Shown here: positions 1 to 64,000 of the stretch, piece by piece
Position numbering within the stretch: the first letter of the stretch is position 1
Layout of the letters: every line of letters starts with the position of its first letter
Made by a program: the position numbers and the translations under genes
Source: an uncultured Acidimicrobiaceae bacterium
GTDB taxonomy: Bacteria; Actinomycetota; Acidimicrobiia; Acidimicrobiales; Palsa-688
NCBI GenBank assembly: GCA_963781155.1
Contig: CAWAEC010000001.1
Location: 14,515 to 78,514 of the forward strand
Direction of reading: 5' to 3'
Length of the DNA: 64,000 nucleotides
Notes under the pieces: generated by a model
The model's database searches: none
What the model saw: the letters and a program-made list of their open reading frames with translations, nothing else
Told to the model about the DNA's origin: nothing

Positions 1-2
1 TC

Positions 3-1484
3 GAGGACGGCCGCGCCGCCCTCGATCACAACACCGACGCTCTCTTCGGTTCCCGGCCTTCGGGCCGGGTGCCGCGCATCATGGTGACCCTCCCCACCGA
101 GGCCGCCGACGACTATGCACTGGTGCGGCAACTGGTGGTTGCCGGCATGGACATCGCCCGCATCAACGGCGCCCACGACGACCGGGCCGCCTGGGAGCGC
201 ATGGCCGCCCACGTGCGCAAAGCGTCCGCCGACGCCAACCGACCGTGTCGAGTGTCGATGGACCTGCCGGGACCCAAGCTGCGGACCGGCCCACTCGCCG
301 ACGGGCCCCAAGTAGTCAAGCTCCGACCCGAACGCGACCTTCGGGGCATCGCCATCAAACCGGCAGTCGCGTCGCTGGTCGCCGGCTTTGCATCCGACAC
401 CCACGGTACGGCCCTGCCGGTCGACCTGTCGTGGATCGGACGCCGGAAACTGGGCGACGAGATCACCATGGTCGACACTCGAGGGTCGCGGCGTCGGCTG
501 CATATCATCGAAGCGGCACCGGGAAGGTGCGCGTTCGAGTGTTGGGACACCACCTACATGGAGACGGGCGCCGTCTTGGCCTGCGAGGCCGACACGACCC
601 AGGTGGGTGTGCTGGCCAGGATCCCGCAATCCCACTTGCTTTGCGTGGGCGACGCCCTCACGCTGACCCCCGATCTCGCTCCCGCGATGCCGTGGCGTCA
701 CGGCCAATCCGGGTGCGCCCGCATCGGATGCACCCTGCCGTCCGCTTTCGACGCAGCCAAGCCCGGCCAACGGGTGATCCTCGACGACGGGAAGATCACC
801 GGCGTCATCGAAGCCGTCGGCACCGACGGGCTGGATGTGCGCATCCTCACCGCCGCGGCCGGAGGGTCACGCCTGCGAGCGGAGAAAGGGATCAATCTGC
901 CCGACACCGATGTCGCCGCCGCGGCGGTAACCGACGCCGACCTGCCCCTGCTCGAGGCGGCCGCCACGCACGCCGACATGGTGGCCCTGTCATTCTTGCG
1001 GCACGAGCGCGACGTCGACGCCGTGCACGAGTACCTCACCCGAGTCGGAGGGCAGCACCTCGGGCTCATCTTGAAGATCGAGACTACCGCGGCGTTCAGT
1101 CGACTCCCCGAGATCCTGCTGCACGCCATGCGGTCCCGGCGCGTCGGGGTCATGATCGCCCGAGGAGACCTGGCCGTCGAAGCGGGCTACGAACGCCTCG
1201 CCGAGATGCAAGAGGAAATCCTCTGGTTGTGCGAGGCTGCACACCTGCCGGTGATCTGGGCCACCGAGGTCCTCGACCAACTAGCTCGCACCGGACAGCC
1301 CTCTCGAGCCGAAGTCACCGATGCGGCCATGGCACAGCGAGCCGAGTGCGTCATGCTCAACAAAGGACCCCACATCGATGCCGCCATCGTCGTGCTCGAC
1401 GACATCCTGCGACGCATGTCCGGACATCAGCGCAAGAAGACGCCGCTACTGCGCCCCCTGGCCAGCTGGAATCGAACAACCTGA
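3..1484 (+). CDS. pyk: pyruvate kinase family protein (5' end may lie outside window)
   Basis: ORF 69..1484. Motifs MDIARINGAHDD, KIETTAAF and MIARGDLAVE are typical of the pyruvate kinase barrel. The frame has no stop upstream back to position 3, so the true start may be left of the window. Confidence 0.8.
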   Translation, partial: EDGRAALDHNTDALFGSRPSGRVPRIMVTLPTEAADDYALVRQLVVAGMDIARINGAHDDRAAWERMAAHVRKASADANRPCRVSMDLPGPKLRTGPLADGPQVVKLRPERDLRGIAIKPAVASLVAGFASDTHGTALPVDLSWIGRRKLGDEITMVDTRGSRRRLHIIEAAPGRCAFECWDTTYMETGAVLACEADTTQVGVLARIPQSHLLCVGDALTLTPDLAPAMPWRHGQSGCARIGCTLPSAFDAAKPGQRVILDDGKITGVIEAVGTDGLDVRILTAAAGGSRLRAEKGINLPDTDVAAAAVTDADLPLLEAAATHADMVALSFLRHERDVDAVHEYLTRVGGQHLGLILKIETTAAFSRLPEILLHAMRSRRVGVMIARGDLAVEAGYERLAEMQEEILWLCEAAHLPVIWATEVLDQLARTGQPSRAEVTDAAMAQRAECVMLNKGPHIDAAIVVLDDILRRMSGHQRKKTPLLRPLASWNRTT

Positions 1485-1741
1485 TCCGGCCGACCCCCGA
1501 CCCGAAAGGCCGCCCGCAAGCCAGCCGGTTTGCGTTGTCGATCCTCGAAGACTTGGGCCGCTCACCCGGTCAAGGGAACGTCGTTAATCGGAGAGCGGGC
1601 GACGAGGCGACGAACAAGTGGGGCACCCTCCAGACGCTCATCGGCGGCGTTAGAAAACGCTGGCTGACTGAACCTGGTGCAGATCGCTGCTGGAACGCCA
1701 GTCGATGGTGTCAGGAGTCGGCCGTGCGGGCCCGGTGCTGG

Positions 1742-3400
1742 TCAGGCGCCGAGCGTGTCCCGGCGGTTGAAAAGCACGCCTCCGATGGCAGCGCCGAGCA
1801 CACCGAGTCCTGTTATCATGGCTGCGCTGGCCCAGTCGGGGCTGGTCGCAGGGGCGGGGACCATGTGGAAGAACACCGAGGTGTCCAGGATCCAGTGGTT
1901 GGTGTGGATGGCCGCCCCGATGAACTCGAGGAGGAACGACCACGCCAGGTAGCCGTAGGCGACGGCCGCGGTGCGCCGGGGCCAAGCGCCGAGCACCAGG
2001 GCGCCGAGGCCGAGAACGAACACTGATGGCGGCACGGTGTTGATCCCGGAGGCCAAGACCGAGCTGAAGGCTATGCCACCGTGCTGGCTGGCGGCGCCGG
2101 CCCAGGCGCCGACGCCGGCCAGGAGACCGGCTGTGAGGAGCAGAATGGTCGAGAGGCCCAGTCGGCCGGCGAACCAAGTTCTGCGGCTCAGGGGACGGAC
2201 CACCAGGTTCTCCAAGCGCCCGTCAGCTTCTTCGCTCCGAATGGCGACAATCTGGCCGGCTGCGATGAGGGCGATCAGCAGGGCCAGTAAGAGGAACGTG
2301 AGCCCGAGGTAGGCGGCGACGAGGGAGCCGTGTCCGCCCAGGCGGGCGAGCGCCTTCTCGATAGTGCTGTTGCCGGTAACGGCCTTGGTGGCGGACTCGG
2401 CCACGGTGCCGATCAGTATCGACATCGCGGCTACCGCGAACAGCCAACCGAGGGCTACTGGCCGCATGAGCCTGGTCGCCAACCCGACCGGGTTGCCGAG
2501 CAGAGCCAGGTGCGGGGGTGCGGTGTCGCGATCGGCGAGAGTGGCGGCGCCGAGGTCCCGGGTTCCGGCGAGACGCACGGTGACGGCACTGACCGCCACC
2601 ACCAAGGCGAGCACCGGGAGCAGGGCGATGGGGTGGGGGGTCGTGAGCGGGCGCGCCTCCTCGATCCAGCCGAGCGGGCTGAGCCACACCATCCAGTGCA
2701 CGCTCGGATCGGAATCAGCCACCATACGCAGCGCATAGGCGACGCCGAAGATGACCGCCGCCATGGAGGCGGCCCGGCGGCGGGTGTTGGCCAGCTGGCT
2801 GGTGAGCGCCCCGACGGCGAGAAAGACCGCTGCGCCGGCCACCAGGGTCAGCGAGAAGTACAGGGATTGGGCGAGGCTGAAGCCGACTGACGGGGCTCGA
2901 CCGGTGAGCACTGTGCCGACGGTGGTCACGACAAACAACGCCACCAGCCCGACCCCGAGGCCGGCCATAGCTTGGGCCCCGCCGCCACGGCGGGTGGTCT
3001 GGCCGGCGAGGAGCAGTTCGTAGCGGCCGGCCTCCTCCTCACCGCGCAGGAGCCGGGTGGAGGTGAGCAGCCCCCAGATGGCCCCGAGCAGGCTCAGGAT
3101 TCCGAGGGCCCGCCAGGACAAGTAGCCGGCCACCGTGTTGATGGCTCGGGCCGGACCGATCAAGGCGGTAATGCCGATGTTGGTACCGAAGGCGTGAGCC
3201 AGCTGGTCGCGCGAGGCCTGGGTCTTATAGGCCGACGTATACCCGAAGGTCTGCGCCGCCACGTAGAAGGCGAAGATCGACCCCCACAGGAGGCCCGAAC
3301 GTCCGGCTCGGCTCGATACCTGCCGGGCCACCACCCGCTGCGGGTACCGGCCCATTAGAGAGAGGTCCCGAGGCCGGCCCTTAACGAGCAGGTCGGTCAC
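1742..3400 (-). CDS. ABC transporter permease (ABC-2 type, multi-TM)
   Basis: Long hydrophobic product. GTG at 3400 overlaps the ATPase stop as GTGA. The upstream part of the 692-aa ORF overlaps the ATPase gene in another frame and is Arg/Gly/Pro-rich filler. Confidence 0.75.
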   Translation of the reverse strand: MTDLLVKGRPRDLSLMGRYPQRVVARQVSSRAGRSGLLWGSIFAFYVAAQTFGYTSAYKTQASRDQLAHAFGTNIGITALIGPARAINTVAGYLSWRALGILSLLGAIWGLLTSTRLLRGEEEAGRYELLLAGQTTRRGGGAQAMAGLGVGLVALFVVTTVGTVLTGRAPSVGFSLAQSLYFSLTLVAGAAVFLAVGALTSQLANTRRRAASMAAVIFGVAYALRMVADSDPSVHWMVWLSPLGWIEEARPLTTPHPIALLPVLALVVAVSAVTVRLAGTRDLGAATLADRDTAPPHLALLGNPVGLATRLMRPVALGWLFAVAAMSILIGTVAESATKAVTGNSTIEKALARLGGHGSLVAAYLGLTFLLLALLIALIAAGQIVAIRSEEADGRLENLVVRPLSRRTWFAGRLGLSTILLLTAGLLAGVGAWAGAASQHGGIAFSSVLASGINTVPPSVFVLGLGALVLGAWPRRTAAVAYGYLAWSFLLEFIGAAIHTNHWILDTSVFFHMVPAPATSPDWASAAMITGLGVLGAAIGGVLFNRRDTLGA

Positions 3401-4338
3401 GGTCCACCCGGAGCGGACCCGGTCGAGACCCCGGCAGGGACCGGGGTAGCCCCGTCGGCTCCGTAATGAGCCAGGAACAGCTCCTCCAGCGAGGGCTCGC
3501 GGCTGAGCAGCTCGCGAACCCCGGTGCCGGCCAGGGCGTCGACGAGCGGCTCGATCGAGCCCTGGACCTCCAGGTGGACATGGCGTCCATCTACCACGGC
3601 CCGCTTGACGCCGGCCACATCGGCGAGGTCGGGTGGTGTCGCGTCGAAGACGGCCTCGACGCTCAACGTCGAAAGGTGACGCATCTGGTCGAGGGTCCCG
3701 ATCTCGACCAGCCGTCCGTCGCGAAGAATGCCCACCCGGTCGCAAAGGGCCTCGACCTCGCTGAGGATGTGCGACGAGAGGAACACGGTCTGGCCGACCT
3801 GGCGGGCCTCTTGGATGCAATGGCGAAACGCCTGTTCCATCAACGGGTCCAGGCCGCTGGTGGGCTCGTCGAGCAGAAGCAGATCCGGCCTGGTCATCAG
3901 CGCCGCGATGAGCAGCACCTTCTGGCGGTTGCCCTTGGAGTAAGCCCGCACCTTCTTCGACGGGTCGAGATCGAACCGCCGGATGAGCTCATCACGATAG
4001 GCCCGGTCGACGTGCCCTTGCACCCGTCCCAGCAGGTGCAACGTCTCGGCTCCCGTGAGCGAGGGCCACAGGTTGGACTCTCCCGGCACGTAAGCGAGAC
4101 GACGATGGACGTCCACCGTCTGGCGCTGGCAGTCAAGCCCGAAGATCTCGGCCCGGCCCGCCGTCGGTCGGGCCAGGCCGAGCAGCAGACGGATAGTGGT
4201 CGTCTTGCCGGCCCCATTGGGCCCCAGATACCCAACAACCTCCCCCTCCGCGATGTCCAAGTCGAGGTCGCTCAGCGCCGCCACGTCGCCGTAGCGCTTG
4301 GTGAGACCCTCAGTGTGGACCGCGGGCGCGCCCATCAT
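3397..4338 (-). CDS. ABC transporter ATP-binding protein
   Basis: Walker A GPNGAGKTT and Walker B LLLLDEPTSGLD. GGAGG lies 9 nt upstream of ATG 4338. Confidence 0.9.
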   Translation of the reverse strand: MMGAPAVHTEGLTKRYGDVAALSDLDLDIAEGEVVGYLGPNGAGKTTTIRLLLGLARPTAGRAEIFGLDCQRQTVDVHRRLAYVPGESNLWPSLTGAETLHLLGRVQGHVDRAYRDELIRRFDLDPSKKVRAYSKGNRQKVLLIAALMTRPDLLLLDEPTSGLDPLMEQAFRHCIQEARQVGQTVFLSSHILSEVEALCDRVGILRDGRLVEIGTLDQMRHLSTLSVEAVFDATPPDLADVAGVKRAVVDGRHVHLEVQGSIEPLVDALAGTGVRELLSREPSLEELFLAHYGADGATPVPAGVSTGSAPGGP

Positions 4339-5023
4339 CTCTTTCGACCTCCATGGTTCCTCCAGGAGAACGTAGAGCCGACGGACCCGCCGAAATCAGA
4401 GTCCAAAGTCCTGACGACGACGTCGCCTGGACGATCTGGCCCTGGTCATGGGTTGGTGCCGTCGGGGGTGACGATGATGCGGCCTTGCCGCCAGAACGTC
4501 GGCACGTCGGCGAGGGCGCGATGGCGGCCAGGCCAGCGGCGAGCAGACCACTCCGGCTGGGCGAGACGGAGCACTTACGGGCCCCCGCCGATGATGTACT
4601 GCTCCTTGGGTTCTGCGGTCTTCTCGCACGCCTTGACGCTCAATACAGGGTGTCCGTCTCGGAGCCGGGGATGAGACGTAATGGTCTCGGCGGGATCGTC
4701 GACCACGAGGATGCGGCAGTCCTCGACCTGGCGCTTGGCGAACTACTCCCGGTGGCCCGCTCCCCGTCGGTGTCAGCGGGATGCGGATGGCGGACAGCGC
4801 TGTCGAAGGAGGGCTGGGACGTCTTTCGGCCGAAGCGGGTGCGGACGGCTTGGTGGGGGGCGGGTTTCTCCGGGTGAGCTCAACGGCCCAAGGCGACAGG
4901 ATGAGTGACCTTCGTCCCTACCTTCGCTGGCCGATGGAGCGGATGATTGAACAATGGGCAACCCTCAGCCAGAAGGTGGCACCAATGAGACCCAGGGGCC
5001 TCGAGCGGACAGGGGGTGTAGAG

Positions 5024-5404
5024 ATGGCTCTGATCGATGATGACAAACCTACCGACAGCGACTCCAACGCTGCGACGGGCCGCGACCCGGCCGTGCGCCA
5101 GCGGGCGATCAAGCAGATCGAACGCAGACGTAAGTTCCGTGTTCGGGCCATCGGGTCCGCGGTTGGCATGATCATCCTCGTGGCTATTTGGGCGGCAACC
5201 GAGTACCACAATGCCGGGGGCTGGCCAACCCAGGGGTTCAGCCAGAGTTCCGGCATTCATGACGTGTGGAACTTCTGGATCGTCTACCCCGTCGGCGCCT
5301 GGCTGCTGATCCTAGGGATCGACGCTTGGTCCGTCTACGGGCGGAGGCCGATCTCGGAGAATGAAATCGAGCGGGAGATCGAGCGTCAGACGGACAGGCG
5401 CTGA
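5024..5404 (+). CDS. 2TM-domain membrane protein
   Basis: Internal ATG at 5024 of ORF 4781..5404. Product has an acidic N-terminus, then two TM helices (AIGSAVGMIILVAIWAATEY, FWIVYPVGAWLLILGIDAW). Start is uncertain. Confidence 0.6.
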   Translation: MALIDDDKPTDSDSNAATGRDPAVRQRAIKQIERRRKFRVRAIGSAVGMIILVAIWAATEYHNAGGWPTQGFSQSSGIHDVWNFWIVYPVGAWLLILGIDAWSVYGRRPISENEIEREIERQTDRR

Positions 5405-5705
5405 CAGCTTCGACTGCCAAATACAAGCTCGACAGAGCGCCAGACTGACGCGGGGAGTCCGCTTACCTGGGATGGCCGCAAACCAGGTCTCTGCCCAGCG
5501 GGGTCCGGGGGACGGAAAGAACCAATGGCCCTAGCCGGTTTGCTGACCGTCGAGGAGTGGATGGTGCTGTATGCCGGCTACTACCCGAGATCGCGCTCGA
5601 TCCGTGACACTCTGGACCTCGTCGGCCTCGCCGACCATCCCACGATGAGGTGTGGCCAGCGACTGCATAGGACTGAACTGTGTTTACGCAGATGAGGCGT
5701 GGCCG

Positions 5706-6044
5706 TCAACGAACGACGGTCCGGCCGGGCAAAGGTCTGATGGGAACACGTCTGGCCGAGACTTGCACCCCCACTCCGATCGGTACTCGAATCTCGAACA
5801 CGCCATCGCCATAGGCCGCGCTGACCTGGTCCTCCTTCGTTCCGGCAGGTAGGCCGATGTCCCGAACGAAGCTCCCGTAGCGGAGATCGGAGGGATGATC
5901 TCTGGGTTCAGGTCCAACTTCACGATAGGCGCGAACGTGCAGCACGTCGTGGGCTACGAAAACTTCGATGTCGTGTTCCGGATCAATGCCGGGAAGCTCT
6001 GCTCGTATCACGAGAAGATCGCCTTCCCGGCTCTCAATAGCCAT
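5706..6044 (-). CDS. Hsp20/alpha-crystallin family small heat-shock protein (core domain only)
   Basis: MAIESREGDLLVIRAELPGIDPEHDIEV...GSFVRDIGLP...AAYGDGVFEIRVP matches the alpha-crystallin domain. ATG 6044 lies 1 nt after the USP stop (TGAgATG). Confidence 0.8.
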   Translation of the reverse strand: MAIESREGDLLVIRAELPGIDPEHDIEVFVAHDVLHVRAYREVGPEPRDHPSDLRYGSFVRDIGLPAGTKEDQVSAAYGDGVFEIRVPIGVGVQVSARRVPIRPLPGRTVVR

Positions 6045-6045
6045 C

Positions 6046-6468
6046 TCATTCAGCCTTAACGATGACGACCACGGGGGAACTGCGATAGGACGCGACCTGC
6101 TGCCCGACGGATCCGAGAAGCAGCCCAGCGAAACCTCCATGGCCTCGGGACCCGACAACGAGCATGTCCGCTCCCTGCCCGTGTTCGAGCAGCACCTTGG
6201 CTGCGTGCCCGTTCTGGGCGACCATCGCGAGTTCGATCTCCGGCTGCTCACCGAGCACAGTTGCGACGTCGGCATCGAGGTGCTTCTGTGCGATCTGACC
6301 CATCTCGGTGTAGCTGCCGAACTCACCAGCCGTCCATGCTCGCACGATCTCGAGAAACCCTTCTCGCCGTTTGGCCTCGGCCGCCGCCCACATCAGGGCT
6401 CGTTTGGAATTTTCGGAGCCATCAAATCCCACGACGATCCGGTACGGCCTCTGCTCTGGCTCGGACAT
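6046..6468 (-). CDS. universal stress protein (single USP domain)
   Basis: YRIVVGFDGSENSKRAL ... LVVGSRGHGGFAGLLLGSVGQQVASYRSSPVVVI is a canonical UspA fold signature. Confidence 0.9.
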   Translation of the reverse strand: MSEPEQRPYRIVVGFDGSENSKRALMWAAAEAKRREGFLEIVRAWTAGEFGSYTEMGQIAQKHLDADVATVLGEQPEIELAMVAQNGHAAKVLLEHGQGADMLVVGSRGHGGFAGLLLGSVGQQVASYRSSPVVVIVKAE

Positions 6469-6518
6469 GTCGCGTCCTTTCCCGGGGGAAATCCCCTTCT
6501 GCTGCCCGGACCGGCTCT

Positions 6519-6532
6519 CGAGCCGATCGTCC
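6519..6532 (-). promoter_or_regulatory. weak copy of the GGGACYTTCGGNCC box (CGGACGATCGGCTC in gene direction)
   Basis: 51-64 nt upstream of USP ATG 6468. 11/14 match to the DoxX copy. Confidence 0.25.
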
Positions 6533-6772
6533 GGGGTCTGTGCGGATCCAACTGCAACCAGCTTGTCCGGGTGACGGATCTGACGGCTAGGGCCGAGAGC
6601 CTCTAATGCGGGGCTTGGCCAGTCCGAAGATAAGAGGACCGCCGTAAATCGCCGCGGCGGCGACGCTGGGCAATGACGAAACCTCGGTGAAGCCAGCGAC
6701 TGACAGCAACCCGGCTGCGGTAACCACGCCCGGCCGCTGCCTAGGGATCCGGGCCTGGAAAACCTAGCGCAC

Positions 6773-7903
6773 TCACTCCGCTCCGGATCGGTCCGCAGCC
6801 GCGAACGCCCTCACAGAGTCACGCAACGCCTTCAGGCCGGGAAGATCGCCGCGTTCGATGAACTCCAGAGTGGCCCCTCCGCCGGTCGATATGTGATCGA
6901 TCCGGCCTGATAGCCCGAACTGAGAGACCGCGGCCACGGTGTCGCCACCTCCGATGACCGAAAAAGCAGCCGACGCAGCGACGGATTCGGCGACGGCACG
7001 AGTTCCGTCGGCAAAGCGGGGATCCTCGAACACGCCCATCGGACCGTTCCATAACACCGTGCCCGCGTCCTTGATGATCCCGGCGAAGGTAGCGACGGTG
7101 CCGGGGCCGATATCGCGACCGTTCCAGCCGGGAGGTACGTCCAAATCACTACTCGCCGACCGATCGGGAGTCCCGTCGCTTCCCAGCACCAGGTCGGAGG
7201 GCAGGACGATCCGGCCGGAATGCAAGAGGCCTCGGCAGCGGTCGATCTGGTCCGGCTCGACCATCGACTCCCCGGTGGAATGGCCCGCCGCAGCCAAGAA
7301 GGTGAAGCACATCCCGCCGCCGATCAGGATGGTGTCGACCCGATCGAGCAGAGCGGACACCACTCCCAGTTTGTCCGACACTTTGGCCCCGCCGAGAAGC
7401 GCAACGAACGGAGGGGCCGGCGAGTCCAGCAGTCCAGAAAGGACCGCGACCTCGCGCGCCACCAGCCGTCCGGCCGCAGAGGGCAGCCGGGTGGGGGGGC
7501 CGACCACTGAAGCGTGGGCTCGATGAACGCATCCAAAGGCGTCGTCGACGTAAAGGTCCTGACCGGCCACAAGACGGTCAACGAAGGCCGGGTCGTTCGC
7601 CTCCTCACCGGGATCGAATCTCAGGTTGTCAAGCAACGCCACACCCGGCGCCAGCTCAGCCAGACGGCGCCGGACCGGCTCCACATCGAACCGAGGGTCG
7701 AGCTTTCCCTTGGGCCGTCCGAGGTGGGTGCAGGTCGTAACAGAAGCCCCCCGCTCGGTTAGCCAGTTGAGCGTCGGCAAAGCAGCGCGGATCCGAAAGT
7801 CGTGAGAAATGTCGCCGTTCGCCACGGGCACGTTGAAGTCACACCGGACCAAGACCCGTCGGCCACACACATTGGGCAGGTCTTCCAACTCAGGAAGCTT
7901 CAC
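6773..7903 (-). CDS. pgk: phosphoglycerate kinase
   Basis: RVLVRCDFNVPV, CTHLGRPKG, GGGDT and STGGGA motifs. GTG 7903 lies 12 nt after the gap stop. The longer ORF to 8047 overlaps gap. Confidence 0.9.
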   Translation of the reverse strand: MKLPELEDLPNVCGRRVLVRCDFNVPVANGDISHDFRIRAALPTLNWLTERGASVTTCTHLGRPKGKLDPRFDVEPVRRRLAELAPGVALLDNLRFDPGEEANDPAFVDRLVAGQDLYVDDAFGCVHRAHASVVGPPTRLPSAAGRLVAREVAVLSGLLDSPAPPFVALLGGAKVSDKLGVVSALLDRVDTILIGGGMCFTFLAAAGHSTGESMVEPDQIDRCRGLLHSGRIVLPSDLVLGSDGTPDRSASSDLDVPPGWNGRDIGPGTVATFAGIIKDAGTVLWNGPMGVFEDPRFADGTRAVAESVAASAAFSVIGGGDTVAAVSQFGLSGRIDHISTGGGATLEFIERGDLPGLKALRDSVRAFAAADRSGAE

Positions 7904-7914
7904 CGCAATCGCCC

Positions 7915-8922
7915 CTAGCGGCCGGCACGACCGACGACGGCAGACAGCTCCCCAAGGCGGTTCGCGTATCCCCATTCGTTGTCGTACCAGCCATACACCT
8001 TGACCATCTGGCCGGCCGCCATCGTTAGCCCGGAGTCGAACACGCACGATGCCGGGTTCCCGATGATGTCGGTCGAGACCAGAGGTTCCTCGCTGTACTC
8101 GAGGATCCCGGTCAGGTTCGTCGCCGCCGCGTCCCGGAAGACTTCGTTTACGTCAGCCACCGTGACCGGTCGATGGAGCCAGGCCACCAAATCGGTGATC
8201 GACCCGTCAGGGACCGGTACCCGCAAGGCGCTCCCATCGAGCCGCCCGGTGACCGCCGGGAGTACCAGGCCGGTAGCCCGGGCCGCGCCCGTCGAGGTGG
8301 GAACGATGTTGAGCCCAGCGGCGCGCCCCCTGCGTGGATCCTTGTGCGGCGCATCGACGAGGACCTGATCTCCAGTGTAGGCATGCACGGTGGTGATGAA
8401 ACCCTGCTCGACGCCGAAGTTGTCCTCGAGCACCTTGATCATCGGCGCCAAGCAGTTCGTCGTACAAGACGCGTTCGACACCACCTGGTGCTGGAGGGGA
8501 TCAAAGGTTCGCTCATTGACGCCCAACACAATCGTGGCATCCGCGCCTTGGCACGGGGAGGAAACGACAACCCTGGAGGCCCCCGCAGTCAAGTGCTTGG
8601 CGGCTAACTCACGGGTCCGGAACCGACCCGTCGCCTCAACCGCCACGTCGACGCCGATCGACCGCCACGGCAACTCCTCAGGATCCCGTTCTTGGTAGAA
8701 GCGCAAGGGCATGCCGTCCACGATTATCTCGTTATCGCCAATCTTCAGGTCCCGTCCCAGTCGGCCATAGACAGAATCACGGGCCAGCAGGCCAGCCATG
8801 GCGGACAACGAGCCCAAGTCGTTGACCGCGACCACTTCGATACCCAGATCGCGTTCGATTGAGGCCCGATAGAGCGCCCGTCCCATACGCCCGAATCCAT
8901 TGATACCCACCCGAACCGACAC
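7915..8922 (-). CDS. gap: glyceraldehyde-3-phosphate dehydrogenase
   Basis: INGFGRMGR and active-site SNASCTTNCLAP. GTG start is preceded by GAGAGGAG. Confidence 0.95.
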   Translation of the reverse strand: MSVRVGINGFGRMGRALYRASIERDLGIEVVAVNDLGSLSAMAGLLARDSVYGRLGRDLKIGDNEIIVDGMPLRFYQERDPEELPWRSIGVDVAVEATGRFRTRELAAKHLTAGASRVVVSSPCQGADATIVLGVNERTFDPLQHQVVSNASCTTNCLAPMIKVLEDNFGVEQGFITTVHAYTGDQVLVDAPHKDPRRGRAAGLNIVPTSTGAARATGLVLPAVTGRLDGSALRVPVPDGSITDLVAWLHRPVTVADVNEVFRDAAATNLTGILEYSEEPLVSTDIIGNPASCVFDSGLTMAAGQMVKVYGWYDNEWGYANRLGELSAVVGRAGR

Positions 8923-8980
8923 TTGAGGCTCCTCTCTCGTAACTATGAGCCAGTCTCACCGGTTAGGGGCGCACCTTCTA

Positions 8981-8994
8981 GGGCCGAAAGTCCC
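8981..8994 (-). promoter_or_regulatory. GGGACTTTCGGCCC box upstream of gap-pgk
   Basis: Plus strand reads GGGCCGAAAGTCCC. 59-72 nt upstream of GTG 8922, oriented toward the gene. Confidence 0.5.
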
Positions 8995-9154
8995 ACAGCA
9001 CCGCCGTGGTTCACCAGCCGATGCGGTTCGGTCTCTCGCCTATCCTCGCCGTGTTCTTTCCCATCTCCCGCGCTGGTACTGTTGCTGTGACTCAGATAGT
9101 GGTGGCAGGTTTCCGCCCCCTGGCCTCCGATACGAGGTGAGGTGGCGCTGCAGC

Positions 9155-9562
9155 TCAGGCGGACGGCCGTTCGATTCTCCTACCAGAGATCAGCTCCGGG
9201 TGGACGCGGATCAAGCGGTGTCTGTCTCCGCCCACGCCGGCCGCCGGCACCTCCCGGTCGCAGCGATCGACGTCATCCACAACCTCTTCCGCGACTCCGA
9301 CTACGAGTACGCTCCAGCCCTGCTGCGATTGTCCACTGGCGCGGTCGACTTCGAACGCCACGATGGTGTGGTCCAAGGCAGCTCTGAGTTTGAGCCCTTC
9401 TCCCGTGCGGAACATTACGTCGCCGTCCACCATCGAGTAGTTGACCGGAAAGATCGCGGGCAACGCCCCTAGGGAGATTCCGACTCGTCCGAGCGTCTCG
9501 CCAGCGAGTAGGCGACGGCACTGCTCTTCATCCAGCAATTCCAGACCCTCGTCGACGAGCAT
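9155..9562 (-). CDS. pyridoxamine 5'-phosphate oxidase (PPOX) family FMN/F420-binding-fold protein
   Basis: LDEEQCRRLLAGETLGRVG...IFPVNY...VAFEVD...GWSVLVVG. One of four paralogs in the window. Confidence 0.8.
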   Translation of the reverse strand: MLVDEGLELLDEEQCRRLLAGETLGRVGISLGALPAIFPVNYSMVDGDVMFRTGEGLKLRAALDHTIVAFEVDRASGQSQQGWSVLVVGVAEEVVDDVDRCDREVPAAGVGGDRHRLIRVHPELISGRRIERPSA

Positions 9563-9598
9563 GCTGTCACCCTAAATCGAACCCGTACGCCACGAGCA

Positions 9599-9612
9599 GA
9601 GCCGAACGACCC
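9599..9612 (-). promoter_or_regulatory. GGGTCGTTCGGCTC box upstream of PPOX gene
   Basis: 37-50 nt upstream of ATG 9562. 12/14 identical to the DoxX copy. Confidence 0.4.
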
Positions 9613-9614
9613 TT

Positions 9615-10331
9615 TCACGAAGCAGTGTTATCAAGTCGACCTTCGTACAGGTCGGCGAACGGGGGTGAAGCGAACACCGAGCGCCGCGATCCCCTCGATC
9701 TCGGCCCCAGGACATTGCGGGGCAGCCGGTAGGACGGGATGCCATAGCGCATCATGCCGCCAGGCTCGGGCCCCGCATCCCGGATCTCCACCTGGTGGCC
9801 GCGCCGGGCCAGGTGGTAGGCGGCCGAGAGCCCGCTCGGGCCCGCCCCCACTACCAACACCCGCCTGCCACTCGGCGCCGGCGTCGGGGCGTACCGCCAG
9901 CCGCGGTGAATGGCCAAATCCCCCAGGAACCGTTCGATGGCGTGGATCGACACCGCACTATCTAGCTCAGCCCTGTTACACGAGCTCTCGCAGGGGTGGT
10001 AGCAGACCCGCCCGTGGATAGCTGCCAGCGGATTGTCTTCCACCAGTGCTCGCCACGCCCCCTCATGATCACCCGCGTTCACCCTCGCCAGCGAGGCCTG
10101 GATGTTTTCGCCGGCCGGACAAGCCGCGTTGCAAGGCGGCAGCAGATCAACGTAGACGGGCCGCTGAGAACGCACTGCGCCCGCCTCAGACCGGCTGTGC
10201 AACAAGTCGGGCCAGCGGGTGAGGTCACGCGGCCGGGACCGGCGCTCCGAGCGCTGAATCCGCCGGGGCTGCCCTTCGCCGGACCGGCTCACCTCATCTG
10301 ATGTCATGGCGCCTCGCTGGGCCCACGACAT
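9615..10331 (-). pseudogene. GltD-like (glutamate synthase small subunit / NADPH oxidoreductase) gene, frameshifted and 3'-truncated
   Basis: The N-terminal Fe-S region (PPCNAACPAGENI, CYHPCESSC) and the VLVVGAGPSGLSAA FAD motif are intact. After IPSYRLPRNVL the expected AEIEGIAALGVRFTP continues in another frame, then homology ends. About 250 codons are missing. Confidence 0.65.
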
Positions 10332-10398
10332 CAGCGCCCTCCGTCATCTCGGTCCCGCCAACTTCCGGTAGCCGGTCAGTCCGGACCTCGGCCGTTCC

Positions 10399-10412
10399 GG
10401 GACCTTCGGGCC
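10399..10412 (+). promoter_or_regulatory. GGGACCTTCGGGCC box upstream of hydrogenase operon
   Basis: 36-49 nt upstream of GTG 10448. A degenerate copy CCGGACCTCGGCC sits at 10381-10393. Confidence 0.5.
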
Positions 10413-10447
10413 TTTTCTTGGGCATCGAAAATGCCTACGGTGCGAGT

Positions 10448-11605
10448 GTGGATATCGGTGACGAGGTCATTGTGGACGTGGCCGGACTCGACCTTCTGAT
10501 CCAGGTGCTACGCGATCGCGGCTACGTCACCCGGGGCCCAGTCGTTCGGGACGGGGCGATCGTCCCGGGGCCCGTCGGCGGCGTGTCGGACCTGCCCGCC
10601 GGATACCACGACGAGCAGGCACCGGGCCACTACCGGCTACGCCACGACGCCGACGACACGCTGTTCGGCTGGGCAGTGGGTCCCGGCTCGTGGAAGGCGG
10701 AATTGTTCCCGCCTACTCAGGAGGTGTGGCGAGTCGCTCCCGACGCGGACGGCACGCGCTTTGAAGCGCCAACCGCCGACGCGACCGGTCCCCTGGCCGT
10801 CATCGGGGCCCGGCCCTGCGAAGTCGCGGCCCTGGACGTCCTCGACCGGGTCCTGGACGGCGGGGCGGTACCCGACCCCCGCTACCGGCGCCGCCGGACC
10901 GGCATGTTTATCGTGGCGGCCGAATGCGGTACCCCGTCCGGTACCTGCTTTTGCACGTCAATGGGCACAGGTCCGGCCGCGTCCGAGGGGTATGACTTGG
11001 CCCTCACCGAGCTGTACGACCAGGGCGGGCACCGGTTCGTCGTCCGCATCGGGAGCGAGCAGGGGGCGGAGGTCCTCTCCGCCGTCCCGCTGGTGGCGGT
11101 CACCCCCGGGGACCGGCGGGAGCGGGAGGAGGTTCTGGCCGGAGCCGAGGCGTCCATGGGGCGGCGTCTCGAGACCGAGGGCTTGGCCGCACTGCTCGCT
11201 CGCAACCTGGAGCACCCGCGATGGGATGATGTGGCGGAACGGTGCTTGGCCTGCGGGAACTGCACGCTGGTGTGTCCGACCTGCTTCTGCAGCGACGTCC
11301 ACGACACCTCCGAGTTGACCGGAGAGGTCGTCCGCACCCGCACGTGGTCGTCGTGCTTCGACCTCGAGCACTCCTATGTGCATGGGGGAGCGGTCCGGAA
11401 ATCGACGCGGTCGCGATATCGCCAGTGGCTGACCCACAAGCTGTCGACCTGGTGGGATCAGTTCGACACCTCCGGCTGCATCGGGTGCGGACGGTGCGTC
11501 ACCTGGTGCCCGGTCGGCATCGACCTGACCGAGGAGGCCGCTGCAATCCGGCGCTCCGACGGGGAAGTCAGTTCTGGGAGAGACCCCGGTGGGTGGACCG
11601 GATGA
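10448..11605 (+). CDS. NiFe hydrogenase beta subunit (AsrA/HydB-like 4Fe-4S protein)
   Basis: CLACGNCTLVCPTCFC and CIGCGRCVTWCP cluster motifs. Start is uncertain: GTG 10448 is chosen because the upstream ORF part overlaps the divergent gene. Confidence 0.75.
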   Translation: MDIGDEVIVDVAGLDLLIQVLRDRGYVTRGPVVRDGAIVPGPVGGVSDLPAGYHDEQAPGHYRLRHDADDTLFGWAVGPGSWKAELFPPTQEVWRVAPDADGTRFEAPTADATGPLAVIGARPCEVAALDVLDRVLDGGAVPDPRYRRRRTGMFIVAAECGTPSGTCFCTSMGTGPAASEGYDLALTELYDQGGHRFVVRIGSEQGAEVLSAVPLVAVTPGDRREREEVLAGAEASMGRRLETEGLAALLARNLEHPRWDDVAERCLACGNCTLVCPTCFCSDVHDTSELTGEVVRTRTWSSCFDLEHSYVHGGAVRKSTRSRYRQWLTHKLSTWWDQFDTSGCIGCGRCVTWCPVGIDLTEEAAAIRRSDGEVSSGRDPGGWTG

Positions 11606-12075
11606 GGATCTCCAGCGTGGCGGGGGTGGTGTCCGCCCATCCCTTGCTTGCCGGAGTTCCGCCCGCCACCGTGGCCGAGGTGGCAGGTTGCGCCAAAAAT
11701 CTCGCGTTTGCGGCCGGCACCCTGCTGCTGGCGGAAGGCGATCCCGCCGATAGCGTGTACTTGGTGCGGCGGGGCCGGGTTGCCATCGAGATGCACGCGC
11801 CCGGCTCCGGCCCGGTCGTGATCGAAACGGTCGGCCCGGGGTCGGTGGTGGGGTGGAGCTGGCTCGTTCCCCCCTACACCTGGCGGTTCGACGCCAAGGC
11901 GATCGAGCCGGTCGGTGCCATCGCATTGAACGCGGCCTGTTTGAGAGACAAGGCCCACGCCGACCCCGTGGTGGGGTACGCCCTGATGGCAAGGGTCGCG
12001 GCCGTCCTGGTTGACCGCCTGCAGGCCACCCGGCTGCGGCTGCTGGACGTGTACGGGCACGGCAATGGCCGCTGA
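11602..12075 (+). CDS. cyclic-nucleotide-binding domain protein embedded in hydrogenase operon
   Basis: HPLLAGVP...LLAEGDPADSVYLVRRGRVAIE...VGPGSVVGWSWL is a cNMP-binding beta-barrel pattern. ATG 11602 overlaps the upstream stop (ATGA). Confidence 0.8.
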   Translation: MRISSVAGVVSAHPLLAGVPPATVAEVAGCAKNLAFAAGTLLLAEGDPADSVYLVRRGRVAIEMHAPGSGPVVIETVGPGSVVGWSWLVPPYTWRFDAKAIEPVGAIALNAACLRDKAHADPVVGYALMARVAAVLVDRLQATRLRLLDVYGHGNGR

Positions 12076-12907
12076 GGAGCGCGGTCCGATGACACCGGTC
12101 CTGCACCGGGTAGTCGACCGCCAAGCCGACGCTGACGATGTCACCACCCTGGTCCTGGTTCCGGTGTCCGGTCCGGCCTTGCCCTTCCGCTGCGGACAGT
12201 TCAACATGCTCACCGTCCTCGGGGTCGGCGAGGCAGCCATCTCGGTGAGCAGCTCACCCCGGGACGAGGGACCGCTTCGCCACACGGTGCGCGACGTTGG
12301 TTCCGTCACCCACGCTCTGTGCAGTGCCCAGATCGGCGATCTGGTCGGGGTGCGCGGGCCATTCGGGACCGACTGGGGCGTGGACGCCGTGCTTCCGCAT
12401 GAGGACGTCGTGGTGGTGGCTGGCGGTATCGGCCTGGCTCCCCTACGGGGGGCGATCGACGAGTTGGTGGCCCGCGGTCAGGACGGGGGAATCCGGGTGT
12501 TCGTGTTGATCGGGGCCCGCCAGCCGCAGCAGGTCATCTTTGGCGCCGACATCGACCGGTGGACCCGTCACGGCGCGCACACCGATGTCACGGTCGATTT
12601 TGGGGCTCCGGGGTGGCCGGGCCACGTTGGCCTGGTGACATCCTTGCTGCCCGGCGCCGGTTTCGACCCGGCCCGGACCACGGCTTTGATGTGCGGCCCG
12701 GAAATCATGATGCGCTTCACCGCTCGCGACCTGATGGTGGCCGGTGTCGAGCCCGACCGCATTCGCGTCTCCCTCGAGCGGAACATGCAGTGCGGCGTGG
12801 GCTGGTGCGGACACTGTCAGCTCGGACCGTATCTGCTCTGCCGTGACGGGCCGGTGCTGCCTTACGGGGGGCCGGTTGCTCGCCTTCTCGCCGAGCGAGA
12901 ACGATGA
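12065..12907 (+). CDS. hydrogenase gamma subunit (FAD/NAD(P)-binding, 2Fe-2S; HydG/AsrB-like)
   Basis: [20 protein letters not shown], and C-terminal [10 protein letters not shown]. An alternative start exists at 12089. Confidence 0.8.
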
Positions 12908-13698
12908 ACGCGGGCCGGCCCAGCCTGGCGGTATGGAAATTCGCGTCATGCGACGGCTGCCAGCTGAGCCTCCTCGATTGTGAGGACGAGCTGCTGGCGC
13001 TCGCAGGCGCCGTCCGCATAGCCCACTTCACCGAAATGTCGCGCGCCAAGGTGGCCGGGCCCTACGACCTGTCGCTGGTGGAAGGGTCGATCACCACCGC
13101 GGAGGACGTCGGGCGCATCCACGAGGTTCGGGCGCAGTCGGGCCGTCTCGTCACGATCGGGGCGTGCGCCACCGCCGGCGGCATCCAGGGCCTGCGCAAC
13201 TTTGCCGGCTCGGGCGCGTACACCGGCATGGTCTACGCCCACCCCGACTACATCTCCTCTCTGGACACCTCGACACCCATCTCTGCCCATGTCCCGGTGG
13301 ACTTCGAGCTGCACGGGTGTCCGATCGACCGCGGCCAGCTGCTCGAGGTGCTGACGGCGTTCCTGGCGGGCCGACGCCCGGTCATCGCAGGGCACTCGGT
13401 GTGTCAGGAATGCAAGGGCCGCGGCACCGTCTGCCTGCTGGTCGCTCAGGACACTCCGTGCCTCGGTCCGGTCACTCGAACAGGGTGCGGGGCGTTATGC
13501 CCGAGCCTCGGACGGGGCTGTTTTGGCTGCTTCGGGCCAGCCGACACAGCCAACACGTCTTCGCTGGCGGCCCGGCTGCGCAACGACGGGAGCGTACCCG
13601 TGGACATATCGCGTCTGTTTCGCACTTTCAACGCCGGCGCGCCGGAGTTCCGCCACGAATCCTTGGCCCACGACGAGACAGCGGCAGACGCCCGATGA
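12904..13698 (+). CDS. NiFe hydrogenase small (delta) subunit, NuoB-like
   Basis: [11 protein letters not shown] ... [15 protein letters not shown] overlap with the gamma subunit gene. Confidence 0.85.
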
Positions 13699-14999
13699 CC
13701 CACGGTTCGCCGGCACGCCGGAGTATTGACGTCGAGGGACTGGCCCGAGTCGAGGGCGAAGGATCCCTGCGGATCGAGGTGCGAGACGGGACGGTGACCG
13801 AGGTGACGCTGCAGATCTTCGAGCCGCCCCGGTACTTCGAAGCGCTGCTCGTGGGGCGGAGCTTCGCCGAGGCTCCAGACATCACCGCCCGCATCTGTGG
13901 GATTTGCCCGGTGGCCTATCAGATGAGCGCGTGCGCAGCCATGGAGGCCGCTTGCGGGGTCGCGGTCGGCGAGCGAATCGCGGCCCTGCGCCGGCTTTTG
14001 TACTACGGCGAGTGGATCCAGAGCCACAGCCTTCACATCCATTTGCTGCACGCCCCTGACTTCCTCGGCTGTGCCGACGCAGTCGAGCTGGCCGAACGCG
14101 ATCGACCGGCCGTGCAGCGGGGACTCCGGCTCAAGCGCACCGGCAATCTTGTGATGGAGACGATCGGCGGGCGCGCCATTCATCCGGTCAACGTCAAGGT
14201 TGGCGGCTTCTATCGGGCCCCGACTCCGCAGGCGATTGCCGCCCTCGCCGCCCCGCTGCGCCAAGCTCGTGAAGACGCCCTGACCACGGTGGACTGGGTC
14301 GCCAGCTTCGAGTTTCCCGACGTCTCTGCCGACTATCGCTTTGTCGCCCTGCGTGACCCCGACCGGTATGCCATCACCGGCGGTCGGCCCTCCTCGTCGG
14401 ACGGCGTCGACGTCTCGCCGGCGGAATTCGCCGACCTTGTGATTGAAGAGCACGTCGCCCGCTCAACCGCCCTCCATGCCCGCCTGGCTGGCCGCGGCCC
14501 CTACCTCACGGGACCGATGGCTCGTTATGCCCTCAACTCCGATCGGCTCACCCCCTTGGCCAGCGAGGCGGCAGCCCGCTCGGGTCTCGGCCCGGTGTGC
14601 GGCAACCCGTTCCGCAGCATCCAGGTCCGGGCCGTCGAGCTGGTCCTGGCTTGCGAAGCGGCCTTGACGCTGGTGGAGGAGTACGTGCCCCCCGATCCGC
14701 CGGCCGAGGATGTGACGCCGCGTGCCGGCATCGGGACCGGTGCGACCGAAGCGCCCCGGGGTCTTCTCTTTCACCGATATCAGCTGGACGCCGAGGGCAC
14801 CATCACCCAAGCGCGTATCGTTCCCCCAACCTCGCAGAACCAGCTGACGATAGAAGCCGACCTGCGCCGGGTGGTCGAGATGGGGCTCCAGATGGATGAC
14901 GCCGATTTGCAGTGGCGCTGCGAGCAGGCCGTCCGCAACCACGATCCGTGCATTTCCTGCGCGGCGCACTTCCTCGACATGACGGTGGTCCGGGCGTGA
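13695..14999 (+). CDS. NiFe hydrogenase large (alpha) subunit
   Basis: N-terminal [10 protein letters not shown] and C-terminal [10 protein letters not shown] Ni-Fe ligand motifs. ATGA overlap with the small subunit gene. Confidence 0.9.
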
Positions 15000-15505
15000 C
15001 GCGGCCGAAGCCGACGCTGGTGCTGGCCGGTATCGGCAACGAGTATCGGAGTGACGACGCCGCGGGTCGAGTCGTCGCAGCACTCGCCGCCGACCGGTTC
15101 GCCGGGGTGACCAACATCGGCCCCATCGAGGATCCCTTGGATCTGCTCGGCCGCTGGGACGCGACGCAAGCGGCGGTCGTCGTCGATGCCGTCCGCTCAG
15201 GGGGTAAGCCTGGGACGATCCGGGTCGTGGATCTCGTGCAGCCGCGGCCCCCTGACAGGCTGGTCCCGACCCGCTCGGTTCGATCCACCCCGACCAGCAC
15301 GCACGGAGTCGGGCTCGACGACGTGCTCCGCTTGGGACGTGCGGTCGGCTCCTGCCCGGGCCGGGTGGTCCTCGTCGGCATCGAGGGTCGACGCTTCGGT
15401 CGCGGCTACGGGCTCAGCCCCGAGGTTGAAATCGCCGTTCCGGTCGCGGTCGGTCGCGTGGTCCGGGTGCTCGAGGAGCTCGAAGGGGTACTGACATGTG
15501 CGTGA
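14996..15505 (+). CDS. hydrogenase maturation protease
   Basis: LVLAGIGNEYRSDDAAG motif. GTGA overlap with the large subunit stop. Confidence 0.85.
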   Translation: MTRPKPTLVLAGIGNEYRSDDAAGRVVAALAADRFAGVTNIGPIEDPLDLLGRWDATQAAVVVDAVRSGGKPGTIRVVDLVQPRPPDRLVPTRSVRSTPTSTHGVGLDDVLRLGRAVGSCPGRVVLVGIEGRRFGRGYGLSPEVEIAVPVAVGRVVRVLEELEGVLTCA

Positions 15506-15741
15506 GCCGGCTGCACAAGGTCGTCGGCCTCCCCGGACCCGAGGTTGTGGACGTGGAAGAGGTCGGCGGGACCGTGCATCGGGTGTCGTTGCTAGCCCTC
15601 GACGGACCGGCGCCCTCAGCTGGTGACTGGCTCGTCGTCCACAGTGGCTACGCCATCGACCGGGCCGACACCGCCGAGGCGGAAGCCGCCGCCGCCGAGC
15701 TGCGCACCGCCCTGCGGCAGCAGTCCCACCCCAGCCCGTGA
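15496..15741 (+). CDS. hypC: HypC/HybG/HupF family hydrogenase assembly chaperone
   Basis: Starts with MC(V), the conserved N-terminal Cys. About 80 aa. Overlaps the protease gene by 10 nt. Confidence 0.8.
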   Translation: MCVSRLHKVVGLPGPEVVDVEEVGGTVHRVSLLALDGPAPSAGDWLVVHSGYAIDRADTAEAEAAAAELRTALRQQSHPSP

Positions 15742-15757
15742 GAATAGGCCAGTGAGA

Positions 15758-16567
15758 ATGGGGGAGCCGACCGGGAACTCCAGGCGCCCCGGCGCCGGCG
15801 GCGGTCCTGCCAGCGGCGAAACCGGACTCATTCTGTTCGCCCGCTACGCCTCCCCCCCCAACGCGCTCGGCTACTGCGGCCCTCAGGGTCAGGCCGGCCT
15901 CCTCCAGGCCACGGCTCGAGGCGAACACCCGGAGGGGCTTCGCCCTCTGATCGCCCACTTTGAAGGCGCGCGACCCTATCTGGAGGCCATTGCGACCGAC
16001 AATGGCATCGCCGACCCGCTCGACCAGCGGGTGGTCGAAGCCTATTGGGTGGGCAACGACCTCCTCCGGGACCTGCCGACCGATGCCCTGGTCCAGACCC
16101 TGCAGTCCGCCTTTTCGTACCCGGTCGTCGACACGCTCGACGGGGCCATCGCGGCGGCCGCGGGAGGCGGCCTCGCTCACCACAGCTTCCACGTGTTCGC
16201 CGTCTATCCCTGGCTCCGCCTCCTGCGCGCCGGCGAACGCGACCCGGCCCTCGGGGTCCTCGACCGCTGCCGAGTCCGGTGGGGTCAGGTCGAAGGGGTA
16301 ACAACGGACGCGGTCTCGGTCCGCACCCAGGCGCTGGCCTTCGACGGATCGAGCCTGACCCTCGGGCCGGAGCACACCGAACAAGCCCGCAGCCGCATCG
16401 AAGGAGCGAGCGTCGCACCGCACCTCGATGACCTCCAGCCCGGCGCCACGGTCGCACTCCATTGGGACTGGGTATGCGACCGACTGTCGGCGGACTCGGT
16501 GCGCTGGCTGCGGGATTGCACCCAGCGCAACCTGGATGCCATCAACAGCACCTCGCCCTCCCTCTGA
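15758..16567 (+). CDS. conserved hypothetical protein, hydrogenase-associated
   Basis: In-frame ATG at 15758 of ORF 15623..16567. LILFARYASPPNALGYCGP segment. Last gene of the operon. No fold recognised. Confidence 0.6.
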   Translation: MGEPTGNSRRPGAGGGPASGETGLILFARYASPPNALGYCGPQGQAGLLQATARGEHPEGLRPLIAHFEGARPYLEAIATDNGIADPLDQRVVEAYWVGNDLLRDLPTDALVQTLQSAFSYPVVDTLDGAIAAAAGGGLAHHSFHVFAVYPWLRLLRAGERDPALGVLDRCRVRWGQVEGVTTDAVSVRTQALAFDGSSLTLGPEHTEQARSRIEGASVAPHLDDLQPGATVALHWDWVCDRLSADSVRWLRDCTQRNLDAINSTSPSL

Positions 16568-16889
16568 AGCTCTCTCGTCATGGGTGGCGGGCGCCAGGGG
16601 GGCGCAGCCCTGGAAGGTTTCGGCTATCCATTTGCAGAAACGCAGCGCCGCTTGCGCCCATCTCCCATTCCGGTGGAAAGACGAGGGTAGTGAGTTAGGT
16701 CACGGGTAGGACCTGCATTTCGTCATCGGTCACGATCCCATGGAGGTCCATCGGCGTCTCGCCGGAACCCTGGATGAGATCCTCGATCGCATCTGCGCCA
16801 TTCAAAACGACGCCCGCAAACGGGACCTGGACCCGGATCGCCGGATGACGGGCTCACCGACAAACCGGCGGAATCAACGAGGGGTCCCT

Positions 16890-17282
16890 CTAGGTTGGCC
16901 CTATTCGACGCCCGCTGATGCCTTCGAGCTCGATGCGGATCCAGCGGGCTTTCTGCCCTGGCGCCCAGGTGTCGACAGGGAAGGCCCGAACCTCTGCGCT
17001 CGTCTCGTCGAGGGCATCGGTGACGTCGTAGCCGACTCCGGTGACCAGGACACTCCATCCGGTTCGAGACGACTCGTCGATGGCGTCCACCTCGAACGCC
17101 ACCCGGCCCTGGGCCGCAGCGGACAGCTTGGTACCGGGATCAGTGCGTATGGCGATGCGCCAGTCATCGAAGACGTAGTTGACCGGCAGGATAACTGGCT
17201 GACGGTCGACGACCACTCCGATACGACCGAAATGATGACTGGCGAGAAGACCGAGACATTCATCCTCGCTGAGCACGTCCAT
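16890..17282 (-). CDS. PPOX family protein
   Basis: LSEDECLGLLASHHFGRIGVVV...ILPVNY...VAFEVD...GWSVLVTG. ATG 17282 lies 13 nt after the regulator stop. Confidence 0.8.
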   Translation of the reverse strand: MDVLSEDECLGLLASHHFGRIGVVVDRQPVILPVNYVFDDWRIAIRTDPGTKLSAAAQGRVAFEVDAIDESSRTGWSVLVTGVGYDVTDALDETSAEVRAFPVDTWAPGQKARWIRIELEGISGRRIGPT

Positions 17283-17295
17283 CTTCACCTGGACC

Positions 17296-17967
17296 TCATC
17301 CACGTGAGTCGCTGCGGTTCTCGGTCCGGCGGACCGCATAGACGGCCGCCTCGGTCCGTCGACTCATTCCCAGTTTGGCCAGCAGATTGGACACATAGTT
17401 CTTTACCGTTTTCTCCGACAGGTACATTAGCTCGGCGATCTGCCGGTTGGTCAGCCCCTCAGCGATGTGCTCGAGAATCCGCTCCTCTTGGGGGGTCAGA
17501 TGGTTCTCACGAGGCTCGTCGCGCCGAGACCGGATGCGCTCCATGACCCGGGCGGTCAACTCAGGATCGAGCAGAGAGTGGCCGTTGGCCACCTTTCTGA
17601 TATCGCTCACCAGGTCCGAGGCCCCGACCTCTTTGAGGACGTAGCCCGAAGCACCGGCCATTATGGCATCGAAGAGCGCTTCATCATCCGAAAAGGAGGT
17701 GAGCATCAGGCAGGCCACCTCTGGGTGCATGGAGCGGACTTCCCGGCAAACCTCGACTCCGTTGCCGTCGGGTAGACGCACGTCGAGCACGGCGACACGG
17801 GGGGCGGTGGCCGCGATACCGGCGAGCGCTTCCTCGGCAGTGCCGGCCTCGCCGACCACCTCCATGCCACCGTCTGTCTCGAGGAGACTGCGCACACCTT
17901 GGCGGACCACCTCGTGGTCGTCGAGGAGGAACACCCGGATCTGGTCCTGACGGGCATCAGCGGTCAT
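17296..17967 (-). CDS. devR: DevR/DosR-like NarL/LuxR-family response regulator
   Basis: VFLLDDHEVVRQG, VAVLDVRLPDGNG, LTSFSDDEALFDAIMAGASGYVLK and EKTVKNYVSNLLAKLGMSRRTEAAV closely parallel the M. tuberculosis DevR sequence as I recall it. AAGGAG lies 6 nt upstream of ATG 17967. Confidence 0.9.
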   Translation of the reverse strand: MTADARQDQIRVFLLDDHEVVRQGVRSLLETDGGMEVVGEAGTAEEALAGIAATAPRVAVLDVRLPDGNGVEVCREVRSMHPEVACLMLTSFSDDEALFDAIMAGASGYVLKEVGASDLVSDIRKVANGHSLLDPELTARVMERIRSRRDEPRENHLTPQEERILEHIAEGLTNRQIAELMYLSEKTVKNYVSNLLAKLGMSRRTEAAVYAVRRTENRSDSRG

Positions 17968-18033
17968 CAGAGTTCTCCTTGGTAAACGGCGCGACGCCAC
18001 CCCGGAGGTGAGATCGCTGATTGGTCCTTGCGG

Positions 18034-18384
18034 TCAAGACTCGGCCACCTCGCCCTGGATCGCGGACCCGTCCAGAAATGCCGCGATCGACGGCAGACGT
18101 GCCGTCAAACGCGCTTCTGCGTCACGACGGGTGTCTTCGGGCGGTCCATCGGCCAGGAAATCGTGCGGGATGGCCAAGCGCTGGCACAGACGGACCAGGG
18201 CGGCGTCGTACGCCAGCTCATCCCCGATTCGATCCGCGGCTCTACGACCGGCGGCCGTGGCGGCCCCGCCAGCCAGCCGGGCCCGGTACGCCATTGCTTC
18301 AGTGACGCACTCCCCTATGGTCTGGTCCGCTCCGGGGTCATTGCTCTCCAAGGCCACGCGGAGCAACTCCGAGTACACGCTCAC
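18034..18384 (-). CDS. hypothetical protein
   Basis: 116-aa ORF between the kinase remnant and the regulator on the same strand. Ala/Arg-rich helical-looking product with no recognised domain. Confidence 0.45.
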   Translation of the reverse strand: MSVYSELLRVALESNDPGADQTIGECVTEAMAYRARLAGGAATAAGRRAADRIGDELAYDAALVRLCQRLAIPHDFLADGPPEDTRRDAEARLTARLPSIAAFLDGSAIQGEVAES

Positions 18385-18458
18385 GGTGGCCGAACGGGGC
18401 CGAGGCCCGACGCGGTTGGTGTCACCATCGCATCGTGCCTCGACTCGATGAAGGCCGA

Positions 18459-19038
18459 CTAGGGCCGAACGGCCTTATCGGCGTCGCTACGAGCTCCCTC
18501 CACGCGAGTGGGCGCCGTCCACTGCACAAACGTGCCCTTCGGCTTGCGGGCGGTGACATGGAACTGGCCGCCGAGTGCCTCCGCCCGATCAGCCATCTTG
18601 GCCAGTCCGTGGCCGGCGCTGGGGCCGTCCGCCGGCCCGATGCCGTCATCGGCGACGCTCAACGTGACGCTCGCCGCGGTAGCTTGCACCACCACGTCCG
18701 CTCCCGAGGCCTGGGCGCGACGGCCATCTTGGGTGACCATGGGCCGGTAGGCTGCCCGGTCCGAACCCGCCTCGGCGGGCCTCGAGCAGCACCGTCGCTT
18801 GGCGCTCATGTCGACCAACACGACGGTTGGCCGACGAGCATCGAACGCGCCGAGAGCTCGTCCGCATCCACAGACGCGCCGAGAAGCTGGTCGGCGGCGC
18901 ATGCCCGACGCCATAACCGAACAACATCTCGACTCCCGCGCTGGCCATGTCGACGACACCCTGGTTGTCAACCACAACGACGGCATCCGGCGAACAAGCG
19001 AACAGCGCTCTCAAGAAACTCCCCGAATCCTCACTCAA
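18459..19038 (-). pseudogene. decayed PAS-GAF-HisKA_3 histidine kinase remnant (paralog of 31260..32823)
   Basis: Three pieces lie in different frames: PAS N-terminus (SPDAVVVVDNQGVVDMASAGVEMLFGY), a GAF piece (VLLEARRGGFGPG) and an HATPase C-terminus (VVVQATAASVTLSVADDGIGP). The H-box region is absent. Confidence 0.7.
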
Positions 19039-19189
19039 CGGGCCGAATAGTAGGCCCGAACAGACCTGTTCTGAGCCACCTATGCTCCGGCACCCGCCCC
19101 ATAGCCGCGGTTGCGGTCCTCAAGTCGCACAGCCCTTCCCCGGTGGGCGCCCACGGGGGGCGAGAAGGCGGTTTATCGAGAGGAATGAC

Positions 19190-19567
19190 TCACGGCTCAG
19201 TGGACGCCTGTAGCTTCATGGCGTCAAGAGCCTCATTCAGGGTAGGAGCGATCGGCACGACGATTCCCAGGCCCACCGCGTAGAGGACTTCGGACAGAAC
19301 CGGGTCCGATACGACGACCGCCAGCTGCCTGACCTGCTCGCTCGCTTCAGCGGCCGCGACCAACAACACGCCGACACCTGCGGAATCGGATTGGGTGATC
19401 GCAGACAAGTCAACTACTACCGCAGGCTCGTGGCCGTACCGCCTGAGATAGTGGCTGAGCTGGGATGCGGTCGCCCAGTCAAGCGCTCCCGTGACTCGGA
19501 CGACCAAGGCTCCGTTCTGGCGGTCATTTTCGATCTGACACTTATGCTCACCGAGCGTCGTTGTCAT
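19190..19567 (-). CDS. STAS-domain protein (anti-sigma-factor antagonist-like)
   Basis: VVDLSAITQSDSAGVGVLLVAAAEA pattern. GAAGGAGG lies upstream of ATG 19567. Confidence 0.8.
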   Translation of the reverse strand: MTTTLGEHKCQIENDRQNGALVVRVTGALDWATASQLSHYLRRYGHEPAVVVDLSAITQSDSAGVGVLLVAAAEASEQVRQLAVVVSDPVLSEVLYAVGLGIVVPIAPTLNEALDAMKLQASTEP

Positions 19568-19605
19568 TGGGTCCTCCTTCGGATGTTGTCTCCCAGTCTG
19601 AATCT

Positions 19606-19619
19606 GGGACCTTGGCGGC
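19606..19619 (+). promoter_or_regulatory. GGGACCTTGGCGGC box oriented toward the Pat-like gene
   Basis: Faces the 19624-19637 box in the divergent STAS/Pat intergenic region. 11/14 match to the motif. Confidence 0.35.
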
Positions 19620-19623
19620 AACA

Positions 19624-19637
19624 GGTCCGAAAGTCCC
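19624..19637 (-). promoter_or_regulatory. GGGACTTTCGGACC box upstream of STAS gene
   Basis: Plus strand reads GGTCCGAAAGTCCC. 57-70 nt upstream of ATG 19567. Confidence 0.5.
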
Positions 19638-19818
19638 GATCTCAACAGGAAACGGGACATTTGATACTCGACAAGAGAGGTGACCTGCGGCCCTACCCAG
19701 GCTCAGCACGTGGCGCGCTCGCAAACCCGAATCACAGAATCCCGAAGGAGTGCTTCCTGATTGCGAGACATGACGATCGGCTCTATCCAGCCGCCACGAA
19801 GAAAGCGAAACTGATGGC

Positions 19819-22521
19819 GTGACTGTTGGCCCCAATCCCATGACCTACGAATGCGACACCGTGTTGGCTGACGGAGGGACCGTCCACCTCCGGCCGATCC
19901 GCCCGGACGACGGCCCCGGGTTGGAGGCATTCCATTCCCGGCTTTCGCCGGAAAGCATCTACCTGCGGTTCTTCGGCTGCCACCCCCGGCTGAGCCCCTC
20001 CGAGGTCGAGCACTTCACGCACGTCGACGGCACCGATCGGATGGCGCTGGTGGCGACCCTACAGGGCGACATCGTGGGCGTGGCCCGCTACGACCGCCTT
20101 CCATCCTGCCCGACCGAAGCCGAGGTCGCGTTCGTGGTCAGCGACACCCACCAGGGCCGGGGGCTGGGCACGCTCTTCCTGGAGCACCTGGCCGCCTACG
20201 CCCGCGAGCAGGGCATTGAGGCCTTCGTGGCGGAAACACTCCCGCAAAACCGTCCCATGCGAGAAGTGTTCAGGAATGCGGGGTTCGCCGAGAATGCCCG
20301 CTGGCATAACGGGGTCATCGAGTTTCGAATGAACATACGCCCGTCTGCTGGCCTGGCGGAGGCGGTCGAGGCACGGGACCGATCAGCCACGGTCCATTCG
20401 ATCGGCGCATTGCTGCAACCCCGATCGGTGGCCGTCATCGGGGCCGGCCGCGGCCGCGGAACCATCGGCCACGAGATCTTTCACAATCTCCTCGCAGGTG
20501 ATTTCGCGGGTCCGGCCTACCCAATTCATCCCTCCGCCACGTCGGTGGCCGGAGTCAAGGCCTATCCCTCCGTCCTGGATGTTCCCGGCCCAGTGGACCT
20601 GGCGGTAATAGCCGTTCCTGGTGACCGAGTGGCAGGCGTAGTGGAAACGTGCGCCACGAAAGGGGTCAAAGGCGCCGTGGTCATCTCAGCGGGGTACGCC
20701 GAATCTGGCGCCGACGGCCAGTCCGGCCAGCATGACCTGGTCTGCCAGGCTCGGGGCGCAGGGATGCGGCTGATCGGGCCCAACTGCATGGGAATCATAA
20801 ACACCGCCCCGGACATATCGATGAATGCCACCTTCGCTCCGGTGCCGCCCACCCCTGGGCGGGTGGCGTTCGTGTCGCAGTCGGGTGGACTTGGCATCGC
20901 CAGCCTTGAGGAAGTCCGTCGCCGAGGCATAGGTCTGTCGTCATTTGTTTCGGTGGGCAACAAGGCTGATGTCAGCGGTAACGACCTGCTCCAGTATTGG
21001 GGCGAGGATGCCGATACAGACGTCATCCTCCTCTACCTGGAATCGTTCGGCAACGCCCGTCGCTTCGCTCGGATCGCCGGCGAGGTGTCACGCCTGAAGC
21101 CCATCGTGGCCTTGAAAGCCGGACGGACCGACTCGGGTCGAAGAGCTGCTTCTTCTCACACTGCGGCCCTGGCCACCTCGGACGCGGCTGTCGACGCGCT
21201 GTTCGCCCGAACCGGTGTCGTCCGGGTCGACACGCTGGAAGAGCTGTTCGACGTGGCTGAGGTCCTGGATGCTCAGCCGTTACCGGCCGGCCCCAAGGTG
21301 GCGATTGTCGGCAACGCCGGAGGGCCGGGCATCCTGGCCGCCGACGCCTGCGAAACTGCTGGCCTCGAAGTGCACGAGTTGTCAGCCGCCACGCAAGCTC
21401 AGCTTCGGTCGTTCCTGCCCGGCGCCGCCACCGTCACCAACCCTGTGGACATGGTGGCCTCAGCCTCGGCCGCCGACTACCGCCGAGCCCTTCGCCTGGC
21501 TCTCGACGACGACAACGTCGACGCCGTGGTCGCGATCTTTGCACCGCCCCTCGTCACCCAGGCCGACGATGTAGCCGTCGAGATCGCTGATCTGGCCCGA
21601 AGCGAAAGCAAACCCATCGTCGCCTGTTTCCTGGGCATGGCCGCACCTCCTGCTTCTCTCAGGAGCGCGGACGGGACCGTGCCCAGCTTCACCTTTCCAG
21701 AGCCGGCGGTCCGGGCCCTGGCCCGAACCTACCGCTACGCGCAGTGGTGCCGGCGCGACCCTGGACAATCCGTGCTCGTCGACGACACGGACACCGTGAC
21801 CGCCCGGGCCGTGATCCGCACAACCCTCGATCACCACCCGGACGGCAGTTGGCTGCCTCCGACCGAGGCGGCCCGCCTCCTGTCCGCCTATAAGATCCCT
21901 GTCGCCACAACTGAGTTCGCGCGAAGCGGGCCGGATGCAATCCGAGCCGCCCACCGCATCGGGTTCCCTGTCGCCCTCAAAGGCGGGGCCGCCGAGCTGG
22001 TGCACAAGACCGAAAAGGGAGCCGTGAGATTGTCGTTGCACTCGGACGCTGAGGTCGACGATGCCTTCTCAGCCATGGAACACGAGCTTGGAGAAGAAAT
22101 GGGGGGTGCCATCGTCCAACCCATGGCCAAACCCGGTGTCGAACTGATCGTCGGCGTCGTCCATGATCCGTCATTTGGCCCTATGGTCATGTTCGGCTCC
22201 GGCGGCACCGCCGTCGAGCTTTTCGGTGACCGGAGCATCCGGATTCTCCCGCTGACGGACACCGATACATCAGAGTTGGTTCGGTCTCTGCGCGCTTCCC
22301 CGCTCCTCCTCGGGTATAGAGGTACCAAGGGCGTCGACGTTCCCGCCCTCGAAGACCTGATAGCACGGGTCGCCAGGCTGGCGGAAGACAATCCCGAGAT
22401 CTCCGAAATGGACCTCAACCCCGTCATCGCCACCCCGGACGGCGTCGTAGCAGTAGACGTCAAGGTCCGGATCGCGCCACGCAACCCAGAACCGGACCCG
22501 ACCCTCCGAAAACTCCGTTAG
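19819..22521 (+). CDS. bifunctional GNAT acetyltransferase / NDP-forming acyl-CoA synthetase-like protein (Pat-type protein acyltransferase, GNAT at N-terminus)
   Basis: 900 aa. N-terminal GNAT (HQGRGLGTLFLEHL), then CoA-binding, succinyl-CoA-synthetase-like and ATP-grasp regions. GTG 19819 or ATG 19840 are possible starts. Confidence 0.9.
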   Translation: MTVGPNPMTYECDTVLADGGTVHLRPIRPDDGPGLEAFHSRLSPESIYLRFFGCHPRLSPSEVEHFTHVDGTDRMALVATLQGDIVGVARYDRLPSCPTEAEVAFVVSDTHQGRGLGTLFLEHLAAYAREQGIEAFVAETLPQNRPMREVFRNAGFAENARWHNGVIEFRMNIRPSAGLAEAVEARDRSATVHSIGALLQPRSVAVIGAGRGRGTIGHEIFHNLLAGDFAGPAYPIHPSATSVAGVKAYPSVLDVPGPVDLAVIAVPGDRVAGVVETCATKGVKGAVVISAGYAESGADGQSGQHDLVCQARGAGMRLIGPNCMGIINTAPDISMNATFAPVPPTPGRVAFVSQSGGLGIASLEEVRRRGIGLSSFVSVGNKADVSGNDLLQYWGEDADTDVILLYLESFGNARRFARIAGEVSRLKPIVALKAGRTDSGRRAASSHTAALATSDAAVDALFARTGVVRVDTLEELFDVAEVLDAQPLPAGPKVAIVGNAGGPGILAADACETAGLEVHELSAATQAQLRSFLPGAATVTNPVDMVASASAADYRRALRLALDDDNVDAVVAIFAPPLVTQADDVAVEIADLARSESKPIVACFLGMAAPPASLRSADGTVPSFTFPEPAVRALARTYRYAQWCRRDPGQSVLVDDTDTVTARAVIRTTLDHHPDGSWLPPTEAARLLSAYKIPVATTEFARSGPDAIRAAHRIGFPVALKGGAAELVHKTEKGAVRLSLHSDAEVDDAFSAMEHELGEEMGGAIVQPMAKPGVELIVGVVHDPSFGPMVMFGSGGTAVELFGDRSIRILPLTDTDTSELVRSLRASPLLLGYRGTKGVDVPALEDLIARVARLAEDNPEISEMDLNPVIATPDGVVAVDVKVRIAPRNPEPDPTLRKLR

Positions 22522-22629
22522 CCCAAAGATCCGCCACGAAAAATCGGGACCAAGGCGTCGACGTGGTGACGGGGGTGGACGTCCAACCGGCCGCGTGCAT
22601 TCCCCACGATCGGACGATCCGGGTGCGGC

Positions 22630-23421
22630 CTAGAACATGGTTGGCCGCGGATGCCGCGGCTTGGGCTCCGGTTCCCGCCACTTCAGGCGATCTACCACAT
22701 CGATGACGCCAGGCAACTGACGGATCAGACTGCACACAACGCCCTGGTCGGTCGGATGAAGGACCGAACCCGTAAGGATCACGACCCCGTCCAGGACCTC
22801 GGCCTGGACGGCATGGCCCTCAGGCACCCAGAGCGGGGAGGCCAGGAGTTCGGTGATCTGGGCGCGAATCTCGGCATCCGGCCGGTCAAAGAGACGGAGG
22901 ATGTCGTGGCGCGAAAGCACACCCACAAGGCGTCCGTTTTCGACGACTGGTAGAGTGCGCACATCGTGGCGGATCATGCGGCGGACGGCGATTCCCACCG
23001 GCTCGGTAGGAGCGGAGCTGACGACGTCCGTCGTCATAAGCTCCTCGGCAGTGAGCCCGTCGGCCCGGGCCTTCCAGTGATGGCGGCGTTCCGCCACCGC
23101 CTCGTCGATCAGGGCGGCGAGATGGTGGCTGCGCACGGTTGGGTAGCCCTCGCGGCAGACCAGGTCCGCTTCGCTTACGATCCCGACCAGGCGGTCACCG
23201 ATGTCCACCACGGGGACACACCGGACATCCCGCTCGAGCAGGACGTGAGCAATGTCTTTCACCGTTGCCGTGGGCTCAATCGTGACCGGGTTGGAGGTCA
23301 TGACGTTCCGAACCAGCATGGGCAGAGTGAATCCCGGCGTCGGGCGTTCACCCACGTCAAAGTGCTGGCTTAGACCCGAGGTGGGCTTCGTATCTGCTGA
23401 AATCGTCGGCTTCTGGTCCAT
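22630..23421 (-). CDS. CBS-pair plus BON domain protein
   Basis: Two CBS repeats (VRNVMTSNPVTIEP..., ELMTTDVVSSAP...) and a C-terminal BON-like VVILTGSV...PGVIDVVDRL. Confidence 0.85.
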   Translation of the reverse strand: MDQKPTISADTKPTSGLSQHFDVGERPTPGFTLPMLVRNVMTSNPVTIEPTATVKDIAHVLLERDVRCVPVVDIGDRLVGIVSEADLVCREGYPTVRSHHLAALIDEAVAERRHHWKARADGLTAEELMTTDVVSSAPTEPVGIAVRRMIRHDVRTLPVVENGRLVGVLSRHDILRLFDRPDAEIRAQITELLASPLWVPEGHAVQAEVLDGVVILTGSVLHPTDQGVVCSLIRQLPGVIDVVDRLKWREPEPKPRHPRPTMF

Positions 23422-23456
23422 GCCCTTACTGTCTGCGGATCGCGGTTCCCCTGCCA

Positions 23457-23470
23457 GGGCCGAAGGTACC
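23457..23470 (-). promoter_or_regulatory. GGTACCTTCGGCCC box upstream of CBS/BON gene
   Basis: 36-49 nt upstream of ATG 23421, the same spacing as the hydrogenase copy. Confidence 0.45.
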
Positions 23471-23550
23471 AACGTGTGTCACGCCCGGATCTATATGACC
23501 TTAGACCGCAGCGGCTGCCCGGCTACCGGAACCGCCCCATCAGCCGGGCG

Positions 23551-24465
23551 TCAAGTCCGCGCCCCTTTGTTACCAGCCACGTGACTTGGGACGATGACGA
23601 CCGGCACCGGACTGCGAGTAACGCACGCCAACGTGATAACGCCTAGCGTTCGATGCCCGAACACCGTCGAGTGGCCGGCACTAACGACGAGTAGATCCGA
23701 TCCCACGGCCTCTTTTGTCAAGATTGAAGCTGGCATCCCCCGGCGGGCGATTGAGGTGACCCGATCGGTCCGCACACCGCACCGGAAGAGCGAATGAGCA
23801 GCCAGGTTTTGGGCGGTTCGGCCCACGGCGGAGGAGTCGCTGCCTTCTATAGCCACTGGTCCGCCCAGTCCACCGTAGTCCCCTTCACACCATGCCATTA
23901 CTGCTCGAACGACACCGTCCCGTCGGTCGGCTTCGGCGACAGCCCAGGCAAGCGCCGCGGTCGCGGGGGCACTGCCATGAAAGCCTACCGTCACCCTGGA
24001 TGGCGTTGAGCACGGAGGAGCCGTTGACCACGCGCTGCGAGGAACCACCACGAGCGGCAGATCTGGCCCGGCGTCGGCGCCCCATGGGTCCGACCCGAAG
24101 ACCAGGCTCGTAAGGGTGTTGGTAGCGAGTGCGCCGACCATGACGAGGTCATGGGGGTCATTCAGCGCCTTGGCGCGTACTACCTCGGTAGTCGACTTCT
24201 GAAAATCTCCGATATCAAGGCTAGCCTGGGATCCGGAGCCGAGTCGGTCAAGGGTGACAGAGAGCTGCTTTCGGCCTTGCTCAACTGTCTCTGGGTCGAC
24301 GATCTCCTCGACCAGCCCGAAAGCTGGGACGTACAAGACGTCGATACGACTGTGACGACAAACCGCATGATGGAGAGCCCAAGCCAGCGGGGCTTCTGCC
24401 GAGCTGGCATCATCAACCACGACCAATATGGACGAATCCGAGGTTTGTGCCGTTTCAACTGCCAC
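23551..24465 (-). CDS. tandem-domain universal stress protein
   Basis: Two USP domains (ILVVVDDASSAEAPLAWA..., VTVGFHGSAPATAALAWA...), ending PVPVVIVPS. Confidence 0.9.
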   Translation of the reverse strand: MAVETAQTSDSSILVVVDDASSAEAPLAWALHHAVCRHSRIDVLYVPAFGLVEEIVDPETVEQGRKQLSVTLDRLGSGSQASLDIGDFQKSTTEVVRAKALNDPHDLVMVGALATNTLTSLVFGSDPWGADAGPDLPLVVVPRSAWSTAPPCSTPSRVTVGFHGSAPATAALAWAVAEADRRDGVVRAVMAWCEGDYGGLGGPVAIEGSDSSAVGRTAQNLAAHSLFRCGVRTDRVTSIARRGMPASILTKEAVGSDLLVVSAGHSTVFGHRTLGVITLACVTRSPVPVVIVPSHVAGNKGART

Positions 24466-24525
24466 CGGCTCGTCCTCTCTCGCGACGGTTAGATATATCG
24501 TCTCGCGGCAGCATCGACCCGGATA

Positions 24526-24539
24526 GGGTCACAAGTCCC
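24526..24539 (-). promoter_or_regulatory. GGGACTTGTGACCC box upstream of tandem USP gene
   Basis: 61-74 nt upstream of GTG 24465. With flanks (TTTGGGACTTGTGACCCTAT) it matches 14/20 of the DosR box consensus as I recall it. Confidence 0.4.
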
Positions 24540-24932
24540 AAAATCGAGGACAACAAACGGAGACTGGTCGTCCACTTGCAAGGCGACGCGAGTTGGTGAC
24601 GAGAATCCGAGGAGGGTCAGCCGCAGTCGTTTGGTTGCGTGCATTGCCCTCGTCGCAGGCCGGCCAGCGAAGGACTTGAGTCTGGTCGTCGTGCGGCGGT
24701 GGCTACGGCCCGGGCGATGCGAGAGCTCGGTGGTGCTGTAGGCCACGGGCAGGCGTTGGGGTTGGCCCGTGATGGTCAGGTCGTCGCCGGCGGTGGGGTC
24801 GTACGAGAGGTGTTGGTTACGGGTCAGCCAGGAGACAGACCGCAGAGGGGTGCCATTCCGACGCGGCGACATACACGGCTCGCTTGTCCGAGCGGCGGCG
24901 CAGCCGGTCCTGACCGCCAGCGGTCCGGACCG

Positions 24933-24967
24933 GGGACCTCCGGCAGGGCAGATGGGCCGTTCGACTC
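24933..24967 (+). promoter_or_regulatory. two weak tandem boxes (GGGACCTCCGGCAG, GGGCCGTTCGACTC) upstream of PPOX 25040
   Basis: Box starts are 21 nt apart. 73-107 nt upstream of ATG 25040. 11/14 each. Confidence 0.3.
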
Positions 24968-25039
24968 TGGCCTTGTTTCCCTATAAGGGTCAGGCTGGGT
25001 GGAGGGTAATGCTAAGCCCGAAGAGCAAGGAGGATCGTA

Positions 25040-25510
25040 ATGGAGGCGTCGAGGTTGAATACCGGGCTGGACGTGCTGGACCAGACCGAGTGTGCCCGCC
25101 TGCTCGCCACCGAGACCGTAGGCCGCCTGGGTGTCGTCGTCGACGACGAACCCCAGATCTTCCCAGTAAATTTTGCGTTGGCGGGACAGGACATCATGAT
25201 CCGCACCGACCACGGCACGAAACTGTTGGCTGCGTTGGGTGGTCCGGTGGTGTTCGAAGTTGACCACCTTGACGAGGACAGCCTGAGCGGGTGGAGCGTA
25301 ATGGTCCACGGAACAGCCCGGCTTTCGGGCGGGCGGGAGGAGCGTCCGGGGTCACAGAACAGGGTGCTCCGGCCCTGGCCCGAGGCCGAGCGGCCGCACC
25401 TGTTGCGCATCGTGGCGAAGAAGGTCACCGGTCGAAGGATCAGCACGAGCAGGGCGCACCGCTGGCTGATGGCTGGGGCCTCCGAGCTCGGCCCTGCGGC
25501 GGATCGGTAG
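25040..25510 (+). CDS. PPOX family protein
   Basis: LDQTECARLLATETVGRLGVVV...IFPVNF...VVFEVD...GWSVMVHG. AAGGAGG upstream. Confidence 0.85.
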   Translation: MEASRLNTGLDVLDQTECARLLATETVGRLGVVVDDEPQIFPVNFALAGQDIMIRTDHGTKLLAALGGPVVFEVDHLDEDSLSGWSVMVHGTARLSGGREERPGSQNRVLRPWPEAERPHLLRIVAKKVTGRRISTSRAHRWLMAGASELGPAADR

Positions 25511-25970
25511 AAGCAATGCTCTCGTCGCCGCTCGTCCGAAGCCAGGATGCCTACGATCCTGGGGCTGGACATCCTCGGGCAAGTGGCACAACCGGTTCGG
25601 CTCGTGGCTGACCCTGGAAGGGAATGACAAGGGTTGTCTCTGGGGTGAGACCCGCAACAGCGCCGGGTCGGTGACGGATCATGCCCACCAGGTATATGTT
25701 GTTTCCATCTTCACCCTCTGGATTCGAGCCGGGTAGTGGGTTTCGTCGTCAACTGGCCGGGAGTGCACTCGGTCACGTCTTGCAGGATCGGCGGCCTCAC
25801 TGAGGCTGTCTTACCGGCCGCCATTTGGATTGGGTCTGGGGCGCGCACTCCCCTAAAGACGGTTGGAGGCTGGCGCCGCCGTCGCTTCGCTGAGCGGCCG
25901 CCGCTGGCTGTTCGAGCCTTGGGTCAGCGTGCTCAAGGTGACAACGGCCATGACGCCGGCACGGAAGGAG

Positions 25971-28373
25971 TTAGGAGATGTTCACCTCGAGCGTCTGGCC
26001 GGGCAGCAGTGTGCTCGCCATGCCTTTGACGTTCACGGCGATGGGCGCCCCCTCGGCGAGATCAAGGTCGATGCGGGCCATGTCAGTCGTGAAATGGAGA
26101 TGCAGCAGATATCCGCGGTAGCGGATGTCGAACTCTATCGAGCCCACCTCGGCGGGGATGACCGGGTTGAGAATCATCACGTCGTGGCGCAGTTCCAGAC
26201 CGGTATAGCAGCGCTGGAGGAGATCGATGGTCCCGGCCATGGCGCCCACATGGATGCCTTCAGCGGTGGTGCCCCCGCGCACCCGGGCCTCGTCGCTGTG
26301 CAGGACGCGGACGAAGAAGTCCCAGGACGTGTGGCGGTCCCGCCGGGCCGCCACCCAGGCGTGGACGACCCGGCTGAGCGACGATCCATGGGCGGTCCGC
26401 TGCCCGTAGTACTCGAAGTTGCGGTGGACCAGGTCCTTGTCGTAGTCGTAGCCGAGCCGTTCTAAGAGCCCAGCGAGCTCTTCGGCCGACAGCAGGTAGA
26501 ACAGCATTACGACGTCGGCCTGCTTCGCGACCTTGTAGCAGTCCGGACTGTCCCCCTCGGCCTCCAGGATGCGATCCAGCCGGTCGATCTCACCGTAAAT
26601 GCTCCGGTAACGGCCCCAATCCAGCTCGTCAAGGCGCTCGTAGCCTTCAAACTGGCTGATGACGTCCTCGTGGAAGCAGACCCGCATCCTGCGGCTGATC
26701 TGTTCCCAGCGATCCAGCTCGGGACGATCAATCCCCAGCCTGTCGGTGATCTCGCGGGCGAAAGCCGGCGGCAGCGTCTGGAGCACCTCGGCGGCCCGGC
26801 ACAGGCACCACACGGCCATGAGGTTGGTGTACGCATTGTTGTCCAGACCCGCTTCGCGGCGATCGGGGTAGCGTTCATGGAACTCATCGGGCCCCATCAC
26901 GCCCTTGATCTCGTAGCGGTCCAGGGAGTGGTTGTAGGTAGACAGGCTCGACCAGAAGCGGGCGATCTCCAGGATCATCTCGGCACCGTAGAAGCGCAGG
27001 AACTGGATATCACCTGTTGCTTGGTAGTAGTACCAGATGCAGGCCACGATGGCGGCGTTCACGTGACGTTGCAAACGGGACGGATCCTCCAGCCACCGGC
27101 CCGACTGGGGATTGAGATGCATCGTCTGCGTCTCCTCGCGGCCATCGCTGCCGCTTTGCCACGGGAACATGGCCCCGGCGTAGCCGGCTGCGGTGGCGTC
27201 CCGCCTCGCCTGGTCGAGGCGGCGGTAGCGGTAGAGCAGAAGCGACCGGGCTAACTCCGGGAAGCGCAGAATGAGGAAAGGAAACACAAACAACTCGTCC
27301 CAGAACACGTGACCCCGATAGGCCTCTCCGTGGAGGCCCCGGGCGGGGATGCCCACGTCGAGGCCGATGGAATTTTCCGAGACGGTCTGCAGAAGATGGA
27401 AGGTGTGAAGGTTGGCGAGCTTGGCCAGGTCGTGGTCGACGCCCAGGCGGATGGCGCTCCGGCTCCACAGACTGCTCCAGGCTTGGGTATGGCGGCCGAG
27501 CAGTTCATCGAAACTCCCGGCCACGATGCCGGCCCAGTCCCGCGCTTGTGAGAGGGGCTCGCTGATGGCCATGTCCCTGGATGTGAACACGGCGGCGACC
27601 TTGTCGATCAGCAACTCGTCCCCCTGACGTACATCGGCAACAAGGCGCTGTTCGACGTAGCCGCGATCTCTGCTCGTTACCGGTTGGGATTCGAGCGGTC
27701 GGCCATTACAAACCAATTCCGTCCGAGCCGCCGTAGCGATCTGGACATGGGACTGATTCGTCTGCACCTCCAGCCACATGAGCTTTCCTTCGCCTCCCTC
27801 CTCGAGCGGCGTCAAATGGACTGAACCCAGAGTGCGGTACCGAGCAATGCCATCGTTGGTTACTGTGCCGTCCAGGGCGCTCCTGACCTCAAGGCGTCCG
27901 GTCCAGTTCTCCGGCACGATGGTCGTCTGCAAGCCAGCCAGGTGGGGATCACGCATGCTGACGAAGCGGCGCTGGGTGAGATTGGTTACCCGCCCGTCTC
28001 TGTCTCGCCAGCGGGTGGTGCGCACCAGAAGACCCCTGTACATCTCCAGCCGTTGGTGGTGCGACAGGATCTCGTTGCCTTCGTCACCCAACCATTGACC
28101 ACCTTCAGCCCGAACGGAGAGGCAGAGCCAGTTGGGCGCATTGACCAGGCTCTCGTTCTCTACGGTCCGCCCCGCCACCTCGGCTCCGAGGCGGTTATAG
28201 ACCCCCGCGAGATAGGTAGCCGGATAATGGACTCCGTCGGCGACCGCCTCGGGGGCCGCCCCCCGCGTCGCGAAGTAGCCGTTACCCAGCGTACAAAGCG
28301 CCTCCCGTTGTCCCTCCATGAGGCGATCCTCACCATCGTAATCCCACCGCCACTGGTTGCCATGTCGAGTCAC
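25971..28373 (-). CDS. glycoside hydrolase family 65 phosphorylase (trehalose/maltose/kojibiose phosphorylase-like)
   Basis: 800-aa ORF with the GH65 central catalytic pattern (HVFWDELFVFPF, MFPWQSGSDGREET). Confidence 0.9.
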   Translation of the reverse strand: MTRHGNQWRWDYDGEDRLMEGQREALCTLGNGYFATRGAAPEAVADGVHYPATYLAGVYNRLGAEVAGRTVENESLVNAPNWLCLSVRAEGGQWLGDEGNEILSHHQRLEMYRGLLVRTTRWRDRDGRVTNLTQRRFVSMRDPHLAGLQTTIVPENWTGRLEVRSALDGTVTNDGIARYRTLGSVHLTPLEEGGEGKLMWLEVQTNQSHVQIATAARTELVCNGRPLESQPVTSRDRGYVEQRLVADVRQGDELLIDKVAAVFTSRDMAISEPLSQARDWAGIVAGSFDELLGRHTQAWSSLWSRSAIRLGVDHDLAKLANLHTFHLLQTVSENSIGLDVGIPARGLHGEAYRGHVFWDELFVFPFLILRFPELARSLLLYRYRRLDQARRDATAAGYAGAMFPWQSGSDGREETQTMHLNPQSGRWLEDPSRLQRHVNAAIVACIWYYYQATGDIQFLRFYGAEMILEIARFWSSLSTYNHSLDRYEIKGVMGPDEFHERYPDRREAGLDNNAYTNLMAVWCLCRAAEVLQTLPPAFAREITDRLGIDRPELDRWEQISRRMRVCFHEDVISQFEGYERLDELDWGRYRSIYGEIDRLDRILEAEGDSPDCYKVAKQADVVMLFYLLSAEELAGLLERLGYDYDKDLVHRNFEYYGQRTAHGSSLSRVVHAWVAARRDRHTSWDFFVRVLHSDEARVRGGTTAEGIHVGAMAGTIDLLQRCYTGLELRHDVMILNPVIPAEVGSIEFDIRYRGYLLHLHFTTDMARIDLDLAEGAPIAVNVKGMASTLLPGQTLEVNIS

Positions 28374-29170
28374 CTGCCCCCTCCCCGAGTCACCGCCTCA
28401 TCGTATTCGTCCCCGCACTCCGCCGTTAGCCGTACGCCCTTCGGAGACGTCAGGCGTTACTTCCCAATGGGGCTAGGGACTATGACCACCCAACCGCGCT
28501 CCGGGTAACGCACGCAAATGTGATCGCGCCCGGCCAAAGAGCGAATCGGCAGCGAACTCGTCCGCAGATCGACCCACCAGAGACGGGTGGCGGGCCACCC
28601 AGCGCCGGTACTGGTGGAGGCTTCCAACGGAGCGGAACTGCTCGTAGTCGGAAGTCCCGGGCACGGTGAATCTGCCGGGATGCTTCTGGGTTGTGTCAGC
28701 GACCATTGGGTCACCAACGCTCACTGCCCGGTGCTGGTCCGGCACGACCAAGAATAGAGCCAACCGTCCGATCTCCGGGTCGGGGTAAGGCTGGCCTTCG
28801 GCGACAACGTGTATGGGTTCTCAACCATAACTTTCGGGGGCCTGACGTGGTTCAGGACTCCAGACCGAGATCGCGCCTACTGTCCAAGCGAGCGGTCGCC
28901 CAGGACCCTAGGCTCACAGGGGTGTCGGGCCCAGCATTCCGCCCCAGGCGTTCAAAGCTCGGTCAGCGCTTCCAAATAGCGGGGATCATGAACGCGGGCA
29001 ATTCGGCGTGAGACGCCCAGCGGGGCGAAACTTGCACCACGGCGTCCCGAACGGGAGGGAGAGTCAGTCCACTCCCCGCCGCGATTACCCGGTCGGATTG
29101 GTCTGGGTGCTCTTCTTCGGGTTCGTGGCGGTGATCGTCGATATCGGCGCCGAGGAGGTGTATCGACAAC

Positions 29171-29656
29171 TTACAGATAGCCGCGTGGGTCCCCAAAGGG
29201 CGGCCCTTCGGGGAGGCGGATCCGGCGTCCGGAGACCTGATCGGGCACGATGCGGATCAGGTGGCCGCGCTGACCGGGAGCCCAGGGTGTGGCGCCCCCG
29301 AACTCGGCCTGGCTGGCCGCTTCACGATTTCGTTCGATTTCGAGTTCCTGAGCGACTCCTTTGACCATGACGCTCCAGCCGGTCCGGTGGAACGGATCGA
29401 TCTCGTCCACTTCGAAGGTCACGTTGGACCGGTGTACGGAATAAAGCTTGGCGCCGACGCCGGTCCGGTACAAGATGTCGTGACCGTCCACCGCGAAGTT
29501 GACGGGAAACACCAACGGATAGTGGCCGACGATGATGGCTACCCTCCCGACCGGCTAGGTAGCCAGCAAGTGCCAGCACTCCTCGGCGTCTATGTCGTCG
29601 AGGCTTCCCTCGTCCGCGTCGGGGTTTGAGTTTGTGGATGCGGATGGTGTGTTCAT
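29171..29656 (-). pseudogene. PPOX family gene interrupted by an in-frame TAG
   Basis: ATG 29656 (GGGAGG upstream) ...DAEECWHLLAT TAG(29555-29557) PVGRVAIIVGHYPLVFPVNF..., all in one frame. Paralogs have Glu or His at that position. Confidence 0.7.
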
Positions 29657-29694
29657 GGCGATTACCTCCCTAGTGGCAGCGCCAGTCGAACGGC

Positions 29695-30753
29695 TCACGG
29701 GTTCAGTCCCTCTGTTCTCGACAGGACCACCTTGAGGGCGCCGGTCTCTGCTGGATCGGCAAAGACCTCGTACGCCTGGGTGAACTCGTCCAGAGGGAAG
29801 CGGTGCGTGACGAAGCGATCCGCGTCCAGCTGATTTCCCTGCAGCAGGCGCAGAAATGTCGGCGTGGAGAACGTATCCACTAGACCGGTGGTAATGGTCA
29901 CGTCTTTGATCCACAGGTCTTCCAGGTGGAGCGTCGCCGGCTCGCCGTGAACACCTATGTTGGCTACGTGCCCACCGGGTCGTACCAGTGCCGTGGCCAG
30001 CTCGAAGGCTGTCGACGTTCCGACGGCTTCTATCGTCACATCGGCACCGAGTCCGCCGGTTAAAGCGGCCACGGCAGCCAAAGGATCCTCACAGCCGTTA
30101 TTGACGGTCACGTCTGCTCCGAATTGCTTCGCCGCCTCGAGCCGGCTGCTGGCCAGATCAATGGCGACGACGTGCGCCGGGCTGTACAGCCGGCTGCCCA
30201 TGATTGCGGCCAGCCCGATCGGTCCGGCGCCGACGACCGCGACCACGTCGCCGGGCCGAACTCTTCCATTGAGCACACCGACCTCGTATCCGGTCGGAAG
30301 GATATCGGCGACCATGAGCAGCGCTTCGTCGCTGACGCCGTCTGGGGCTGGATATGTAGATGTGTCCGCGTAGGGTACCCGGACGTACTCCGCTTGGGTG
30401 CCGTCGATCAGGTGCCCTAGGATCCAGCCACCGCCACCCCGGCATTGCCCATAGTGCCCCTCCCGGCAGTATCGGCAGGTGGCGCACGAGGTGATGCAGG
30501 ACACGAGGACCTTATCGCCCGGCTTTAGCTGCTTGACCGCGGTGCCGACTGACTCGACCATCCCGACGGCTTCGTGGCCGAGGATCCGGCCGTCCGTCAC
30601 GGCAGGCACGTCACCTTTGAGGATGTGGAGATCCGTCCCGCAAATGGTGACGGCGTCGACCCGGACGATGGCGTCGGTATCGGCCTGCAGCCGGGGCTTC
30701 GGGACCTCTTCCCACGCCTTCTTTCCGGGACCGTGGTACACGAGCGCTTTCAT
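29695..30753 (-). CDS. zinc-dependent alcohol dehydrogenase (MDR family)
   Basis: ICGTDLHI, GHEAVG, VVGAGPIGL. Confidence 0.9.
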   Translation of the reverse strand: MKALVYHGPGKKAWEEVPKPRLQADTDAIVRVDAVTICGTDLHILKGDVPAVTDGRILGHEAVGMVESVGTAVKQLKPGDKVLVSCITSCATCRYCREGHYGQCRGGGGWILGHLIDGTQAEYVRVPYADTSTYPAPDGVSDEALLMVADILPTGYEVGVLNGRVRPGDVVAVVGAGPIGLAAIMGSRLYSPAHVVAIDLASSRLEAAKQFGADVTVNNGCEDPLAAVAALTGGLGADVTIEAVGTSTAFELATALVRPGGHVANIGVHGEPATLHLEDLWIKDVTITTGLVDTFSTPTFLRLLQGNQLDADRFVTHRFPLDEFTQAYEVFADPAETGALKVVLSRTEGLNP

Positions 30754-31259
30754 TTTGTCGTCCTCTCTACCGCGGCGATCATCACGTCGACCTTACGAGG
30801 AGGCCGCCTCGGGCGGCAGAGGCGAACGGCCCCACTCGCTGAGTCTCCTCGGCGCAGCGATACGCCGGGTTCGAAGGGTCGGGGCTCGCCGACAAAGTGA
30901 CCTTGACGCTGCCATGTGGACGTTCGAGGCGTCAGTATTTGGTCGAGGCGCCAGACCAGGAGGACCCCTGACCACGTTCCGACACCGACTTGCGGCACCG
31001 TCACGAGGACTCCAAACTCCTGAGGGTCGGGGCCACGATGTCGGCATCGACTCCGGCTGCGCCTCGAGTTGGCCAGCCGGGACCCCGAGGGAGAACGGCG
31101 CATGGGATCCAACCCCCACGCCAATGGCGGCTTGTTGCTGCGGGAGCTCCCCTCCCGGACTTTCGTCGCTACGCCTTAGAAGTGTCCTAGCCGGGGTCGA
31201 CCGGCGGCGAGGCCACGCGGGTACTTGGCTGGCGGGGGCTCGAGTTGGGGCGAACTGCC

Positions 31260-32823
31260 CTAAGGGGTGCGGCCACGGTCTCTACCCTTGTGAGTCGGGA
31301 CCGCCCACTGCAGCAAAGTGCCGGTCGGCTTGCGGGCAGTGATGCGTAGCTCGCCGCCGAGTTGCGCAGCCCGATCAGCCATGTTGACCACCCCATGCCC
31401 GGCACTGGGGCTGTCCGGTGGCCCGATCCCATCGTCGGCGACGCTGAGTGTCACGCTGGCTGCAGTGGCCTGTACCACCACATCGGCTCGCGATGCGTGG
31501 GCGTGACGAACCACGTTGGTCAATGCTTCGCGAGTTACCGCCAGCAGGTGGGTCATGGTCTGGTCCGAAATGGCCGCCTCCACCGGTCCTCTGAAGGTCA
31601 CCCGGGGTGTGAAGTCGAGCTGGCTACCGACCTCGGCCACCACCTCGCGGAACTCGTTGCCGTACGCCGAGCTCGGCCGTCTGGGGCCGATTGAGGTCGA
31701 AGATGGTCTCGCGGATATCCCGTATCACCTCGTCAATTGCTTCGACGGCCTCTACGATCCGGTCGCTGACACGAGGATCCGCCAGGCGCTGAGCACTCTG
31801 CAAGCGCATCCCCAAGGCAAAGAGTCGCTGAATGACAGTGTCGTGCAGGTCGCGAGCGATTCGTTCATGCTCCGACACCATGTGCAGGTCCTCCACGGCG
31901 TCCCGCGCCGCGCCGAGGGCGATGCCCACCGCGGCGGCCGAGGCGAACACCTCTACGGCCGCCACCTCCTCGTGGGTGAAACACTCGGCGCCAGCGTCAC
32001 GAGCGACAACCAAGGCTCCGATCGGTTTGTTCTGGGTCAGCATAGGCAGGTAGACGCCCGGCCCGAAACCGTCTCGTCGCGCCTCGCTCAGCACTGCCGG
32101 TTCAGCGCTCATGTCCAGGAGAACTACGGGCTGGCCTGCTCGCATTGCCCCGGCCGACAGGCTCGTTTGGGCGTCCAAAGAGGCACCGACGAGCAGGTCG
32201 GCGCTGCGGCCCGACGCCGCCGTCACCACCAGTCGATCGGGGTCGGTCTCGTCGGGGACCACCACCCAGGCCGCCGAGGCGCGCACCAGCCGCTGCGCCC
32301 GCTCCGAGACTGCCGTCAGGATGTCGGTGACGTCCTCACCCGCCAGCACTTGCCGGGTCACCTCGTTGACGTCCCGCATCAAGTGTTCACTGCGCCGCCT
32401 GCTGGTGGCATCGCGAACGAACGCGGCCGTACGAACGCGCCCGTGGAGGCGGAGCGGGGTCAGGCTGACGTCGACGGGAAAGACGCTGCCGTCTCGGCGA
32501 CGCCCGTGCAGTTCCAACCCCGCGCCCATGGCTCGGGGCACCGGGTCCTTGCTGTAGCTGGCCCGATAGTCCCGATGGACATGCCTGACCCGATCCGGGA
32601 CCAGCATCTCTATCGGCTGCCCCACCACCTGCTCGGTGCGATACCCAAACAGCGTCTCCGTCGCGGCGCTGGCCATCTCGATGCGACCTTGCTCATCGAC
32701 AACCACCACAGCGTCCGGCGAAGAAGCCATCAGCGCATCCGAGAGGTTGCTCAAGTCCTCGCTCACTGGCGTAGATAGTAGGGCGTCAGCGAACCGTCCC
32801 AGAGCGCTCCGCTGATTACCCAC
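31260..32823 (-). pseudogene. PAS-GAF-HisKA_3-HATPase sensor histidine kinase, split by one frameshift
   Basis: ORF 31624..32823 carries PAS, GAF and the H-box HERIARDLHDTVIQRLFA. ORF 31260..31643 carries ALTNVVRHAHAS...DDGIGP. The frames overlap at 31624-31643, and removing one C near 31655 restores ...LGVRNEFREVVAEVG. Confidence 0.75.
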
Positions 32824-32845
32824 GTGCGCAAATGCCTAGCAGAGA

Positions 32846-32859
32846 GGGACGTATGGCCC
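32846..32859 (+). promoter_or_regulatory. GGGACGTATGGCCC box upstream of small ORF 32913
   Basis: 54-67 nt upstream of ATG 32913, and 23 nt from the divergent kinase GTG 32823. 11/14. Confidence 0.35.
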
Positions 32860-32912
32860 TGGAAAAGGGGCGGAAAGCGGGATGAGAATACGGTTATTGA
32901 AAGGAGTGACCG

Positions 32913-33092
32913 ATGGCTCAGTGTCACGACAGCTATGAAGGCGGAACCTGGCCGGCGCACCACATCAGGGAGGTTGATGGCGCCCAGTGCCGCGATACGT
33001 ATACGAAGTCGGAACCGATGAGTAGCGATCTCCAGGACAAGGTCGGCGCGTTGGCGGAAGACCGGGCGTCGCAACTGGCTGGAGTCGAATAG
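32913..33092 (+). CDS. small Cys/His-containing hypothetical protein (59 aa), below the ORF-track cutoff
   Basis: AAGGAG lies 6 nt upstream of the ATG. Product MAQCHDSYEGGTWPAHHIREVDGAQCRDTYTKSEPMSSDLQDKVGALAEDRASQLAGVE. Confidence 0.4.
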   Translation: MAQCHDSYEGGTWPAHHIREVDGAQCRDTYTKSEPMSSDLQDKVGALAEDRASQLAGVE

Positions 33093-33322
33093 TCGTGGCG
33101 CCAGACCGGCAGATGACGTCGCGTTCGCCATCGCCGAGATGGCATCTGCCGACGGCAAATCCATCATCGCTGGTGAGAGGCGAGGCTCGGGCGGGTGGCG
33201 AACTCCCTTGCAAGAAGCTGTCAGCACTCCCGCCGATCATCCGAGCAGCGGTCCCGCTGATAGACCCACCATCAACCCTGTAGGATTGCTGGTCGCGGAG
33301 CAGTCGCCGCCGCTGAGAAGAT

Positions 33323-34196
33323 GTGGCCATGAGCGACACCCACGTTCCCACTGTCTTGGTCGGTGTCGATGGGACACCCGCCGGAGACGCTGCCCTCGCC
33401 TGGTCCTTGCAGGAGGCCCGCATTCGCCAGGCGGCGGTCGAAGCCTTTGTGGTGTGGTCGATCCAGATCGCCGCGATTGCGAATGTAGGGTTGGATGCCC
33501 TCACCGAGAGTGACGCCCGACATCTGCTCGACGAGTCTCTTCTTCGCGTCGGCGGCACCGGTGGGATCCGGGTACGTCTCCAAACGCGGGCAGGCCCACC
33601 TTTCTCCGAGCTGGCGCTCGAGGCAGCTGCGACCCACGCTGTTCTCATCGTTGTGGGGAACCATCCACACGGAGTACTCCACGACGCGCTAGTAGGGGTG
33701 CCGACGACGGCGTTGACCCACCACGCTCGCCAGCCCCTCGTCTTGGTTTCCCCGGGCCCGTCACGACCCGGGAATGGGCATCTCGTCGTTGGGGTCGATG
33801 GCAGCGACGCAAGCGTCGCTGCGCTGCGATGGGCGGTTGCGGAAGCGGCCATCCGCCAGCAACCGGTTCGCGCTGTCAGGGTTTACGAGGCTCGGTCGCA
33901 CGTCTCGGCCCAACCTGTCCAACAGCGCCGGCTGCTCGACGAACTTCGCGATACGCTCGCCGCCAATGCCAACGCTCGTGTGGAGGTCGAGGCCACCGTC
34001 GTCGAGGGCTCAACGGCACAGGTGCTGGTCGGCATTAGCGCAGAAGCCGAGCAGCTCGTGCTTGGCGCGTCCGCTCGACGGAATCTCGCCGAAATTGATC
34101 GCCGGTAGCGAGATCCGCGCTTGCGCCCGAGCAACCCGCGTGCCGCTGGTATTAGTGCCGCCCGCACTCAACGAAAGTCGATCGCCACCCCCATAA
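33323..34196 (+). pseudogene. tandem-domain universal stress protein with 3' frameshift
   Basis: ORF 33323..34108 ends ...LVLGASARRNLAEIDRR. The expected USP tail LIAGSEIRACARATRVPLVLVPP continues in the next frame to 34196. The extra A is in run 34092-34094. Confidence 0.7.
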
Positions 34197-34213
34197 GGCG
34201 GGAACCGGGCACC

Positions 34214-34319
34214 GAGAAGAAGGAAGCATTCTGATGACAATACTGACGCTGTTGCCATATTGGGTGATCCGTCCGAGCGAACAAACCCGCGGGTGTGGGA
34301 ATGGGTGAAGCAATCGAAG
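34214..34319 (+). pseudogene. duplicated 5' fragment of the DoxX gene (RBS plus about 28 codons)
   Basis: GAGAAGAAGGAAGCATTCTGATGAC...GGTGATCCGTCCGAGCGAACAAACCCGCGGGTGTGGGAATGGGTGAAG nearly matches the reverse complement of 38200-38304. Confidence 0.7.
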
Positions 34320-34692
34320 CATCCTGGCCGCCGACGCCTGCGAACGCCCTCGAAGTGCACGAGCTATCGCCGGTCCACTCAAGTTCAGCTTCGGTCGTTC
34401 CTGCCCGCCGCTGCTACCGCCAGTAACCCCGTAGACATGGTGGCCTCAGCCTCGGCCGCCGATTACCGCCGAGCCCTTCGCCTAAGCTCTCAATGACGAC
34501 GACGTCGACGCCGTGGTGGCGATCTTTGCACCGGCCCTGGTCACCCCGGCCGATGAGGTGGCCGCCGAGATCGCCGAAATGCACCTCAACCCCGTCACCG
34601 CCTCCCCCGATGGCGTGGTCGCAGTTGACGCCAAAGTGCGAATCGCCCCACGCCACCCAGAGCCAGATCTCGCGCTCCGGGAACTCCGTTAG
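34320..34692 (+). pseudogene. remnant of a Pat-like acyltransferase gene with internal deletions
   Basis: Nucleotide-level similarity to 21330-21590 and 22395-22521. Encodes NPVDMVASASAADYRRALRL...DAVVAIFAP...NPVTASPDGVVAVDAKVRIAPRHPEPD and the same terminal ...LR-TAG. Confidence 0.7.
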
Positions 34693-34851
34693 CCCACGGC
34701 GGCGGTCGGGGACGCGTTCCCGTGGAAGCAGAACGGGGTTTGGAAGTCCACCACCGCCACTGGGAGGGGGCGGCTGTGACGTTCGCCTCTATTGATCTGC
34801 GACGCGGCGAGCGCAGACTGGACGAACTAAGGATAACTGGGAGGTTCAGAC

Positions 34852-35397
34852 GTGAAAGTTGTCCTCATATATGAGTCCATGTTCGGGGCTACCCGCAGTG
34901 TCGCCGAGGCCATCGCCGAGGGCATGCGCACCTCGGCCGACGTCGTGGTACGCCACACGTCGGACACCGGCCCCTTCACTCTTGACTGGGCTGATTTGGT
35001 CGTCGTCGGTGCCCCAACTCAGGCTTGGAGCATGCCGCGACCCAGAACCCGCAAGGGTACGCCTGGCTACGTCCGAAAACGGTGCAGCGGACTTGTCCTT
35101 GAGCCCGGGGCCCAGATCGAGTCTGGCGTGCGAGAGTTTCTCGCCTCGCTCCCGTCGTTAAGGATATCAGCCGCGGCGTTCGACACTCGCATCAAGGCCC
35201 CCCGGCTGTTCACCGGGCGGGCGTCGAAGGCCATCGGACGAGCCTTAGCTCGTCGCGGCGCCCGATTGGTCGTGCCCCCGGAGAGCTTCTTGGTCGACAG
35301 GAAAAGTCATCTCATCCCGACCGAGTCCGAGCGGGTCCGGGCGTGGGGTGCCCACGTGGTCATGGAGAGCTCCTCGAGGGAAATGGCTGCCACCTGA
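34852..35397 (+). CDS. flavodoxin-like fold protein
   Basis: MKVVLIYESMFGATRSVAEAIAEG...LVVVGAPT. GGGAGG upstream of GTG 34852. Confidence 0.8.
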   Translation: MKVVLIYESMFGATRSVAEAIAEGMRTSADVVVRHTSDTGPFTLDWADLVVVGAPTQAWSMPRPRTRKGTPGYVRKRCSGLVLEPGAQIESGVREFLASLPSLRISAAAFDTRIKAPRLFTGRASKAIGRALARRGARLVVPPESFLVDRKSHLIPTESERVRAWGAHVVMESSSREMAAT

Positions 35398-35412
35398 GCC
35401 GGCCGCCGCGCC

Positions 35413-36405
35413 CTATTTCGGTGGTGCTGATGGAGCCATATTGGTCAGAGGGTGATCCCGGTAGTAGTCGCGCCAGATGATCTTGTAGATCGGTATCCAT
35501 CGTGGTATCGATCGCACGCCGGGGATGATGGGGACCAGGATGAGGGCGAGGGACAGGATCATCATGATCGCCCACACCAGGGCGTCGGCGTTGCCGGAGG
35601 TTTTGAACGGGGATATCTGGTACCAGAAGGTGTACAGCCACAGCCAGGCTTGGCCCGGGTAGCTGCCGGTCTCGTTCATGATGCCCCACTGGTCACCGCC
35701 GAGATGTTGGACGTTGGCCAGGTTGCCCAGGTAGGTGCCGTCGGCCAGGAACAGGAGGGGTTTGGTGTAGTTGTCCTGGTAGAAGCCGCTGCCCTGGTTG
35801 ACCAGTTGGCTGTTGAGGGCGCCGCTTTGGGCCAGGCGGAGCAGGGCCGCGGTCATGGCCGGTACCGGGCCGTAGTTGCCGGGGGCGACCTTGGCCGGGT
35901 CGTTGCCGGGGGCTTTGGAGATGGCGGTGTCGTAGGCGCTGGCCCAGGCCTGCTGCTGGCTGGTGCTGGCGTTGCGGTAGGCAGCCAGGGCGGCAGTAAG
36001 GGCAGGGTTGCCGGTGACTGTGGACAGGGGGGCCAGCACGAAATCGACCGCGGGGTCGACGGGTAGGCGCACGCCGGCCCAGTTTTGCAGGTGCAGGAAG
36101 AAGATCGACTGGCCGGTGCCGGCCTGGTTGTAGGGGGGTCCGTAGGAGGCGCTGGTGCTGGTCCCGTCGAGCTCGGTGACAGCGGTGGTGACGAAGTCGG
36201 CCGGGTCCTGGCGGCCCCACTGTTGCAGAGTAATGGCCTTGTCGTCGGGGGAGGACAGCACCAGGGCGGCGATCACCGCGACCAGGCCGACCACGATCAG
36301 GGCGATCACGAATTCCTTGACCAGGTCGTAAGGGCGTTTGGGTCCGGTCCACTGTCCCGCACTGGTCCGTCGCCGGTGACGGCGAGAGGGTGTCGGTTCG
36401 CTCAC
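35413..36405 (-). CDS. membrane protein resembling cytochrome b subunit IV / C-terminal domain with a large extracytoplasmic insertion
   Basis: GTG 36405 overlaps the cytochrome b stop (GTGA). N-terminal TM, then about 200 aa of soluble Cys-free sequence, then AWLWLYTFWYQISPF where PEWYFLFAYQ normally sits, then further TM helices. Confidence 0.7.
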   Translation of the reverse strand: MSEPTPSRRHRRRTSAGQWTGPKRPYDLVKEFVIALIVVGLVAVIAALVLSSPDDKAITLQQWGRQDPADFVTTAVTELDGTSTSASYGPPYNQAGTGQSIFFLHLQNWAGVRLPVDPAVDFVLAPLSTVTGNPALTAALAAYRNASTSQQQAWASAYDTAISKAPGNDPAKVAPGNYGPVPAMTAALLRLAQSGALNSQLVNQGSGFYQDNYTKPLLFLADGTYLGNLANVQHLGGDQWGIMNETGSYPGQAWLWLYTFWYQISPFKTSGNADALVWAIMMILSLALILVPIIPGVRSIPRWIPIYKIIWRDYYRDHPLTNMAPSAPPK

Positions 36406-37064
36406 CGGTCGCGCTTGCCGTCGCTGGTGGGCCCGCCGTCCGCGTCGATGCCGACCGGCGGTACCACACCCCGGATGCGCACCAACACCACGTGCAACAC
36501 CACGATAATCCCCACGCCCAGTGGGAGCAGCATGATGTGCCACAACAGCATCTGGCCCAGGTTGAGGACATTCCAGAACGCCCCCACCCCGGTGCTGTTG
36601 ATCCCGTCTTTGGCCTGGGTGGCGATCCATTGCGAGTCGAAGTTGGTCTGGACCACATAGCCGGTGAAGGCGGTGGCGACCGACACCAAGAAGGCCACCA
36701 CCCCCGTCACCCAGGTCAGCCCGCGCCGGCCTCGCCAGGCCGCCATCCAGAACTTGCCCCACAAGTGAATGACCATGAAGAAGAAGAACAGCTCCACGCT
36801 CCACAGGTGCAAGCTGTTGAAGAAATGCCCGACCGCGGTGGTGTGCCACCAGTTGATCCCGCCCAGAGCCAGCACCGCACCCGAGACGATGATGAAGACC
36901 AGCGCGGCCAGGGTGAGCACCCCGAACACATAGATCCACGACGACACATAGGCCGGCTGGTGGTCGGGAAGAGCCCGGTCCGGGGGCAAAGCCGACAGCA
37001 GCCGGTCCCGGACACGACCCGTCCAGCTGCCGCCAGGTCGCTCCGACACCGGAGTGGCGGTCAC
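36402..37064 (-). CDS. cytochrome b (b6-type N-terminal four-helix di-heme domain)
   Basis: His pairs H-x13-H (LHLWSVELFFFFMVIH) and H-x14-H (HIMLLPLGVGIIVVLH). GTG 37064 overlaps the upstream stop (GTGA). Confidence 0.85.
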   Translation of the reverse strand: MTATPVSERPGGSWTGRVRDRLLSALPPDRALPDHQPAYVSSWIYVFGVLTLAALVFIIVSGAVLALGGINWWHTTAVGHFFNSLHLWSVELFFFFMVIHLWGKFWMAAWRGRRGLTWVTGVVAFLVSVATAFTGYVVQTNFDSQWIATQAKDGINSTGVGAFWNVLNLGQMLLWHIMLLPLGVGIIVVLHVVLVRIRGVVPPVGIDADGGPTSDGKRDR

Positions 37065-37204
37065 GGCCGGTTCCTTCCCCCCGGGAACGGAGCGAACAGG
37101 GCCACCACGAACACCACGATCATCAACACGATGACAATAAAATTCGCCAGCGACAGCTGGACGAACCCCCAGTGGATGAAATAGCCGGGGCTGTTCAAGT
37201 TCAC
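37061..37204 (-). CDS. small membrane protein, first gene of cytochrome b operon
   Basis: ...GYFIHWGFVQLSLANFIVIVLMIVVFVVALFAPFP. Start is uncertain: GTG 37204, or the ORF continues up to 37363. Confidence 0.5.
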   Translation of the reverse strand: MNLNSPGYFIHWGFVQLSLANFIVIVLMIVVFVVALFAPFPGGRNRP

Positions 37205-37666
37205 GGCCAGCAACCCACCCGAGGACGCGGCACTGACCACCAGCCACCTCCCGGCAACTCTCGCAAATCTACCAACGAATGTAATGACCGACGTGCACGG
37301 GCTGGGGGATCCCCCACCGGACGGGCACGCCGTCCAGGACACGAGCGGCGAACGATCGGGCATCGATCACCGCGGTCCCTGAGCGACAGGCGGTGGCGCG
37401 AGCCTGAAGGCCGCACTTTGCCACCGCCGAGCGGCTCCGTTCAGACCTACGTCGCGGGATTAGGGGGTTCCGACCCGATATCCGATGCCGTTGGATCAGC
37501 AAAGGTCGAAGTCGGGCTCGCCGATACGGCCGCACCCGGGCTGCCGTGGCGACGAGGTCGTCAGCCAACTAAAGAAACAGTTTTGCGGGAGCGGCCTCTG
37601 GACGCGCCAGTGCGGCCCGCGGGGAGCGGACCGCACCAGTGTGACGTGACCGAGGCAGCGGACCGG

Positions 37667-38284
37667 CTAGGCGGCCGTCTTGACCGCAGCAGCGGTCCCG
37701 GTCCCGTCGCCCTCCCCGGCGAGGGAGTCGTGGCGGGGCGGGCCGTGGCGGCGCTGGCGGTAGCCGGCGATGAGCCCGTCGATGCCGATCCAGCTCGAGG
37801 TCCTCCACATGGTCAGGATGACGATGGCGAACAGGGCGTAGAAGGCGCACACGCTGGCCGTGCCCGACATCACGTAGGTGAACAGCAGGGCCAGGCTGCC
37901 CAGCGCCGCCACTCGGGTGAACAGGCCGGCCACCAAAGCGAAGCCGATCACCAGCTCGGACACCGCGATCAGCACGCCGATCCAGCCCGAGTTGGGGACC
38001 ACGAAGCTGTGCAGGAAGCTACCCCACCAGGTGTAGGCCGGCTTGGCGTGGCCGGCGAAACCGGCCACCCCGGCCCCGTTATGGTGCAAAAAGGCGGCGT
38101 TCTCCGCCCCCCACAGCTTGGCCCAGCCAGCCTGGATCCACATCACCCCCAGCCACACCCGCATAGCCAGCCATCCCACCGCCAAGACCTTCGATTCCTT
38201 CACCCATTCCCACACCCGCGGGTTCGTTCGCTCAGACGGATCACCCAAAACGGCAACCGCATCACTCGCCACAGTATTCGTCAT
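37667..38284 (-). CDS. DoxX family membrane protein
   Basis: Four TM helices. MRVWLGVMWIQAGWAKLWG pattern. GAAGGAAG RBS. Confidence 0.9.
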   Translation of the reverse strand: MTNTVASDAVAVLGDPSERTNPRVWEWVKESKVLAVGWLAMRVWLGVMWIQAGWAKLWGAENAAFLHHNGAGVAGFAGHAKPAYTWWGSFLHSFVVPNSGWIGVLIAVSELVIGFALVAGLFTRVAALGSLALLFTYVMSGTASVCAFYALFAIVILTMWRTSSWIGIDGLIAGYRQRRHGPPRHDSLAGEGDGTGTAAAVKTAA

Positions 38285-38364
38285 CAGAATGCTTCCTTCT
38301 TCTCCGTGGCCCGGCTCCCGCGGGCCTCACCGTCATCCTCGCCGCCGGCCCGGGTCCGCCAGTA

Positions 38365-38378
38365 GAGCCGAAGGTCCC
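38365..38378 (-). promoter_or_regulatory. GGGACCTTCGGCTC box upstream of DoxX
   Basis: Plus strand reads GAGCCGAAGGTCCC. 81-94 nt upstream of ATG 38284. Confidence 0.5.
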
Positions 38379-38580
38379 TGGATCTGTCCGAGACGTCGCG
38401 TCTGGCAGGGAGGCCGCGCTCGTCGTCGCTGGTACCGCAAGCGGCGGCCGTTTATCACGCTCGCGCCAGCACCTTGTTCGGTATTTAGGGGCGTTGGACT
38501 CTAGTAGCTGCCTACGGGAGAACCGGGTGGATAGCGTCCACGGAGGCAACCCGTTTCGCCAATGGCAAAGGAATGAGGTG

Positions 38581-39145
38581 ATGAAGGCGATCACTCACCA
38601 GTTCTGGGGGAAAGGACGTGGGAGGAAGTCCGCAAGCCGGTGTTGCGGACGGATATCGACGCCGTAGTCAGAGTGGACGCGGTCACTATCTGCGGAACCG
38701 ACCTGCACATCCTTAAACGCAACGGCCCCACGGCCACCGACGGGCGCATCCTCGGCCACGAAGCAGTCGGAACCGTCGAGTCCGTCGGTGCTGGCGTCAA
38801 GAACGTCCAGCCCGGCGAAAAGGTCCTGGTCTCGTGCATCACGTCGTGTGGCGGATGTCGGCCATCTTGGGCAGCCGGCCGTACAGCTCAGCCCACGCGG
38901 TAGCCGTCGACCTGGCCGCCATGTGGCTCGAGGTCGCCAAACAGCTCGGCGCCGACATCACCGTCAACAACGAGTGAAAAGACCCCGCACTGGTCCTAGC
39001 CGCCTTGACCGACGGGCTCGGCGCCGATGTCGCCATCGAGGCAGTCGGCGTCCGCGGCAGCTCCGGGGGACGGTCGAGGTCAACGGCCGGCCCGTTCCCG
39101 GCCCCCGGCAACCCCGTATGGCACCATGGTCCTGCGACGGGGTGA
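38581..39145 (+). pseudogene. decayed paralog of the Zn-ADH gene
   Basis: MKAITH, then a frameshift into ...DAVVRVDAVTICGTDLHILK...GHEAVGTVESVG...SCITSCGGC. About 100 codons are deleted, then AVDLAAMWLEVAKQLGADITVNNE-TGA-KDP...GADVAIEAVG. The 3' end is missing. Confidence 0.75.
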
Positions 39146-39172
39146 CCGCATCCCGATGGGAGGGGGGGTCCG

Positions 39173-39790
39173 ATGACTCAGCCGGGCTTTGCGCAGGTTC
39201 CGGGCTACCCCGTCGAGTTCGACGTCGAGCCCCAGCTGACCGAGCGCAACCGACTCACCACCGGGTTCCGGCTGATCCTCGGGATCCCCCAGTTCATCAT
39301 CGTCGGCGGGTTCAACTCCTACGGCGCGTCGGCGTTGACCGGGGCGGCGTCGGTCATGGCGTTCATCTCCTGGTTCGCCGTCGTGTTCAGGGGCGAAGAA
39401 CCCCGCGGCTTGTGGGATTTCATCACGTACTACATGCGCTGGTGGGTGCGCGTCGCCGCGTACGCCGCCCTGTTGAGGGACGACTACCCGCCGTTCGGCG
39501 ACGAGCCCTATCCGACCACCTACGGGGTGACATACCCGGCGGGAACGAGGAACCGCCTGTCGGTGGGTCTCCGCCTGATCTACGTGATCCCCCACGTCGT
39601 CGTCCTCATCTTCGTGAACATCGCGTGGACGGTGACGACGATCATCGCCTGGTTCGCGATCCTCTTCACTGGTGCCTACCCGGCGGGCCTGTACCGGTTC
39701 GCGGTAGGGGCCATGCGCTGGAACGCCCGTGTCCAGTCCTACCTGCTCCTGCTGCGGGACGAGTACCCGCCCTTCCGCCTGGCGGCGTGA
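39173..39790 (+). CDS. DUF4389-like membrane protein
   Basis: Duplicated motif RLILGIPQFIIV / RLIYVIPHVVVL, and AWFAILFTGAYP...LLLRDEYPPF. Confidence 0.85.
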   Translation: MTQPGFAQVPGYPVEFDVEPQLTERNRLTTGFRLILGIPQFIIVGGFNSYGASALTGAASVMAFISWFAVVFRGEEPRGLWDFITYYMRWWVRVAAYAALLRDDYPPFGDEPYPTTYGVTYPAGTRNRLSVGLRLIYVIPHVVVLIFVNIAWTVTTIIAWFAILFTGAYPAGLYRFAVGAMRWNARVQSYLLLLRDEYPPFRLAA

Positions 39791-39981
39791 CAGCCCGGCG
39801 CAACAGGGTCATCCGCCTCCACCCCGCCCCCGCGGCACCCGCAGCGGCACGCGAAACCGTCGATCCGGCGGGACCGCCCCTTGGAGTTGTTCGTGCCGCC
39901 GGGCAAACAGATCGGGCAGTACATGCGGAGTTGGGCGTGGGAAGATTCGGTCCCACGCCGGCAACGAATAAGAAGACTGCG

Positions 39982-40469
39982 ATGAAGGCGTTCGTCTTCC
40001 GATCGTACGGCTCACTGGAGGCCTTGGATCTCATAGGCATCGACAAGCCCGTGCTCGGGGAGACGAAGTGCTGGTCCGGGTGAGCGCCACCTCTGTCAAC
40101 CCCTAGGACCGGCACAGCATGAGAGGCGAGCCGTTCATCGCCCGCCTAATGGGCCTCGGGCTGCGCCACCCAAAGCTCCGCATCTTGGGCGCCGACGTGG
40201 CGGGGCAGGTCGAGGCGGTGGGCAAGGACGTGACGGTGTTTCGAGCGGGCGATGAGGTGTTCGCGGTGCTCAAGCAGGGCGGCTTCGCCGAGTACGTGTG
40301 TGTCCAGGAAGACGAACTGGCGCCGAAATCGAAGAACCTGTCGTTCGACCAGGCGGTGGCGGTACCGATGGCGGCCAATACCGCCCTGCTGGGCCTGCGC
40401 GACGAGGGACGGATTCAGCCGGGCCAGAAGGTCCTGATCAACGGGGCTTCGGGAATGTGGGTACCTTGA
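39982..40469 (+). pseudogene. MDR-family NADPH:quinone oxidoreductase-like gene (frameshift, in-frame TAG, 3' truncation)
   Basis: MKAFVFRSYGSLEALDL..., a frameshift, then DEVLVRVSATSVNP-TAG-DRHSMRGEPF...GADVAGQVEAVG...VLINGASG, then homology stops. Confidence 0.7.
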
Positions 40470-40794
40470 GCATCGCATGCGCCGCCTCGAGCATCGCAGC
40501 GGTCCAATCACGCCCCGACTCGCTGAGCACCCGGGCCTGTCCATCGAGCACGTCGAAACCGGTTCCACCGTGGATGTCCGATATCTCGCGTGGCGTCCCG
40601 AAGGCCAAGTCCTCGGGACAGAAGGCAACCGTCCGCACATTCGTCCGGTCCAACAAACGCATGATGTGCGAGAACGGAGCTCCATACGAACTGCCATCGA
40701 CGCCGCACCCGATACCGATCAAGCAGGCGCTGACAAGTACCCGCAGCGGCGCCCGGTCAGTCCCGGTCCCGGAGCACTAACTTCGTGGGGACAT
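40438..40794 (-). pseudogene. DUF523-like gene with early in-frame TAG and 3' truncation
   Basis: ATG 40794, TAG at 40777-40779, then RVLVSACLIGIGCGVDG...FCPEDLAFGTPREISDIHGGTG. The C-terminal third is absent where it abuts the MDR remnant. Confidence 0.6.
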
Positions 40795-41200
40795 GCTTGT
40801 GAGTCAGGGGGACGGTATGGACTGGTGGCGACGGATCACGCTGGCCGACATTGCGTGGGAGGACCTTCCCGATCACCCAGGCGTGTCGATCAGATCACTC
40901 GGCGAGAATTCCGACGACGGACCACCCGTGATGCACGTACGGTTCGCCCCGAACTACGTCGAGGCTCCCCACTGGCACTCGGTGGACACGTTTTATGTGA
41001 TCACCGCCGGGGAGTTCGTCGTCGGAGAAGAGGGCATCTACCGGATAGGCGACATCCGGTGGGTCAGGGCCGGCACCTTCTACGGTCCCGAGACCGCAGG
41101 GCCCGACGGGTGCGAGTTCCTCCTCGCCGGCTTGAGCCGCGACCCTTTCGACCTTTCCTACGACCGATCCACTGCCACCCAAGTCGGCTCGCTCGGATGA
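40793..41200 (+). CDS. cupin-fold protein
   Basis: HWHSVDTFYVITAGEFVVGEEG...VRAGTFYGPE resembles the cupin metal-site pattern. Confidence 0.7.
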   Translation: MLVSQGDGMDWWRRITLADIAWEDLPDHPGVSIRSLGENSDDGPPVMHVRFAPNYVEAPHWHSVDTFYVITAGEFVVGEEGIYRIGDIRWVRAGTFYGPETAGPDGCEFLLAGLSRDPFDLSYDRSTATQVGSLG

Positions 41201-41377
41201 TCCACGCCAGCCCCTCGAGGAGCCGAACCGACATCCCAGTTTCCTGAGTCTTCTGCGCCCGCTTACGCGAGGTGAGCCCCGCTGGGCGAGTAGCGCGGAG
41301 CGCCCATTACGTATTGGTCGCCCCAGGCACACTCCGGCCCGAGGGTGGCGCCACACAGAACATTATGTGTGGGAAAG

Positions 41378-41738
41378 TCAGTGGTGACGCGAGTGCAGCA
41401 GGTCGACGAGGACGGCTTCGACATCCTGGCCTGCTGCGGCCTTCACTAAAAGGTCAGCGAACTTCCTGTCCTCGGGAGGCAGCAGAATGGAGCCGTCCTC
41501 ACCGTTTCGGTCGAGGGTCCACTTGGCCAGAAGGAAGGCTGTTGCCTTCCCCGAACGCTTGGGCTCGAGCAACCCGAAAGGACAGGATGGCGGCCGCCCT
41601 GACCGGGTCATCGATGTCGTCGATGGCTTGTAGTGCACGTCGAAGACGATCGAGGTCATCGGGCTCCTCGAACCACTCGTGCTCCTGGCGGGCAGCATGA
41701 TTCAGGGCGATGGCGAAGGCAAGCGTGGGTCGTATCAA
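41378..41738 (-). pseudogene. Fic/Doc (death-on-curing) family toxin gene, frameshifted
   Basis: N-terminal frame ...AAAILSFRVARAQAFGEGN. The next frame continues ATAFLLAKWTLDRNGEDG...VDLLHSRHH. The break is inside the Fic-motif region near 41550. Confidence 0.6.
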
Positions 41739-42161
41739 TGGTCGTGGAGATATGTGAGCAGATCCCGTACCTGGCGAGCTGCTCCTCCAGCCAGGCGCGC
41801 TCTTCTACTGGTCGGAGTCGGCGGCCAGGCGGGTCGGGCGAAACCACTGAACCATCGGACGAGCTTGGCACTACAGCCAACCTCCCAGCACGAGGAGCCG
41901 ATTTTCCTGGCTTGCCCGTTCTTCGCCAGCGCAGTCGGCGCGGCCGGGTCCGACTCGGTCTACAGGACCACACCGGCCCAATGGAGGAGTGATTCATAAA
42001 GATGGCCCGAACATTGTCGAGTCCCAGGACCCACCCGGCGTAGTGGGCGACCAGAAAGATTGGAAGTTTCACCTGGGGATAATGGAGCGGAAACAACCCT
42101 CCCGTACCTTCCGTGTGTCCGGGTGTGTGGGATCTGCGGAGCGCGAAAGTGGACCTGGGGC

Positions 42162-43932
42162 ATGGGATTAGGCGAAAGTGCGCTGGCTAGGCACGTGATC
42201 GTCTGCGGTTTGGGCGCTCTGGCACTCCGGGTCGTTGAGGTCCTTCACGGGTCGGGTGCCCCCATGCTGGTGATCGACGACGAGCCCGATCCCAAGGCGC
42301 TTTCGATTCTCGAGCGCTGGGGGGTGCCGTTCGTGGCGGAGAACCCCCGGCTGCCCGAGGTCTTGCTGCAGGCCGGTGTGGCTAGCGCCCGTGCTGTCGT
42401 GTCGGTCCAATCTGACGATCTCAGGAACCTCGAGACAGCACTGGTCGTCCATTCCCTCTGGCCAGAGGTCAGGATCATCGTGCAGATGGCCAACGTGGCT
42501 GTCGGTGAAGCCATCCAAGGCCTGGTGGAATCGGGCGCCGCTCTTGACGTGGTGTCGTTGGCCGCACCGTCACTGGCCCAGGCTTGCCTGGGTGGAACGG
42601 TCAACTTCCAACTCGACATCGCGGGGGAGACTTTCGGTGTGACCGAAACCACCGTCGCTCGCCCTGGGAGCCTGCGTTCGATCTACAACGATTTAGTGCC
42701 CATAGGGGTGGCCGCCCCAGGTGCGCGCGGTTGAGATCTGCCCCGGCCGCGACCACCTGGTCAGCCCTGGGGACAAGGTCACGGTCCTCGGGACACCAGC
42801 CGACCTGGCCGAAGCCCTCGAAGGAAGGAGGGCTGACGTGGCCGACGGACGCCACGCAGCAGACCCGCATGGCTACCGCCGTGCACGCTCTGAAATCGGT
42901 GGCCGAGGGAGCTGGGCGAAGGGTTGGTGCAATCCTGCTCGGCATTTTCGCCCTCACAGTCGTTACTGTGGTTGTGCTGCGGTTCGACCTACCGGACCGA
43001 GAGCGGCCACCATCTCTCGATTCCTGAACTCGGTGTACTTCACGGTCGAGACCATCTCCACCGTCGGCTACGGAGACTTCTCTTTCGCCGGGCAGTCTGC
43101 CTGGCTGCGGGTCTATGGGATCGGCCTGATCGTGCTCGGAGCCACAGCCATCACCGCGCTGTTCGCCTTCATCACCGATCTGCTTCTTAGCAGGCGGGTC
43201 GCCGACGCCTTCGGGCATCGGCAGGTGACCAGGATGCGGGGGCACGCCATCGTGGTCGGCCTGGGTGCGGTCGGGCTACGAGTGGTGGAGGAACTGCTCC
43301 GCTACGGCCGGTCTGTGGTGGTAATCGAAAGTGACGAGCAAAACCGCCACCTAGCCATCGCCCGAGCCATGAGAGTTCCGGTGGTGATAGGTGACGCCAC
43401 CAGGTCGGCAACCCTTGTGGACGCGAACGTGGTGGCTGCCTCTGCCGTGGCCGTACTGACTAGCGATGACCTGACGAATCTCGAGACAGGCCTTTCCCTT
43501 CGTAAGTTCCTGCTCGACTCCGCGGTCGAAATGCCGATCACCATGCGCATATTCGACCGGCCTCTGGGCCGGGTCATACAGGAAAGCTTCGGTTTCGGAC
43601 TGGTCCGATCTACGTCGGCGCTGGCGGCTCCTTGGTTCGTCGGCGCCGCCCTGGGGTTGGACATACTCTCCACCTTCTATGTCGAGCAGGAACTGCTTCT
43701 CCTAGCCCGCCTGACGGTCGCCGCCGCCGGTGGCCTGGCTGGACTCGCCATGCAGGACCTGTCGGCTCGTATCCGCGTGATCGCCATCGAACGGGCGGGC
43801 GAGATCGGACTCGAGCACCCGCCTCGCCGGGCCACTCGGTTCCGGCCTGGCGACCGCGCTTATCTAGTCGGCCCCTACGAGGAGTTGATCGCGGTCCTTA
43901 GGAGGGATGCCGAAGAATCAGCGGTCGTGTGA
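42162..43932 (+). pseudogene. RCK/TrkA-domain potassium channel locus (one or two genes) broken by frameshifts
   Basis: TrkA-N (VIVCGLGALALRV) lies in frame 0 to 42734. TrkA-C plus the pore TVGYGD and a second RCK lie in frame 1 (42721..43932). The first channel TM (GAILLGIFALTVVTVVVL) lies in frame 2 (about 42869-43027). Confidence 0.7.
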
Positions 43933-44425
43933 TCCGACCAACGAAACGAACAGCTCTGCCGGCGACGACTTCATCGGCCGTTCACGTGGTGCCGACAGAC
44001 AAAATCGTCGCCCAACTCGCCCCGCGCCCTGAGCTACGTCCGGGATCGAACTCAACCTTGCCGTACCTCGCCCGAGAAGCACCGGGCGTCGCCTCAGACG
44101 CCTCTGACAAACGTCCGCGGCGTTCCGAACGAGCCATCAGCGAGGAGCCAAGATCGCTGATCTGCCTATTGCCGCGGCAGCCGGAGCCCCCGCGCTCGTC
44201 GCGGTCCTCTACGACCACGACTCCGACTTCATCAACGATATCGACGGCCACCAGATCGAATAAATGTCTCAGTCGGCACCGCTTTCTGACGGACCATCGC
44301 ACTGCTGGTGTTCAGGGCGATCCGCCGTCTGAGGCCTGCTCGCACGTTCTGGGGCAGGCCTGTTGGGCTGAGCCGGCGGTTTTGCGCGCCTGTTCGAGCC
44401 GACACCTGCTCATGTCAGGCCGTGA

Positions 44426-47178
44426 CTAGCCGGTGTTGCGAAGCCCGGCTGCGATGCCGTTGATGGTGAGCAGGAGGGCCCGCTCGAGTTCGGGGTCGGT
44501 GCGGTTCGACGTGCGGCGTCTGGCGAGCAGGTCGGCTTGCAGGTAGTGCATCGGCGCAAGGTAGGTCGCCCTGGTCGTTAGCGTCCGACGGAGCATGGGA
44601 TGACCGTCGAGCAGCGCCGGTGTTTGGAGGAGCCGGAGGAGTTCGTCAATGGTGTTCCTGTGCTCTTGGACGATGCGTTCGAAAATATGACGCAGGGAAG
44701 GGTCTACCAGCCGATCGACATAGAGCCGGGCGATGTCAAGGTCGGTCTTGAACAGTGCCATCTCTACGTTCGCCAGGAATGTCGGAAAGAAGTGCCACTG
44801 CTGGACCATCTCATCGAGCGTCCCTTCGAGTCCAGCCTTTCGGGCGGCGCGCAGACCTGACCCGACGCCGTACCACCCTGGGACGATCTGCCGGGACTGC
44901 GTCCAGCCGAACACCCAGGGGATGGCTCGGAGGTCAGCGAGGTCACGAGAGGCTTCGGTCGTGCGGCGGGCCGGTCGTGAGCCGATGTTGAGCCCAGCCA
45001 TCTCCTGGATAGGCGTAGACGCCAAGAAGTAGTCGACGAGGTCCTGGTGGTCCACCAACCGCCGGTAGGCGTCCAGGCTGGCTTCCGCGACAACGGTCAT
45101 GGCCTCGTCCCACCGTTCAAGCACCGGCTGGGGATGCCGAGATGTCCGGTGCAGGAGCGACGCTCGCAGCACCGCGGCGACGGTCGTCTCCAGGTTCGAT
45201 CGTGCCAACTCGGCCAGCAAGTACTTGTCCGATATGACCTCGCCCTGCTCAGTGATCTTGATCGTGCCGTTGACGGTCCGAAACGGCTGCGCCAGGATGG
45301 CCCGGCCCGTCGGTCCGCCGCCGCGGCCGACGGTGCCGCCCCGGCCATGGAAGAGCCGCAGGGTGACGTTGTGCGCGTCGGCTACGTCACGCAGGGCCCG
45401 CTGGGCTTGGTGGATAGCCCACGCCGAGGCAGTGATGCCGCCGTCCTTGTTGGAGTCGGAGTAGCCGAGCATGACCTCCTGGGTCTCGCCGCGCAATGTC
45501 ACGACCCGCCGGTAGGACGGCTCCTGTAGAAGCTCGCCGAGCAGATCGCCAGCCGATCGCAGGGCGTCAATGGTCTCAAGCAGGGGAACAAAACCGATAC
45601 GGGCGACGCCGGCGGTGAGATCGACCAAACCGGCGTCGCGGGCCAAAACGACGGCGGCGAGGACGTCGTCGACTCCTTTCACCATTGAGACGACGTAGCT
45701 CTCAATCGCCTCGTCGCCGAAGTTGTCGAGGGCGCGGCGGATCGTTGTGAACACCGCCATGGTTGCCGCCGTGTCATCATCGAGAGTCGTCGTCGGAAGG
45801 GCAAGAGGTCTTCCGCCAGCGAGGTCCTGGGCCAGCCTGCGGGTGCGATCGGGGCCATCGAGGACGGCATATGGGGGCTCAGAGCCGAGGCGGTCAAAAA
45901 GCATGCTGATCGGCGTGGAAGTGACGGCCGGCATGCTCGCGCACGTCCATGGTGGCGAGTTGCAGACCGATGGCGCGGGTTGTCCGGAGCGCCCTGCCGA
46001 CCGTCCCCTCCGCGATCAGTCCACCACGGTTGGCGAACAGTGACCGGTGCAGTACCTCCAGCTCGGCGATAACCTCGTCGGCGCCCGCGTAGTCAAAACC
46101 GGGTCGGTGCGGACCATCGCTTGCCGCCCGGCCGGACTGTGGCCACCAGCCGCTCCCGGATGTAGGAGCATTTGAGACGGTACGGCTCGTCGGCGTCGAG
46201 GCGATGCCACCGTTCGAACACCCATGGCAGCAGCTCACGGTCGCGTTCGAGGTCCTCAACCAGTTCGCTCGATACGCCAACGGCCCGTGTGGAGATGCTG
46301 AGGTCATCGATGAGGGCGTCCATTACTTCGAGCAACGCGCCCAGGGCGTGCTGGCGCTGGAGCTTGAGCACCGCCAGGGTGATCTCGGGCGTGACGTACG
46401 GGTTGCCGTCGCGGTCGCCGCCGACCCATGTGCCGAATCGCAGCGGCCGGCCGGTCATGGGCAGATCGATCCCGAGACGACGAAGCTGGAAGGCGAGGTC
46501 GTCGAGCAGGTCAGGCAGGACAGCGCTGGCCAGCTCGTCCAGGAAGAAGAGCGTCGCCCGTGCTTCGTCGGTCGGGGTCGGTCGCTCCCGCCGTACCTCC
46601 TCGGTCTGCCACAGCAAGTCCACCACACGGGACAGCCCCCGTTCGGCTCGCTGCCGATCGGCATCCGAAGAACGCGGGTCGGACCGCTGTCGGAGCAGGG
46701 CCGCCACCCGTCGGCGATGCATGAGGATAGAGGTGCGTGACGACTCGGTCGGGTGGGCGGTCAGCACCGGACGGACGTCCAGGCGCCCAACCATCTCCGC
46801 CACGAAGGACGGGTCGAGGTTCGCAGCCACGATGTCGTCAACCGTGCGCTCTAGGGCGCTCGTCGCCACCAGCGATCGCTGGGTGAGCTCGTCGGCCCGG
46901 TAAACCTGTTCGGCGATGTTGGCGAGGTGGAAGTAGCCGAGGAACGCCCGTATGAGAAGCGTCGCTGTCTCGATATCGGCACTCGCCAAAGTTTGCCCGA
47001 GTCGCCGTCGGGCAATCGGGTCCGATAGCGCTGCCTTGGACTCGACGCGCACCCGCTCGACGAGATCGAGAAGGTAACGACCCTCCTGCCGGACTAACGA
47101 CTCGCCCAGCAGCTCGCCGAGGAACCGGATGTCGTCACGTAGAGCTCGATCAGCCGGATCGCCGTCAGCAATCTCCAT
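44426..47178 (-). pseudogene. ppc: phosphoenolpyruvate carboxylase, interrupted by two frameshifts
   Basis: N-terminal ORF 46093..47178 (LRDDIRFLGELLG), middle ORF 45894..46307, C-terminal ORF 44426..45934 ending GLRNTG. The second shift is at the A5 run 45896-45900. Confidence 0.85.
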
Positions 47179-47867
47179 CAGGACTCCACGCTAGGTGGTC
47201 CAGCCGGTTTACGCATTTGACTGGTCGCCGGCGAGAGGCAGTCTGCGCCAGTCGTGGCGGAATGGACTCGACGTTCGGCTCCAGCATCGAATCGAGGCGA
47301 TGCCAGCTCATTTGACGGGCGGTTCCCACCTGCCGCTCCGGCGAACGCTTGCCGGCGGGCGAAGACTGCCGCGGGATCCCCGGCGGACGCCCCGATCGGC
47401 GTGGGCACCCGGGTGTCCGCGTACCAGTCGGGCGTCTGCAGCCACAGATCGCACAGGTCGACGCAGGGCATCTCGGTCGTAAGGACCAGCCCAGAATGAG
47501 TTCACGCTCCTGCCACTCACCGTCGACGCTCACACTGGGACTTAACCCGGTGCAGGTTCGAACCGTCGTACTACGCGTTGCGAAATGGTTACTGACCGCC
47601 CGGTGCCACTCCCGGAGTCACGCCTGCATAGGCTGGCCCGACCGACCGGCATTGTCGACATGCCGGACGTCATCGAACCGCCGTCTGAGCTAGGCACCTG
47701 GTGCGCGCACTCCGAGGTCTACAGTCGGGGATCAGCGACAGAGACGCTCACCGCTTGATGTGGTCCCGCGCCCAGAACTAGCGGACCGTGGACAAAAGCA
47801 ACCCGGCGCCCCCGTCGGCCCGTGGAGTCCTTGTCTCGGTTCCCGGCGCTGCGGCCTTTGCTTTTGG

Positions 47868-48017
47868 TTAGATCCTTGCGCCTCTACGGGTCCCATGCCG
47901 GGCCACCAGATAAACAACGGCGAACACGACGATGAAGAACAGAAGCGGGTGGACAACGAGCCCGAGAACTATCGCCAACGCTGTGATGACCAAAGCCACA
48001 AGTATGTCTGCGAGCAC
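47868..48017 (-). CDS. small hydrophobic protein (49 aa), below the ORF-track cutoff
   Basis: AGGAGG (48023-48029 region) lies 5 nt upstream of GTG 48017. Product VLADILVALVITALAIVLGLVVHPLLFFIVVFAVVYLVARHGTRRGARI. Confidence 0.4.
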   Translation of the reverse strand: MLADILVALVITALAIVLGLVVHPLLFFIVVFAVVYLVARHGTRRGARI

Positions 48018-48304
48018 CTGATACCTCCTGGTCCGACCGAGAACTGCTAGCGCTGTGATTCCCTTACACCAATACCACTAAACGTCCTTCGACGTCTGGG
48101 CCACCCCCGAGGATGACGTCCCAGCCCTGGTCGCAACTCGAACCGCCCGTCGAGTCGCCCGGGGGCAGGCCTGTTGTTTCAGTGGTAAGGGCGAGCTGAT
48201 AGCGCACCTTTCGGGATCGGGGGAGAGGCTGGGCGGCGAAATGACTGGCCCGCGTCTTGGCCGCCTTGATGTCTTTGGCGGTGTAGCAGGCGTTTCGGCG
48301 ATTG

Positions 48305-50098
48305 TCACCGGAGGGCGATGCCGCTCAGTCCCGCCAGTACCGCCAACCCGAAGACGGCCCAAGTGACCTGATCTCCCACGTGCCCGCTATGGAGCCGACG
48401 TAAGCCGGTAGTGGCGACGGCTATCACCGCCCGCAGCCTGTAGTGCAGAACAATAAGCGCCCCGACGAGGATTGCTACGGCGGTCTCGGCTAGGTCCAGG
48501 AGGCGGGCGGCGAGAGTCCCGGCCGGCGCCTTGGTGATGGCCGTAGTGGTATGGCGTCCATCGAGGACGGCGCTGGCGTATCCTCTCCGGTCGGCGAAGG
48601 TGGTGGCGGTGGTGACAGCGCGATCGGCCAGGTGGGGTACCAGGCCGAGTCCAAGTGCGGCCAGGAGCAGCAGGGCGGGCACCGCCAGCAGCACCGTGGT
48701 CCCGGACCCGGTTGGGGTCTCCGCCTCTTCCTCGGCGGGCGAGAGATGATCGGTTGTCTCGCCGCGCCAGACTCGAGCGGTTGCGGCGAGGATGGCGGCG
48801 CTGGTGCCGACCACGGTGACGGCGAAGACGATCTCGATGACCGGATGGCCCGCCCCAGCGGCCGCGGCCAGAAGGTCCTTTCCCGCCGACGAGGCAAAGG
48901 GGGGCATATCCGCGAGGGCGAGCGCGCCCAGCACGACCAGGCCGGCGGCCACGGCTAGCGCCGCGCCCTGCCCGGCGAGTGGCCGCCCGCCGGTGAGACG
49001 ACGATGCCGGTGGAGGACGCCCACAGCGAGGAAAAGCGCGGCTTTGGTCAGCCCGTCGCCTGCAGCGAGCAGCGCGACTCCGCCCAGGGCGGCGCTGCGC
49101 AGCACTGAGAAGCCGAGCAAGTACAGGCCCATATGGGCCACTACGACGAAGGCCAACAGCCGCCTGAGGTGAGTCTCCACCAGCGACATGGCCGTGCCGA
49201 CCACAGCGGTGAGTATCCCAAAGGCACCAAGGATCAAGCGGATGCGGTGCTCGGCCGGCCCGCTTAGGGCGCTCGAGAACACGACCTCCCAGGTTCGGGC
49301 TAGCCCGAAGAGTCCGAGTTCGCTCAAAACCCCGGCGAAGAGCACGCAGGCCGGAGCCGGGGCGGTGCCGTAGGCGTCGGGCAGCCAGAAATGCCACGGC
49401 ACCACGGCAGCCTTGATGAGAAACCCTGAAGCAAGGAGGGCGAACGCTACGGCAACCAGGCCTCCGGCGGGGCGCGTCGCCAGGCTCTGGCCCATCTGGG
49501 CCATGTTCAAGGTCCCGGTGTGGCCGTAAAGTAGCGACAGGCCGACAAGGAACACCAGCCCGCCGAAGGTGTTGGTCACGGCGAAGTTGATTGCGCCTTG
49601 CAGGGGCGCCCCGCTTTCGGCGTAATAGCCAGTCAGCACGAACCCGACTACCGCCACCAGCTCGAAGGCGACGAACATGTTGAACAGATCGCCGGTCCAG
49701 GCGAAATCGACGCTGGCAGCGACGAAGACCAGCACCAGGGCCGGATAGCGGCCTCCGGTGGTCCCGAAGAAGCGACGGGAGTAGACCAAAGCGGCGACGG
49801 CCAGAGCTCCGGCCAGGACTGCCAGGGCGCCTCCCATCGGATCGACCACGTAGTTGACGCCGATGACCGTGCCACGGACTGGGTGCCAGCCGCTGAACCA
49901 GTAGACAATCCGGCCGTGCGCGGAGATGGCCAGCGCGACAGCTGCGAGCACGGTAGTAATCGTGGCGGCCCCGACCGCCAGGACATCGCGGGCGGCCGCG
50001 GGTAGTTGCCGGTTGGCGCCGCCGAGTAGCGCCGCGGTTGCCAATGGCACGACAATCGTGAGCGGGATGATCACGGTCGGCGCCGCGACCGTGCTCAC
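48305..50098 (-). CDS. MrpD/MnhD (NuoN/NuoM-like) proton-conducting antiporter subunit with C-terminal extension
   Basis: 597-aa polytopic protein. Overlaps the MrpC stop by 4 nt. Confidence 0.9.
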   Translation of the reverse strand: MSTVAAPTVIIPLTIVVPLATAALLGGANRQLPAAARDVLAVGAATITTVLAAVALAISAHGRIVYWFSGWHPVRGTVIGVNYVVDPMGGALAVLAGALAVAALVYSRRFFGTTGGRYPALVLVFVAASVDFAWTGDLFNMFVAFELVAVVGFVLTGYYAESGAPLQGAINFAVTNTFGGLVFLVGLSLLYGHTGTLNMAQMGQSLATRPAGGLVAVAFALLASGFLIKAAVVPWHFWLPDAYGTAPAPACVLFAGVLSELGLFGLARTWEVVFSSALSGPAEHRIRLILGAFGILTAVVGTAMSLVETHLRRLLAFVVVAHMGLYLLGFSVLRSAALGGVALLAAGDGLTKAALFLAVGVLHRHRRLTGGRPLAGQGAALAVAAGLVVLGALALADMPPFASSAGKDLLAAAAGAGHPVIEIVFAVTVVGTSAAILAATARVWRGETTDHLSPAEEEAETPTGSGTTVLLAVPALLLLAALGLGLVPHLADRAVTTATTFADRRGYASAVLDGRHTTTAITKAPAGTLAARLLDLAETAVAILVGALIVLHYRLRAVIAVATTGLRRLHSGHVGDQVTWAVFGLAVLAGLSGIALR

Positions 50099-50451
50099 CC
50101 CTTTGACGGATTCATGGTCCGTAAGTCGTCGGGATCCAGACTGCCGACACGCTTCTCGATCTGGATAGCCAAGGCCAACAGCAGCGCCGATACGGCGGCG
50201 CCGAGAACAACGTCGGTCAGAGCCAGGGCTTGCATGATGGCGTCGACGGTCGGCCCACGATGATCAGACAGACCGACGAACACCGGGGCGTGGCCGCCTT
50301 TGACGTAGCCGATCTCAAGGATGAAGACGTCCGTGGCTGACTGGGCCACCGACAGGCAGATCACCAGGTGGATGAGGTTGCGGCTGGTCACGATCCCATA
50401 CAGCCCGATGACGAAAAGCCAGATCACCACCCCGAAAGCGAGAACGCTCAT
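50095..50451 (-). CDS. MrpC/MnhC (NuoK-like) subunit
   Basis: 118 aa, 3 TM. 4-nt overlaps on both sides. Confidence 0.85.
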   Translation of the reverse strand: MSVLAFGVVIWLFVIGLYGIVTSRNLIHLVICLSVAQSATDVFILEIGYVKGGHAPVFVGLSDHRGPTVDAIMQALALTDVVLGAAVSALLLALAIQIEKRVGSLDPDDLRTMNPSKG

Positions 50452-51206
50452 CGGGAGGAGCCTCTGATGACTGCGGTCTGATCGAGGAACTCCTTGACCA
50501 AAAGCACGAAGCCGGCGGCGACCTCCACCCCGACCACGGCGTTGATGACCGGTAGGGTCCCGCCGGATATGAGATTGCCGGCCTGTCCCAGACCGATCAC
50601 GTTGGTCAGGTAAGCCGAACCGCCGATCAGGGCCACGACACCGACCACCACGTAGCCTCCGGCGCCCAGCCCCTCGGCCCCCTCGACCAGGCTGCCCGCT
50701 TCAAAGCGTTCCACTCGGGCGTAGCTGGTCGCCAGATACACCACGAACAGGGCGCTGGCGAGGACCACACCGCCCTGGAAGCCCCCACCGGGAGATATTT
50801 GGCCGTGCGTCACGGTCTCCAGGCCGACCACGACCAGGAGGGGGCTGACCACCACGGCCAGCAAGCCGACGGTGGGGCTTGGCGGCGGGATGCGACGGTC
50901 AGGGGCCTCATCCTCGGGCAACTGTCGGGTCTCGTTGGCGAGGGGCCGTAGCAGCATCGAGACGCCGGTGACGGCGGCGAACAGGATGAATTCCTCGAAG
51001 AGGGTATCGATTCCCCGGTAGTCGAAGCTCACCGCTGAAACCACATCGGTGGCGTGGCGCTGCGGTACCGACAGGGCGTTGAGGATCCGGGCGTACGCCG
51101 AAACCGGCGCCCCGAACGGTCGTAGGCCGGCGAACCCAACGACCAACGCAACCGACAGCCCGGCCGCAGCAACCGCGAACAACATCAGCCGGGTGCGCCG
51201 GGTCAC
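50448..51206 (-). CDS. MnhB-domain subunit
   Basis: VSAVSFDYRGIDTLFEEFILFAAV motif. Confidence 0.85.
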   Translation of the reverse strand: MTRRTRLMLFAVAAAGLSVALVVGFAGLRPFGAPVSAYARILNALSVPQRHATDVVSAVSFDYRGIDTLFEEFILFAAVTGVSMLLRPLANETRQLPEDEAPDRRIPPPSPTVGLLAVVVSPLLVVVGLETVTHGQISPGGGFQGGVVLASALFVVYLATSYARVERFEAGSLVEGAEGLGAGGYVVVGVVALIGGSAYLTNVIGLGQAGNLISGGTLPVINAVVGVEVAAGFVLLVKEFLDQTAVIRGSSR

Positions 51207-51445
51207 CGGTGCTGCCTTCTAACCTTGGCCAGGCTGAGCAGCACGATCAACGGGAGAGCAACGGCTCCCACCACCAGCTGGGACAGGGCCACGTCGCCCG
51301 CCTGCATCGTCAAGTACAGGGTAGCCAGGCACAGCCCAAAAAAGCCGGCCACGAAGGCCTGGCGCAGCGGGTCGCGAGTGAGCACTACTGCGGTGCCCGA
51401 CGCCCCAGCCCACAGCAGCGCCGCCACAATCAATGTGTTCGTCAC
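51203..51445 (-). CDS. DUF4040 / MbhD-like small subunit
   Basis: 80 aa, 3 TM. 4-nt overlaps with neighbours. Confidence 0.75.
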   Translation of the reverse strand: MTNTLIVAALLWAGASGTAVVLTRDPLRQAFVAGFFGLCLATLYLTMQAGDVALSQLVVGAVALPLIVLLSLAKVRRQHR

Positions 51446-51762
51446 CGACTCTGTCCCTCGGGCCGCTCCGAGCCGGCCGTCTCGTCGTGGCGGCGGACCG
51501 CGATCGAGCGGGCGCAGGCGTGGCTCACCAGCGGGCTGCTCGCGGCGATCACCGCGGCAAGCAGGATGGCAGCCGTGCCCGAGGCGTTCAACCCGTCACG
51601 AACGACCACCGCGGCGCAGGTAGCAGCCACGCCGAGCGTCGACGCCGGCGTCACGACATGAAGCCGGTCGATGGGATCGGTCAGCGACGCCATAGCCAAA
51701 CACGACAAACAAACCACCCCCAAACCCATCACAAGAAGAACCACAGAAACGATGTCGCGCAC
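51442..51762 (-). CDS. MrpG/MnhG subunit
   Basis: DPIDRLHVVTPASTLG resembles the MnhG RLHA motif. GTG 51762 lies 7 nt after the MnhF stop. Confidence 0.75.
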   Translation of the reverse strand: MRDIVSVVLLVMGLGVVCLSCLAMASLTDPIDRLHVVTPASTLGVAATCAAVVVRDGLNASGTAAILLAAVIAASSPLVSHACARSIAVRRHDETAGSERPEGQSR

Positions 51763-51769
51763 CGGGGGA

Positions 51770-52021
51770 CTACACCCATCGTTCCAGGAACCGGGCAAAA
51801 AGCAGGGAACCTCCAGTCGACACCACGGCCAGCACCGCCCCAAGCGAGGCGAGCGCCGGCTCGGCGAAGGCCACCGCCAGTAGCAGAAGAATCAAAGCTT
51901 GGACGGTACCGGTAAGCCCCAGCGCAACCAGTCGGTCCTCCGGAGTGCCTCGCCAGCACACCCAGGCGCACGGCCCGAGGGCGGCCATGAGCACCAGCAC
52001 GGCGACCGCAAATGCCGTCAC
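51770..52021 (-). CDS. MrpF/MnhF subunit
   Basis: 83 aa. PEDRLVALGLTG pattern. Confidence 0.8.
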   Translation of the reverse strand: MTAFAVAVLVLMAALGPCAWVCWRGTPEDRLVALGLTGTVQALILLLLAVAFAEPALASLGAVLAVVSTGGSLLFARFLERWV

Positions 52022-52578
52022 GGCGCAGACCCCGACGGCCGGGCCACGAAGTCATGGACCGTAGCCACACCGCTGTCCGCGTCGATGTCCACCACGATCG
52101 TGTCGGGCGTGACGGAAAGCAAGGCACCCACCACGGCGCTGCGGCGAGCGGCATTCCAACCCCCGCCCCCCACGTCAGTGGCTACCGTCCGGAACCCGCC
52201 AGGAGGGCCGAGGCCTCGGGCCCGGCGCCAAGCCACTCGATAGACCCCGATGGTCTGGCGACACAGCGCCGGGCCTAGGCGAACCACCTCCACCAGATCG
52301 CCTCGGCGTAACTGTGGCACCGCCCGGCCACGAACGGTCACGAACCAACCGACAGCTACTCCCACCCCTGCGGCGACGAGACCGGCCAGGTTGTCCTGCA
52401 GATCGGCCTGGCCGACCAGCGCAATCCACACCCCGAATAAGACACCGAACGCCGCCAGCCCGGCGCCGAGCAGGTAGATCCCAGACGGACGATCACTCCG
52501 GTCTTCGCCGATCGCGCCGGTCACCGGCAGAACCGAACCGTTTCGAGGGCGCCCCAGTTTATGGGAGGACCCCCCCAC
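52018..52578 (-). CDS. MrpE/MnhE-like subunit
   Basis: C-terminal ALLSVTPDTIVVDIDADSGVATVHDF matches the MnhE LTPGT...VH pattern. Start is uncertain. Confidence 0.7.
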   Translation of the reverse strand: MGGSSHKLGRPRNGSVLPVTGAIGEDRSDRPSGIYLLGAGLAAFGVLFGVWIALVGQADLQDNLAGLVAAGVGVAVGWFVTVRGRAVPQLRRGDLVEVVRLGPALCRQTIGVYRVAWRRARGLGPPGGFRTVATDVGGGGWNAARRSAVVGALLSVTPDTIVVDIDADSGVATVHDFVARPSGSAP

Positions 52579-52626
52579 GGCAGGTCGGTCGGCATTCGAA
52601 GCCGGCGGCGGAGATCCAAGAAGAGA

Positions 52627-52788
52627 TCAGTAATAGTGGCGCCGACCGCCAACGGCGCGCCCGGTAGCTCCGAGCAACTCGAATATCAGTCCGACAACGA
52701 GAACGATGATCCCGATCGACCAGAGGATCGGTATGGCCAGGATAAATCCCAGTACCAATAAAACAATCCCCACGATAATCATTAGCAT
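52627..52788 (-). CDS. small hydrophobic protein ending GRRHYY
   Basis: MLMIIVGIVLLVLGFILAIPILWSIGIIVLVVGLIFELLGATGRAVGGRRHYY. AAGGAG abuts the first ATG, so the second ATG at 52782 is also possible. Confidence 0.7.
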   Translation of the reverse strand: MLMIIVGIVLLVLGFILAIPILWSIGIIVLVVGLIFELLGATGRAVGGRRHYY

Positions 52789-53027
52789 CTCCTTTGCAGC
52801 ACAAATTGATTGAATGCCGGACCGGTTCCTGCCGAATAGTGATACCCCGGAACAGTCGCTGCCTGATCGAACGCCCCACGAAAGGTCGAACCACTGTCTT
52901 GGCCCCATGGGCCCGCCGATCGTCTGACGGCTTATCCAAAGGGGATACTTCCTATGCGCTGCTGCGGCGGGCTGGAACACGAGCGCGACTGGCTGACAGC
53001 GTCGCATAGTCCTCTACCGCCCCTCTG

Positions 53028-53309
53028 CTAGTACATCGAGTCTCGGCGTTCTTCGACGATGGTGCCGTCCGAGCTGCGATACCTGGTTCGGCTGCGGCCC
53101 CGACCACCGAACCCGCCCCAAGAGGACCAGAAGATGAGTGATACAACGAATCCGACCGCGCCCACCACCATCAAGATCACCCCAACGGTGTGAAGGTTAA
53201 ACGTCGAAGCGTGCACCGTCGCTGAGCGCACGGTGGTGGCGAACCGCAGAATGGCACCAACAGCGAAAACCACGATGCTCGTAGCCACACCCATAACCAG
53301 TCCCTCCAT
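53028..53309 (-). CDS. DUF6458-like small membrane protein
   Basis: Two TM helices (IVVFAVGAILRFA, VGVILMVVGAVGFVVSLIFW) and a Gly/Arg tail. Confidence 0.7.
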   Translation of the reverse strand: MEGLVMGVATSIVVFAVGAILRFATTVRSATVHASTFNLHTVGVILMVVGAVGFVVSLIFWSSWGGFGGRGRSRTRYRSSDGTIVEERRDSMY

Positions 53310-53609
53310 CTCGACAGGTGGTTCACCCGCATGATGTCGGTCTCTACCCGGTTTGCGAGCCGGGTAACCATGTCCGCGCCGACAGCCCGACCACACTCTT
53401 GCCGTCGGGAGGCGACTCCGTGGTGCAACGACTCCGAGGGCCGGCTGGCGCAACCCCGGTCGCGCTCTCCAGGAATGTTCGGGTCGACCCCGGCGAAACT
53501 CCTAAAACAAGTGGACAGCCCCAGTTACCCCAGGCTCACGGCGCCGTTTCAGCTCGTTCGATGTCGGGTACTGAGACGAAGTAGGGCAGTTCGACTGGGG
53601 AGGAAACAT

Positions 53610-54203
53610 ATGCCAGCATGGGGATGGGTTCTGCTCGGAATAGCAATCTTGGTTGCGGTTGTCTTGGGCGTGCTTCTGGTCGCGGCCAACCGGCGGACGG
53701 CCGCATTGCGAAGCCGCTTCGGACCTGAGTACGACCGGACGGTGGCCGCCACGGGCCATAAGCGCGACGCCGAAGCGGAACTAGAAGAACGCCAAGATCG
53801 ACATAACCAATTCCCGATCCGAGCCCTCAACCCCGTCGCTCGCCAGCGCTACCAAGGCGACTGGCGAACGCTACAGTCACAATTCGTCGACGACCCCACC
53901 GGAGCGGTGGTGGGAGCAGACCGGCTCATCCAATTGGTCATGCGCGAGCGCGGCTACCCCGTTGAAGACTTTGATCAGCGCGCCGAAGACTTGTCAGTCG
54001 ACCATCCCGACGTCGTCGAGAACTACCGACAAGGACACCGGTTGGCTACCGCCAGCTACCACCGCGACGACACCTCGACCGAAGGCCTGCGCCAGGCCAT
54101 GTGGCACTACCGGGCGCTCTTCGAGGAGCTCGTCGAGCCTACCGAACCCGGCGACGGCTCGACCGACTCCCAGCAGAGCAGTTTCGAGGACAGGAGCGTG
54201 TGA
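53610..54203 (+). CDS. membrane-anchored hypothetical protein
   Basis: GGGGAGGAAAC upstream of ATG 53610. N-terminal TM, then a helical domain shared with the next gene. Confidence 0.7.
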   Translation: MPAWGWVLLGIAILVAVVLGVLLVAANRRTAALRSRFGPEYDRTVAATGHKRDAEAELEERQDRHNQFPIRALNPVARQRYQGDWRTLQSQFVDDPTGAVVGADRLIQLVMRERGYPVEDFDQRAEDLSVDHPDVVENYRQGHRLATASYHRDDTSTEGLRQAMWHYRALFEELVEPTEPGDGSTDSQQSSFEDRSV

Positions 54204-54739
54204 TGGAAAGAGGCGAAGCGACCGTCGACAACGACCTCACCCAGATCCCAACGCGAAATGAAACCGAAAAGTCTAACGTCGGGACAGGGCACCAGCCCGC
54301 TGGTGAGGCTGAGTCCACTCCGGCTATCGCCGCTCCGTCCCGGCCACAGCCCGAGGCTGCCTCTTCCTTTTCCTCCGCAGCAGGCCCCGCGCCTGGTCGA
54401 GATCCGGTGTCCGCAGTCGATCCCGACGGGGCCGCCCCAGCCGGTCAACAGGGTGATCGTGATGCGGCCGAAGACTTGCTGCTCCCCGCGGACCAGAGGC
54501 AACTGTTTACCGCCCAATGGTCTGACATCCAGGCCCACTTTGTCGATCAACCCCGCCAAGCGGTGAAGCAGGCCGATGGGTTGGTCGTCGACATCATGCA
54601 GCGGGTTACCGCCGGCTTCTCACATGAGCGAGAGCGTTTGGAAGCGCAATGGGAACAGGGAGACGATGTTTCGACCGAAGACCTTCGGGTGGCTTTGACC
54701 AGGTACCGATCATTCTTCGATCGACTGATCTCGACGTGA
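54203..54739 (+). CDS. hypothetical protein, paralog of the C-terminal domain of the preceding gene
   Basis: TGATG overlap. Shared pattern W..(L/I)Q..FVD.P..AV..AD.L......TE.LR.A...YR..F..L. Confidence 0.7.
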   Translation: MERGEATVDNDLTQIPTRNETEKSNVGTGHQPAGEAESTPAIAAPSRPQPEAASSFSSAAGPAPGRDPVSAVDPDGAAPAGQQGDRDAAEDLLLPADQRQLFTAQWSDIQAHFVDQPRQAVKQADGLVVDIMQRVTAGFSHERERLEAQWEQGDDVSTEDLRVALTRYRSFFDRLIST

Positions 54740-54995
54740 CGGTCCGACTGGCTTGGATCACTCAAACTACTTGAGATTCCGTGCAGTAGACGGCTGACCC
54801 CCGAGCGATCATGGACCGGGCCCGAGACGCCGTCCACGGCGCAACTAACTGAACGCGCTGAAAGACGCCACGTGCTCATCGGCATCTTGAGCGCGGCGGC
54901 CTTGGGTCTGATAGCGACACCGTTCGCTCTGACGCGCTGTCAGCCCCAGGAGTATGCCGCACCGGCCGATCTGCCGGAAATTGATGGAAGGTTGA

Positions 54996-56024
54996 TCACC
55001 GAGACGGCGGCTGTCGCTTCCGCCGCAGCTGTCGGAGCCCCGCTATTGCCGGGAGCACCGCGAACCACAGGTTGAACAATCGGTAGGCAGCCACCGCAAG
55101 AATGGCCGTGGCCAGGGGGTAGCCGACCCAGCTGAGCGCGAAGGGCAGGAGGGCTTCCACGGCGCCCGCCCCGGCTAGCGGCAGGCTCCGGCGGGTCAAG
55201 GTATAACCGGTGGCGTACCCGACCACGAGGGCGGGACCGCCGGGGTGGCCATGGGTGAACACGGCCATGCAGGCGGCGAGGACACCAACGTCCGTGGCCC
55301 AGTAGACCGACATGCCCACCAGCGCCAGAGGACCCGCTGGCCGGGAGCGCACGATCGAAAGCGTTCGGTCGATGGCGTCCAGAGGATGCCGGACGGCGGA
55401 CCACCAGGTGTCCGGGCAGCCGGCCCGGCGATAACACAGTAGCAACCCGATGACGACGACCGAACCGACGGGCACACCGACAACCCACGTAGGCAACAGT
55501 CCAGCCTGGGCATGCCAGTGGCCACGAAGCAAGTAGAGCGCGCACGCGAACGTGACCGGCGCCAGAACTGCGTACTCAAGCAGGCCCAGGGCCAGGACCC
55601 GGCGCCCGGCGTCCCGTTTGGTCAGGCCCGCATCGCGAAACCCGCTGGCGTCGAGGGTGAACCCGCTTCGGGGGCTGAACGGACCGAAGCCTGTCGCGAC
55701 CATGGCCACCGCTTCTTCGGCGTCCAGACCCGAACCCCGGTCAACCCGGGCCACCTCCCGGTAGGGGAGGCTGTACCCGAGGTGGCTGACGATTACCGCC
55801 ACCGGTGCCACCATCAGCCACGGCCAGTCAGGCTGCAGCAGCCCGTGCCAGAGGTTCGACCAACCCGCCACCCAGGTAACCCCCAGGAGCGCCGCGAACG
55901 ACGCGGCCGCACTCACGATCAGCGTCCCCGAGATGTACCAACCGCCGAGCCGATGGTGGTCGGTCCGCAGCCAAGTTTCCCAGTACGACACCCCGTTCCG
56001 GGCGTCGCTCGTTGGCGTTGACAT
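54996..56024 (-). CDS. lysylphosphatidylglycerol-synthase-TM-region-like (flippase-like) membrane protein
   Basis: Polytopic. GYATGYTLTRRSLPLAGAGAVEALLPFAL pattern. Confidence 0.75.
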   Translation of the reverse strand: MSTPTSDARNGVSYWETWLRTDHHRLGGWYISGTLIVSAAASFAALLGVTWVAGWSNLWHGLLQPDWPWLMVAPVAVIVSHLGYSLPYREVARVDRGSGLDAEEAVAMVATGFGPFSPRSGFTLDASGFRDAGLTKRDAGRRVLALGLLEYAVLAPVTFACALYLLRGHWHAQAGLLPTWVVGVPVGSVVVIGLLLCYRRAGCPDTWWSAVRHPLDAIDRTLSIVRSRPAGPLALVGMSVYWATDVGVLAACMAVFTHGHPGGPALVVGYATGYTLTRRSLPLAGAGAVEALLPFALSWVGYPLATAILAVAAYRLFNLWFAVLPAIAGLRQLRRKRQPPSR

Positions 56025-56575
56025 CCGACGACATCTCTACCCGGAAACAGGACGTCCTGACGCTCCGCGCCCGGGCCTACAACGCCGGCGACGGCCTGAC
56101 GACCGAGCGGTGAGTGCCCGGCCAGGATGCCGACACCGGCCCCACTGGTTGTCCGGATGGTCATCCAGGCTGTCGTGATGGGACCGACACAGCTGTGCGC
56201 CATCGGGTGAGCTTGCTCTCGAAGCTGCCGTGCGCGGTACAGCTAATCGCTCTGGTCGGCGGAGTTCCCATAGCATGGACGGGGCGCCCGGCATCCTTCC
56301 GCAACGAGTCGGTTCGCGACCACAATCAGCACGGGCGGCAGGAACAGCGGCCAGATGCCTACGCCAATGGGTACCGCCAGGGGGACTCCCTTGCCTGCTT
56401 GATTTCACAGTCCGGGCGGGCCCTGGTCAACCTGGCCGAGGCGCTCAACCGGCGACGGAACCGCGCCCGCAATCACACGATCTCCGTTTCACCGATAGGG
56501 ACCAAGGCGCCCTCGACCGCACCCTGGAGCTGGCCTGAGTCTCCCCCCTGTTCGAGCCGGTCCCCCGGGGGGCTG

Positions 56576-56971
56576 TCAGGCCTGGCACCGAAACCAGACG
56601 GTCTTGCCAGCTGGCCCAGGGTCAGTGCCCCAAGCCTCCGAGAGGGCCGCCACGATGCGGAGACCTCGGCCCGACTCGGACGGAAGGACCCCGTCAGCGA
56701 CCACCGGAACCTGCTGCCCGGCGTCGAAGACCTCGATCTGAACCCGGCCGTGGAGGTCGTGGACAAGCAAGTCGATCGGGGTGCCGGCATGCACGACGGC
56801 GTTGGTTACCAACTCACTGGTCAGTAGCACGACGACGTCGATGGCTGCTGGTCGGGCGATCTCCGATAAGACCTCTTCTACAATCCCCCGGGCCACGGCC
56901 ACGCTGGCCGGCTCGGGGGGCAGTCGGACGCTCGCGACCATGTCGTCCCGTCCAGTCGACTCCTGGGTCAC
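56576..56971 (-). CDS. RsbW-type anti-sigma factor / Ser-protein kinase (HATPase_c_2)
   Basis: LLTSELVTNAVVHA ... ESGRGLRIVAALSEAWG. Confidence 0.85.
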   Translation of the reverse strand: MTQESTGRDDMVASVRLPPEPASVAVARGIVEEVLSEIARPAAIDVVVLLTSELVTNAVVHAGTPIDLLVHDLHGRVQIEVFDAGQQVPVVADGVLPSESGRGLRIVAALSEAWGTDPGPAGKTVWFRCQA

Positions 56972-57926
56972 GTCAGAGGCCTCCCTCTAGCTCCGCTTGT
57001 ATTCGGGCGCCTGCCGGCTAGAGAAAACCGTTGACCAACCCAAGGTCCGGAGGTAAGACAGCGCCGAAAAGGAGCTTACCCTTTCGCAGGCATCCTTAAA
57101 CCCTCATCTCCGGAGTCCTTTTCGACGGTTCCGACGTGGCCGCGGCGCGACGGTGGCCCTTGAACTTGTGCGCCGTAGCCCTCGACGAAGTCCTCGTCAC
57201 TGGATCATCGGGCGACTCACGTTCGACGGCGTGGCGAAGAGCGGCCACCCCCCTGCAACCAGCGACGACGAGGGCCGGCCCGTGGATAGCGGTGCGGTAA
57301 CTGCGTCCGACGATCAGGCAGACCTGCCCTCGAATCCATCGAGGACCACCGCATCATCAGATGGGGGCTGTCGAAATTGGCCGGCTTCGGCCCCCACGGC
57401 GTTTCCGCCAGCAAGTGACCGTCCTTATGGACGTGGGACGCGGTCACGTCGACGAGACGGGGAAGGACGTCTTGCCTGCGGTCAGGGCCGTCCCGGGCCG
57501 CAAGAAGCTGTCCGAGGTCGGGACGTCGTGGTCTCGGCCAAAACGGGCGCCACAGCACCCCCCTCCTCGCTCGCCTGAAACTCCTACCGGTCAATCGTCT
57601 TGCTGGAACGATCGTGGGCGTCTTTGACAAAGCCCGCGAAGCGTGGACAGCTAGTGTGCAATAACCGTACGGACTCTCCGGCGATCCGGGTGCAATGACA
57701 AAGATGCCGAATCGTCATAGTGCGTCAGCCCCTCGGGCGTCTGGGGCGTCGATGCGAGCAAGCAACAAAATGAGCGGCGCCACGGACTCTTTCCTCGACA
57801 AACCAGGACTGCCGGCCGGGGTGTGCCGAAAGGTTGTGTCGGTCCCCGATTGCTGTCGCCTCGGCGCTTATTCGAGTGACCGCGGGCAGATGGCGGTCGG
57901 GAGCGGGCGGCGGGGACAGAAGGGCT

Positions 57927-58589
57927 TCATCTGAGCAGGGCGGCGAGCGGGCTGGTGTGTAGTTGGTCCAGCACCTCTTTGACGTCCCGGTATACGTGCA
58001 GGGCTCCTGCCTGGCTGAGCTCGTGCTGGCTGAAGCCGCCGGTTTCGACTCCGATGCACCCGATTCCCGCCGCCCTGGCAGCTTGAACGTCCCAGACGGT
58101 GTCGCCGATGGCCAACGCCCGGGCAGGGTCGACGACGCCCGAGCTCATGGCCGCCGCGAAAACCTCCGGGGCCGGTTTCGACTCCTTGACATCATCGGCA
58201 GTGGTCTTGGCGTCAATGGCGTCGTCGGCGTCGAGCTGGCCGAGGACGGCGGTGAGTTCATAGGCGGGACTCGAGGTGGCCAGCACCACTGCGACCCCTT
58301 GGGCGTGAAGCTGGCGCAGGAGGTCCCTGGCGGCAGGGAAGGCATGGACGTCGTCGAGGAGCTCCCGGTACCGCTCAGCCCGGGCCGCGCTGGCTTTAGG
58401 GCAGTCCCGACCCAACAGCTTTGGGACGAGTTGGTCGCCGCCCATTCCGACCAGCCGGTGGATGGCGTTCATGGGGGCCCACTCGCCCACATCGCGAAGA
58501 GCTCGAGACCAGGCCAAGGTGTGGAGATAGTTGGTGTCGACGAGCGTCCCGTCTACGTCGAAGAGGACTCCGGCTCGAAGGGCCGTCAC
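57927..58589 (-). CDS. HAD-superfamily hydrolase (beta-phosphoglucomutase-like subfamily)
   Basis: VLFDVDGTLVDT motif I, and GDTVWDV. GTGA overlap with the upstream gene. Confidence 0.9.
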   Translation of the reverse strand: MTALRAGVLFDVDGTLVDTNYLHTLAWSRALRDVGEWAPMNAIHRLVGMGGDQLVPKLLGRDCPKASAARAERYRELLDDVHAFPAARDLLRQLHAQGVAVVLATSSPAYELTAVLGQLDADDAIDAKTTADDVKESKPAPEVFAAAMSSGVVDPARALAIGDTVWDVQAARAAGIGCIGVETGGFSQHELSQAGALHVYRDVKEVLDQLHTSPLAALLR

Positions 58590-59254
58590 GCCGGTGGGTC
58601 GTTCTCGCGGTTCTCGGCTGCCTGGTCCGCCCCGGTCGGGTGACCACCCTTTCTTGCACCGATGGGCGGAGTTGGCCGTGTCGACTCATGGGCTTCACTG
58701 GTAGGACCCGGGCCGACCCTGTCGCCGCCATTGTCGTCTCTTGGTTTCGTCACCGTGACCTCTGTCTCCGTCGTATTGTTGCTTGCGACCGGCCGTGATG
58801 GCCGCCAAGCGTGCGCTCGGCCGTTTTTGGCTGGTTTCGCCTTGTTGCCGGCGGGCGGCTCGTGCAACGCTCCGGTTTCACGCAGCTCTTCTTCCTTTTG
58901 TTCCATGTCGGCGGGGGGCACGCCCAGTGCGAGGAGGTCGTCGACGATCTCTTCTTTCCGGGCCGCGGCGGTGCTGAACTGCAGGTCTTGAGGGTCGGCG
59001 TAGGACTGGGGTGTCAGATCAGGCGGAGTGATGGGGCTGTCGCCGGCTGTGGCCTGGGACCAACCCGCCTTCTGCGCGGCCGCCGCCGCTTGGCCCTTGG
59101 CCGTGTCTTTGAGCTGTTCGACCTTGTCGTGGACTTCGGGGCGGCCGGTGATCTCGCGCACCTTTGACTCCAGCTGCTGGTACGGGCCCCGACCGCTTCG
59201 CGATCCGAGGATGAAACCGATGCCAGCGCCCACCAGAAACATGCTTTTCCGCAT
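58586..59254 (-). CDS. YtxH-like stress protein with long disordered tail
   Basis: MRKSMFLVGAGIGFILGSRSGRGPYQQL. AAGGAG upstream of ATG 59254. Tail ends GHPTGADQAAENRENDPPA. Confidence 0.75.
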   Translation of the reverse strand: MRKSMFLVGAGIGFILGSRSGRGPYQQLESKVREITGRPEVHDKVEQLKDTAKGQAAAAAQKAGWSQATAGDSPITPPDLTPQSYADPQDLQFSTAAARKEEIVDDLLALGVPPADMEQKEEELRETGALHEPPAGNKAKPAKNGRAHAWRPSRPVASNNTTETEVTVTKPRDDNGGDRVGPGPTSEAHESTRPTPPIGARKGGHPTGADQAAENRENDPPA

Positions 59255-59461
59255 CTCACCACTCCTTTTCGAGGTCCCGTACGACGCCCTGGCCCCCTCG
59301 TTTTCTGATTTTTCTCGGGCGTGCTGTTTCACCTGGGGATCGTGCGCAAGTCCCTTTCGGCTTGCTCGCCGAGGGCGCCCTACTCGTCCGACAGTTCCTT
59401 CCGCACACCGCCAGGACGACGCTGAACGACCCCGCGGGCGCGTTTCTAGAAAACGAGCGTG

Positions 59462-59728
59462 CTATTCGTCACCTGGCCAGGCCCCGGTGGCCCGTTCGAA
59501 ACCGGCGGCTCCGGCCCGGTCGACGGCGGCTTTGACCAACCCGAAAATGGCCCCCTGGAGCAGGGCCGCCACCAGTATTTCGCTCCAACTCCGATGGCGC
59601 TGGGTGGCGGTCGGAGTTTCGTCCTCACCATTGACGAGCTTCCACACCCGTTTGAACACGACGCTGGCCGCCACACCGCCCAGCACGCTCACCACCATGC
59701 CCATGGGCTTGTAAACGAGCTTGACCAT
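59462..59728 (-). CDS. DUF4235-like protein
   Basis: MVKLVYKPMGMVVSVLGGVAASVVFKRVWK. TGATG overlap with the upstream gene. Confidence 0.8.
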   Translation of the reverse strand: MVKLVYKPMGMVVSVLGGVAASVVFKRVWKLVNGEDETPTATQRHRSWSEILVAALLQGAIFGLVKAAVDRAGAAGFERATGAWPGDE

Positions 59729-60099
59729 CAGTGCTGCCCCCGCCGGACGAGCCGGGCCACCACGACCACAGCGACCGCGGCCCCCGTCGCCCACACCAGC
59801 CAGGGCTGCCGCCGCCAGACCCGGGTGACGCCCGACGCCCCCTTGTCGACCCCCTCGGCGGCGGCAGTGACCACGGGGTGGGCCGCCTCGGGCAAGCTGC
59901 GTTGGACCTGACGGCCCATCTCGGCCAGCTTGGTTTGCGCCTGGCTCGACGTCTTCTTGAGCTGATCGCGACGGGCCACCGCGTTCTGGGCCGCCCGCCC
60001 TTTGACATCGGCCTTCTCGCCGATGGCCTGCACCGTCTCGCCGATGTCGGCTCGGGTTTGCGCTATGGCTTCGCGGATTTGGCCGGGATCTTCAGCCAT
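59728..60099 (-). CDS. DUF3618-like protein
   Basis: MAEDPGQIREAIAQTRADIGETVQAIGEKADVK plus a C-terminal TM. GAAGGAGG upstream. Confidence 0.8.
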   Translation of the reverse strand: MAEDPGQIREAIAQTRADIGETVQAIGEKADVKGRAAQNAVARRDQLKKTSSQAQTKLAEMGRQVQRSLPEAAHPVVTAAAEGVDKGASGVTRVWRRQPWLVWATGAAVAVVVVARLVRRGQH

Positions 60100-60581
60100 T
60101 CCACATCCTCCTTCGTGCTCTCCAGGGCCTCCTCGGGCACCGGCGGTGACCCCCGTAGCGCCGTGCTCTTGCCCACCCAGGCCAGGACGCCTGCCACCCC
60201 GCCCACCACCACCGCCACCATCAAGGCCGCCAACCACACCGGCAGCGCCTCGGACAGCCCCGCGATGGCACAGGCGACCAGAGCGGCCACGGCCAGGAAC
60301 CCGAGCACACCCGCCGCGGCCAACAGGGCCGCCCCCGCGGCCACAAGCTTGCCCTTGACCGACATCTCCGCCTTGGCCAGTTCCACTTCCTGGTGGACCA
60401 GATTGGTCGTCTGCTCAGACAGGTCCTTGAGCAGCTCGGCCAGCGCCTTCTCGTCAGACTCCCCCCCGCCAGGCGTCGCTCGTCGCCCAGACTGCCCAGA
60501 CTGCCCAGGCCGCCCAGGCTGGTCGACGATGAGAGACGCCGAATTCCCCGACTCCGGCGGTTGGGCTGGATTGGTGGCCAT
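60063..60581 (-). CDS. actinobacterial holin-X (phage holin family) membrane protein
   Basis: LLKDLSEQTTNLVHQEVELAKAEM followed by two TM helices. Confidence 0.8.
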   Translation of the reverse strand: MATNPAQPPESGNSASLIVDQPGRPGQSGQSGRRATPGGGESDEKALAELLKDLSEQTTNLVHQEVELAKAEMSVKGKLVAAGAALLAAAGVLGFLAVAALVACAIAGLSEALPVWLAALMVAVVVGGVAGVLAWVGKSTALRGSPPVPEEALESTKEDVEWLKIPAKSAKP

Positions 60582-60867
60582 GGCGCCTCCTCAGTGCCTG
60601 CGCGGCAGGCGTTGCCGTCGTTCAACCTGGACGTCGCGGCCATACCACCTCGACAAGGCAGCTGTACCCCCCCACCAGCCGCCACAAACGGAAAGTCGGC
60701 CCCGATCATCCAGCCTGCAAACCAGACCGCCTCCAACGCCAATACCGGCAACGCCCACACCAGCGCCGCCCCCACCTCGGCCCCCAACTCGACACGCCTC
60801 CAACGCCGACCATCCGAACACAAAGGGAACCCTGGCCGGCCACCCCGTTGGGCCCCCTCGCAGGAGG

Positions 60868-61485
60868 TCAGGAACTGGACCGATTGAGATCGGCCGTGGA
60901 GTCCCGGCCACGGTCGAACAGCGCGGCCGCCTTGCGGCTCACCACAGCGAGGGGCCCGGTGTCGGGAAGGTGAGGATGAGGGTGGGAGTGCAGTTGAACC
61001 TCGTCCGAGCGCAACGCCTGGCCCAGGTCGGCCAGTTCGGTCGGGTCGACCCTCTCCCGCAGGAAACCGAACAGGCGTTCGTTGGCGTGGGCAATATGGC
61101 GATCGGTGATGTCCAAGAGTTCGGTGACAAGGTCCGGGACGTCCGGCGAGTTGACCTTGCGTCGCTCCACCCGCACGACCAGTTTCTCAATGGCCTGGTG
61201 ATCATCACCGAGCTCGTCGGCGAGGGCTTTTCCCTCGTCACCGTGCCGGCGAAGGACCGGCACGAGCAGCTGCTTTTCGGCCGCCACATGCGCGGACAGC
61301 GTGCGCAGCAGCTCCTCGAGGACCGCAGGGCGGTCCTCGTCCCGGCCGCTCACCCGGCAGAAGAGATCCTGCACGGTCGAGTGGTCTTTTCCAAGAACGG
61401 CCACGACATCATCGTCCACGACCTGCCTATACCCGCCGAAGCGACATCCAACCCACCGTCGATCGGGACTGACGTTCAACGGCAC
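60868..61485 (-). CDS. hemerythrin HHE cation-binding domain protein
   Basis: LGKDHSTVQDLF...LSAHVAAEKQLL...DDHQAIEKL...DRHIAHANERLF. Start is uncertain. Confidence 0.8.
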   Translation of the reverse strand: MPLNVSPDRRWVGCRFGGYRQVVDDDVVAVLGKDHSTVQDLFCRVSGRDEDRPAVLEELLRTLSAHVAAEKQLLVPVLRRHGDEGKALADELGDDHQAIEKLVVRVERRKVNSPDVPDLVTELLDITDRHIAHANERLFGFLRERVDPTELADLGQALRSDEVQLHSHPHPHLPDTGPLAVVSRKAAALFDRGRDSTADLNRSSS

Positions 61486-62033
61486 GCCTGCTGATGTTCA
61501 GCGATGCCAACATCGGAACCCAGCCCGCGCCGAGCCTCACGGGGTTAGCCGGTCACCTGTACTGGCGGTCCATGGCATGGCCCACAACGTCACCCGCGCC
61601 GCGGCCCGCCGGGAATCAGTCCCTGATCCGATGACAACAGAGACGTCCTGTCCGGCGCGGTCCGAGGCCGCAGTCGGGCAGGTATGACCTTCAAGCGATT
61701 GGGCGGTTGGCGGTGACGGCGATAGAGGCTCCGAACATGTAGCTTCCGTTGGCGGCGCGCTGCCAGGCCCGACGTCCACGCCCGCCACCGGGATGCCTGA
61801 CGCCGAGGCCAGATAGAGTCCCGCAACCGAACGTGGTAGGCCTCATCAGCCGACGGTGTCGGAGGGGGTATCAGCGGGAAACCGTTCCGATGAGGCCCGT
61901 GACGGGTCTTCAACCGCGACGGGCTGTGCTGGCGGGACGTGGAGTCGGCTGGGACGTCGATTGAATCGGGGCGATCAGGGTAGGAACCTGGCGGGACTCA
62001 CGCCGTTGCCGTCAGTGAAAGGGAAGCCGAACC

Positions 62034-63047
62034 ATGCAGGTCCAGAAAGCTTCAGCTGGAGAAGACGACGTCGGCAGACCCCTCGAAGGTCCTACTGACC
62101 TGCCCAAGCCATCTCTGGTGGCCGTTGTAAAGCGTGCCCGGGTCGAATTTCGCAACGACAATCTCACCACTCTTGCCGCCGCCCTCACGTACTACGCGGT
62201 CCTCGCCGCGGTCCCCGGTTTGGTGGTCCTGTTCACCGCCCTCGGTCTGTTCGGAAAAGACGTCACCAGCCGGGTGGCAGCCCAGGTGAACGCGGTCGCT
62301 CCTGGATCGAGCGGCCACTTCGTCCAGACGCTGCTTTCTCAGGCGCAGTCACACAAATCGGGGACCGGGATCACCGCCATCATCGGCCTTGTCATCGCCC
62401 TATGGTCAGCATCCAGCTACGTCAACGCTTTTCGCCAGGCCTCGAACGTCATCTACGGGATCGGCGAGGGGCGCCCAGTGTGGAAGACCGTGCCACTACG
62501 GCTAGCAGTCACCGCCGTGGCCGTCGTCTTGCTGATCCTCTGCGCAGTGATCGTCGTCGTCAGCGGCTCCGTCGCCAATGAGGTCGGCAACGCGGTCGGG
62601 GCCGGCCACACTGCCGTGCTCGTCTGGAACATCGCGAAGTGGCCGATCCTTCTCCTTCTCGTGTCGGTCTTGCTGGCCGTGCTTTTCTGGGCCAGTCCGA
62701 ACGCCAAGCAGGCCGGGATCAGGTGGGTCAGTCCCGGCGGGATCATCGCCACCCTAGGCTGGATCGTGATATCGGCCCTCTTCGCCATCTATGTCACCAA
62801 CTTCTCCAACTACAACAAGACTTACGGTGCCCTAGCCGGGATCGTGGTCTTTCTGATCTGGCTGTGGCTGAGCAACATCGCCTTGCTGATGGGTGCCGAA
62901 GTGAACGCTGAACTGGATCACGCCAAAGCCATAGCGAAGGGCCTACCCGAGGAAGTGCGGCCCTTCGCCGAACCCCGCGACACTCGCAAACTCGACGAGC
63001 ACGACAAACAAGCAGTCCGGCGATCCGCCGCTCTCCGAAACCAATAA
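62034..63047 (+). CDS. YihY/BrkB family membrane protein
   Basis: LAAALTYYAVLAAVP and a six-TM pattern. Confidence 0.9.
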   Translation: MQVQKASAGEDDVGRPLEGPTDLPKPSLVAVVKRARVEFRNDNLTTLAAALTYYAVLAAVPGLVVLFTALGLFGKDVTSRVAAQVNAVAPGSSGHFVQTLLSQAQSHKSGTGITAIIGLVIALWSASSYVNAFRQASNVIYGIGEGRPVWKTVPLRLAVTAVAVVLLILCAVIVVVSGSVANEVGNAVGAGHTAVLVWNIAKWPILLLLVSVLLAVLFWASPNAKQAGIRWVSPGGIIATLGWIVISALFAIYVTNFSNYNKTYGALAGIVVFLIWLWLSNIALLMGAEVNAELDHAKAIAKGLPEEVRPFAEPRDTRKLDEHDKQAVRRSAALRNQ

Positions 63048-63233
63048 CTCAATACCCGCTCGCGTCCTTTTGAGCTTCCCCCGCCATCCAGGTAAGCGTC
63101 TACGACTCGTCCTTTCGTGGATGCGTCACGGGAATGGGCCGTGTGCACCTTTTGAGCCGCAACCCCACACCATCCGGTGCCGGCGCCGGCCGGGGTCGGC
63201 GTCAGCGCAACGGTGGCGGGGTAGTACTAGTCC

Positions 63234-63440
63234 ATGACATCACAGACCGGAACGAGCGGAACGGGTCCCCTCTACGAGCACACCCCCGCAGGGAAACAAG
63301 CGGCCGAAGACGACGTGGTCATCCCGCATCCCGAGGGAGAGAGGAATGCCGGAGCCCCCGAAGACCACCCCGACCCCAAGGGCCACCCGACAGGGGAAGG
63401 CCAGGCCGAAATCAACCGGGAAGACGACCCGCCGGCCTGA
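63234..63440 (+). CDS. small acidic hypothetical protein sharing a C-terminal motif with 58586..59254
   Basis: 68-aa ORF ending KGHPTGEGQAEINREDDPPA. Confidence 0.5.
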   Translation: MTSQTGTSGTGPLYEHTPAGKQAAEDDVVIPHPEGERNAGAPEDHPDPKGHPTGEGQAEINREDDPPA

Positions 63441-63462
63441 CTGCCAGGAGAGTAGGAGATCT

Positions 63463-63561
63463 ATGTCTGACGCAGACGACCGGACCGGTGGCAGTGGTGA
63501 CCCTCGCTACGATAAGCCACCGGCGAGCGAGCCGAAGATGAAGCCCATTGATAAAGACTGA
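63463..63561 (+). CDS. very small hypothetical protein (32 aa)
   Basis: AGGAGA lies 4 nt upstream of ATG 63463. Product MSDADDRTGGSGDPRYDKPPASEPKMKPIDKD. Follows the previous ORF by 22 nt. Confidence 0.35.
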   Translation: MSDADDRTGGSGDPRYDKPPASEPKMKPIDKD

Positions 63562-63768
63562 CCAATAGAGGCTCTGGGCGGTTTGCTCGCCCTGCCCCCC
63601 GCCTTGCTGGGAGGTGGTCGGCGTCGTCGAGCCGCGGCAGCATCGAGCAGAGCGCCGTCGCGCTCGGCTGTTAGGCAGCTCAGCCCGGCGAACGCTTCCG
63701 AGTCGTGGCTTGGCAGTCCCGCTTGAGCGGACCTTTCGACCGCTTCGGGGTGTCCCGCAACGGTTCTC

Positions 63769-64000
63769 TCAGCGGGTGTTGCCGGACTGGGTGGCGGGTT
63801 CACGCTGGGGGTGCCATCGAGAGGCGGTCAACTCTTCGGTGACGATCCGGGCCAAGCAGGCGAGGAAGCTCAGCTGGTCGTCGATCCAGTCCCGCTGGAC
63901 GGTGTCCATAACGCAGGCGGTGCCTATGGCATGTCCGCCGGGAATGATCAGCGGGATTCCCGCATATGCGGCCACCCCGAGGTTGTTCACCGCCGGATGG
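63769..64000 (-). CDS. GAF-domain protein, C-terminal part (5' end outside window)
   Basis: ...NNLGVAAYAGIPLIIPGGHAIGTACVMDTVQRDW. The frame stays open to the window edge. Confidence 0.7.
   Translation of the reverse strand, partial: HPAVNNLGVAAYAGIPLIIPGGHAIGTACVMDTVQRDWIDDQLSFLACLARIVTEELTASRWHPQREPATQSGNTR

Follow-up and report, generated by a model that had tools for sequence, protein, structure and literature searches.

A 14-base box recurs upstream of genes in a 64,000-nucleotide stretch of DNA, here called the window, from an uncultured soil actinobacterium (an Acidimicrobiia MAG), and the question raised by this locus is what the box is and which protein reads it. The repeated box is real and chance is excluded as its origin. 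Very probably, it is the operator of a response regulator of the DosR/DevR/OsdR type and the most likely binder is the protein encoded at 17296..17967, as proposed in an earlier note made from the sequence alone. The box would then be an activator operator of a hypoxia and redox regulon island, one more instance, clear but unremarkable, of the well-studied DevR/OsdR system.

Recurrence of the box

The eight main copies described in the earlier note were found at the coordinates given there, each oriented toward its downstream gene and separated from the start codon by 59 (gap), 57 (STAS), 36 (hydrogenase), 81 (DoxX), 36 (CBS/BON), 37 (PPOX), 61 (tandem Usp) and 54 nt (small ORF), and its gene assignments were borne out by Pfam (gap, pgk, Pyridox_ox_2, hydrogenase subunits, STAS, CBS/BON, Usp, DoxX). 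Its hand estimate that the core GGGACYTTCGG should occur 0.1-0.2 times was correct, the computed value being 0.15, and the window holds four exact copies, a number reached in none of 100 shuffles. The loose 14-mer, with up to two mismatches, was weakly enriched in the window (14 vs 7.8) and there was no enrichment of the generic palindrome GGGMCN4GKCCC when at most one mismatch was allowed (32 vs 36), and the signal therefore resides in the whole asymmetric box and not in GC-rich half-sites alone.

A scoring matrix trained solely on 41 sites of other genomes was then run on the window, and boxes were called at 12 bits or more with an nAnnnT at offset 24-29 or 25-30. This yielded 15 boxes against 0.125-0.37 expected (Table 1), the matrix for relatives having first been seeded with the window's own sites, such that the window and relatives scans are not fully independent. 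All 15 lie upstream of genes, 36-106 nt from the start codon, and they span 4.3 to 38.4 kb of the window. Six of them, starting at 4399, 4905, 18462, 19770, 30819 and 34776, are additional to those listed earlier. Among the weaker copies proposed previously, that at 24954-24967 was retained, with a -10 at the right offset and a PPOX gene downstream, together with 24933-24946 as a second box 21 bp upstream, while those at 6519-6532, 19606-19619 and 31156-31169 scored low and lacked a -10 at the right offset. Between 7.3 and 28 kb, every box region is identical in L001, a second assembly of this locus that is independent and noisier.

Table 1. Boxes, predicted -10 hexamers and downstream genes in the window, with the proposed regulator and sensor kinase; (T) is the base directly after the box.
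Feature	Position	Strand	-10 hexamer	Remarks	Gene(s) downstream
AGGACTTTGGACTC(T)	4399..4412	-	TACGTT 4369-4374	14.3 bits, lower-confidence site	ABC-transporter ATPase 3397..4338 (Pfam ABC_tran), ATG 61 nt after box
GTGACCTTCGTCCC(T)	4905..4918	+	GATGAT 4942-4947	18.5 bits	2TM-domain protein, probable start ATG 5024, end 5404 (Pfam 2TM)
GGGACTTTCGGCCC(T)	8981..8994	-	GAGACT 8952-8957	exact core, 24.3 bits	gap 7915..8922, pgk 6773..8047, Usp gene ending 6046 (Pfam)
GGGTCGTTCGGCTC(T)	9599..9612	-	TAGGGT 9569-9574		PPOX-like 9155..9562 (Pfam Pyridox_ox_2), ATG 9562, 37 nt after box
GGGACCTTCGGGCC(T)	10399..10412	+	TACGGT 10436-10441	exact core	group-3b [NiFe] hydrogenase operon 10448 to ~16567 (Pfam, NCBIfam)
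AGGCCGTTCGGCCC(T)	18462..18475	-	CACGAT 18432-18437	14.4 bits, near OsdR consensus	ORF 18034..18384, then devR, then PPOX 16890..17339
GGGACTTTCGGACC(T)	19624..19637	-	CAGACT 19595-19600	exact core	STAS gene 19190..19567 (Pfam STAS)
ATGACGATCGGCTC(T)	19770..19783	+	GAAACT 19807-19812	degenerate, 12.0 bits	GNAT/ADP-forming acyl-CoA synthetase (acs) 19819..22521 (Pfam), GTG 19819, 36 nt after box
GGTACCTTCGGCCC(T)	23457..23470	-	GACAGT 23428-23433		CBS-pair/BON protein 22630..23421 (Pfam), ATG 23421, 36 nt after box
GGGACTTGTGACCC(T)	24526..24539	-	GACGAT 24497-24502		tandem-Usp protein 23551..24465 (Pfam Usp)
GGGACCTCCGGCAG	24933-24946	+		upstream tandem box, 21 bp from box 24954-24967	third PPOX gene 25040..25510 (Pfam Pyridox_ox_2)
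GGGCCGTTCGACTC(T)	24954-24967	+	CAGGCT 24991-24996	15.4 bits	third PPOX gene, as above
GGGCCGTTCGCCTC(T)	30819..30832	-	TAAGGT 30790-30795	13.0 bits	zinc alcohol dehydrogenase 29695..30753 (Pfam ADH_N/ADH_zinc_N)
GGGACGTATGGCCC(T)	32846..32859	+	GAGAAT 32884-32889	near-palindromic	59-codon ORF 32913..33092
GTGACGTTCGCCTC(T)	34776..34789	+	CAGACT 34814-34819	15.7 bits	flavodoxin-like gene 34852..35397 (Pfam Flavodoxin_5)
GGGACCTTCGGCTC(T)	38365..38378	-	GAGGAT 38335-38340	exact core, 22.9 bits	DoxX 37667..38284, then cytochrome-b-like gene 36402..37247 (Pfam DoxX, Cytochrome_B)
DevR/DosR-like NarL-family response regulator	17296..17967	-		223 aa, proposed box binder	
PAS-GAF-HisKA_3-HATPase_c sensor kinase (Pfam)	31260..32823	-		divergent from box 32846	

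Conservation in relatives

The earlier note had suggested examining orthologous promoters, and in the hyhB and gap promoters of Acidimicrobiales MAGs the box is indeed retained, together with its orientation and spacing. The box of the hydrogenase operon is the best conserved of all. At hyhB promoters of these MAGs, with HyhB identities of 55-70%, the order of box, 22-23 nt, TAnnnT, 6-7 nt and ATG or GTG is maintained, and relatives L002-L018, L042 and L044 share the box, the -10 and the spacing, while the sequence of the spacer itself is unrelated between relatives. Over 80 hydrogenase loci, 60 box matches were found against 8.35 expected and, when a -10 was also required, 41 against 0.25. 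At the gap promoters of L009 and L012 the box lies 75-77 nt from the start codon, and in L010 a box occurs about 600 nt upstream of the devR orthologue.

Promoter geometry

Each of the 15 boxes is followed directly by a T and, 23-24 nt on, by a -10-like hexamer. For hyhB, CBS/BON, PPOX (9155..9562) and acs the start codon follows the box by 36-37 nt and the hexamer by 6 nt, the hyhB start (GTG 10448, 36 nt after the box) being confirmed by orthologue alignment, and these four transcripts are probably leaderless. If so, the distances place the box centre at about -42.5 or -43.5 relative to the predicted transcription starts, a placement that depends on reading the four genes as leaderless and on the degenerate nAnnnT criterion. 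In M. tuberculosis the tgs1 P box is centred at -42.5 and the hspX box at -43.5 (PMC3177182, PMC13486717).

The fixed spacing between box and hexamer is also what would be expected if the box were itself a promoter element, for example the -35 of an alternative sigma factor (ECF or SigF/SigB-type) under the control of the STAS/RsbW-like partner-switching genes beside devR. The island does encode a protein with a STAS domain and a small one with HATPase_c, and CAGACTGG is common to several -10 regions. However, sigma-70-family factors use spacers of 15-19 nt, and here the gap to the -10 is 30-31 nt from the end of GGGAC and 23-24 nt from the end of GGCCC, which is too long. Moreover, the hexamers are generic nAnnnT and not of the GGGTA or CGTC types, the invariant positions show the dyad symmetry expected of a dimeric helix-turn-helix protein, and none of the ORFs scanned was seen to encode a sigma factor, all of which renders a sigma element very improbable.

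Even less credible, and already largely refuted, is the idea that the box acts in the transcribed 5' leader, as a UUCG-type hairpin or attenuator, or that it is a compositional accident of GC-rich DNA. GGGACCUUCGGGCC could fold into a short, imperfectly paired hairpin whose loop is UUCG, TTTTCTT follows the box at the hydrogenase promoter, and the absence of enrichment of the generic GC-rich palindrome also speaks for this reading. Against it, at the four genes with start codons 36-37 nt downstream, the -10 hexamer lies between box and start codon, and the box therefore lies upstream of the transcript; the T-run is missing at the other sites, no Rfam matches occur anywhere in the window, and chance is excluded by the enrichment counts and by positional conservation in relatives.

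The regulator and its candidate kinase

Among solved structures, the best relative of the 17296..17967 protein is M. tuberculosis DevR (3C3W, E=1e-66), followed by VraR (1e-43), and it shares 53% identity with DevR. Cryo-EM and crystal structures of DevR show that K179, K182 and N183, together with T180, Y184, Q153 and N167, read GGGACT (PMC13486717). All seven residues are conserved in the protein considered here, where K168 to R is the sole change among the DNA-reading positions compared, and the phospho-acceptor is retained as D62 (D54 in M. tuberculosis). On the DNA side, G3, C5, G10 and C12 are near-invariant among the 41 sites (41/41, 40/41, 40/41 and 40/41). They correspond to G5 and C7 of both DevR half-sites, where mutation lowers binding by about 90% (PMC3177182), and the box therefore keeps the bases essential for DevR. 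Regulator residues, box bases, position and regulon all agree with the proposal that the box is an operator of this protein, which would bind it and mediate induction by hypoxia.

One feature is left unexplained by an operator of the DevR/OsdR type, namely the strict polarity of an asymmetric box: the -10 lies on the GGCCCT side at 41 of 60 sites and on the GGGAC side at 4 of 60, against a 5% background. The polarity would be accounted for by a heterodimer with one partner preferring GGGAC and the other GGGCC, and another NarL/LuxR-family regulator, such as a DevR paralogue encoded outside the window, might also bind the boxes. M. smegmatis carries two DosR paralogues of differing activity and, with 64 kb of the genome in view, a paralogue with the same recognition helix is conceivable. 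Nevertheless, we consider a different binder unlikely. The ORFs scanned in that part of the window which bears the boxes included no second DevR-like regulator, and the 17296..17967 gene lies in mid-island behind its own box and encodes a recognition helix identical to that of M. tuberculosis DevR. Furthermore, homodimeric OsdR binds both M. tuberculosis-type and Streptomyces-type sites in vitro (PMC5069765), from which it follows that one protein can read both half-site variants, and the A/C difference falls at a position that is not critical for DevR binding (PMC3177182).

The PAS-GAF kinase is a candidate cognate kinase, with a PAS domain resembling those of FixL and DosP (NCBIfam), and in the present assembly it is split by an apparent frameshift into ORFs 31624..32823 and 31260..31643. 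This split counts against the preferred explanation, as do two further features of the kinase: its gene and that of the regulator are not adjacent but 14 kb apart, in contrast to the co-operonic arrangement in M. tuberculosis, and it is PAS-GAF where DevS and DosT are GAF-GAF.

A model for activation

The DevR-like protein would be phosphorylated on D62 and bind the 14-bp core as a dimer, with one recognition helix reading GGGAC in the distal half and the other reading GGGCC in the proximal half, there on the bottom strand. With its centre some 42.5-43.5 bp upstream of the transcription start, the dimer would occupy the position where a -35 element would otherwise begin. Because the promoters carry no recognisable -35 and a plain nAnnnT as -10, the bound dimer probably recruits RNA polymerase via sigma region 4 and the alpha subunits. 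This would constitute class II activation, as seen in the cryo-EM complex of M. tuberculosis DosR and RNA polymerase (PMC13486717).

This promoter design appears to recur in about 15 transcription units across a 34-kb island. Their predicted products include fermentative and redox proteins (group 3b NAD(P)-linked hydrogenase, gap-pgk, ADP-forming acyl-CoA synthetase, Zn-ADH, flavodoxin, DoxX/cytochrome b) and stress or persistence proteins (four Usp, CBS/BON, several PPOX-like flavoproteins, STAS), in addition to the operon of the regulator itself. Low oxygen or reductive stress is the likely input and would be sensed by the PAS-GAF kinase.

Comparison with known systems

The controlled genes overlap the regulons of M. 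tuberculosis, M. smegmatis and S. coelicolor. The M. tuberculosis DevR regulon includes CBS-pair (Rv2626c-like) and PPOX-like (Rv0080-like) genes, and Usp genes are under control there and, by prediction, here, with autoregulation a probable shared feature. Further similarities extend to the recognition helix (EKTVKNYVS), the phospho-acceptor aspartate, the 14-bp core of G-G-G-x-C half-sites, in which the same essential positions are invariant, the W-W centre (TT in the present box) and a proximal box at about -42.5/-43.5 at poor -35 promoters. The systems differ in that the proximal half-site is GGGCC-GA here and GGGAC-TW in M. tuberculosis, in the presence here of gap-pgk, group 3b hydrogenase, ADP-forming acyl-CoA synthetase and ADH in the regulon, and in the host, which is not a mycobacterium. 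Moreover, most promoters here have one strong box and lack a recognisable secondary one. The 24933/24954 pair is the single clear 21-bp tandem in the window and, over 56 sites, the second-box signal is a weak score rise at -21/-22 and -30; two or more tandem boxes at each promoter, as is the hallmark in M. tuberculosis, are thus not evident in the window promoters or the 56-site score profile, which counts against the preferred explanation.

The right half of the box, which the earlier note described as differing from that of the M. tuberculosis box, is no departure from the family. OsdR (SCO0204) of Streptomyces coelicolor has the 16-nt consensus AGGGCCGATCGGCCCT with half-site TCGGCCCT, to which the promoter-proximal half of the present box is identical, and the exact 14-mers GGGACCTTCGGCCC (at SCO5979, SCO0167c and narG2) and GGGCCGAAAGTCCC appear in the published table of OsdR sites (PMC5069765). 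The OsdR regulon holds Usp, Zn-ADH and PPOX genes (PMC5069765), and in the window Usp, Zn-dehydrogenase and pyridoxamine-phosphate-oxidase-like genes are likewise clustered in an island around the regulator. The OsdR consensus was derived from regions upstream of osdR and is a symmetric palindrome. Here, in contrast, the distal half is consistently of the M. tuberculosis type, GGGAC(Y)T, and the orientation of the box toward the promoter is fixed. Neither the nitrate reductase nor the developmental targets of OsdR were seen in the window.

The dos regulon of M. smegmatis controls the Hyh (group 3b) hydrogenase, which is thought to dispose of reductant in hypoxia, and a similar link between a DosR-type regulator and an NAD(P)-coupled group 3b [NiFe] hydrogenase is suggested here, from sequence alone. 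Beyond M. smegmatis, the box-hyhB arrangement is conserved in many non-mycobacterial actinobacterial lineages, at a putative leaderless promoter.

Individual transcription units

Box 18462..18475 is a candidate autoregulatory site of the devR operon, and the STAS transcript may continue into the RsbW-like ORF 18459..18986 (weak HATPase_c) and devR. Box 32846..32859 is 22 nt away from the GTG annotated for the divergent kinase, and the transcript from this box possibly runs on to Usp 33323..34108. After box 4905..4918, an ATG at the predicted transcription start (4954) opens an ORF of merely 28 codons.

A predicted operator in a hypoxia/redox island

Our analysis supports the prediction that the recurrent, asymmetric 14-bp element, here termed the box, is a DevR/OsdR-type operator at about 15 activator-dependent promoters within a 34-kb hypoxia/redox island of this Acidimicrobiia MAG. 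Its core 11-mer, GGGACYTTCGG, occurs in the whole window in four exact copies, as had been counted earlier, against 0.15 expected, and at least four copies were found in 0 of 100 dinucleotide shuffles. The eight principal copies described in the earlier note, upstream of gap-pgk, the STAS gene, the hydrogenase gene hyhB, DoxX, CBS/BON, PPOX, the tandem Usp gene and small ORF 32913, proved correct in their coordinates, their orientation towards the downstream gene and their start-codon distances.

The special feature is the complete asymmetric box, and looser patterns carry little signal. The 14-mer with at most two mismatches gave 14 matches in the window against 7.8 expected, and the generic palindrome GGGMCN4GKCCC with at most one mismatch was not enriched there (32 against 36 expected), which indicates that the half-sites alone carry no signal. 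GC-rich repeats in coding sequence made up most of the exact k-mers over-represented across the whole window (k=10-12), and this analysis was not informative.

A matrix built solely from 41 foreign sites, located in the hydrogenase loci of other genomes, was then run on the window and yielded 21 matches of at least 9 bits against 5.6 expected. Fifteen matches carry a -10 element at the right offset, against 0.37 expected, and all 15 score at least 12 bits, for which the expectation is 0.125. They comprise the eight principal sites, six additional boxes (see table) and the copy at 24954-24967, one of the weaker copies of the earlier note; those at 6519, 19606 and 31156 scored low and showed no -10 at the right offset. 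The region from 39 to 64 kb of the window yielded no box site with this matrix and a -10. A box-like sequence at 4375-4388 was rejected as a second box, being without a -10. The divergent intergenic region between STAS and acs, the gene for a GNAT/ADP-forming acyl-CoA synthetase, contains at least four box-like sequences and is reminiscent of the four-box narK2-Rv1738 region of Mycobacterium tuberculosis.

Table. Positions of boxes, promoter motifs and other features in the window
Feature	Position	Strand	Remarks
GGGACYTTCGG	8984-8994	-	
GGGACYTTCGG	10399-10409	+	
GGGACYTTCGG	19627-19637	-	
GGGACYTTCGG	38368-38378	-	
Additional box	4399-4412	-	Serves ABC ATPase
Additional box	4905-4918	+	Serves 2TM protein
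Additional box	18462-18475	-	Upstream of ORF 18034..18384, devR, PPOX
Additional box	19770-19783	+	Acyl-CoA synthetase; GTG at offset 36, probably leaderless; in STAS-acs region
Additional box	30819-30832	-	Serves Zn-ADH
Additional box	34776-34789	+	Serves flavodoxin-like gene
STAS-acs intergenic region	19568-19818		
Box-like, STAS-acs region	19624-19637	-	
Box-like, STAS-acs region	19654-19668	+	
Box-like, STAS-acs region	19680-19694	+	
(C/G)AG(A/G)CTGG	8950-8957		
(C/G)AG(A/G)CTGG	19593-19600		
(C/G)AG(A/G)CTGG	24989-24996		
(C/G)AG(A/G)CTGG	34812-34819		
(C/G)AG(A/G)CTGG	about 21060		In L002, a hydrogenase locus from another genome
devR-like regulator	17296..17967	-	
acs	19819..22521		
HisKA_3 kinase	31260..32823	-	Overlapping ORFs 31624..32823 and 31260..31643
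15-codon ORF	18384-18428	-	ATG at 18428
STAS and RsbW-like ORF	18459-19567	-	
cNMP-binding ORF	11242-12075	+	
DUF6390 gene	15623-16567	+	
GltD-like ORF	9615-10331	-	
Mosaic region	34201-34700		
Mosaic fragment	34319-34577		86% identity to acs 21329-21590
Mosaic fragment	34565-34696		82% identity to acs 3' end, 22394-22525
Mosaic fragment	34201-34319		85% identity to DoxX 5' end, 38189-38318, reverse orientation

Conservation in related hydrogenase loci

Eighty hydrogenase loci from other genomes, totalling 1.45 Mb, were scanned with block-shuffled sequences as controls. They gave 60 matches of at least 15 bits, against 8.35 in the controls, and 41 of them have a -10 at the right offset, against 0.25 expected. 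In orthologous hyhB promoters of Acidimicrobiales MAGs (55-70% HyhB identity) the arrangement is repeated with unchanged orientation, the box being followed by 22-23 unrelated nt, TAnnnT, 6-7 nt and an ATG or GTG, as in GGGACTTCTGGCCCT...TATTGT (locus L007), GTGACTTCTGGCCCT...TAGCCT (L006), GGGACCTTCGGCCCT...TAGGGT (L016) and GGGCCGTCTGGCCCT...TACGGT (L044). The earlier note had proposed conservation in orthologous promoters as a check, and the box is indeed kept both at hyhB in these MAGs and at the gap genes beside the hydrogenase in L009 and L012, where 75-77 nt separate it from the start codon. The 15-mer GGGACTTTCGGCCCT is found unchanged, with its -10 at the proper spacing, in the Streptomyces loci L039 and L079 as well. 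That box and hexamer are kept across a diverged spacer is strong evidence for a promoter plus operator.

Half-sites, regulator and kinase

Among the 41 sites from relatives, position 3 of the 14-mer is G in 41/41 and C5, G10 and C12 are each present in 40/41, and the top window sites show the same pattern of invariant columns. A Dev box has G3, G4, G5 and C7 (18-bp numbering) conserved on both strands; in the known systems it is bound by the phosphorylated regulator, and its target genes respond to hypoxia, NO or CO. In that numbering, the four near-invariant columns correspond to the G5 and C7 of both half-sites, the most important bases for DevR binding, and the central positions of the Dev box are "usually A or T" (PMC3177182). 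The centre of the window box is TT, and its 14-bp core carries two inverted half-sites with the essential G5 and C7 kept. The Dev-box consensus of M. tuberculosis is TTSGGGACTWWAGTCCCSAA; the window box departs from this consensus at two less critical positions of the 14-mer, 9 (C for A) and 11 (G for T), and at no others.

The left half of the box is the M. tuberculosis half. The right half had been described as different, on a comparison with M. tuberculosis only; this stands for that species but not for the wider family, since TCGGCCCT, including its trailing T, is the half-site of OsdR, the Streptomyces DevR orthologue. Urem et al. derived AGGGCCGATCGGCCCT for OsdR, which also binds the M. 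tuberculosis Dev boxes, and their site table contains CGGGACCTTCGGCCCT at SCO5979, AGGGACCTTCGGCCCC at SCO0167c, narG2, and AGGGCCGAAAGTCCCG at SCO2347 (PMC5069765). Both GGGACCTTCGGCCC and GGGCCGAAAGTCCC are sites listed for OsdR (PMC5069765), and the full window 14-mers already belong to the published family.

The devR-like gene encodes a protein of 223 aa with Pfam Response_reg (REC) and GerE domains, whose best PDB match is full-length M. tuberculosis DevR (3C3W; E=1e-66, 228 bits against 150 bits for VraR). Its global identity to the M. tuberculosis DevR sequence used is 53%, and the residues of that sequence at the named positions agree with the published ones (PMC13486717). D54, Q153, N167, K179, T180, K182, N183 and Y184 are conserved and K168 is replaced by R, such that the domains, the phospho-acceptor Asp and the alpha-9 reading residues of a DevR/DosR response regulator are all found; K179, K182 and N183 read the GGGACT and TGTCCC motifs (PMC13486717). 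NCBIfam holds no DevR-specific model, and none of its equivalog cut-offs was reached, the best being MadR with 200 bits against a cut-off of 300. Our view extends over 64 kb of sequence, which leaves room for a second DevR-like paralogue, or a heterodimer, to bind the boxes; we consider this unlikely. The proposal that the box is a DevR-like operator is supported, and sharpened, by the footprint, the invariant columns and the conserved reading residues.

DevRS/DosT kinases are haem sensors with a GAF-GAF-HisKA_3-HATPase_c architecture and are usually encoded adjacent to devR. Here, in contrast to M. tuberculosis, no kinase gene of any architecture adjoins that of the regulator, and the sole HisKA_3 kinase found in the window, which is divergent from the box at 32846, combines a PAS domain and a single GAF with HisKA_3 and HATPase_c. 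Its PAS domain is similar to the haem-PAS domains found in FixL and DosP. The PAS-GAF-HisKA_3 part and the HATPase_c domain are read in two overlapping ORFs, reflecting either a frameshift or a residual assembly error. The shared box marks this kinase as a candidate partner of the regulator.

Promoter geometry

Read towards the genes, a T directly follows the 14-mer in 8/8 of the principal sites, and each has a -10-like nAnnnT at offset 24-29 or 25-30 (GAGACT, CAGACT, TACGGT, GAGGAT, GACAGT, TAGGGT, GACGAT and GAGAAT); the interval from box end to nAnnnT is 23-24 nt in 15/15 window sites. The start codons of hyhB, CBS/BON and PPOX-9155 come 36, 36 and 37 nt past the box, respectively, and 6 nt past the hexamer, and with acs there are four apparently leaderless genes with a start codon 36-37 nt past the box, that of hyhB being confirmed by orthologue alignment. 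Leaderless transcripts are common in actinobacteria, and the spacing in hyhB, CBS/BON and PPOX-9155 matches theirs. A reading of the box as an RNA element was rejected on the basis of this leaderless geometry and because an Rfam scan of the whole window gave no match.

If the start codon is taken as +1, the box extends from about -49 to -36, with its centre at -42.5 or -43.5, and at these inferred starts it would occupy the proximal activator position, overlapping a weak -35. No -35-like hexamer is conserved in the aligned sites, the T after the box excepted. The box itself is unlikely to constitute a sigma-factor -35 element, since 23-24 or 30-31 nt separate it from the -10, more than the spacers of the sigma-70 family allow. 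At M. tuberculosis tgs1 the primary box is centred at -42.5 and the secondary box at -63.5 (PMC3177182), and the hspX box in the DosR-RNAP cryo-EM complex is centred at about -43.5 beside a suboptimal -35, with the dimer touching sigma-A region 4, alpha-CTD and alpha-NTD (PMC13486717). Since the inferred geometry is the same as at these promoters, class II activation is favoured as the mode by which a bound regulator would act at the box promoters.

Several -10 regions share an extended (C/G)AG(A/G)CTGG, beyond nAnnnT, that may represent a preferred discriminator or extended -10 of the box promoters. The transcription start predicted for the 18462 box roughly coincides with the ATG of a 15-codon ORF, whose TGA shares bases with the start codon GTG of ORF 18034..18384 (GTGA). 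Either this arrangement is a coincidence or the short ORF could be a leaderless upstream ORF, its translation coupled to that of the devR operon.

Tandem boxes and polarity

M. tuberculosis promoters always carry at least two tandem boxes, about 21 bp apart and in helical phase, whereas in the window a clear 21-bp tandem occurs only at 24933/24954; hyhB has a degenerate second copy 17-18 bp upstream. For 56 aligned sites from the window and the loci, the mean matrix score rises weakly, by about 5 bits (about 3 sd), at -21/-22 and at -30, a hint that highly degenerate secondary sites may recur at helical-turn intervals. The secondary sites of M. tuberculosis are themselves poorly conserved and, therefore, sequence alone does not decide on tandem boxes.

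The box is polar here, in contrast to that of M. tuberculosis. Of the 60 matches in other genomes, 41 have the -10 on the side of GGCCCT and 4 on that of GGGAC, against a background of 5%. The hyhB promoters retain GGCCCT, with variation in the distal half (GTGAC, ATGAC, AGGAC). The preference for T in the scans is partly a selection bias, T being part of the matrix, whereas its occurrence in all eight principal sites is unbiased. We found no discussion of box polarity in the DosR/OsdR literature examined. As a speculation, polarity could result from a joint constraint imposed by the downstream regulator subunit and sigma region 4.

A more far-reaching reading, doubtful when taken as a whole, is that the asymmetry is functional and general and that DosR-type operators of Acidimicrobiia and other actinobacteria are polar hybrids, with an M. 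tuberculosis-type GGGAC(Y)T always distal and an OsdR-type TCGGCCC plus invariant T (at about -35) always proximal. The proximal half-site would be the one constrained by the downstream subunit and sigma region 4, and in this lineage a FixL-like PAS-GAF kinase would replace the GAF-GAF kinases DevS/DosT as input. Box orientation would then be a determinant of activation, one undescribed in the literature examined.

Implications

The DosR/DevR dormancy-regulator paradigm would, with operator and class II geometry intact, extend to uncultured soil Acidimicrobiia. The predicted regulon is compact, with about 15 units in 34 kb, and would tie hypoxia sensing to fermentative H2 metabolism, lower glycolysis, acyl-CoA/ATP conservation and persistence proteins. 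A Hyh-type hydrogenase, such as the island includes, is already known to be dos-regulated in M. smegmatis. The box with its fixed-spacing -10 is a very specific predictor (41 against 0.25 expected) that could be used in interpreting soil metatranscriptomes and annotating MAGs. Understanding of the DosR system is unchanged, the value lying in annotation and ecology, and the sole mechanistic question raised is why asymmetric boxes are strictly oriented.

Locus, assembly and gene content

The exact regulator protein is present on the ENA metagenome contig ERZ25039470:contig_94252 (113,854 bp), which aligns with window positions 7312-27964 at 99.38% identity (89 mismatches, 38 indels), all box regions in the overlap being identical. 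The indels explain why the gene calls of the contig are fragmented (e.g. GH65 and acs). The same ORFs are intact in the window, which is a better-polished version of the locus, and genes were taken from window ORFs and Pfam in place of the contig calls. The nearest genomes in the GTDB representative set are Acidimicrobiales/Acidimicrobiaceae MAGs with 62-73% identity in the hydrogenase large subunit, which places the organism among the uncultured Acidimicrobiia, without a close sequenced relative in the set.

Gene identities across the island are borne out by Pfam and NCBIfam. They include gap, pgk and a Usp gene, four Pyridox_ox_2 (PPOX-like) genes, and a group 3b-type hydrogenase operon (HyhB-like Fer4_22, cNMP-binding ORF, HyhG-like, small and large subunits, HycI and DUF6390) with a large subunit most similar to sulfhydrogenase alpha, together with STAS, the GNAT/ADP-forming acyl-CoA synthetase, CBS/BON, tandem Usp, Zn-ADH, a flavodoxin-like gene, and DoxX followed by a cytochrome b-like gene. 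With four Usp genes, CBS/BON, four Pyridox_ox_2, Zn-ADH, flavodoxin and the Hyh hydrogenase, Usp and redox/fermentative functions cluster around the regulator, as in DosR-type regulons; content was compared with that of the S. coelicolor and M. smegmatis regulons via the S. coelicolor table and the M. smegmatis Hyh, respectively.

The cNMP-binding ORF lies between hyhB and hyhG, overlapping the hyhB 3' end in a different frame, and has homologues at the same position in 75/80 hydrogenase loci; it appears to belong regularly to the group 3b operons of actinobacteria, although little discussed. Its candidacy as a CRP-type regulator was rejected, because an HTH domain is lacking and the ORF is a conserved part of the operon in 75 loci. 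The DUF6390 gene follows the hydrogenase maturation genes, a position kept in 19 related loci. The GltD-like ORF comprises Fer4_20 and the beginning of an FAD/NAD-binding domain, stops just short of the PPOX box and, at 238 aa, looks truncated, GltD-type proteins typically having about 450 aa.

Immediately upstream of devR, and on its strand, a STAS gene (anti-sigma antagonist-like) accompanies a small RsbW-like ORF that matches HATPase_c weakly. The pair suggests that a partner-switching module lies within or beside the devR operon; among the scanned ORFs we saw no sigma factor gene. Finally, a mosaic of degenerate duplicated fragments, which look like pseudogene debris, lies just upstream of the box at 34776.

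Follow-up and report, generated by a model that had tools for sequence, protein, structure and literature searches.

A split b6-type cytochrome b operon with a predicted outer-domain insertion and no linked Rieske or cytochrome c gene

Introduction

Few membrane proteins are as well studied as cytochrome b, which has nearly always been treated within the Rieske/cytochrome b complex. The closest described counterparts of the three genes reported here (g1, g2 and g3, together the trio) are PetB/PetD of the b6f complex and the QcrB/QcrC core of the Bacillus-type menaquinol:cytochrome c reductase, in which the cytochrome b gene is likewise split after helix D. Unlike these two systems, the trio comes without a Rieske protein, cytochrome f/c or the CxGG Cys for haem c_n; its g3 has two helices rather than three, a predicted 200-residue insertion and TFWY for PEWY, its g2 has QTNF for PWGQ, g3 has no match to Pfam Cytochrom_B_C, and there is an extra single-helix subunit, g1. 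The actinobacterial QcrB (bcc-aa3, PDB 7q21_B) shares phylum and superfamily with the trio and is a weak match to g2 (E-value 5.6e-4), but, unlike the short and split trio, which has no link to such genes, it is a long protein of eight helices that qcrCAB encodes together with a Rieske protein and a di-haem cytochrome c.

Cytochrome b subfamilies H and K hold homologues without an assigned role outside the classical Rieske/cytochrome b complex; subfamily K has lost one haem-ligand His, whereas the trio family keeps all four, and subfamily H could include fused forms of the trio family. ExtP is a precedent for b6-like proteins that work without a Rieske subunit. Its model (NF040969) is the best NCBIfam match to g2 (E-value 5e-12), although with a score of 46 bits against a cutoff of 290 the two are not equivalent; moreover, multihaem c-type cytochromes or catalytic subunits are encoded alongside the proteins of ExtP-type systems, whereas nothing is co-encoded with the trio. 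NarI/FdnI and cytochrome b561/MsrQ stack two b haems across the membrane and connect a quinone site to the opposite face, as we propose for the trio, but they are functional analogues only, of unrelated folds and families and with known soluble partners or substrates. The question to which the trio may speak is how obligate aerobes (Streptomyces and mycobacterial relatives) maintain their quinone pool and membrane potential in oxygen starvation. A search of the literature turned up no account of the family, whether of its g3 domain, its g1 subunit or its setting in dormancy islands; Hyp730/Rv1234 (PMC7856521) is unrelated.

Organization of the locus

The trio occupies the minus strand of the window, the whole 64 kb stretch of DNA analysed here (Table 1). 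The three ORFs are joined by a GTGA overlap at each junction, ...CCG GTGA CCG... at 37064-37061 between g1 and g2, and ...CGG TGA/GTG AGC at 36405-36402 between g2 and g3. The coupling of the genes proposed in a first-pass annotation of this DNA can thus be read directly in the sequence, and identical 4-nt overlaps recur between the trio genes of distant relatives. The neighbours named there, DoxX upstream and a convergent flavodoxin-like gene, are likewise borne out by profile matches (E-value 8e-8 for DoxX and 3e-7 for Flavodoxin_5); neither recurs across 80 related loci, and both were rejected as conserved partners. The surrounding island in the window contains broken genes and rearrangement scars. 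A search of plasmids found no copy.

Table 1. Coordinates of the trio and of associated sequence features in the window
Feature	Position	Strand	Description
g1	37061..37240	-	59 aa from probable start GTG 37240
g2	36402..37064	-	220-aa b6-type cytochrome b N-terminal domain, helices A-D
g2 predicted haem ligands	H86 36807-36809; H100 36765-36767; H176 36537-36539; H191 36492-36494	-
g3	35413..36405	-	330 aa, no Cys
g3 N-terminus	36259..36405	-	Basic cytoplasmic tail, R-P-Y-D-L-V-K-E, transmembrane helix ~28-49, putative helix E equivalent
g3 outer domain	35659..36252	-	Residues ~52-249, Cys-free, all-alpha
g3 C-terminus	35413..35658	-	YPGQAWLWLYTFWYQISPF (putative ef-helix equivalent, WY 261-262), GNAD, transmembrane helix 273-293 (putative helix F equivalent)
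g3 C-terminal rest	within 35413..35658	-	VPIIPGVRSIPRW, basic amphipathic tail, stop codon
Shine-Dalgarno-like GGGAGG	37247..37252	-	6 nt before GTG 37240, read from sequence
Perfect 14-bp palindrome	37303..37316	.	TGGGGGATCCCCCA; candidate operator overlapping -35 position

Gene g1 is the third, single-helix subunit of the complex. Its product has one transmembrane helix, a P-side motif LN-x4-Y-x-HW and a C-terminal PFPGGRNRP; the consensus was built from 60 sequences, and of the 80 related loci 58 have a homologue called ahead of their cytochrome b gene. The frame is open up to ATG 37363, giving a 100-aa ORF, but the extra stretch is not conserved, homologues are 54-62 aa long, with 54-59 aa for the products of called genes, and conservation starts near ...LAVNLNSPGY. 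Together with the GGGAGG box 6 nt upstream, these features indicate that the true start is probably GTG 37240 and that the longer ORF is over-extended; the small transmembrane protein first described stands, although a start at 37363 is unlikely. In the alignment of upstream regions the Shine-Dalgarno-like box is GGGAGG in three relatives (L001, L007 and L008) and CGGAGG in the window row. A TACATT -10-like hexamer (37278-37283) follows the palindrome TGGGGGATCCCCCA at a distance of about 19 nt, and both the palindrome core GGGATCCCCCAG and the TACATTC stretch are kept in L001 and L008. The window contains a single exact copy of the palindrome, which was rejected as a regulon-wide box there.

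The cytochrome b subunit

Gene g2 encodes a four-helix cytochrome b domain in which both predicted bis-His haem sites are intact. It scores above the gathering thresholds for the cytochrome b/b6 N-terminal domain (PF00033 / PF13631), with 43.7 bits for Cytochrom_B_N_2 (cutoff 27) and 34.7 for Cytochrome_B (cutoff 27.2), and its best PDB match is cytochrome b6 (1q90_B, E-value 4e-8). In the PDB alignment H86/H100 (H-x13-H) and H176/H191 (H-x14-H) correspond to H86, H100, H187 and H202 of b6, and the four are 99-100 % conserved among 195 family members, in agreement with the b6-type di-haem protein initially proposed. Like b6f, g2 has the H-x13-H / H-x14-H spacing, and its best NCBIfam and PDB similarities are b6-type. 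The motifs R-x-R..TWVTG and VR.RG..PP are retained. There is no Cys anywhere in g2, and hence neither the CxGG Cys nor a haem c_n site; the cd-loop PWGQ is replaced by QTNF, so that this canonical Qo element is lost. Invariant features specific to the family are H74 in the P-side loop, E91 in helix B and a polar cd loop, QTNFDSQW..KDGIN.

Possible relationship of g3 to subunit IV

The ends of g3 had been likened to subunit IV, and this likeness persists, albeit at low levels of similarity. None of 50 g3 family members matches Pfam Cytochrom_B_C (PF00032), even at an E-value of up to 10. When compared with PetD by hhalign, however, the whole of g3 gives an E-value of 0.016, above all 100 of 100 column shuffles, and the ends alone, with the middle 200 residues removed, give 0.0018, above 90 of 90 block shuffles; the latter alignment is collinear over 105 columns at a probability of 15 %, hhalign probabilities overall being 3-15 %. 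The N-terminal segment aligns to W-P-N-D-L-L-Y and helix E of PetD, and the C-terminus to PetD residues 74-132. The shared order is P-x-D-L before helix E, WY in the ef helix and then helix F, so that the ends of g3 are collinear with helix E, the PEWY helix and helix F of PetD; the g3 stretch N..helix F..VPFIPG is matched to PNK..VPFIE of PetD. Among close homologues Y26, D27 and E31 are invariant. Residues P250, G251, W254, Y262, Q263, D274, P292, P295 and P301 are invariant or nearly so. There are two helices in total (~28-49 and 273-293), the second preceded by AWLWLYTFWYQ. From this weak profile similarity and the topology we infer that g3 supplies helices E and F, and the collinearity of its ends with b6f subunit IV speaks for an insertion in the loop that precedes the PEWY position.

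The PEWY position itself had been read as AWLWLY, with no Glu. The profile alignment instead favours T259-F260-W261-Y262, a few residues farther on, and TFWY is most likely the PEWY equivalent; the lack of Glu holds for either reading, and both the Pro and the acidic residue of the P[E/D/V]W[Y/F] Qo motif are missing at the aligned position. Within TFWY only the Y, with the Q that follows, is nearly invariant, and the W varies (W/L/I/P/M) in distant members. Structure prediction with AlphaFold2 gave a mean pLDDT of 62.5 for concatenated g2+g3 (23-row alignment) and 65.6 for g3 alone (50 rows), values that are too low for judging helix packing; larger mixed alignments (A2 and A4), misaligned by MAFFT, were left out. 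A Foldseek search of the PDB with the g2+g3 model returned weak cytochrome b/b6 matches (E-values 7e-3 to 0.35, TM ~0.2) that carry no weight either way.

The g3 outer domain

Between its helices g3 carries the roughly 200 Cys-free residues that the first-pass annotation had placed outside the membrane before the PEWY position; the absence of Cys is confirmed, and the PetD alignment supports the insertion. We suggest that this outer domain is a P-side insertion in the ef loop, lying over what in bc complexes is the docking pocket of the Rieske head. It is conserved across relatives at 31-48 % identity, with a dN/dS of 0.155 and the motifs YGPPYN, DFV..PL, Q..W, YGPVP, SG.L and L.G..WG..NE.G, and its pLDDT reaches about 85-93 only at residues ~60-80 and 120-190. 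Profile searches of Pfam, NCBIfam and the PDB with g3, whether as a single sequence, a 50-member alignment or a diverse 21-member alignment, gave no match, and neither did a Foldseek search of the PDB with g3 alone; g3 represents a large protein family without a Pfam model. A similarity to SafA seen with 25 of 50 members (best E-value 0.0014) is a short match to a transmembrane segment and was dismissed. In this domain the relatives of 31-48 % identity have neither a shared set of His, Cys or Met ligands nor a cofactor motif, and a haem or metal site at H234 and M242/M243 was rejected because these residues are not conserved among them. Without such a ligand set, the domain is more likely to cap or gate a pocket than to carry a cofactor.

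The trio as a unit and its distribution

Natural fusions of g2 with g3 occur in P0090, P0091, P0102 and P0246, and in a single case, P0245, g1 is fused in front of g2+g3, which shows that the trio acts as one unit; g3, placed after the cytochrome b N-domain in several such proteins, behaves like a split cytochrome b's C-terminal half and is an obligate partner of g2. Two other apparent fusions are uninformative, that in P0277 (patatin) appearing to be a frameshifted mis-call and that in P0248 (coiled-coil tail) adding only a low-complexity cytoplasmic tail. The family is widespread, with more than 6500 homologues spread over at least 592 species genomes and falling into 1204 clusters when grouped at 50 % identity, and is common in soil Actinobacteria; its cultured carriers include Kitasatospora sp. 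NBC_00085, Amycolatopsis orientalis DSM 43388 and Streptomyces violaceusniger. Gene g2 is called in 67 of the 80 related loci, where the flanking genes vary and differ even between relatives that are 89 % identical; the operon is self-contained and travels as such. Purifying selection acts on each of the three genes, as indicated by dN/dS values of 0.15-0.17 for g2 and g3 (0.16 for g2) and 0.3-0.4 for g1.

The absence of an adjacent Rieske or cytochrome c gene, noted at the outset for this locus, extends to the 80 related loci, where no such partner is co-encoded. No plausible ORF with a CxxCH or Rieske motif is present in the 64 kb window, and within 8 kb on either side of the 80 related loci CxxCH was found in three and a Rieske motif in one; the three CxxCH cases are single motifs, each in an unrelated ORF. 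Near P0002 lies a non-conserved Rieske/LigXa_C gene of the oxygenase type. A linked Rieske gene, a c-type cytochrome or comparable high-potential acceptor, and the P[E/D/V]W[Y/F] Qo motif, three marks of a Rieske/cytochrome b complex, are all missing, and the trio would appear to be a quinol-interacting module of a kind unlike bc1 or b6f.

Dormancy context

The window contains several dormancy genes, coding for a NarL/DosR-type regulator, a PAS-GAF kinase, a tandem USP, a GNAT-fused ADP-forming acetyl-CoA synthetase (GNAT-ACS), a CBS/BON protein, a PNPOx-like protein and an alcohol dehydrogenase. Across the 80 loci the commonest neighbours are a NarL-type regulator (23 loci), tandem USP (19), GAF-GAF kinase (14), Pyr_redox_2 flavoprotein (13), PNPOx-like protein (12), GNAT-ACS (11), phosphoketolase (8) and acetate kinase (6), and in relatives the tandem USP often directly follows g3. 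Of the 67 loci mapped, about 29, fewer than half, have dormancy-type neighbours; these span several actinobacterial orders, and many of them are from related Solirubrobacterales.

Within the 240 nt that precede g1, a DevR-like core, GGGWC-N4-GWCCC, occurs in 11 of 57 related loci, compared with 2.5±1.5 in random windows and 4.8±2.2 in shuffles, none of which reached 11. The full 20-mer DevR consensus of M. tuberculosis, by contrast, shows no enrichment ahead of g1 across the loci. The DevR-type box has a GGGAC-N4-GTCCC core; in the window no DevR-like box precedes g1, and the GGGWC-N4-GWCCC core is not enriched over the window's whole length (11 found, 25 expected). Use of the trio in hypoxia or dormancy, with DosR-type control in a subset of lineages, forms part of the main reading below, which we hold to be about as likely as not. 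The association with DosR/OsdR-like islands carrying fermentative and stress genes makes the trio a concrete candidate for a part in balancing the quinone pool and membrane potential under hypoxia.

Possible function and alternatives

Our main reading, to which we assign a probability of about 0.5, is that the trio forms one membrane complex, a relative of b6/subunit IV that is independent of both Rieske protein and cytochrome c and performs menaquinone-linked electron transfer as a NarI-like half-loop. By analogy, it would exchange electrons with the menaquinone pool and carry them across the membrane through its two b haems. Menaquinol would be oxidised in a remodelled P-side pocket to which g2 would contribute its polar cd loop and H74, g3 its WY helix and N244/E245, and g1 its HW motif, with protons released outside and the outer domain capping or gating the pocket. 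The P-side haem would then hand the electrons to the N-side haem, from which they would reach an N-side acceptor; this might be a quinone bound at a Qi-like site close to g3 D27, or else a soluble flavoprotein of the cytoplasm. Such a P-to-N loop would have no driving force if donor and acceptor shared the quinone pool, so a different acceptor would be required.

The family retains the two-haem core but has given up the Rieske protein, a c-type cytochrome and the canonical motifs of quinol oxidation, and it has gained a conserved outer domain without detectable relatives and a dedicated small subunit; for the evolution of bc complexes it is apparently a natural example of a cytochrome b core working alone. 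A bolder and doubtful proposal is that the trio is a hitherto unrecognised, Rieske-independent respiratory enzyme of soil Actinobacteria in which the outer domain, g1 and the invariant P-side cluster of His and polar residues form the catalytic or acceptor site that disposes of menaquinol electrons. If this were so, hypoxic non-growing cells that have neither oxygen nor nitrate nor a cytochrome c chain at their disposal could shed such electrons or hold their membrane potential, and the trio would be a missing electron sink of the DosR-type dormancy programme.

Alternatively, electrons might be exported, menaquinol being oxidised at the cytoplasmic (Qi-like) side and an extracytoplasmic acceptor being bound by the g3 outer domain, in a manner resembling MsrQ, ferric-reductase-type or cytochrome b561 proteins. 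Candidate acceptors would be a metal ion, superoxide or an oxygen species, a redox protein of the cell envelope and, in hypoxia, an extracellular sink for electrons. The strong conservation of P-side polar residues in g2 (H74, Q139, N141, D143, Q145, K152, D153 and N156), together with that of YGPPYN and NE.G.YPG in g3 and HW in g1, exceeds the needs of a hydrophobic quinol pocket and agrees with export, as do a genomic context suggestive of hypoxia, where an electron sink would be useful, and the presence near a few loci of b-type transmembrane reductase modules (Ferric_reduct with a NuoF-like protein). We nevertheless consider export unlikely, since the outer domain lacks a conserved His, Cys, Met set or cofactor motif, no conserved secreted partner gene was found at the 80 loci and no structural match points to a binding function.

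The frequent proximity of GAF sensor kinases, NarL-type regulators and USPs, and the lack of an encoded catalytic partner, could also reflect a non-respiratory haem protein that senses redox state or gases or handles haem, signalling or storing instead of conducting a net flow of electrons, the outer domain then being a module for contact with the envelope. However, the trio has no signalling output domain, none of the fusions seen joins it to a kinase or regulator, and the two-haem, four-His geometry typical of electron conduits is fully kept, which makes this role distinctly improbable.

Less probable still is an alternative QcrB isoform, in which the trio would replace the bcc cytochrome b in hypoxia and borrow QcrA and QcrC encoded elsewhere. 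There are known genomes that carry more than one cytochrome b gene and in which the Rieske genes are unlinked (PMC5600118), and the b6-like core with its R-x-R and TWVTG motifs is kept. Against this, the trio is not linked to genes for a Rieske protein or cytochrome c in the 80 loci, g3 has only two helices so that G and H are missing, the Pro and Glu of PEWY and the PWGQ of the cd loop are lost, and the 200-residue insertion would be expected to sit where the Rieske head must dock.

Finally, although the broken genes and rearrangement scars of the island might suggest a decaying bc-complex remnant with no function in this genome, this is effectively refuted by the conservation data, namely three intact frames with dN/dS of 0.15-0.4, conserved overlaps and more than 6500 homologues in at least 592 species genomes.

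Organization of the gene trio

A b6-like cytochrome b module is encoded without a Rieske protein or a cytochrome c, repeatedly in DosR/OsdR-like dormancy islands. In the window it occupies three minus-strand ORFs lying head to tail at 35413–37363 (g1, g2 and g3), and the first-pass annotation of these genes is confirmed: both GTGA junctions can be read in the sequence, the g1 stop TGA (37063–37061) overlapping the g2 start GTG (37064–37062) and the g2 stop (36404–36402) overlapping the g3 start GTG (36405–36403). The small gene proposed ahead of g2 is present, although its start at 37363, giving 100 aa, is probably over-called, since homologues have 54–62 aa, their conserved part begins near LAVNLNSPGY, and GGGAGG lies 6 nt before a downstream GTG. 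The neighbours had also been named correctly, Pfam showing DoxX upstream of the trio and a Flavodoxin_5 gene converging downstream.

Features of the gene trio and its surroundings (window coordinates)
Feature	Position	Strand	Remarks
NarL-type regulator	17296–18000		
DosS-like sensor kinase	18459–19038		PAS and HATPase fragments only, beside response regulator
GNAT-acetyl-CoA synthetase (GNAT-ACS)	19819–22521		
Zinc alcohol dehydrogenase	29695–30753		
DosS-like sensor kinase	31260–32823		PAS-GAF-HisKA_3 gene 31624–32823; ATPase part in other frame, 31260–31643
Mosaic scar	34207–34696		Between USP (universal stress protein) and flavodoxin-like genes
g3	36405–35413	minus	330 aa, no Cys; ORF reading
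g2	37064–36402	minus	220 aa; Pfam, NCBIfam and PDB sequence matches
g1	37240–37061	minus	59 aa from GTG, probable start (homologue lengths, conservation, GGGAGG); frame open to 37363
Palindrome TGGGGGATCCCCCA	37303–37316		Perfect, 14 bp; about 63 nt upstream of g1 start; only copy in window
Alcohol dehydrogenase paralogue	38617–38985		Truncated, inverted; just upstream of DoxX
Tandem DUF4389 membrane protein gene	39173–39790		
Second ADH_N fragment	40119–40469		
PEP carboxylase	44426–47178		Two ORFs: profile 1–344 in 46093–47178, 423–919 in 44426–45934

The cytochrome b domain

The gene 2 product is a b6-type di-haem cytochrome b, as had been proposed. It scores above gathering for both Pfam cytochrome b N-terminal models, its best NCBIfam matches are b6-type proteins (at scores far under the equivalog cutoffs), and its closest solved relative is cytochrome b6 (1q90_B, E-value 4e-8), on whose four haem ligands H86/H100 (H-x13-H) and H176/H191 (H-x14-H) align. 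The motifs R-x-R..TWVTG and VR.RG..PP are common to g2 and b6; g2 contains no Cys and therefore no haem c_n site. Among 195 g2-family sequences the four ligand histidines are 99–100 % conserved, as are H74 on the P-side (outer face), the membrane-embedded E91 and a polar cd loop (Q139, N141, D143, Q145, W146, K152, D153 and N156).

Possible relationship of g3 to subunit IV

No match to g3 was found in Pfam, NCBIfam or PDB sequences, and none of 50 family members matches Pfam Cytochrom_B_C, even at E≤10. The modelled layout is a basic N-terminal tail, a helix (28–49), about 200 residues, a short helix (253–262), a further helix (273–293) and a basic tail. Topology and the order of domains in natural fusions point to g3 as the C-terminal half of cytochrome b, the direct sequence evidence being weak. 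When an alignment of PetD (b6f subunit IV) assembled from database proteins was compared profile to profile with full-length g3, the only local match placed residues 258–300 on PetD 76–120 (E-value 0.016, probability 3 %), a stretch running from the PEWY helix past helix F as far as VPFIE, and scored above all 100 column shuffles. With the middle domain taken out and the family sampled more widely (alignment A8, 31–48 % identity), the g3 ends were collinear with PetD over 105 columns (E-value 0.0018), scoring 24.8 against 13.7±3.3 (maximum 24.2) in 90 shuffles with columns permuted within 10-column blocks only. In this alignment g3 R-P-Y-D-L-V-K-E and the first helix fall on PetD W-P-N-D-L-L-Y and helix E, W261-Y262 on the W-Y of PEWY, and N272, the following helix and VPFIPG on PNK, helix F and VPFIE.

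The earlier suggestion of subunit IV-like ends with an insertion before the PEWY position is thus moderately supported by the PetD match, and g3 may be described as an E, ef-loop and F module whose ef loop carries a 200-residue insertion. The motif itself had been read as AWLWLY without Glu; the Glu is indeed missing, but given the PetD alignment the position more plausibly reads TFWY. Under either reading the Pro and acidic residue of PEWY are missing, and g3 has no helices G and H. AlphaFold2 models (mean pLDDT 62.5 for g2+g3, 65.6 for g3) are confident only inside the helical outer domain, and Foldseek searches with these low-confidence models gave weak cytochrome b matches for the g2+g3 concatenate and none for g3.

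The outer domain is all-alpha, and its motifs YGPPYN, DFV..PL, Q..W, YGPVP, SG.L and L.G..WG..NE.G.YPG are kept down to 31 % identity; profile searches of PDB sequences found no match. H234, its only His invariant among close relatives, and the Met pair 242/243 were rejected as ligands because they are not kept across the wider family, so the domain shows neither a conserved His/Cys/Met ligand set nor any sign of a redox cofactor.

Conservation of the trio

More than 6500 of the candidates scored are g3 homologues at E≤1e-3, in 1204 clusters at 50 % identity, and g2 homologues are comparably numerous. In all neighbourhoods whose gene calls were inspected, a small gene comes first, followed by a cytochrome b N-domain gene and then the g3 homologue, with 4-nt overlaps. 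Natural g2+g3 fusion proteins occur (P0090, P0091, P0102 and P0246), and P0245 (639 aa) joins all three in the order g1, g2, g3; its linker ties the g1 C-terminus to the cytoplasmic g2 N-terminus, which places the g1 motif LN-x4-Y-x-HW on the outer face. Against relatives at 65–90 % amino-acid identity, dN/dS is 0.15–0.17 for g2 and g3 (for g3 from one comparison, locus L007), 0.155 for the g3 outer domain and 0.3–0.4 for g1. g1, g2 and g3 form one conserved three-subunit unit under selection, with both haem sites of g2 intact. We note that in the homologue P0248 the g3 part is followed by a 230-residue cytoplasmic tail with many RRR(I/V)AELE repeats.

Distribution and gene neighbourhood

When one genome per species was scanned, at least 592 genomes proved to carry the g3 family. 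The closest homologues (89 and 86 % identity) are from uncultured Acidimicrobiaceae MAGs, which makes an Acidimicrobiaceae origin of the window probable, and other carriers include Streptomyces, Kitasatospora, Amycolatopsis, Actinoplanes, Solirubrobacterales, Frankiales, Kineosporiaceae, Gaiellaceae and one Chloroflexota MAG. As first noted for the adjacent genes, no plausible ORF of the window bears a CxxCH or Rieske motif, and neither partner is consistently encoded within ±8 kb of the trio in relatives (CxxCH in three of 80 loci, a Rieske motif in one).

When the ORFs of these 80 loci were clustered, the trio and its antisense shadows set aside, the commonest neighbours were a NarL/DosR-type response regulator (23 loci), a tandem universal stress protein, often directly 3′ of g3 (19), a GAF-GAF histidine kinase (14), a Pyr_redox_2 flavoprotein (13), a PNPOx-like protein (12), a GNAT-fused ADP-forming acetyl-CoA synthetase (11), phosphoketolase (8) and acetate kinase (6). 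Among the rarer clusters (three to five loci apiece) are phosphofructokinase, GAPDH, alcohol dehydrogenase, P-type ATPases and a NuoF-like protein. Order and orientation vary, with no fixed fourth operon gene. The window has the same gene set, which besides the NarL-type regulator and GNAT-ACS includes CBS/BON, PNPOx, GH65 phosphorylase, alcohol dehydrogenase, PAS-GAF kinase and tandem USP genes. A ferric-reductase-like membrane protein lies near the trio in 6/80 loci; in L014, L047 and L057 (and in neighbour clusters c24 and c35) the trio is adjoined by it, by a NuoF-like flavoprotein (Complex1_51K + 4Fe-4S) or by both, which looks like another small membrane redox module.

Possible function

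The trio is most closely related to cytochrome b6/subunit IV and to the Bacillus-type QcrB/QcrC core, but it has neither a Rieske subunit nor a c-type cytochrome nor the PxW[Y/F] motif, which define Rieske/cytochrome b complexes. Subfamilies K, H and G′ of cytochrome b, described in PMC5600118, are of unknown function, and H could include the fused forms of the trio. Our literature search found no paper on g3, g1 or the dormancy context of the trio. We infer that the trio interacts with menaquinone and carries electrons across the membrane. With low-to-moderate confidence we prefer a NarI-like half loop, in which menaquinol would be oxidized in a remodelled P-side pocket capped by the g3 domain and electrons would then pass through both haems to an acceptor on the N-side (cytoplasmic). 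Competing readings are chiefly that electrons are exported outward to an extracytoplasmic acceptor, that the trio is a hypoxic QcrB isoform using borrowed QcrA (Rieske) and QcrC (the di-haem c subunit), or that it has a non-respiratory role in sensing or haem handling; a decaying remnant is excluded by the conservation data.

Upstream sequences

In 11 of 57 loci the 240 nt upstream of g1 hold a DevR-like core (GGGWC-N4-GWCCC, at most one mismatch); random windows taken from these loci gave 2.5±1.5 (maximum 7) and shuffles 4.8±2.2 (maximum 10). The full Mycobacterium tuberculosis DevR 20-mer is not enriched there across loci, and no DevR-like box precedes g1 in the window. The palindrome TGGGGGATCCCCCA is a candidate operator that overlaps the −35 position of a TACATT −10-like hexamer some 19 nt downstream of it; the palindrome core and the hexamer are kept in L001 and L008, although the rest of the upstream sequence is unalignable. 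Many loci, mostly Solirubrobacterales, carry a motif like (A/T)AACTACGGA or CCGTAGTT(A/C)CC about 60–110 nt upstream of g1 (L017, L025, L026, L032, L034, L035, L038, L039, L042, L044, L051, L055, L056, L072 and L083); the 7-mers AACTACG and CTACGGA occur upstream of g1 in 8 and 11 loci, versus about one expected. A lineage-specific promoter or operator could explain this motif, as could plain shared ancestry.

Apparently broken and duplicated genes

The mosaic scar looks like a recombination-made pseudogene: 34207–34319 is a 91–94 % inverted copy of the DoxX ribosome-binding site and first ~25 codons (38189–38311), and from the joint at 34319 it copies stretches of the 3′ part of the GNAT-acetyl-CoA synthetase gene (21329–22525) at 82–100 %. 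Both DosS-like sensor kinase genes look broken, either as real pseudogenes or through assembly indel errors, and the PEP carboxylase split may reflect a frameshift, a deletion or an assembly error. The alcohol dehydrogenase paralogue (72–75 % identity to 30083–30716) and the ADH_N fragment are further signs of duplication and decay in the island. The DUF4389 gene stands out by an unusually high GC3 of 0.93, versus about 0.76–0.84 for most other ORFs.
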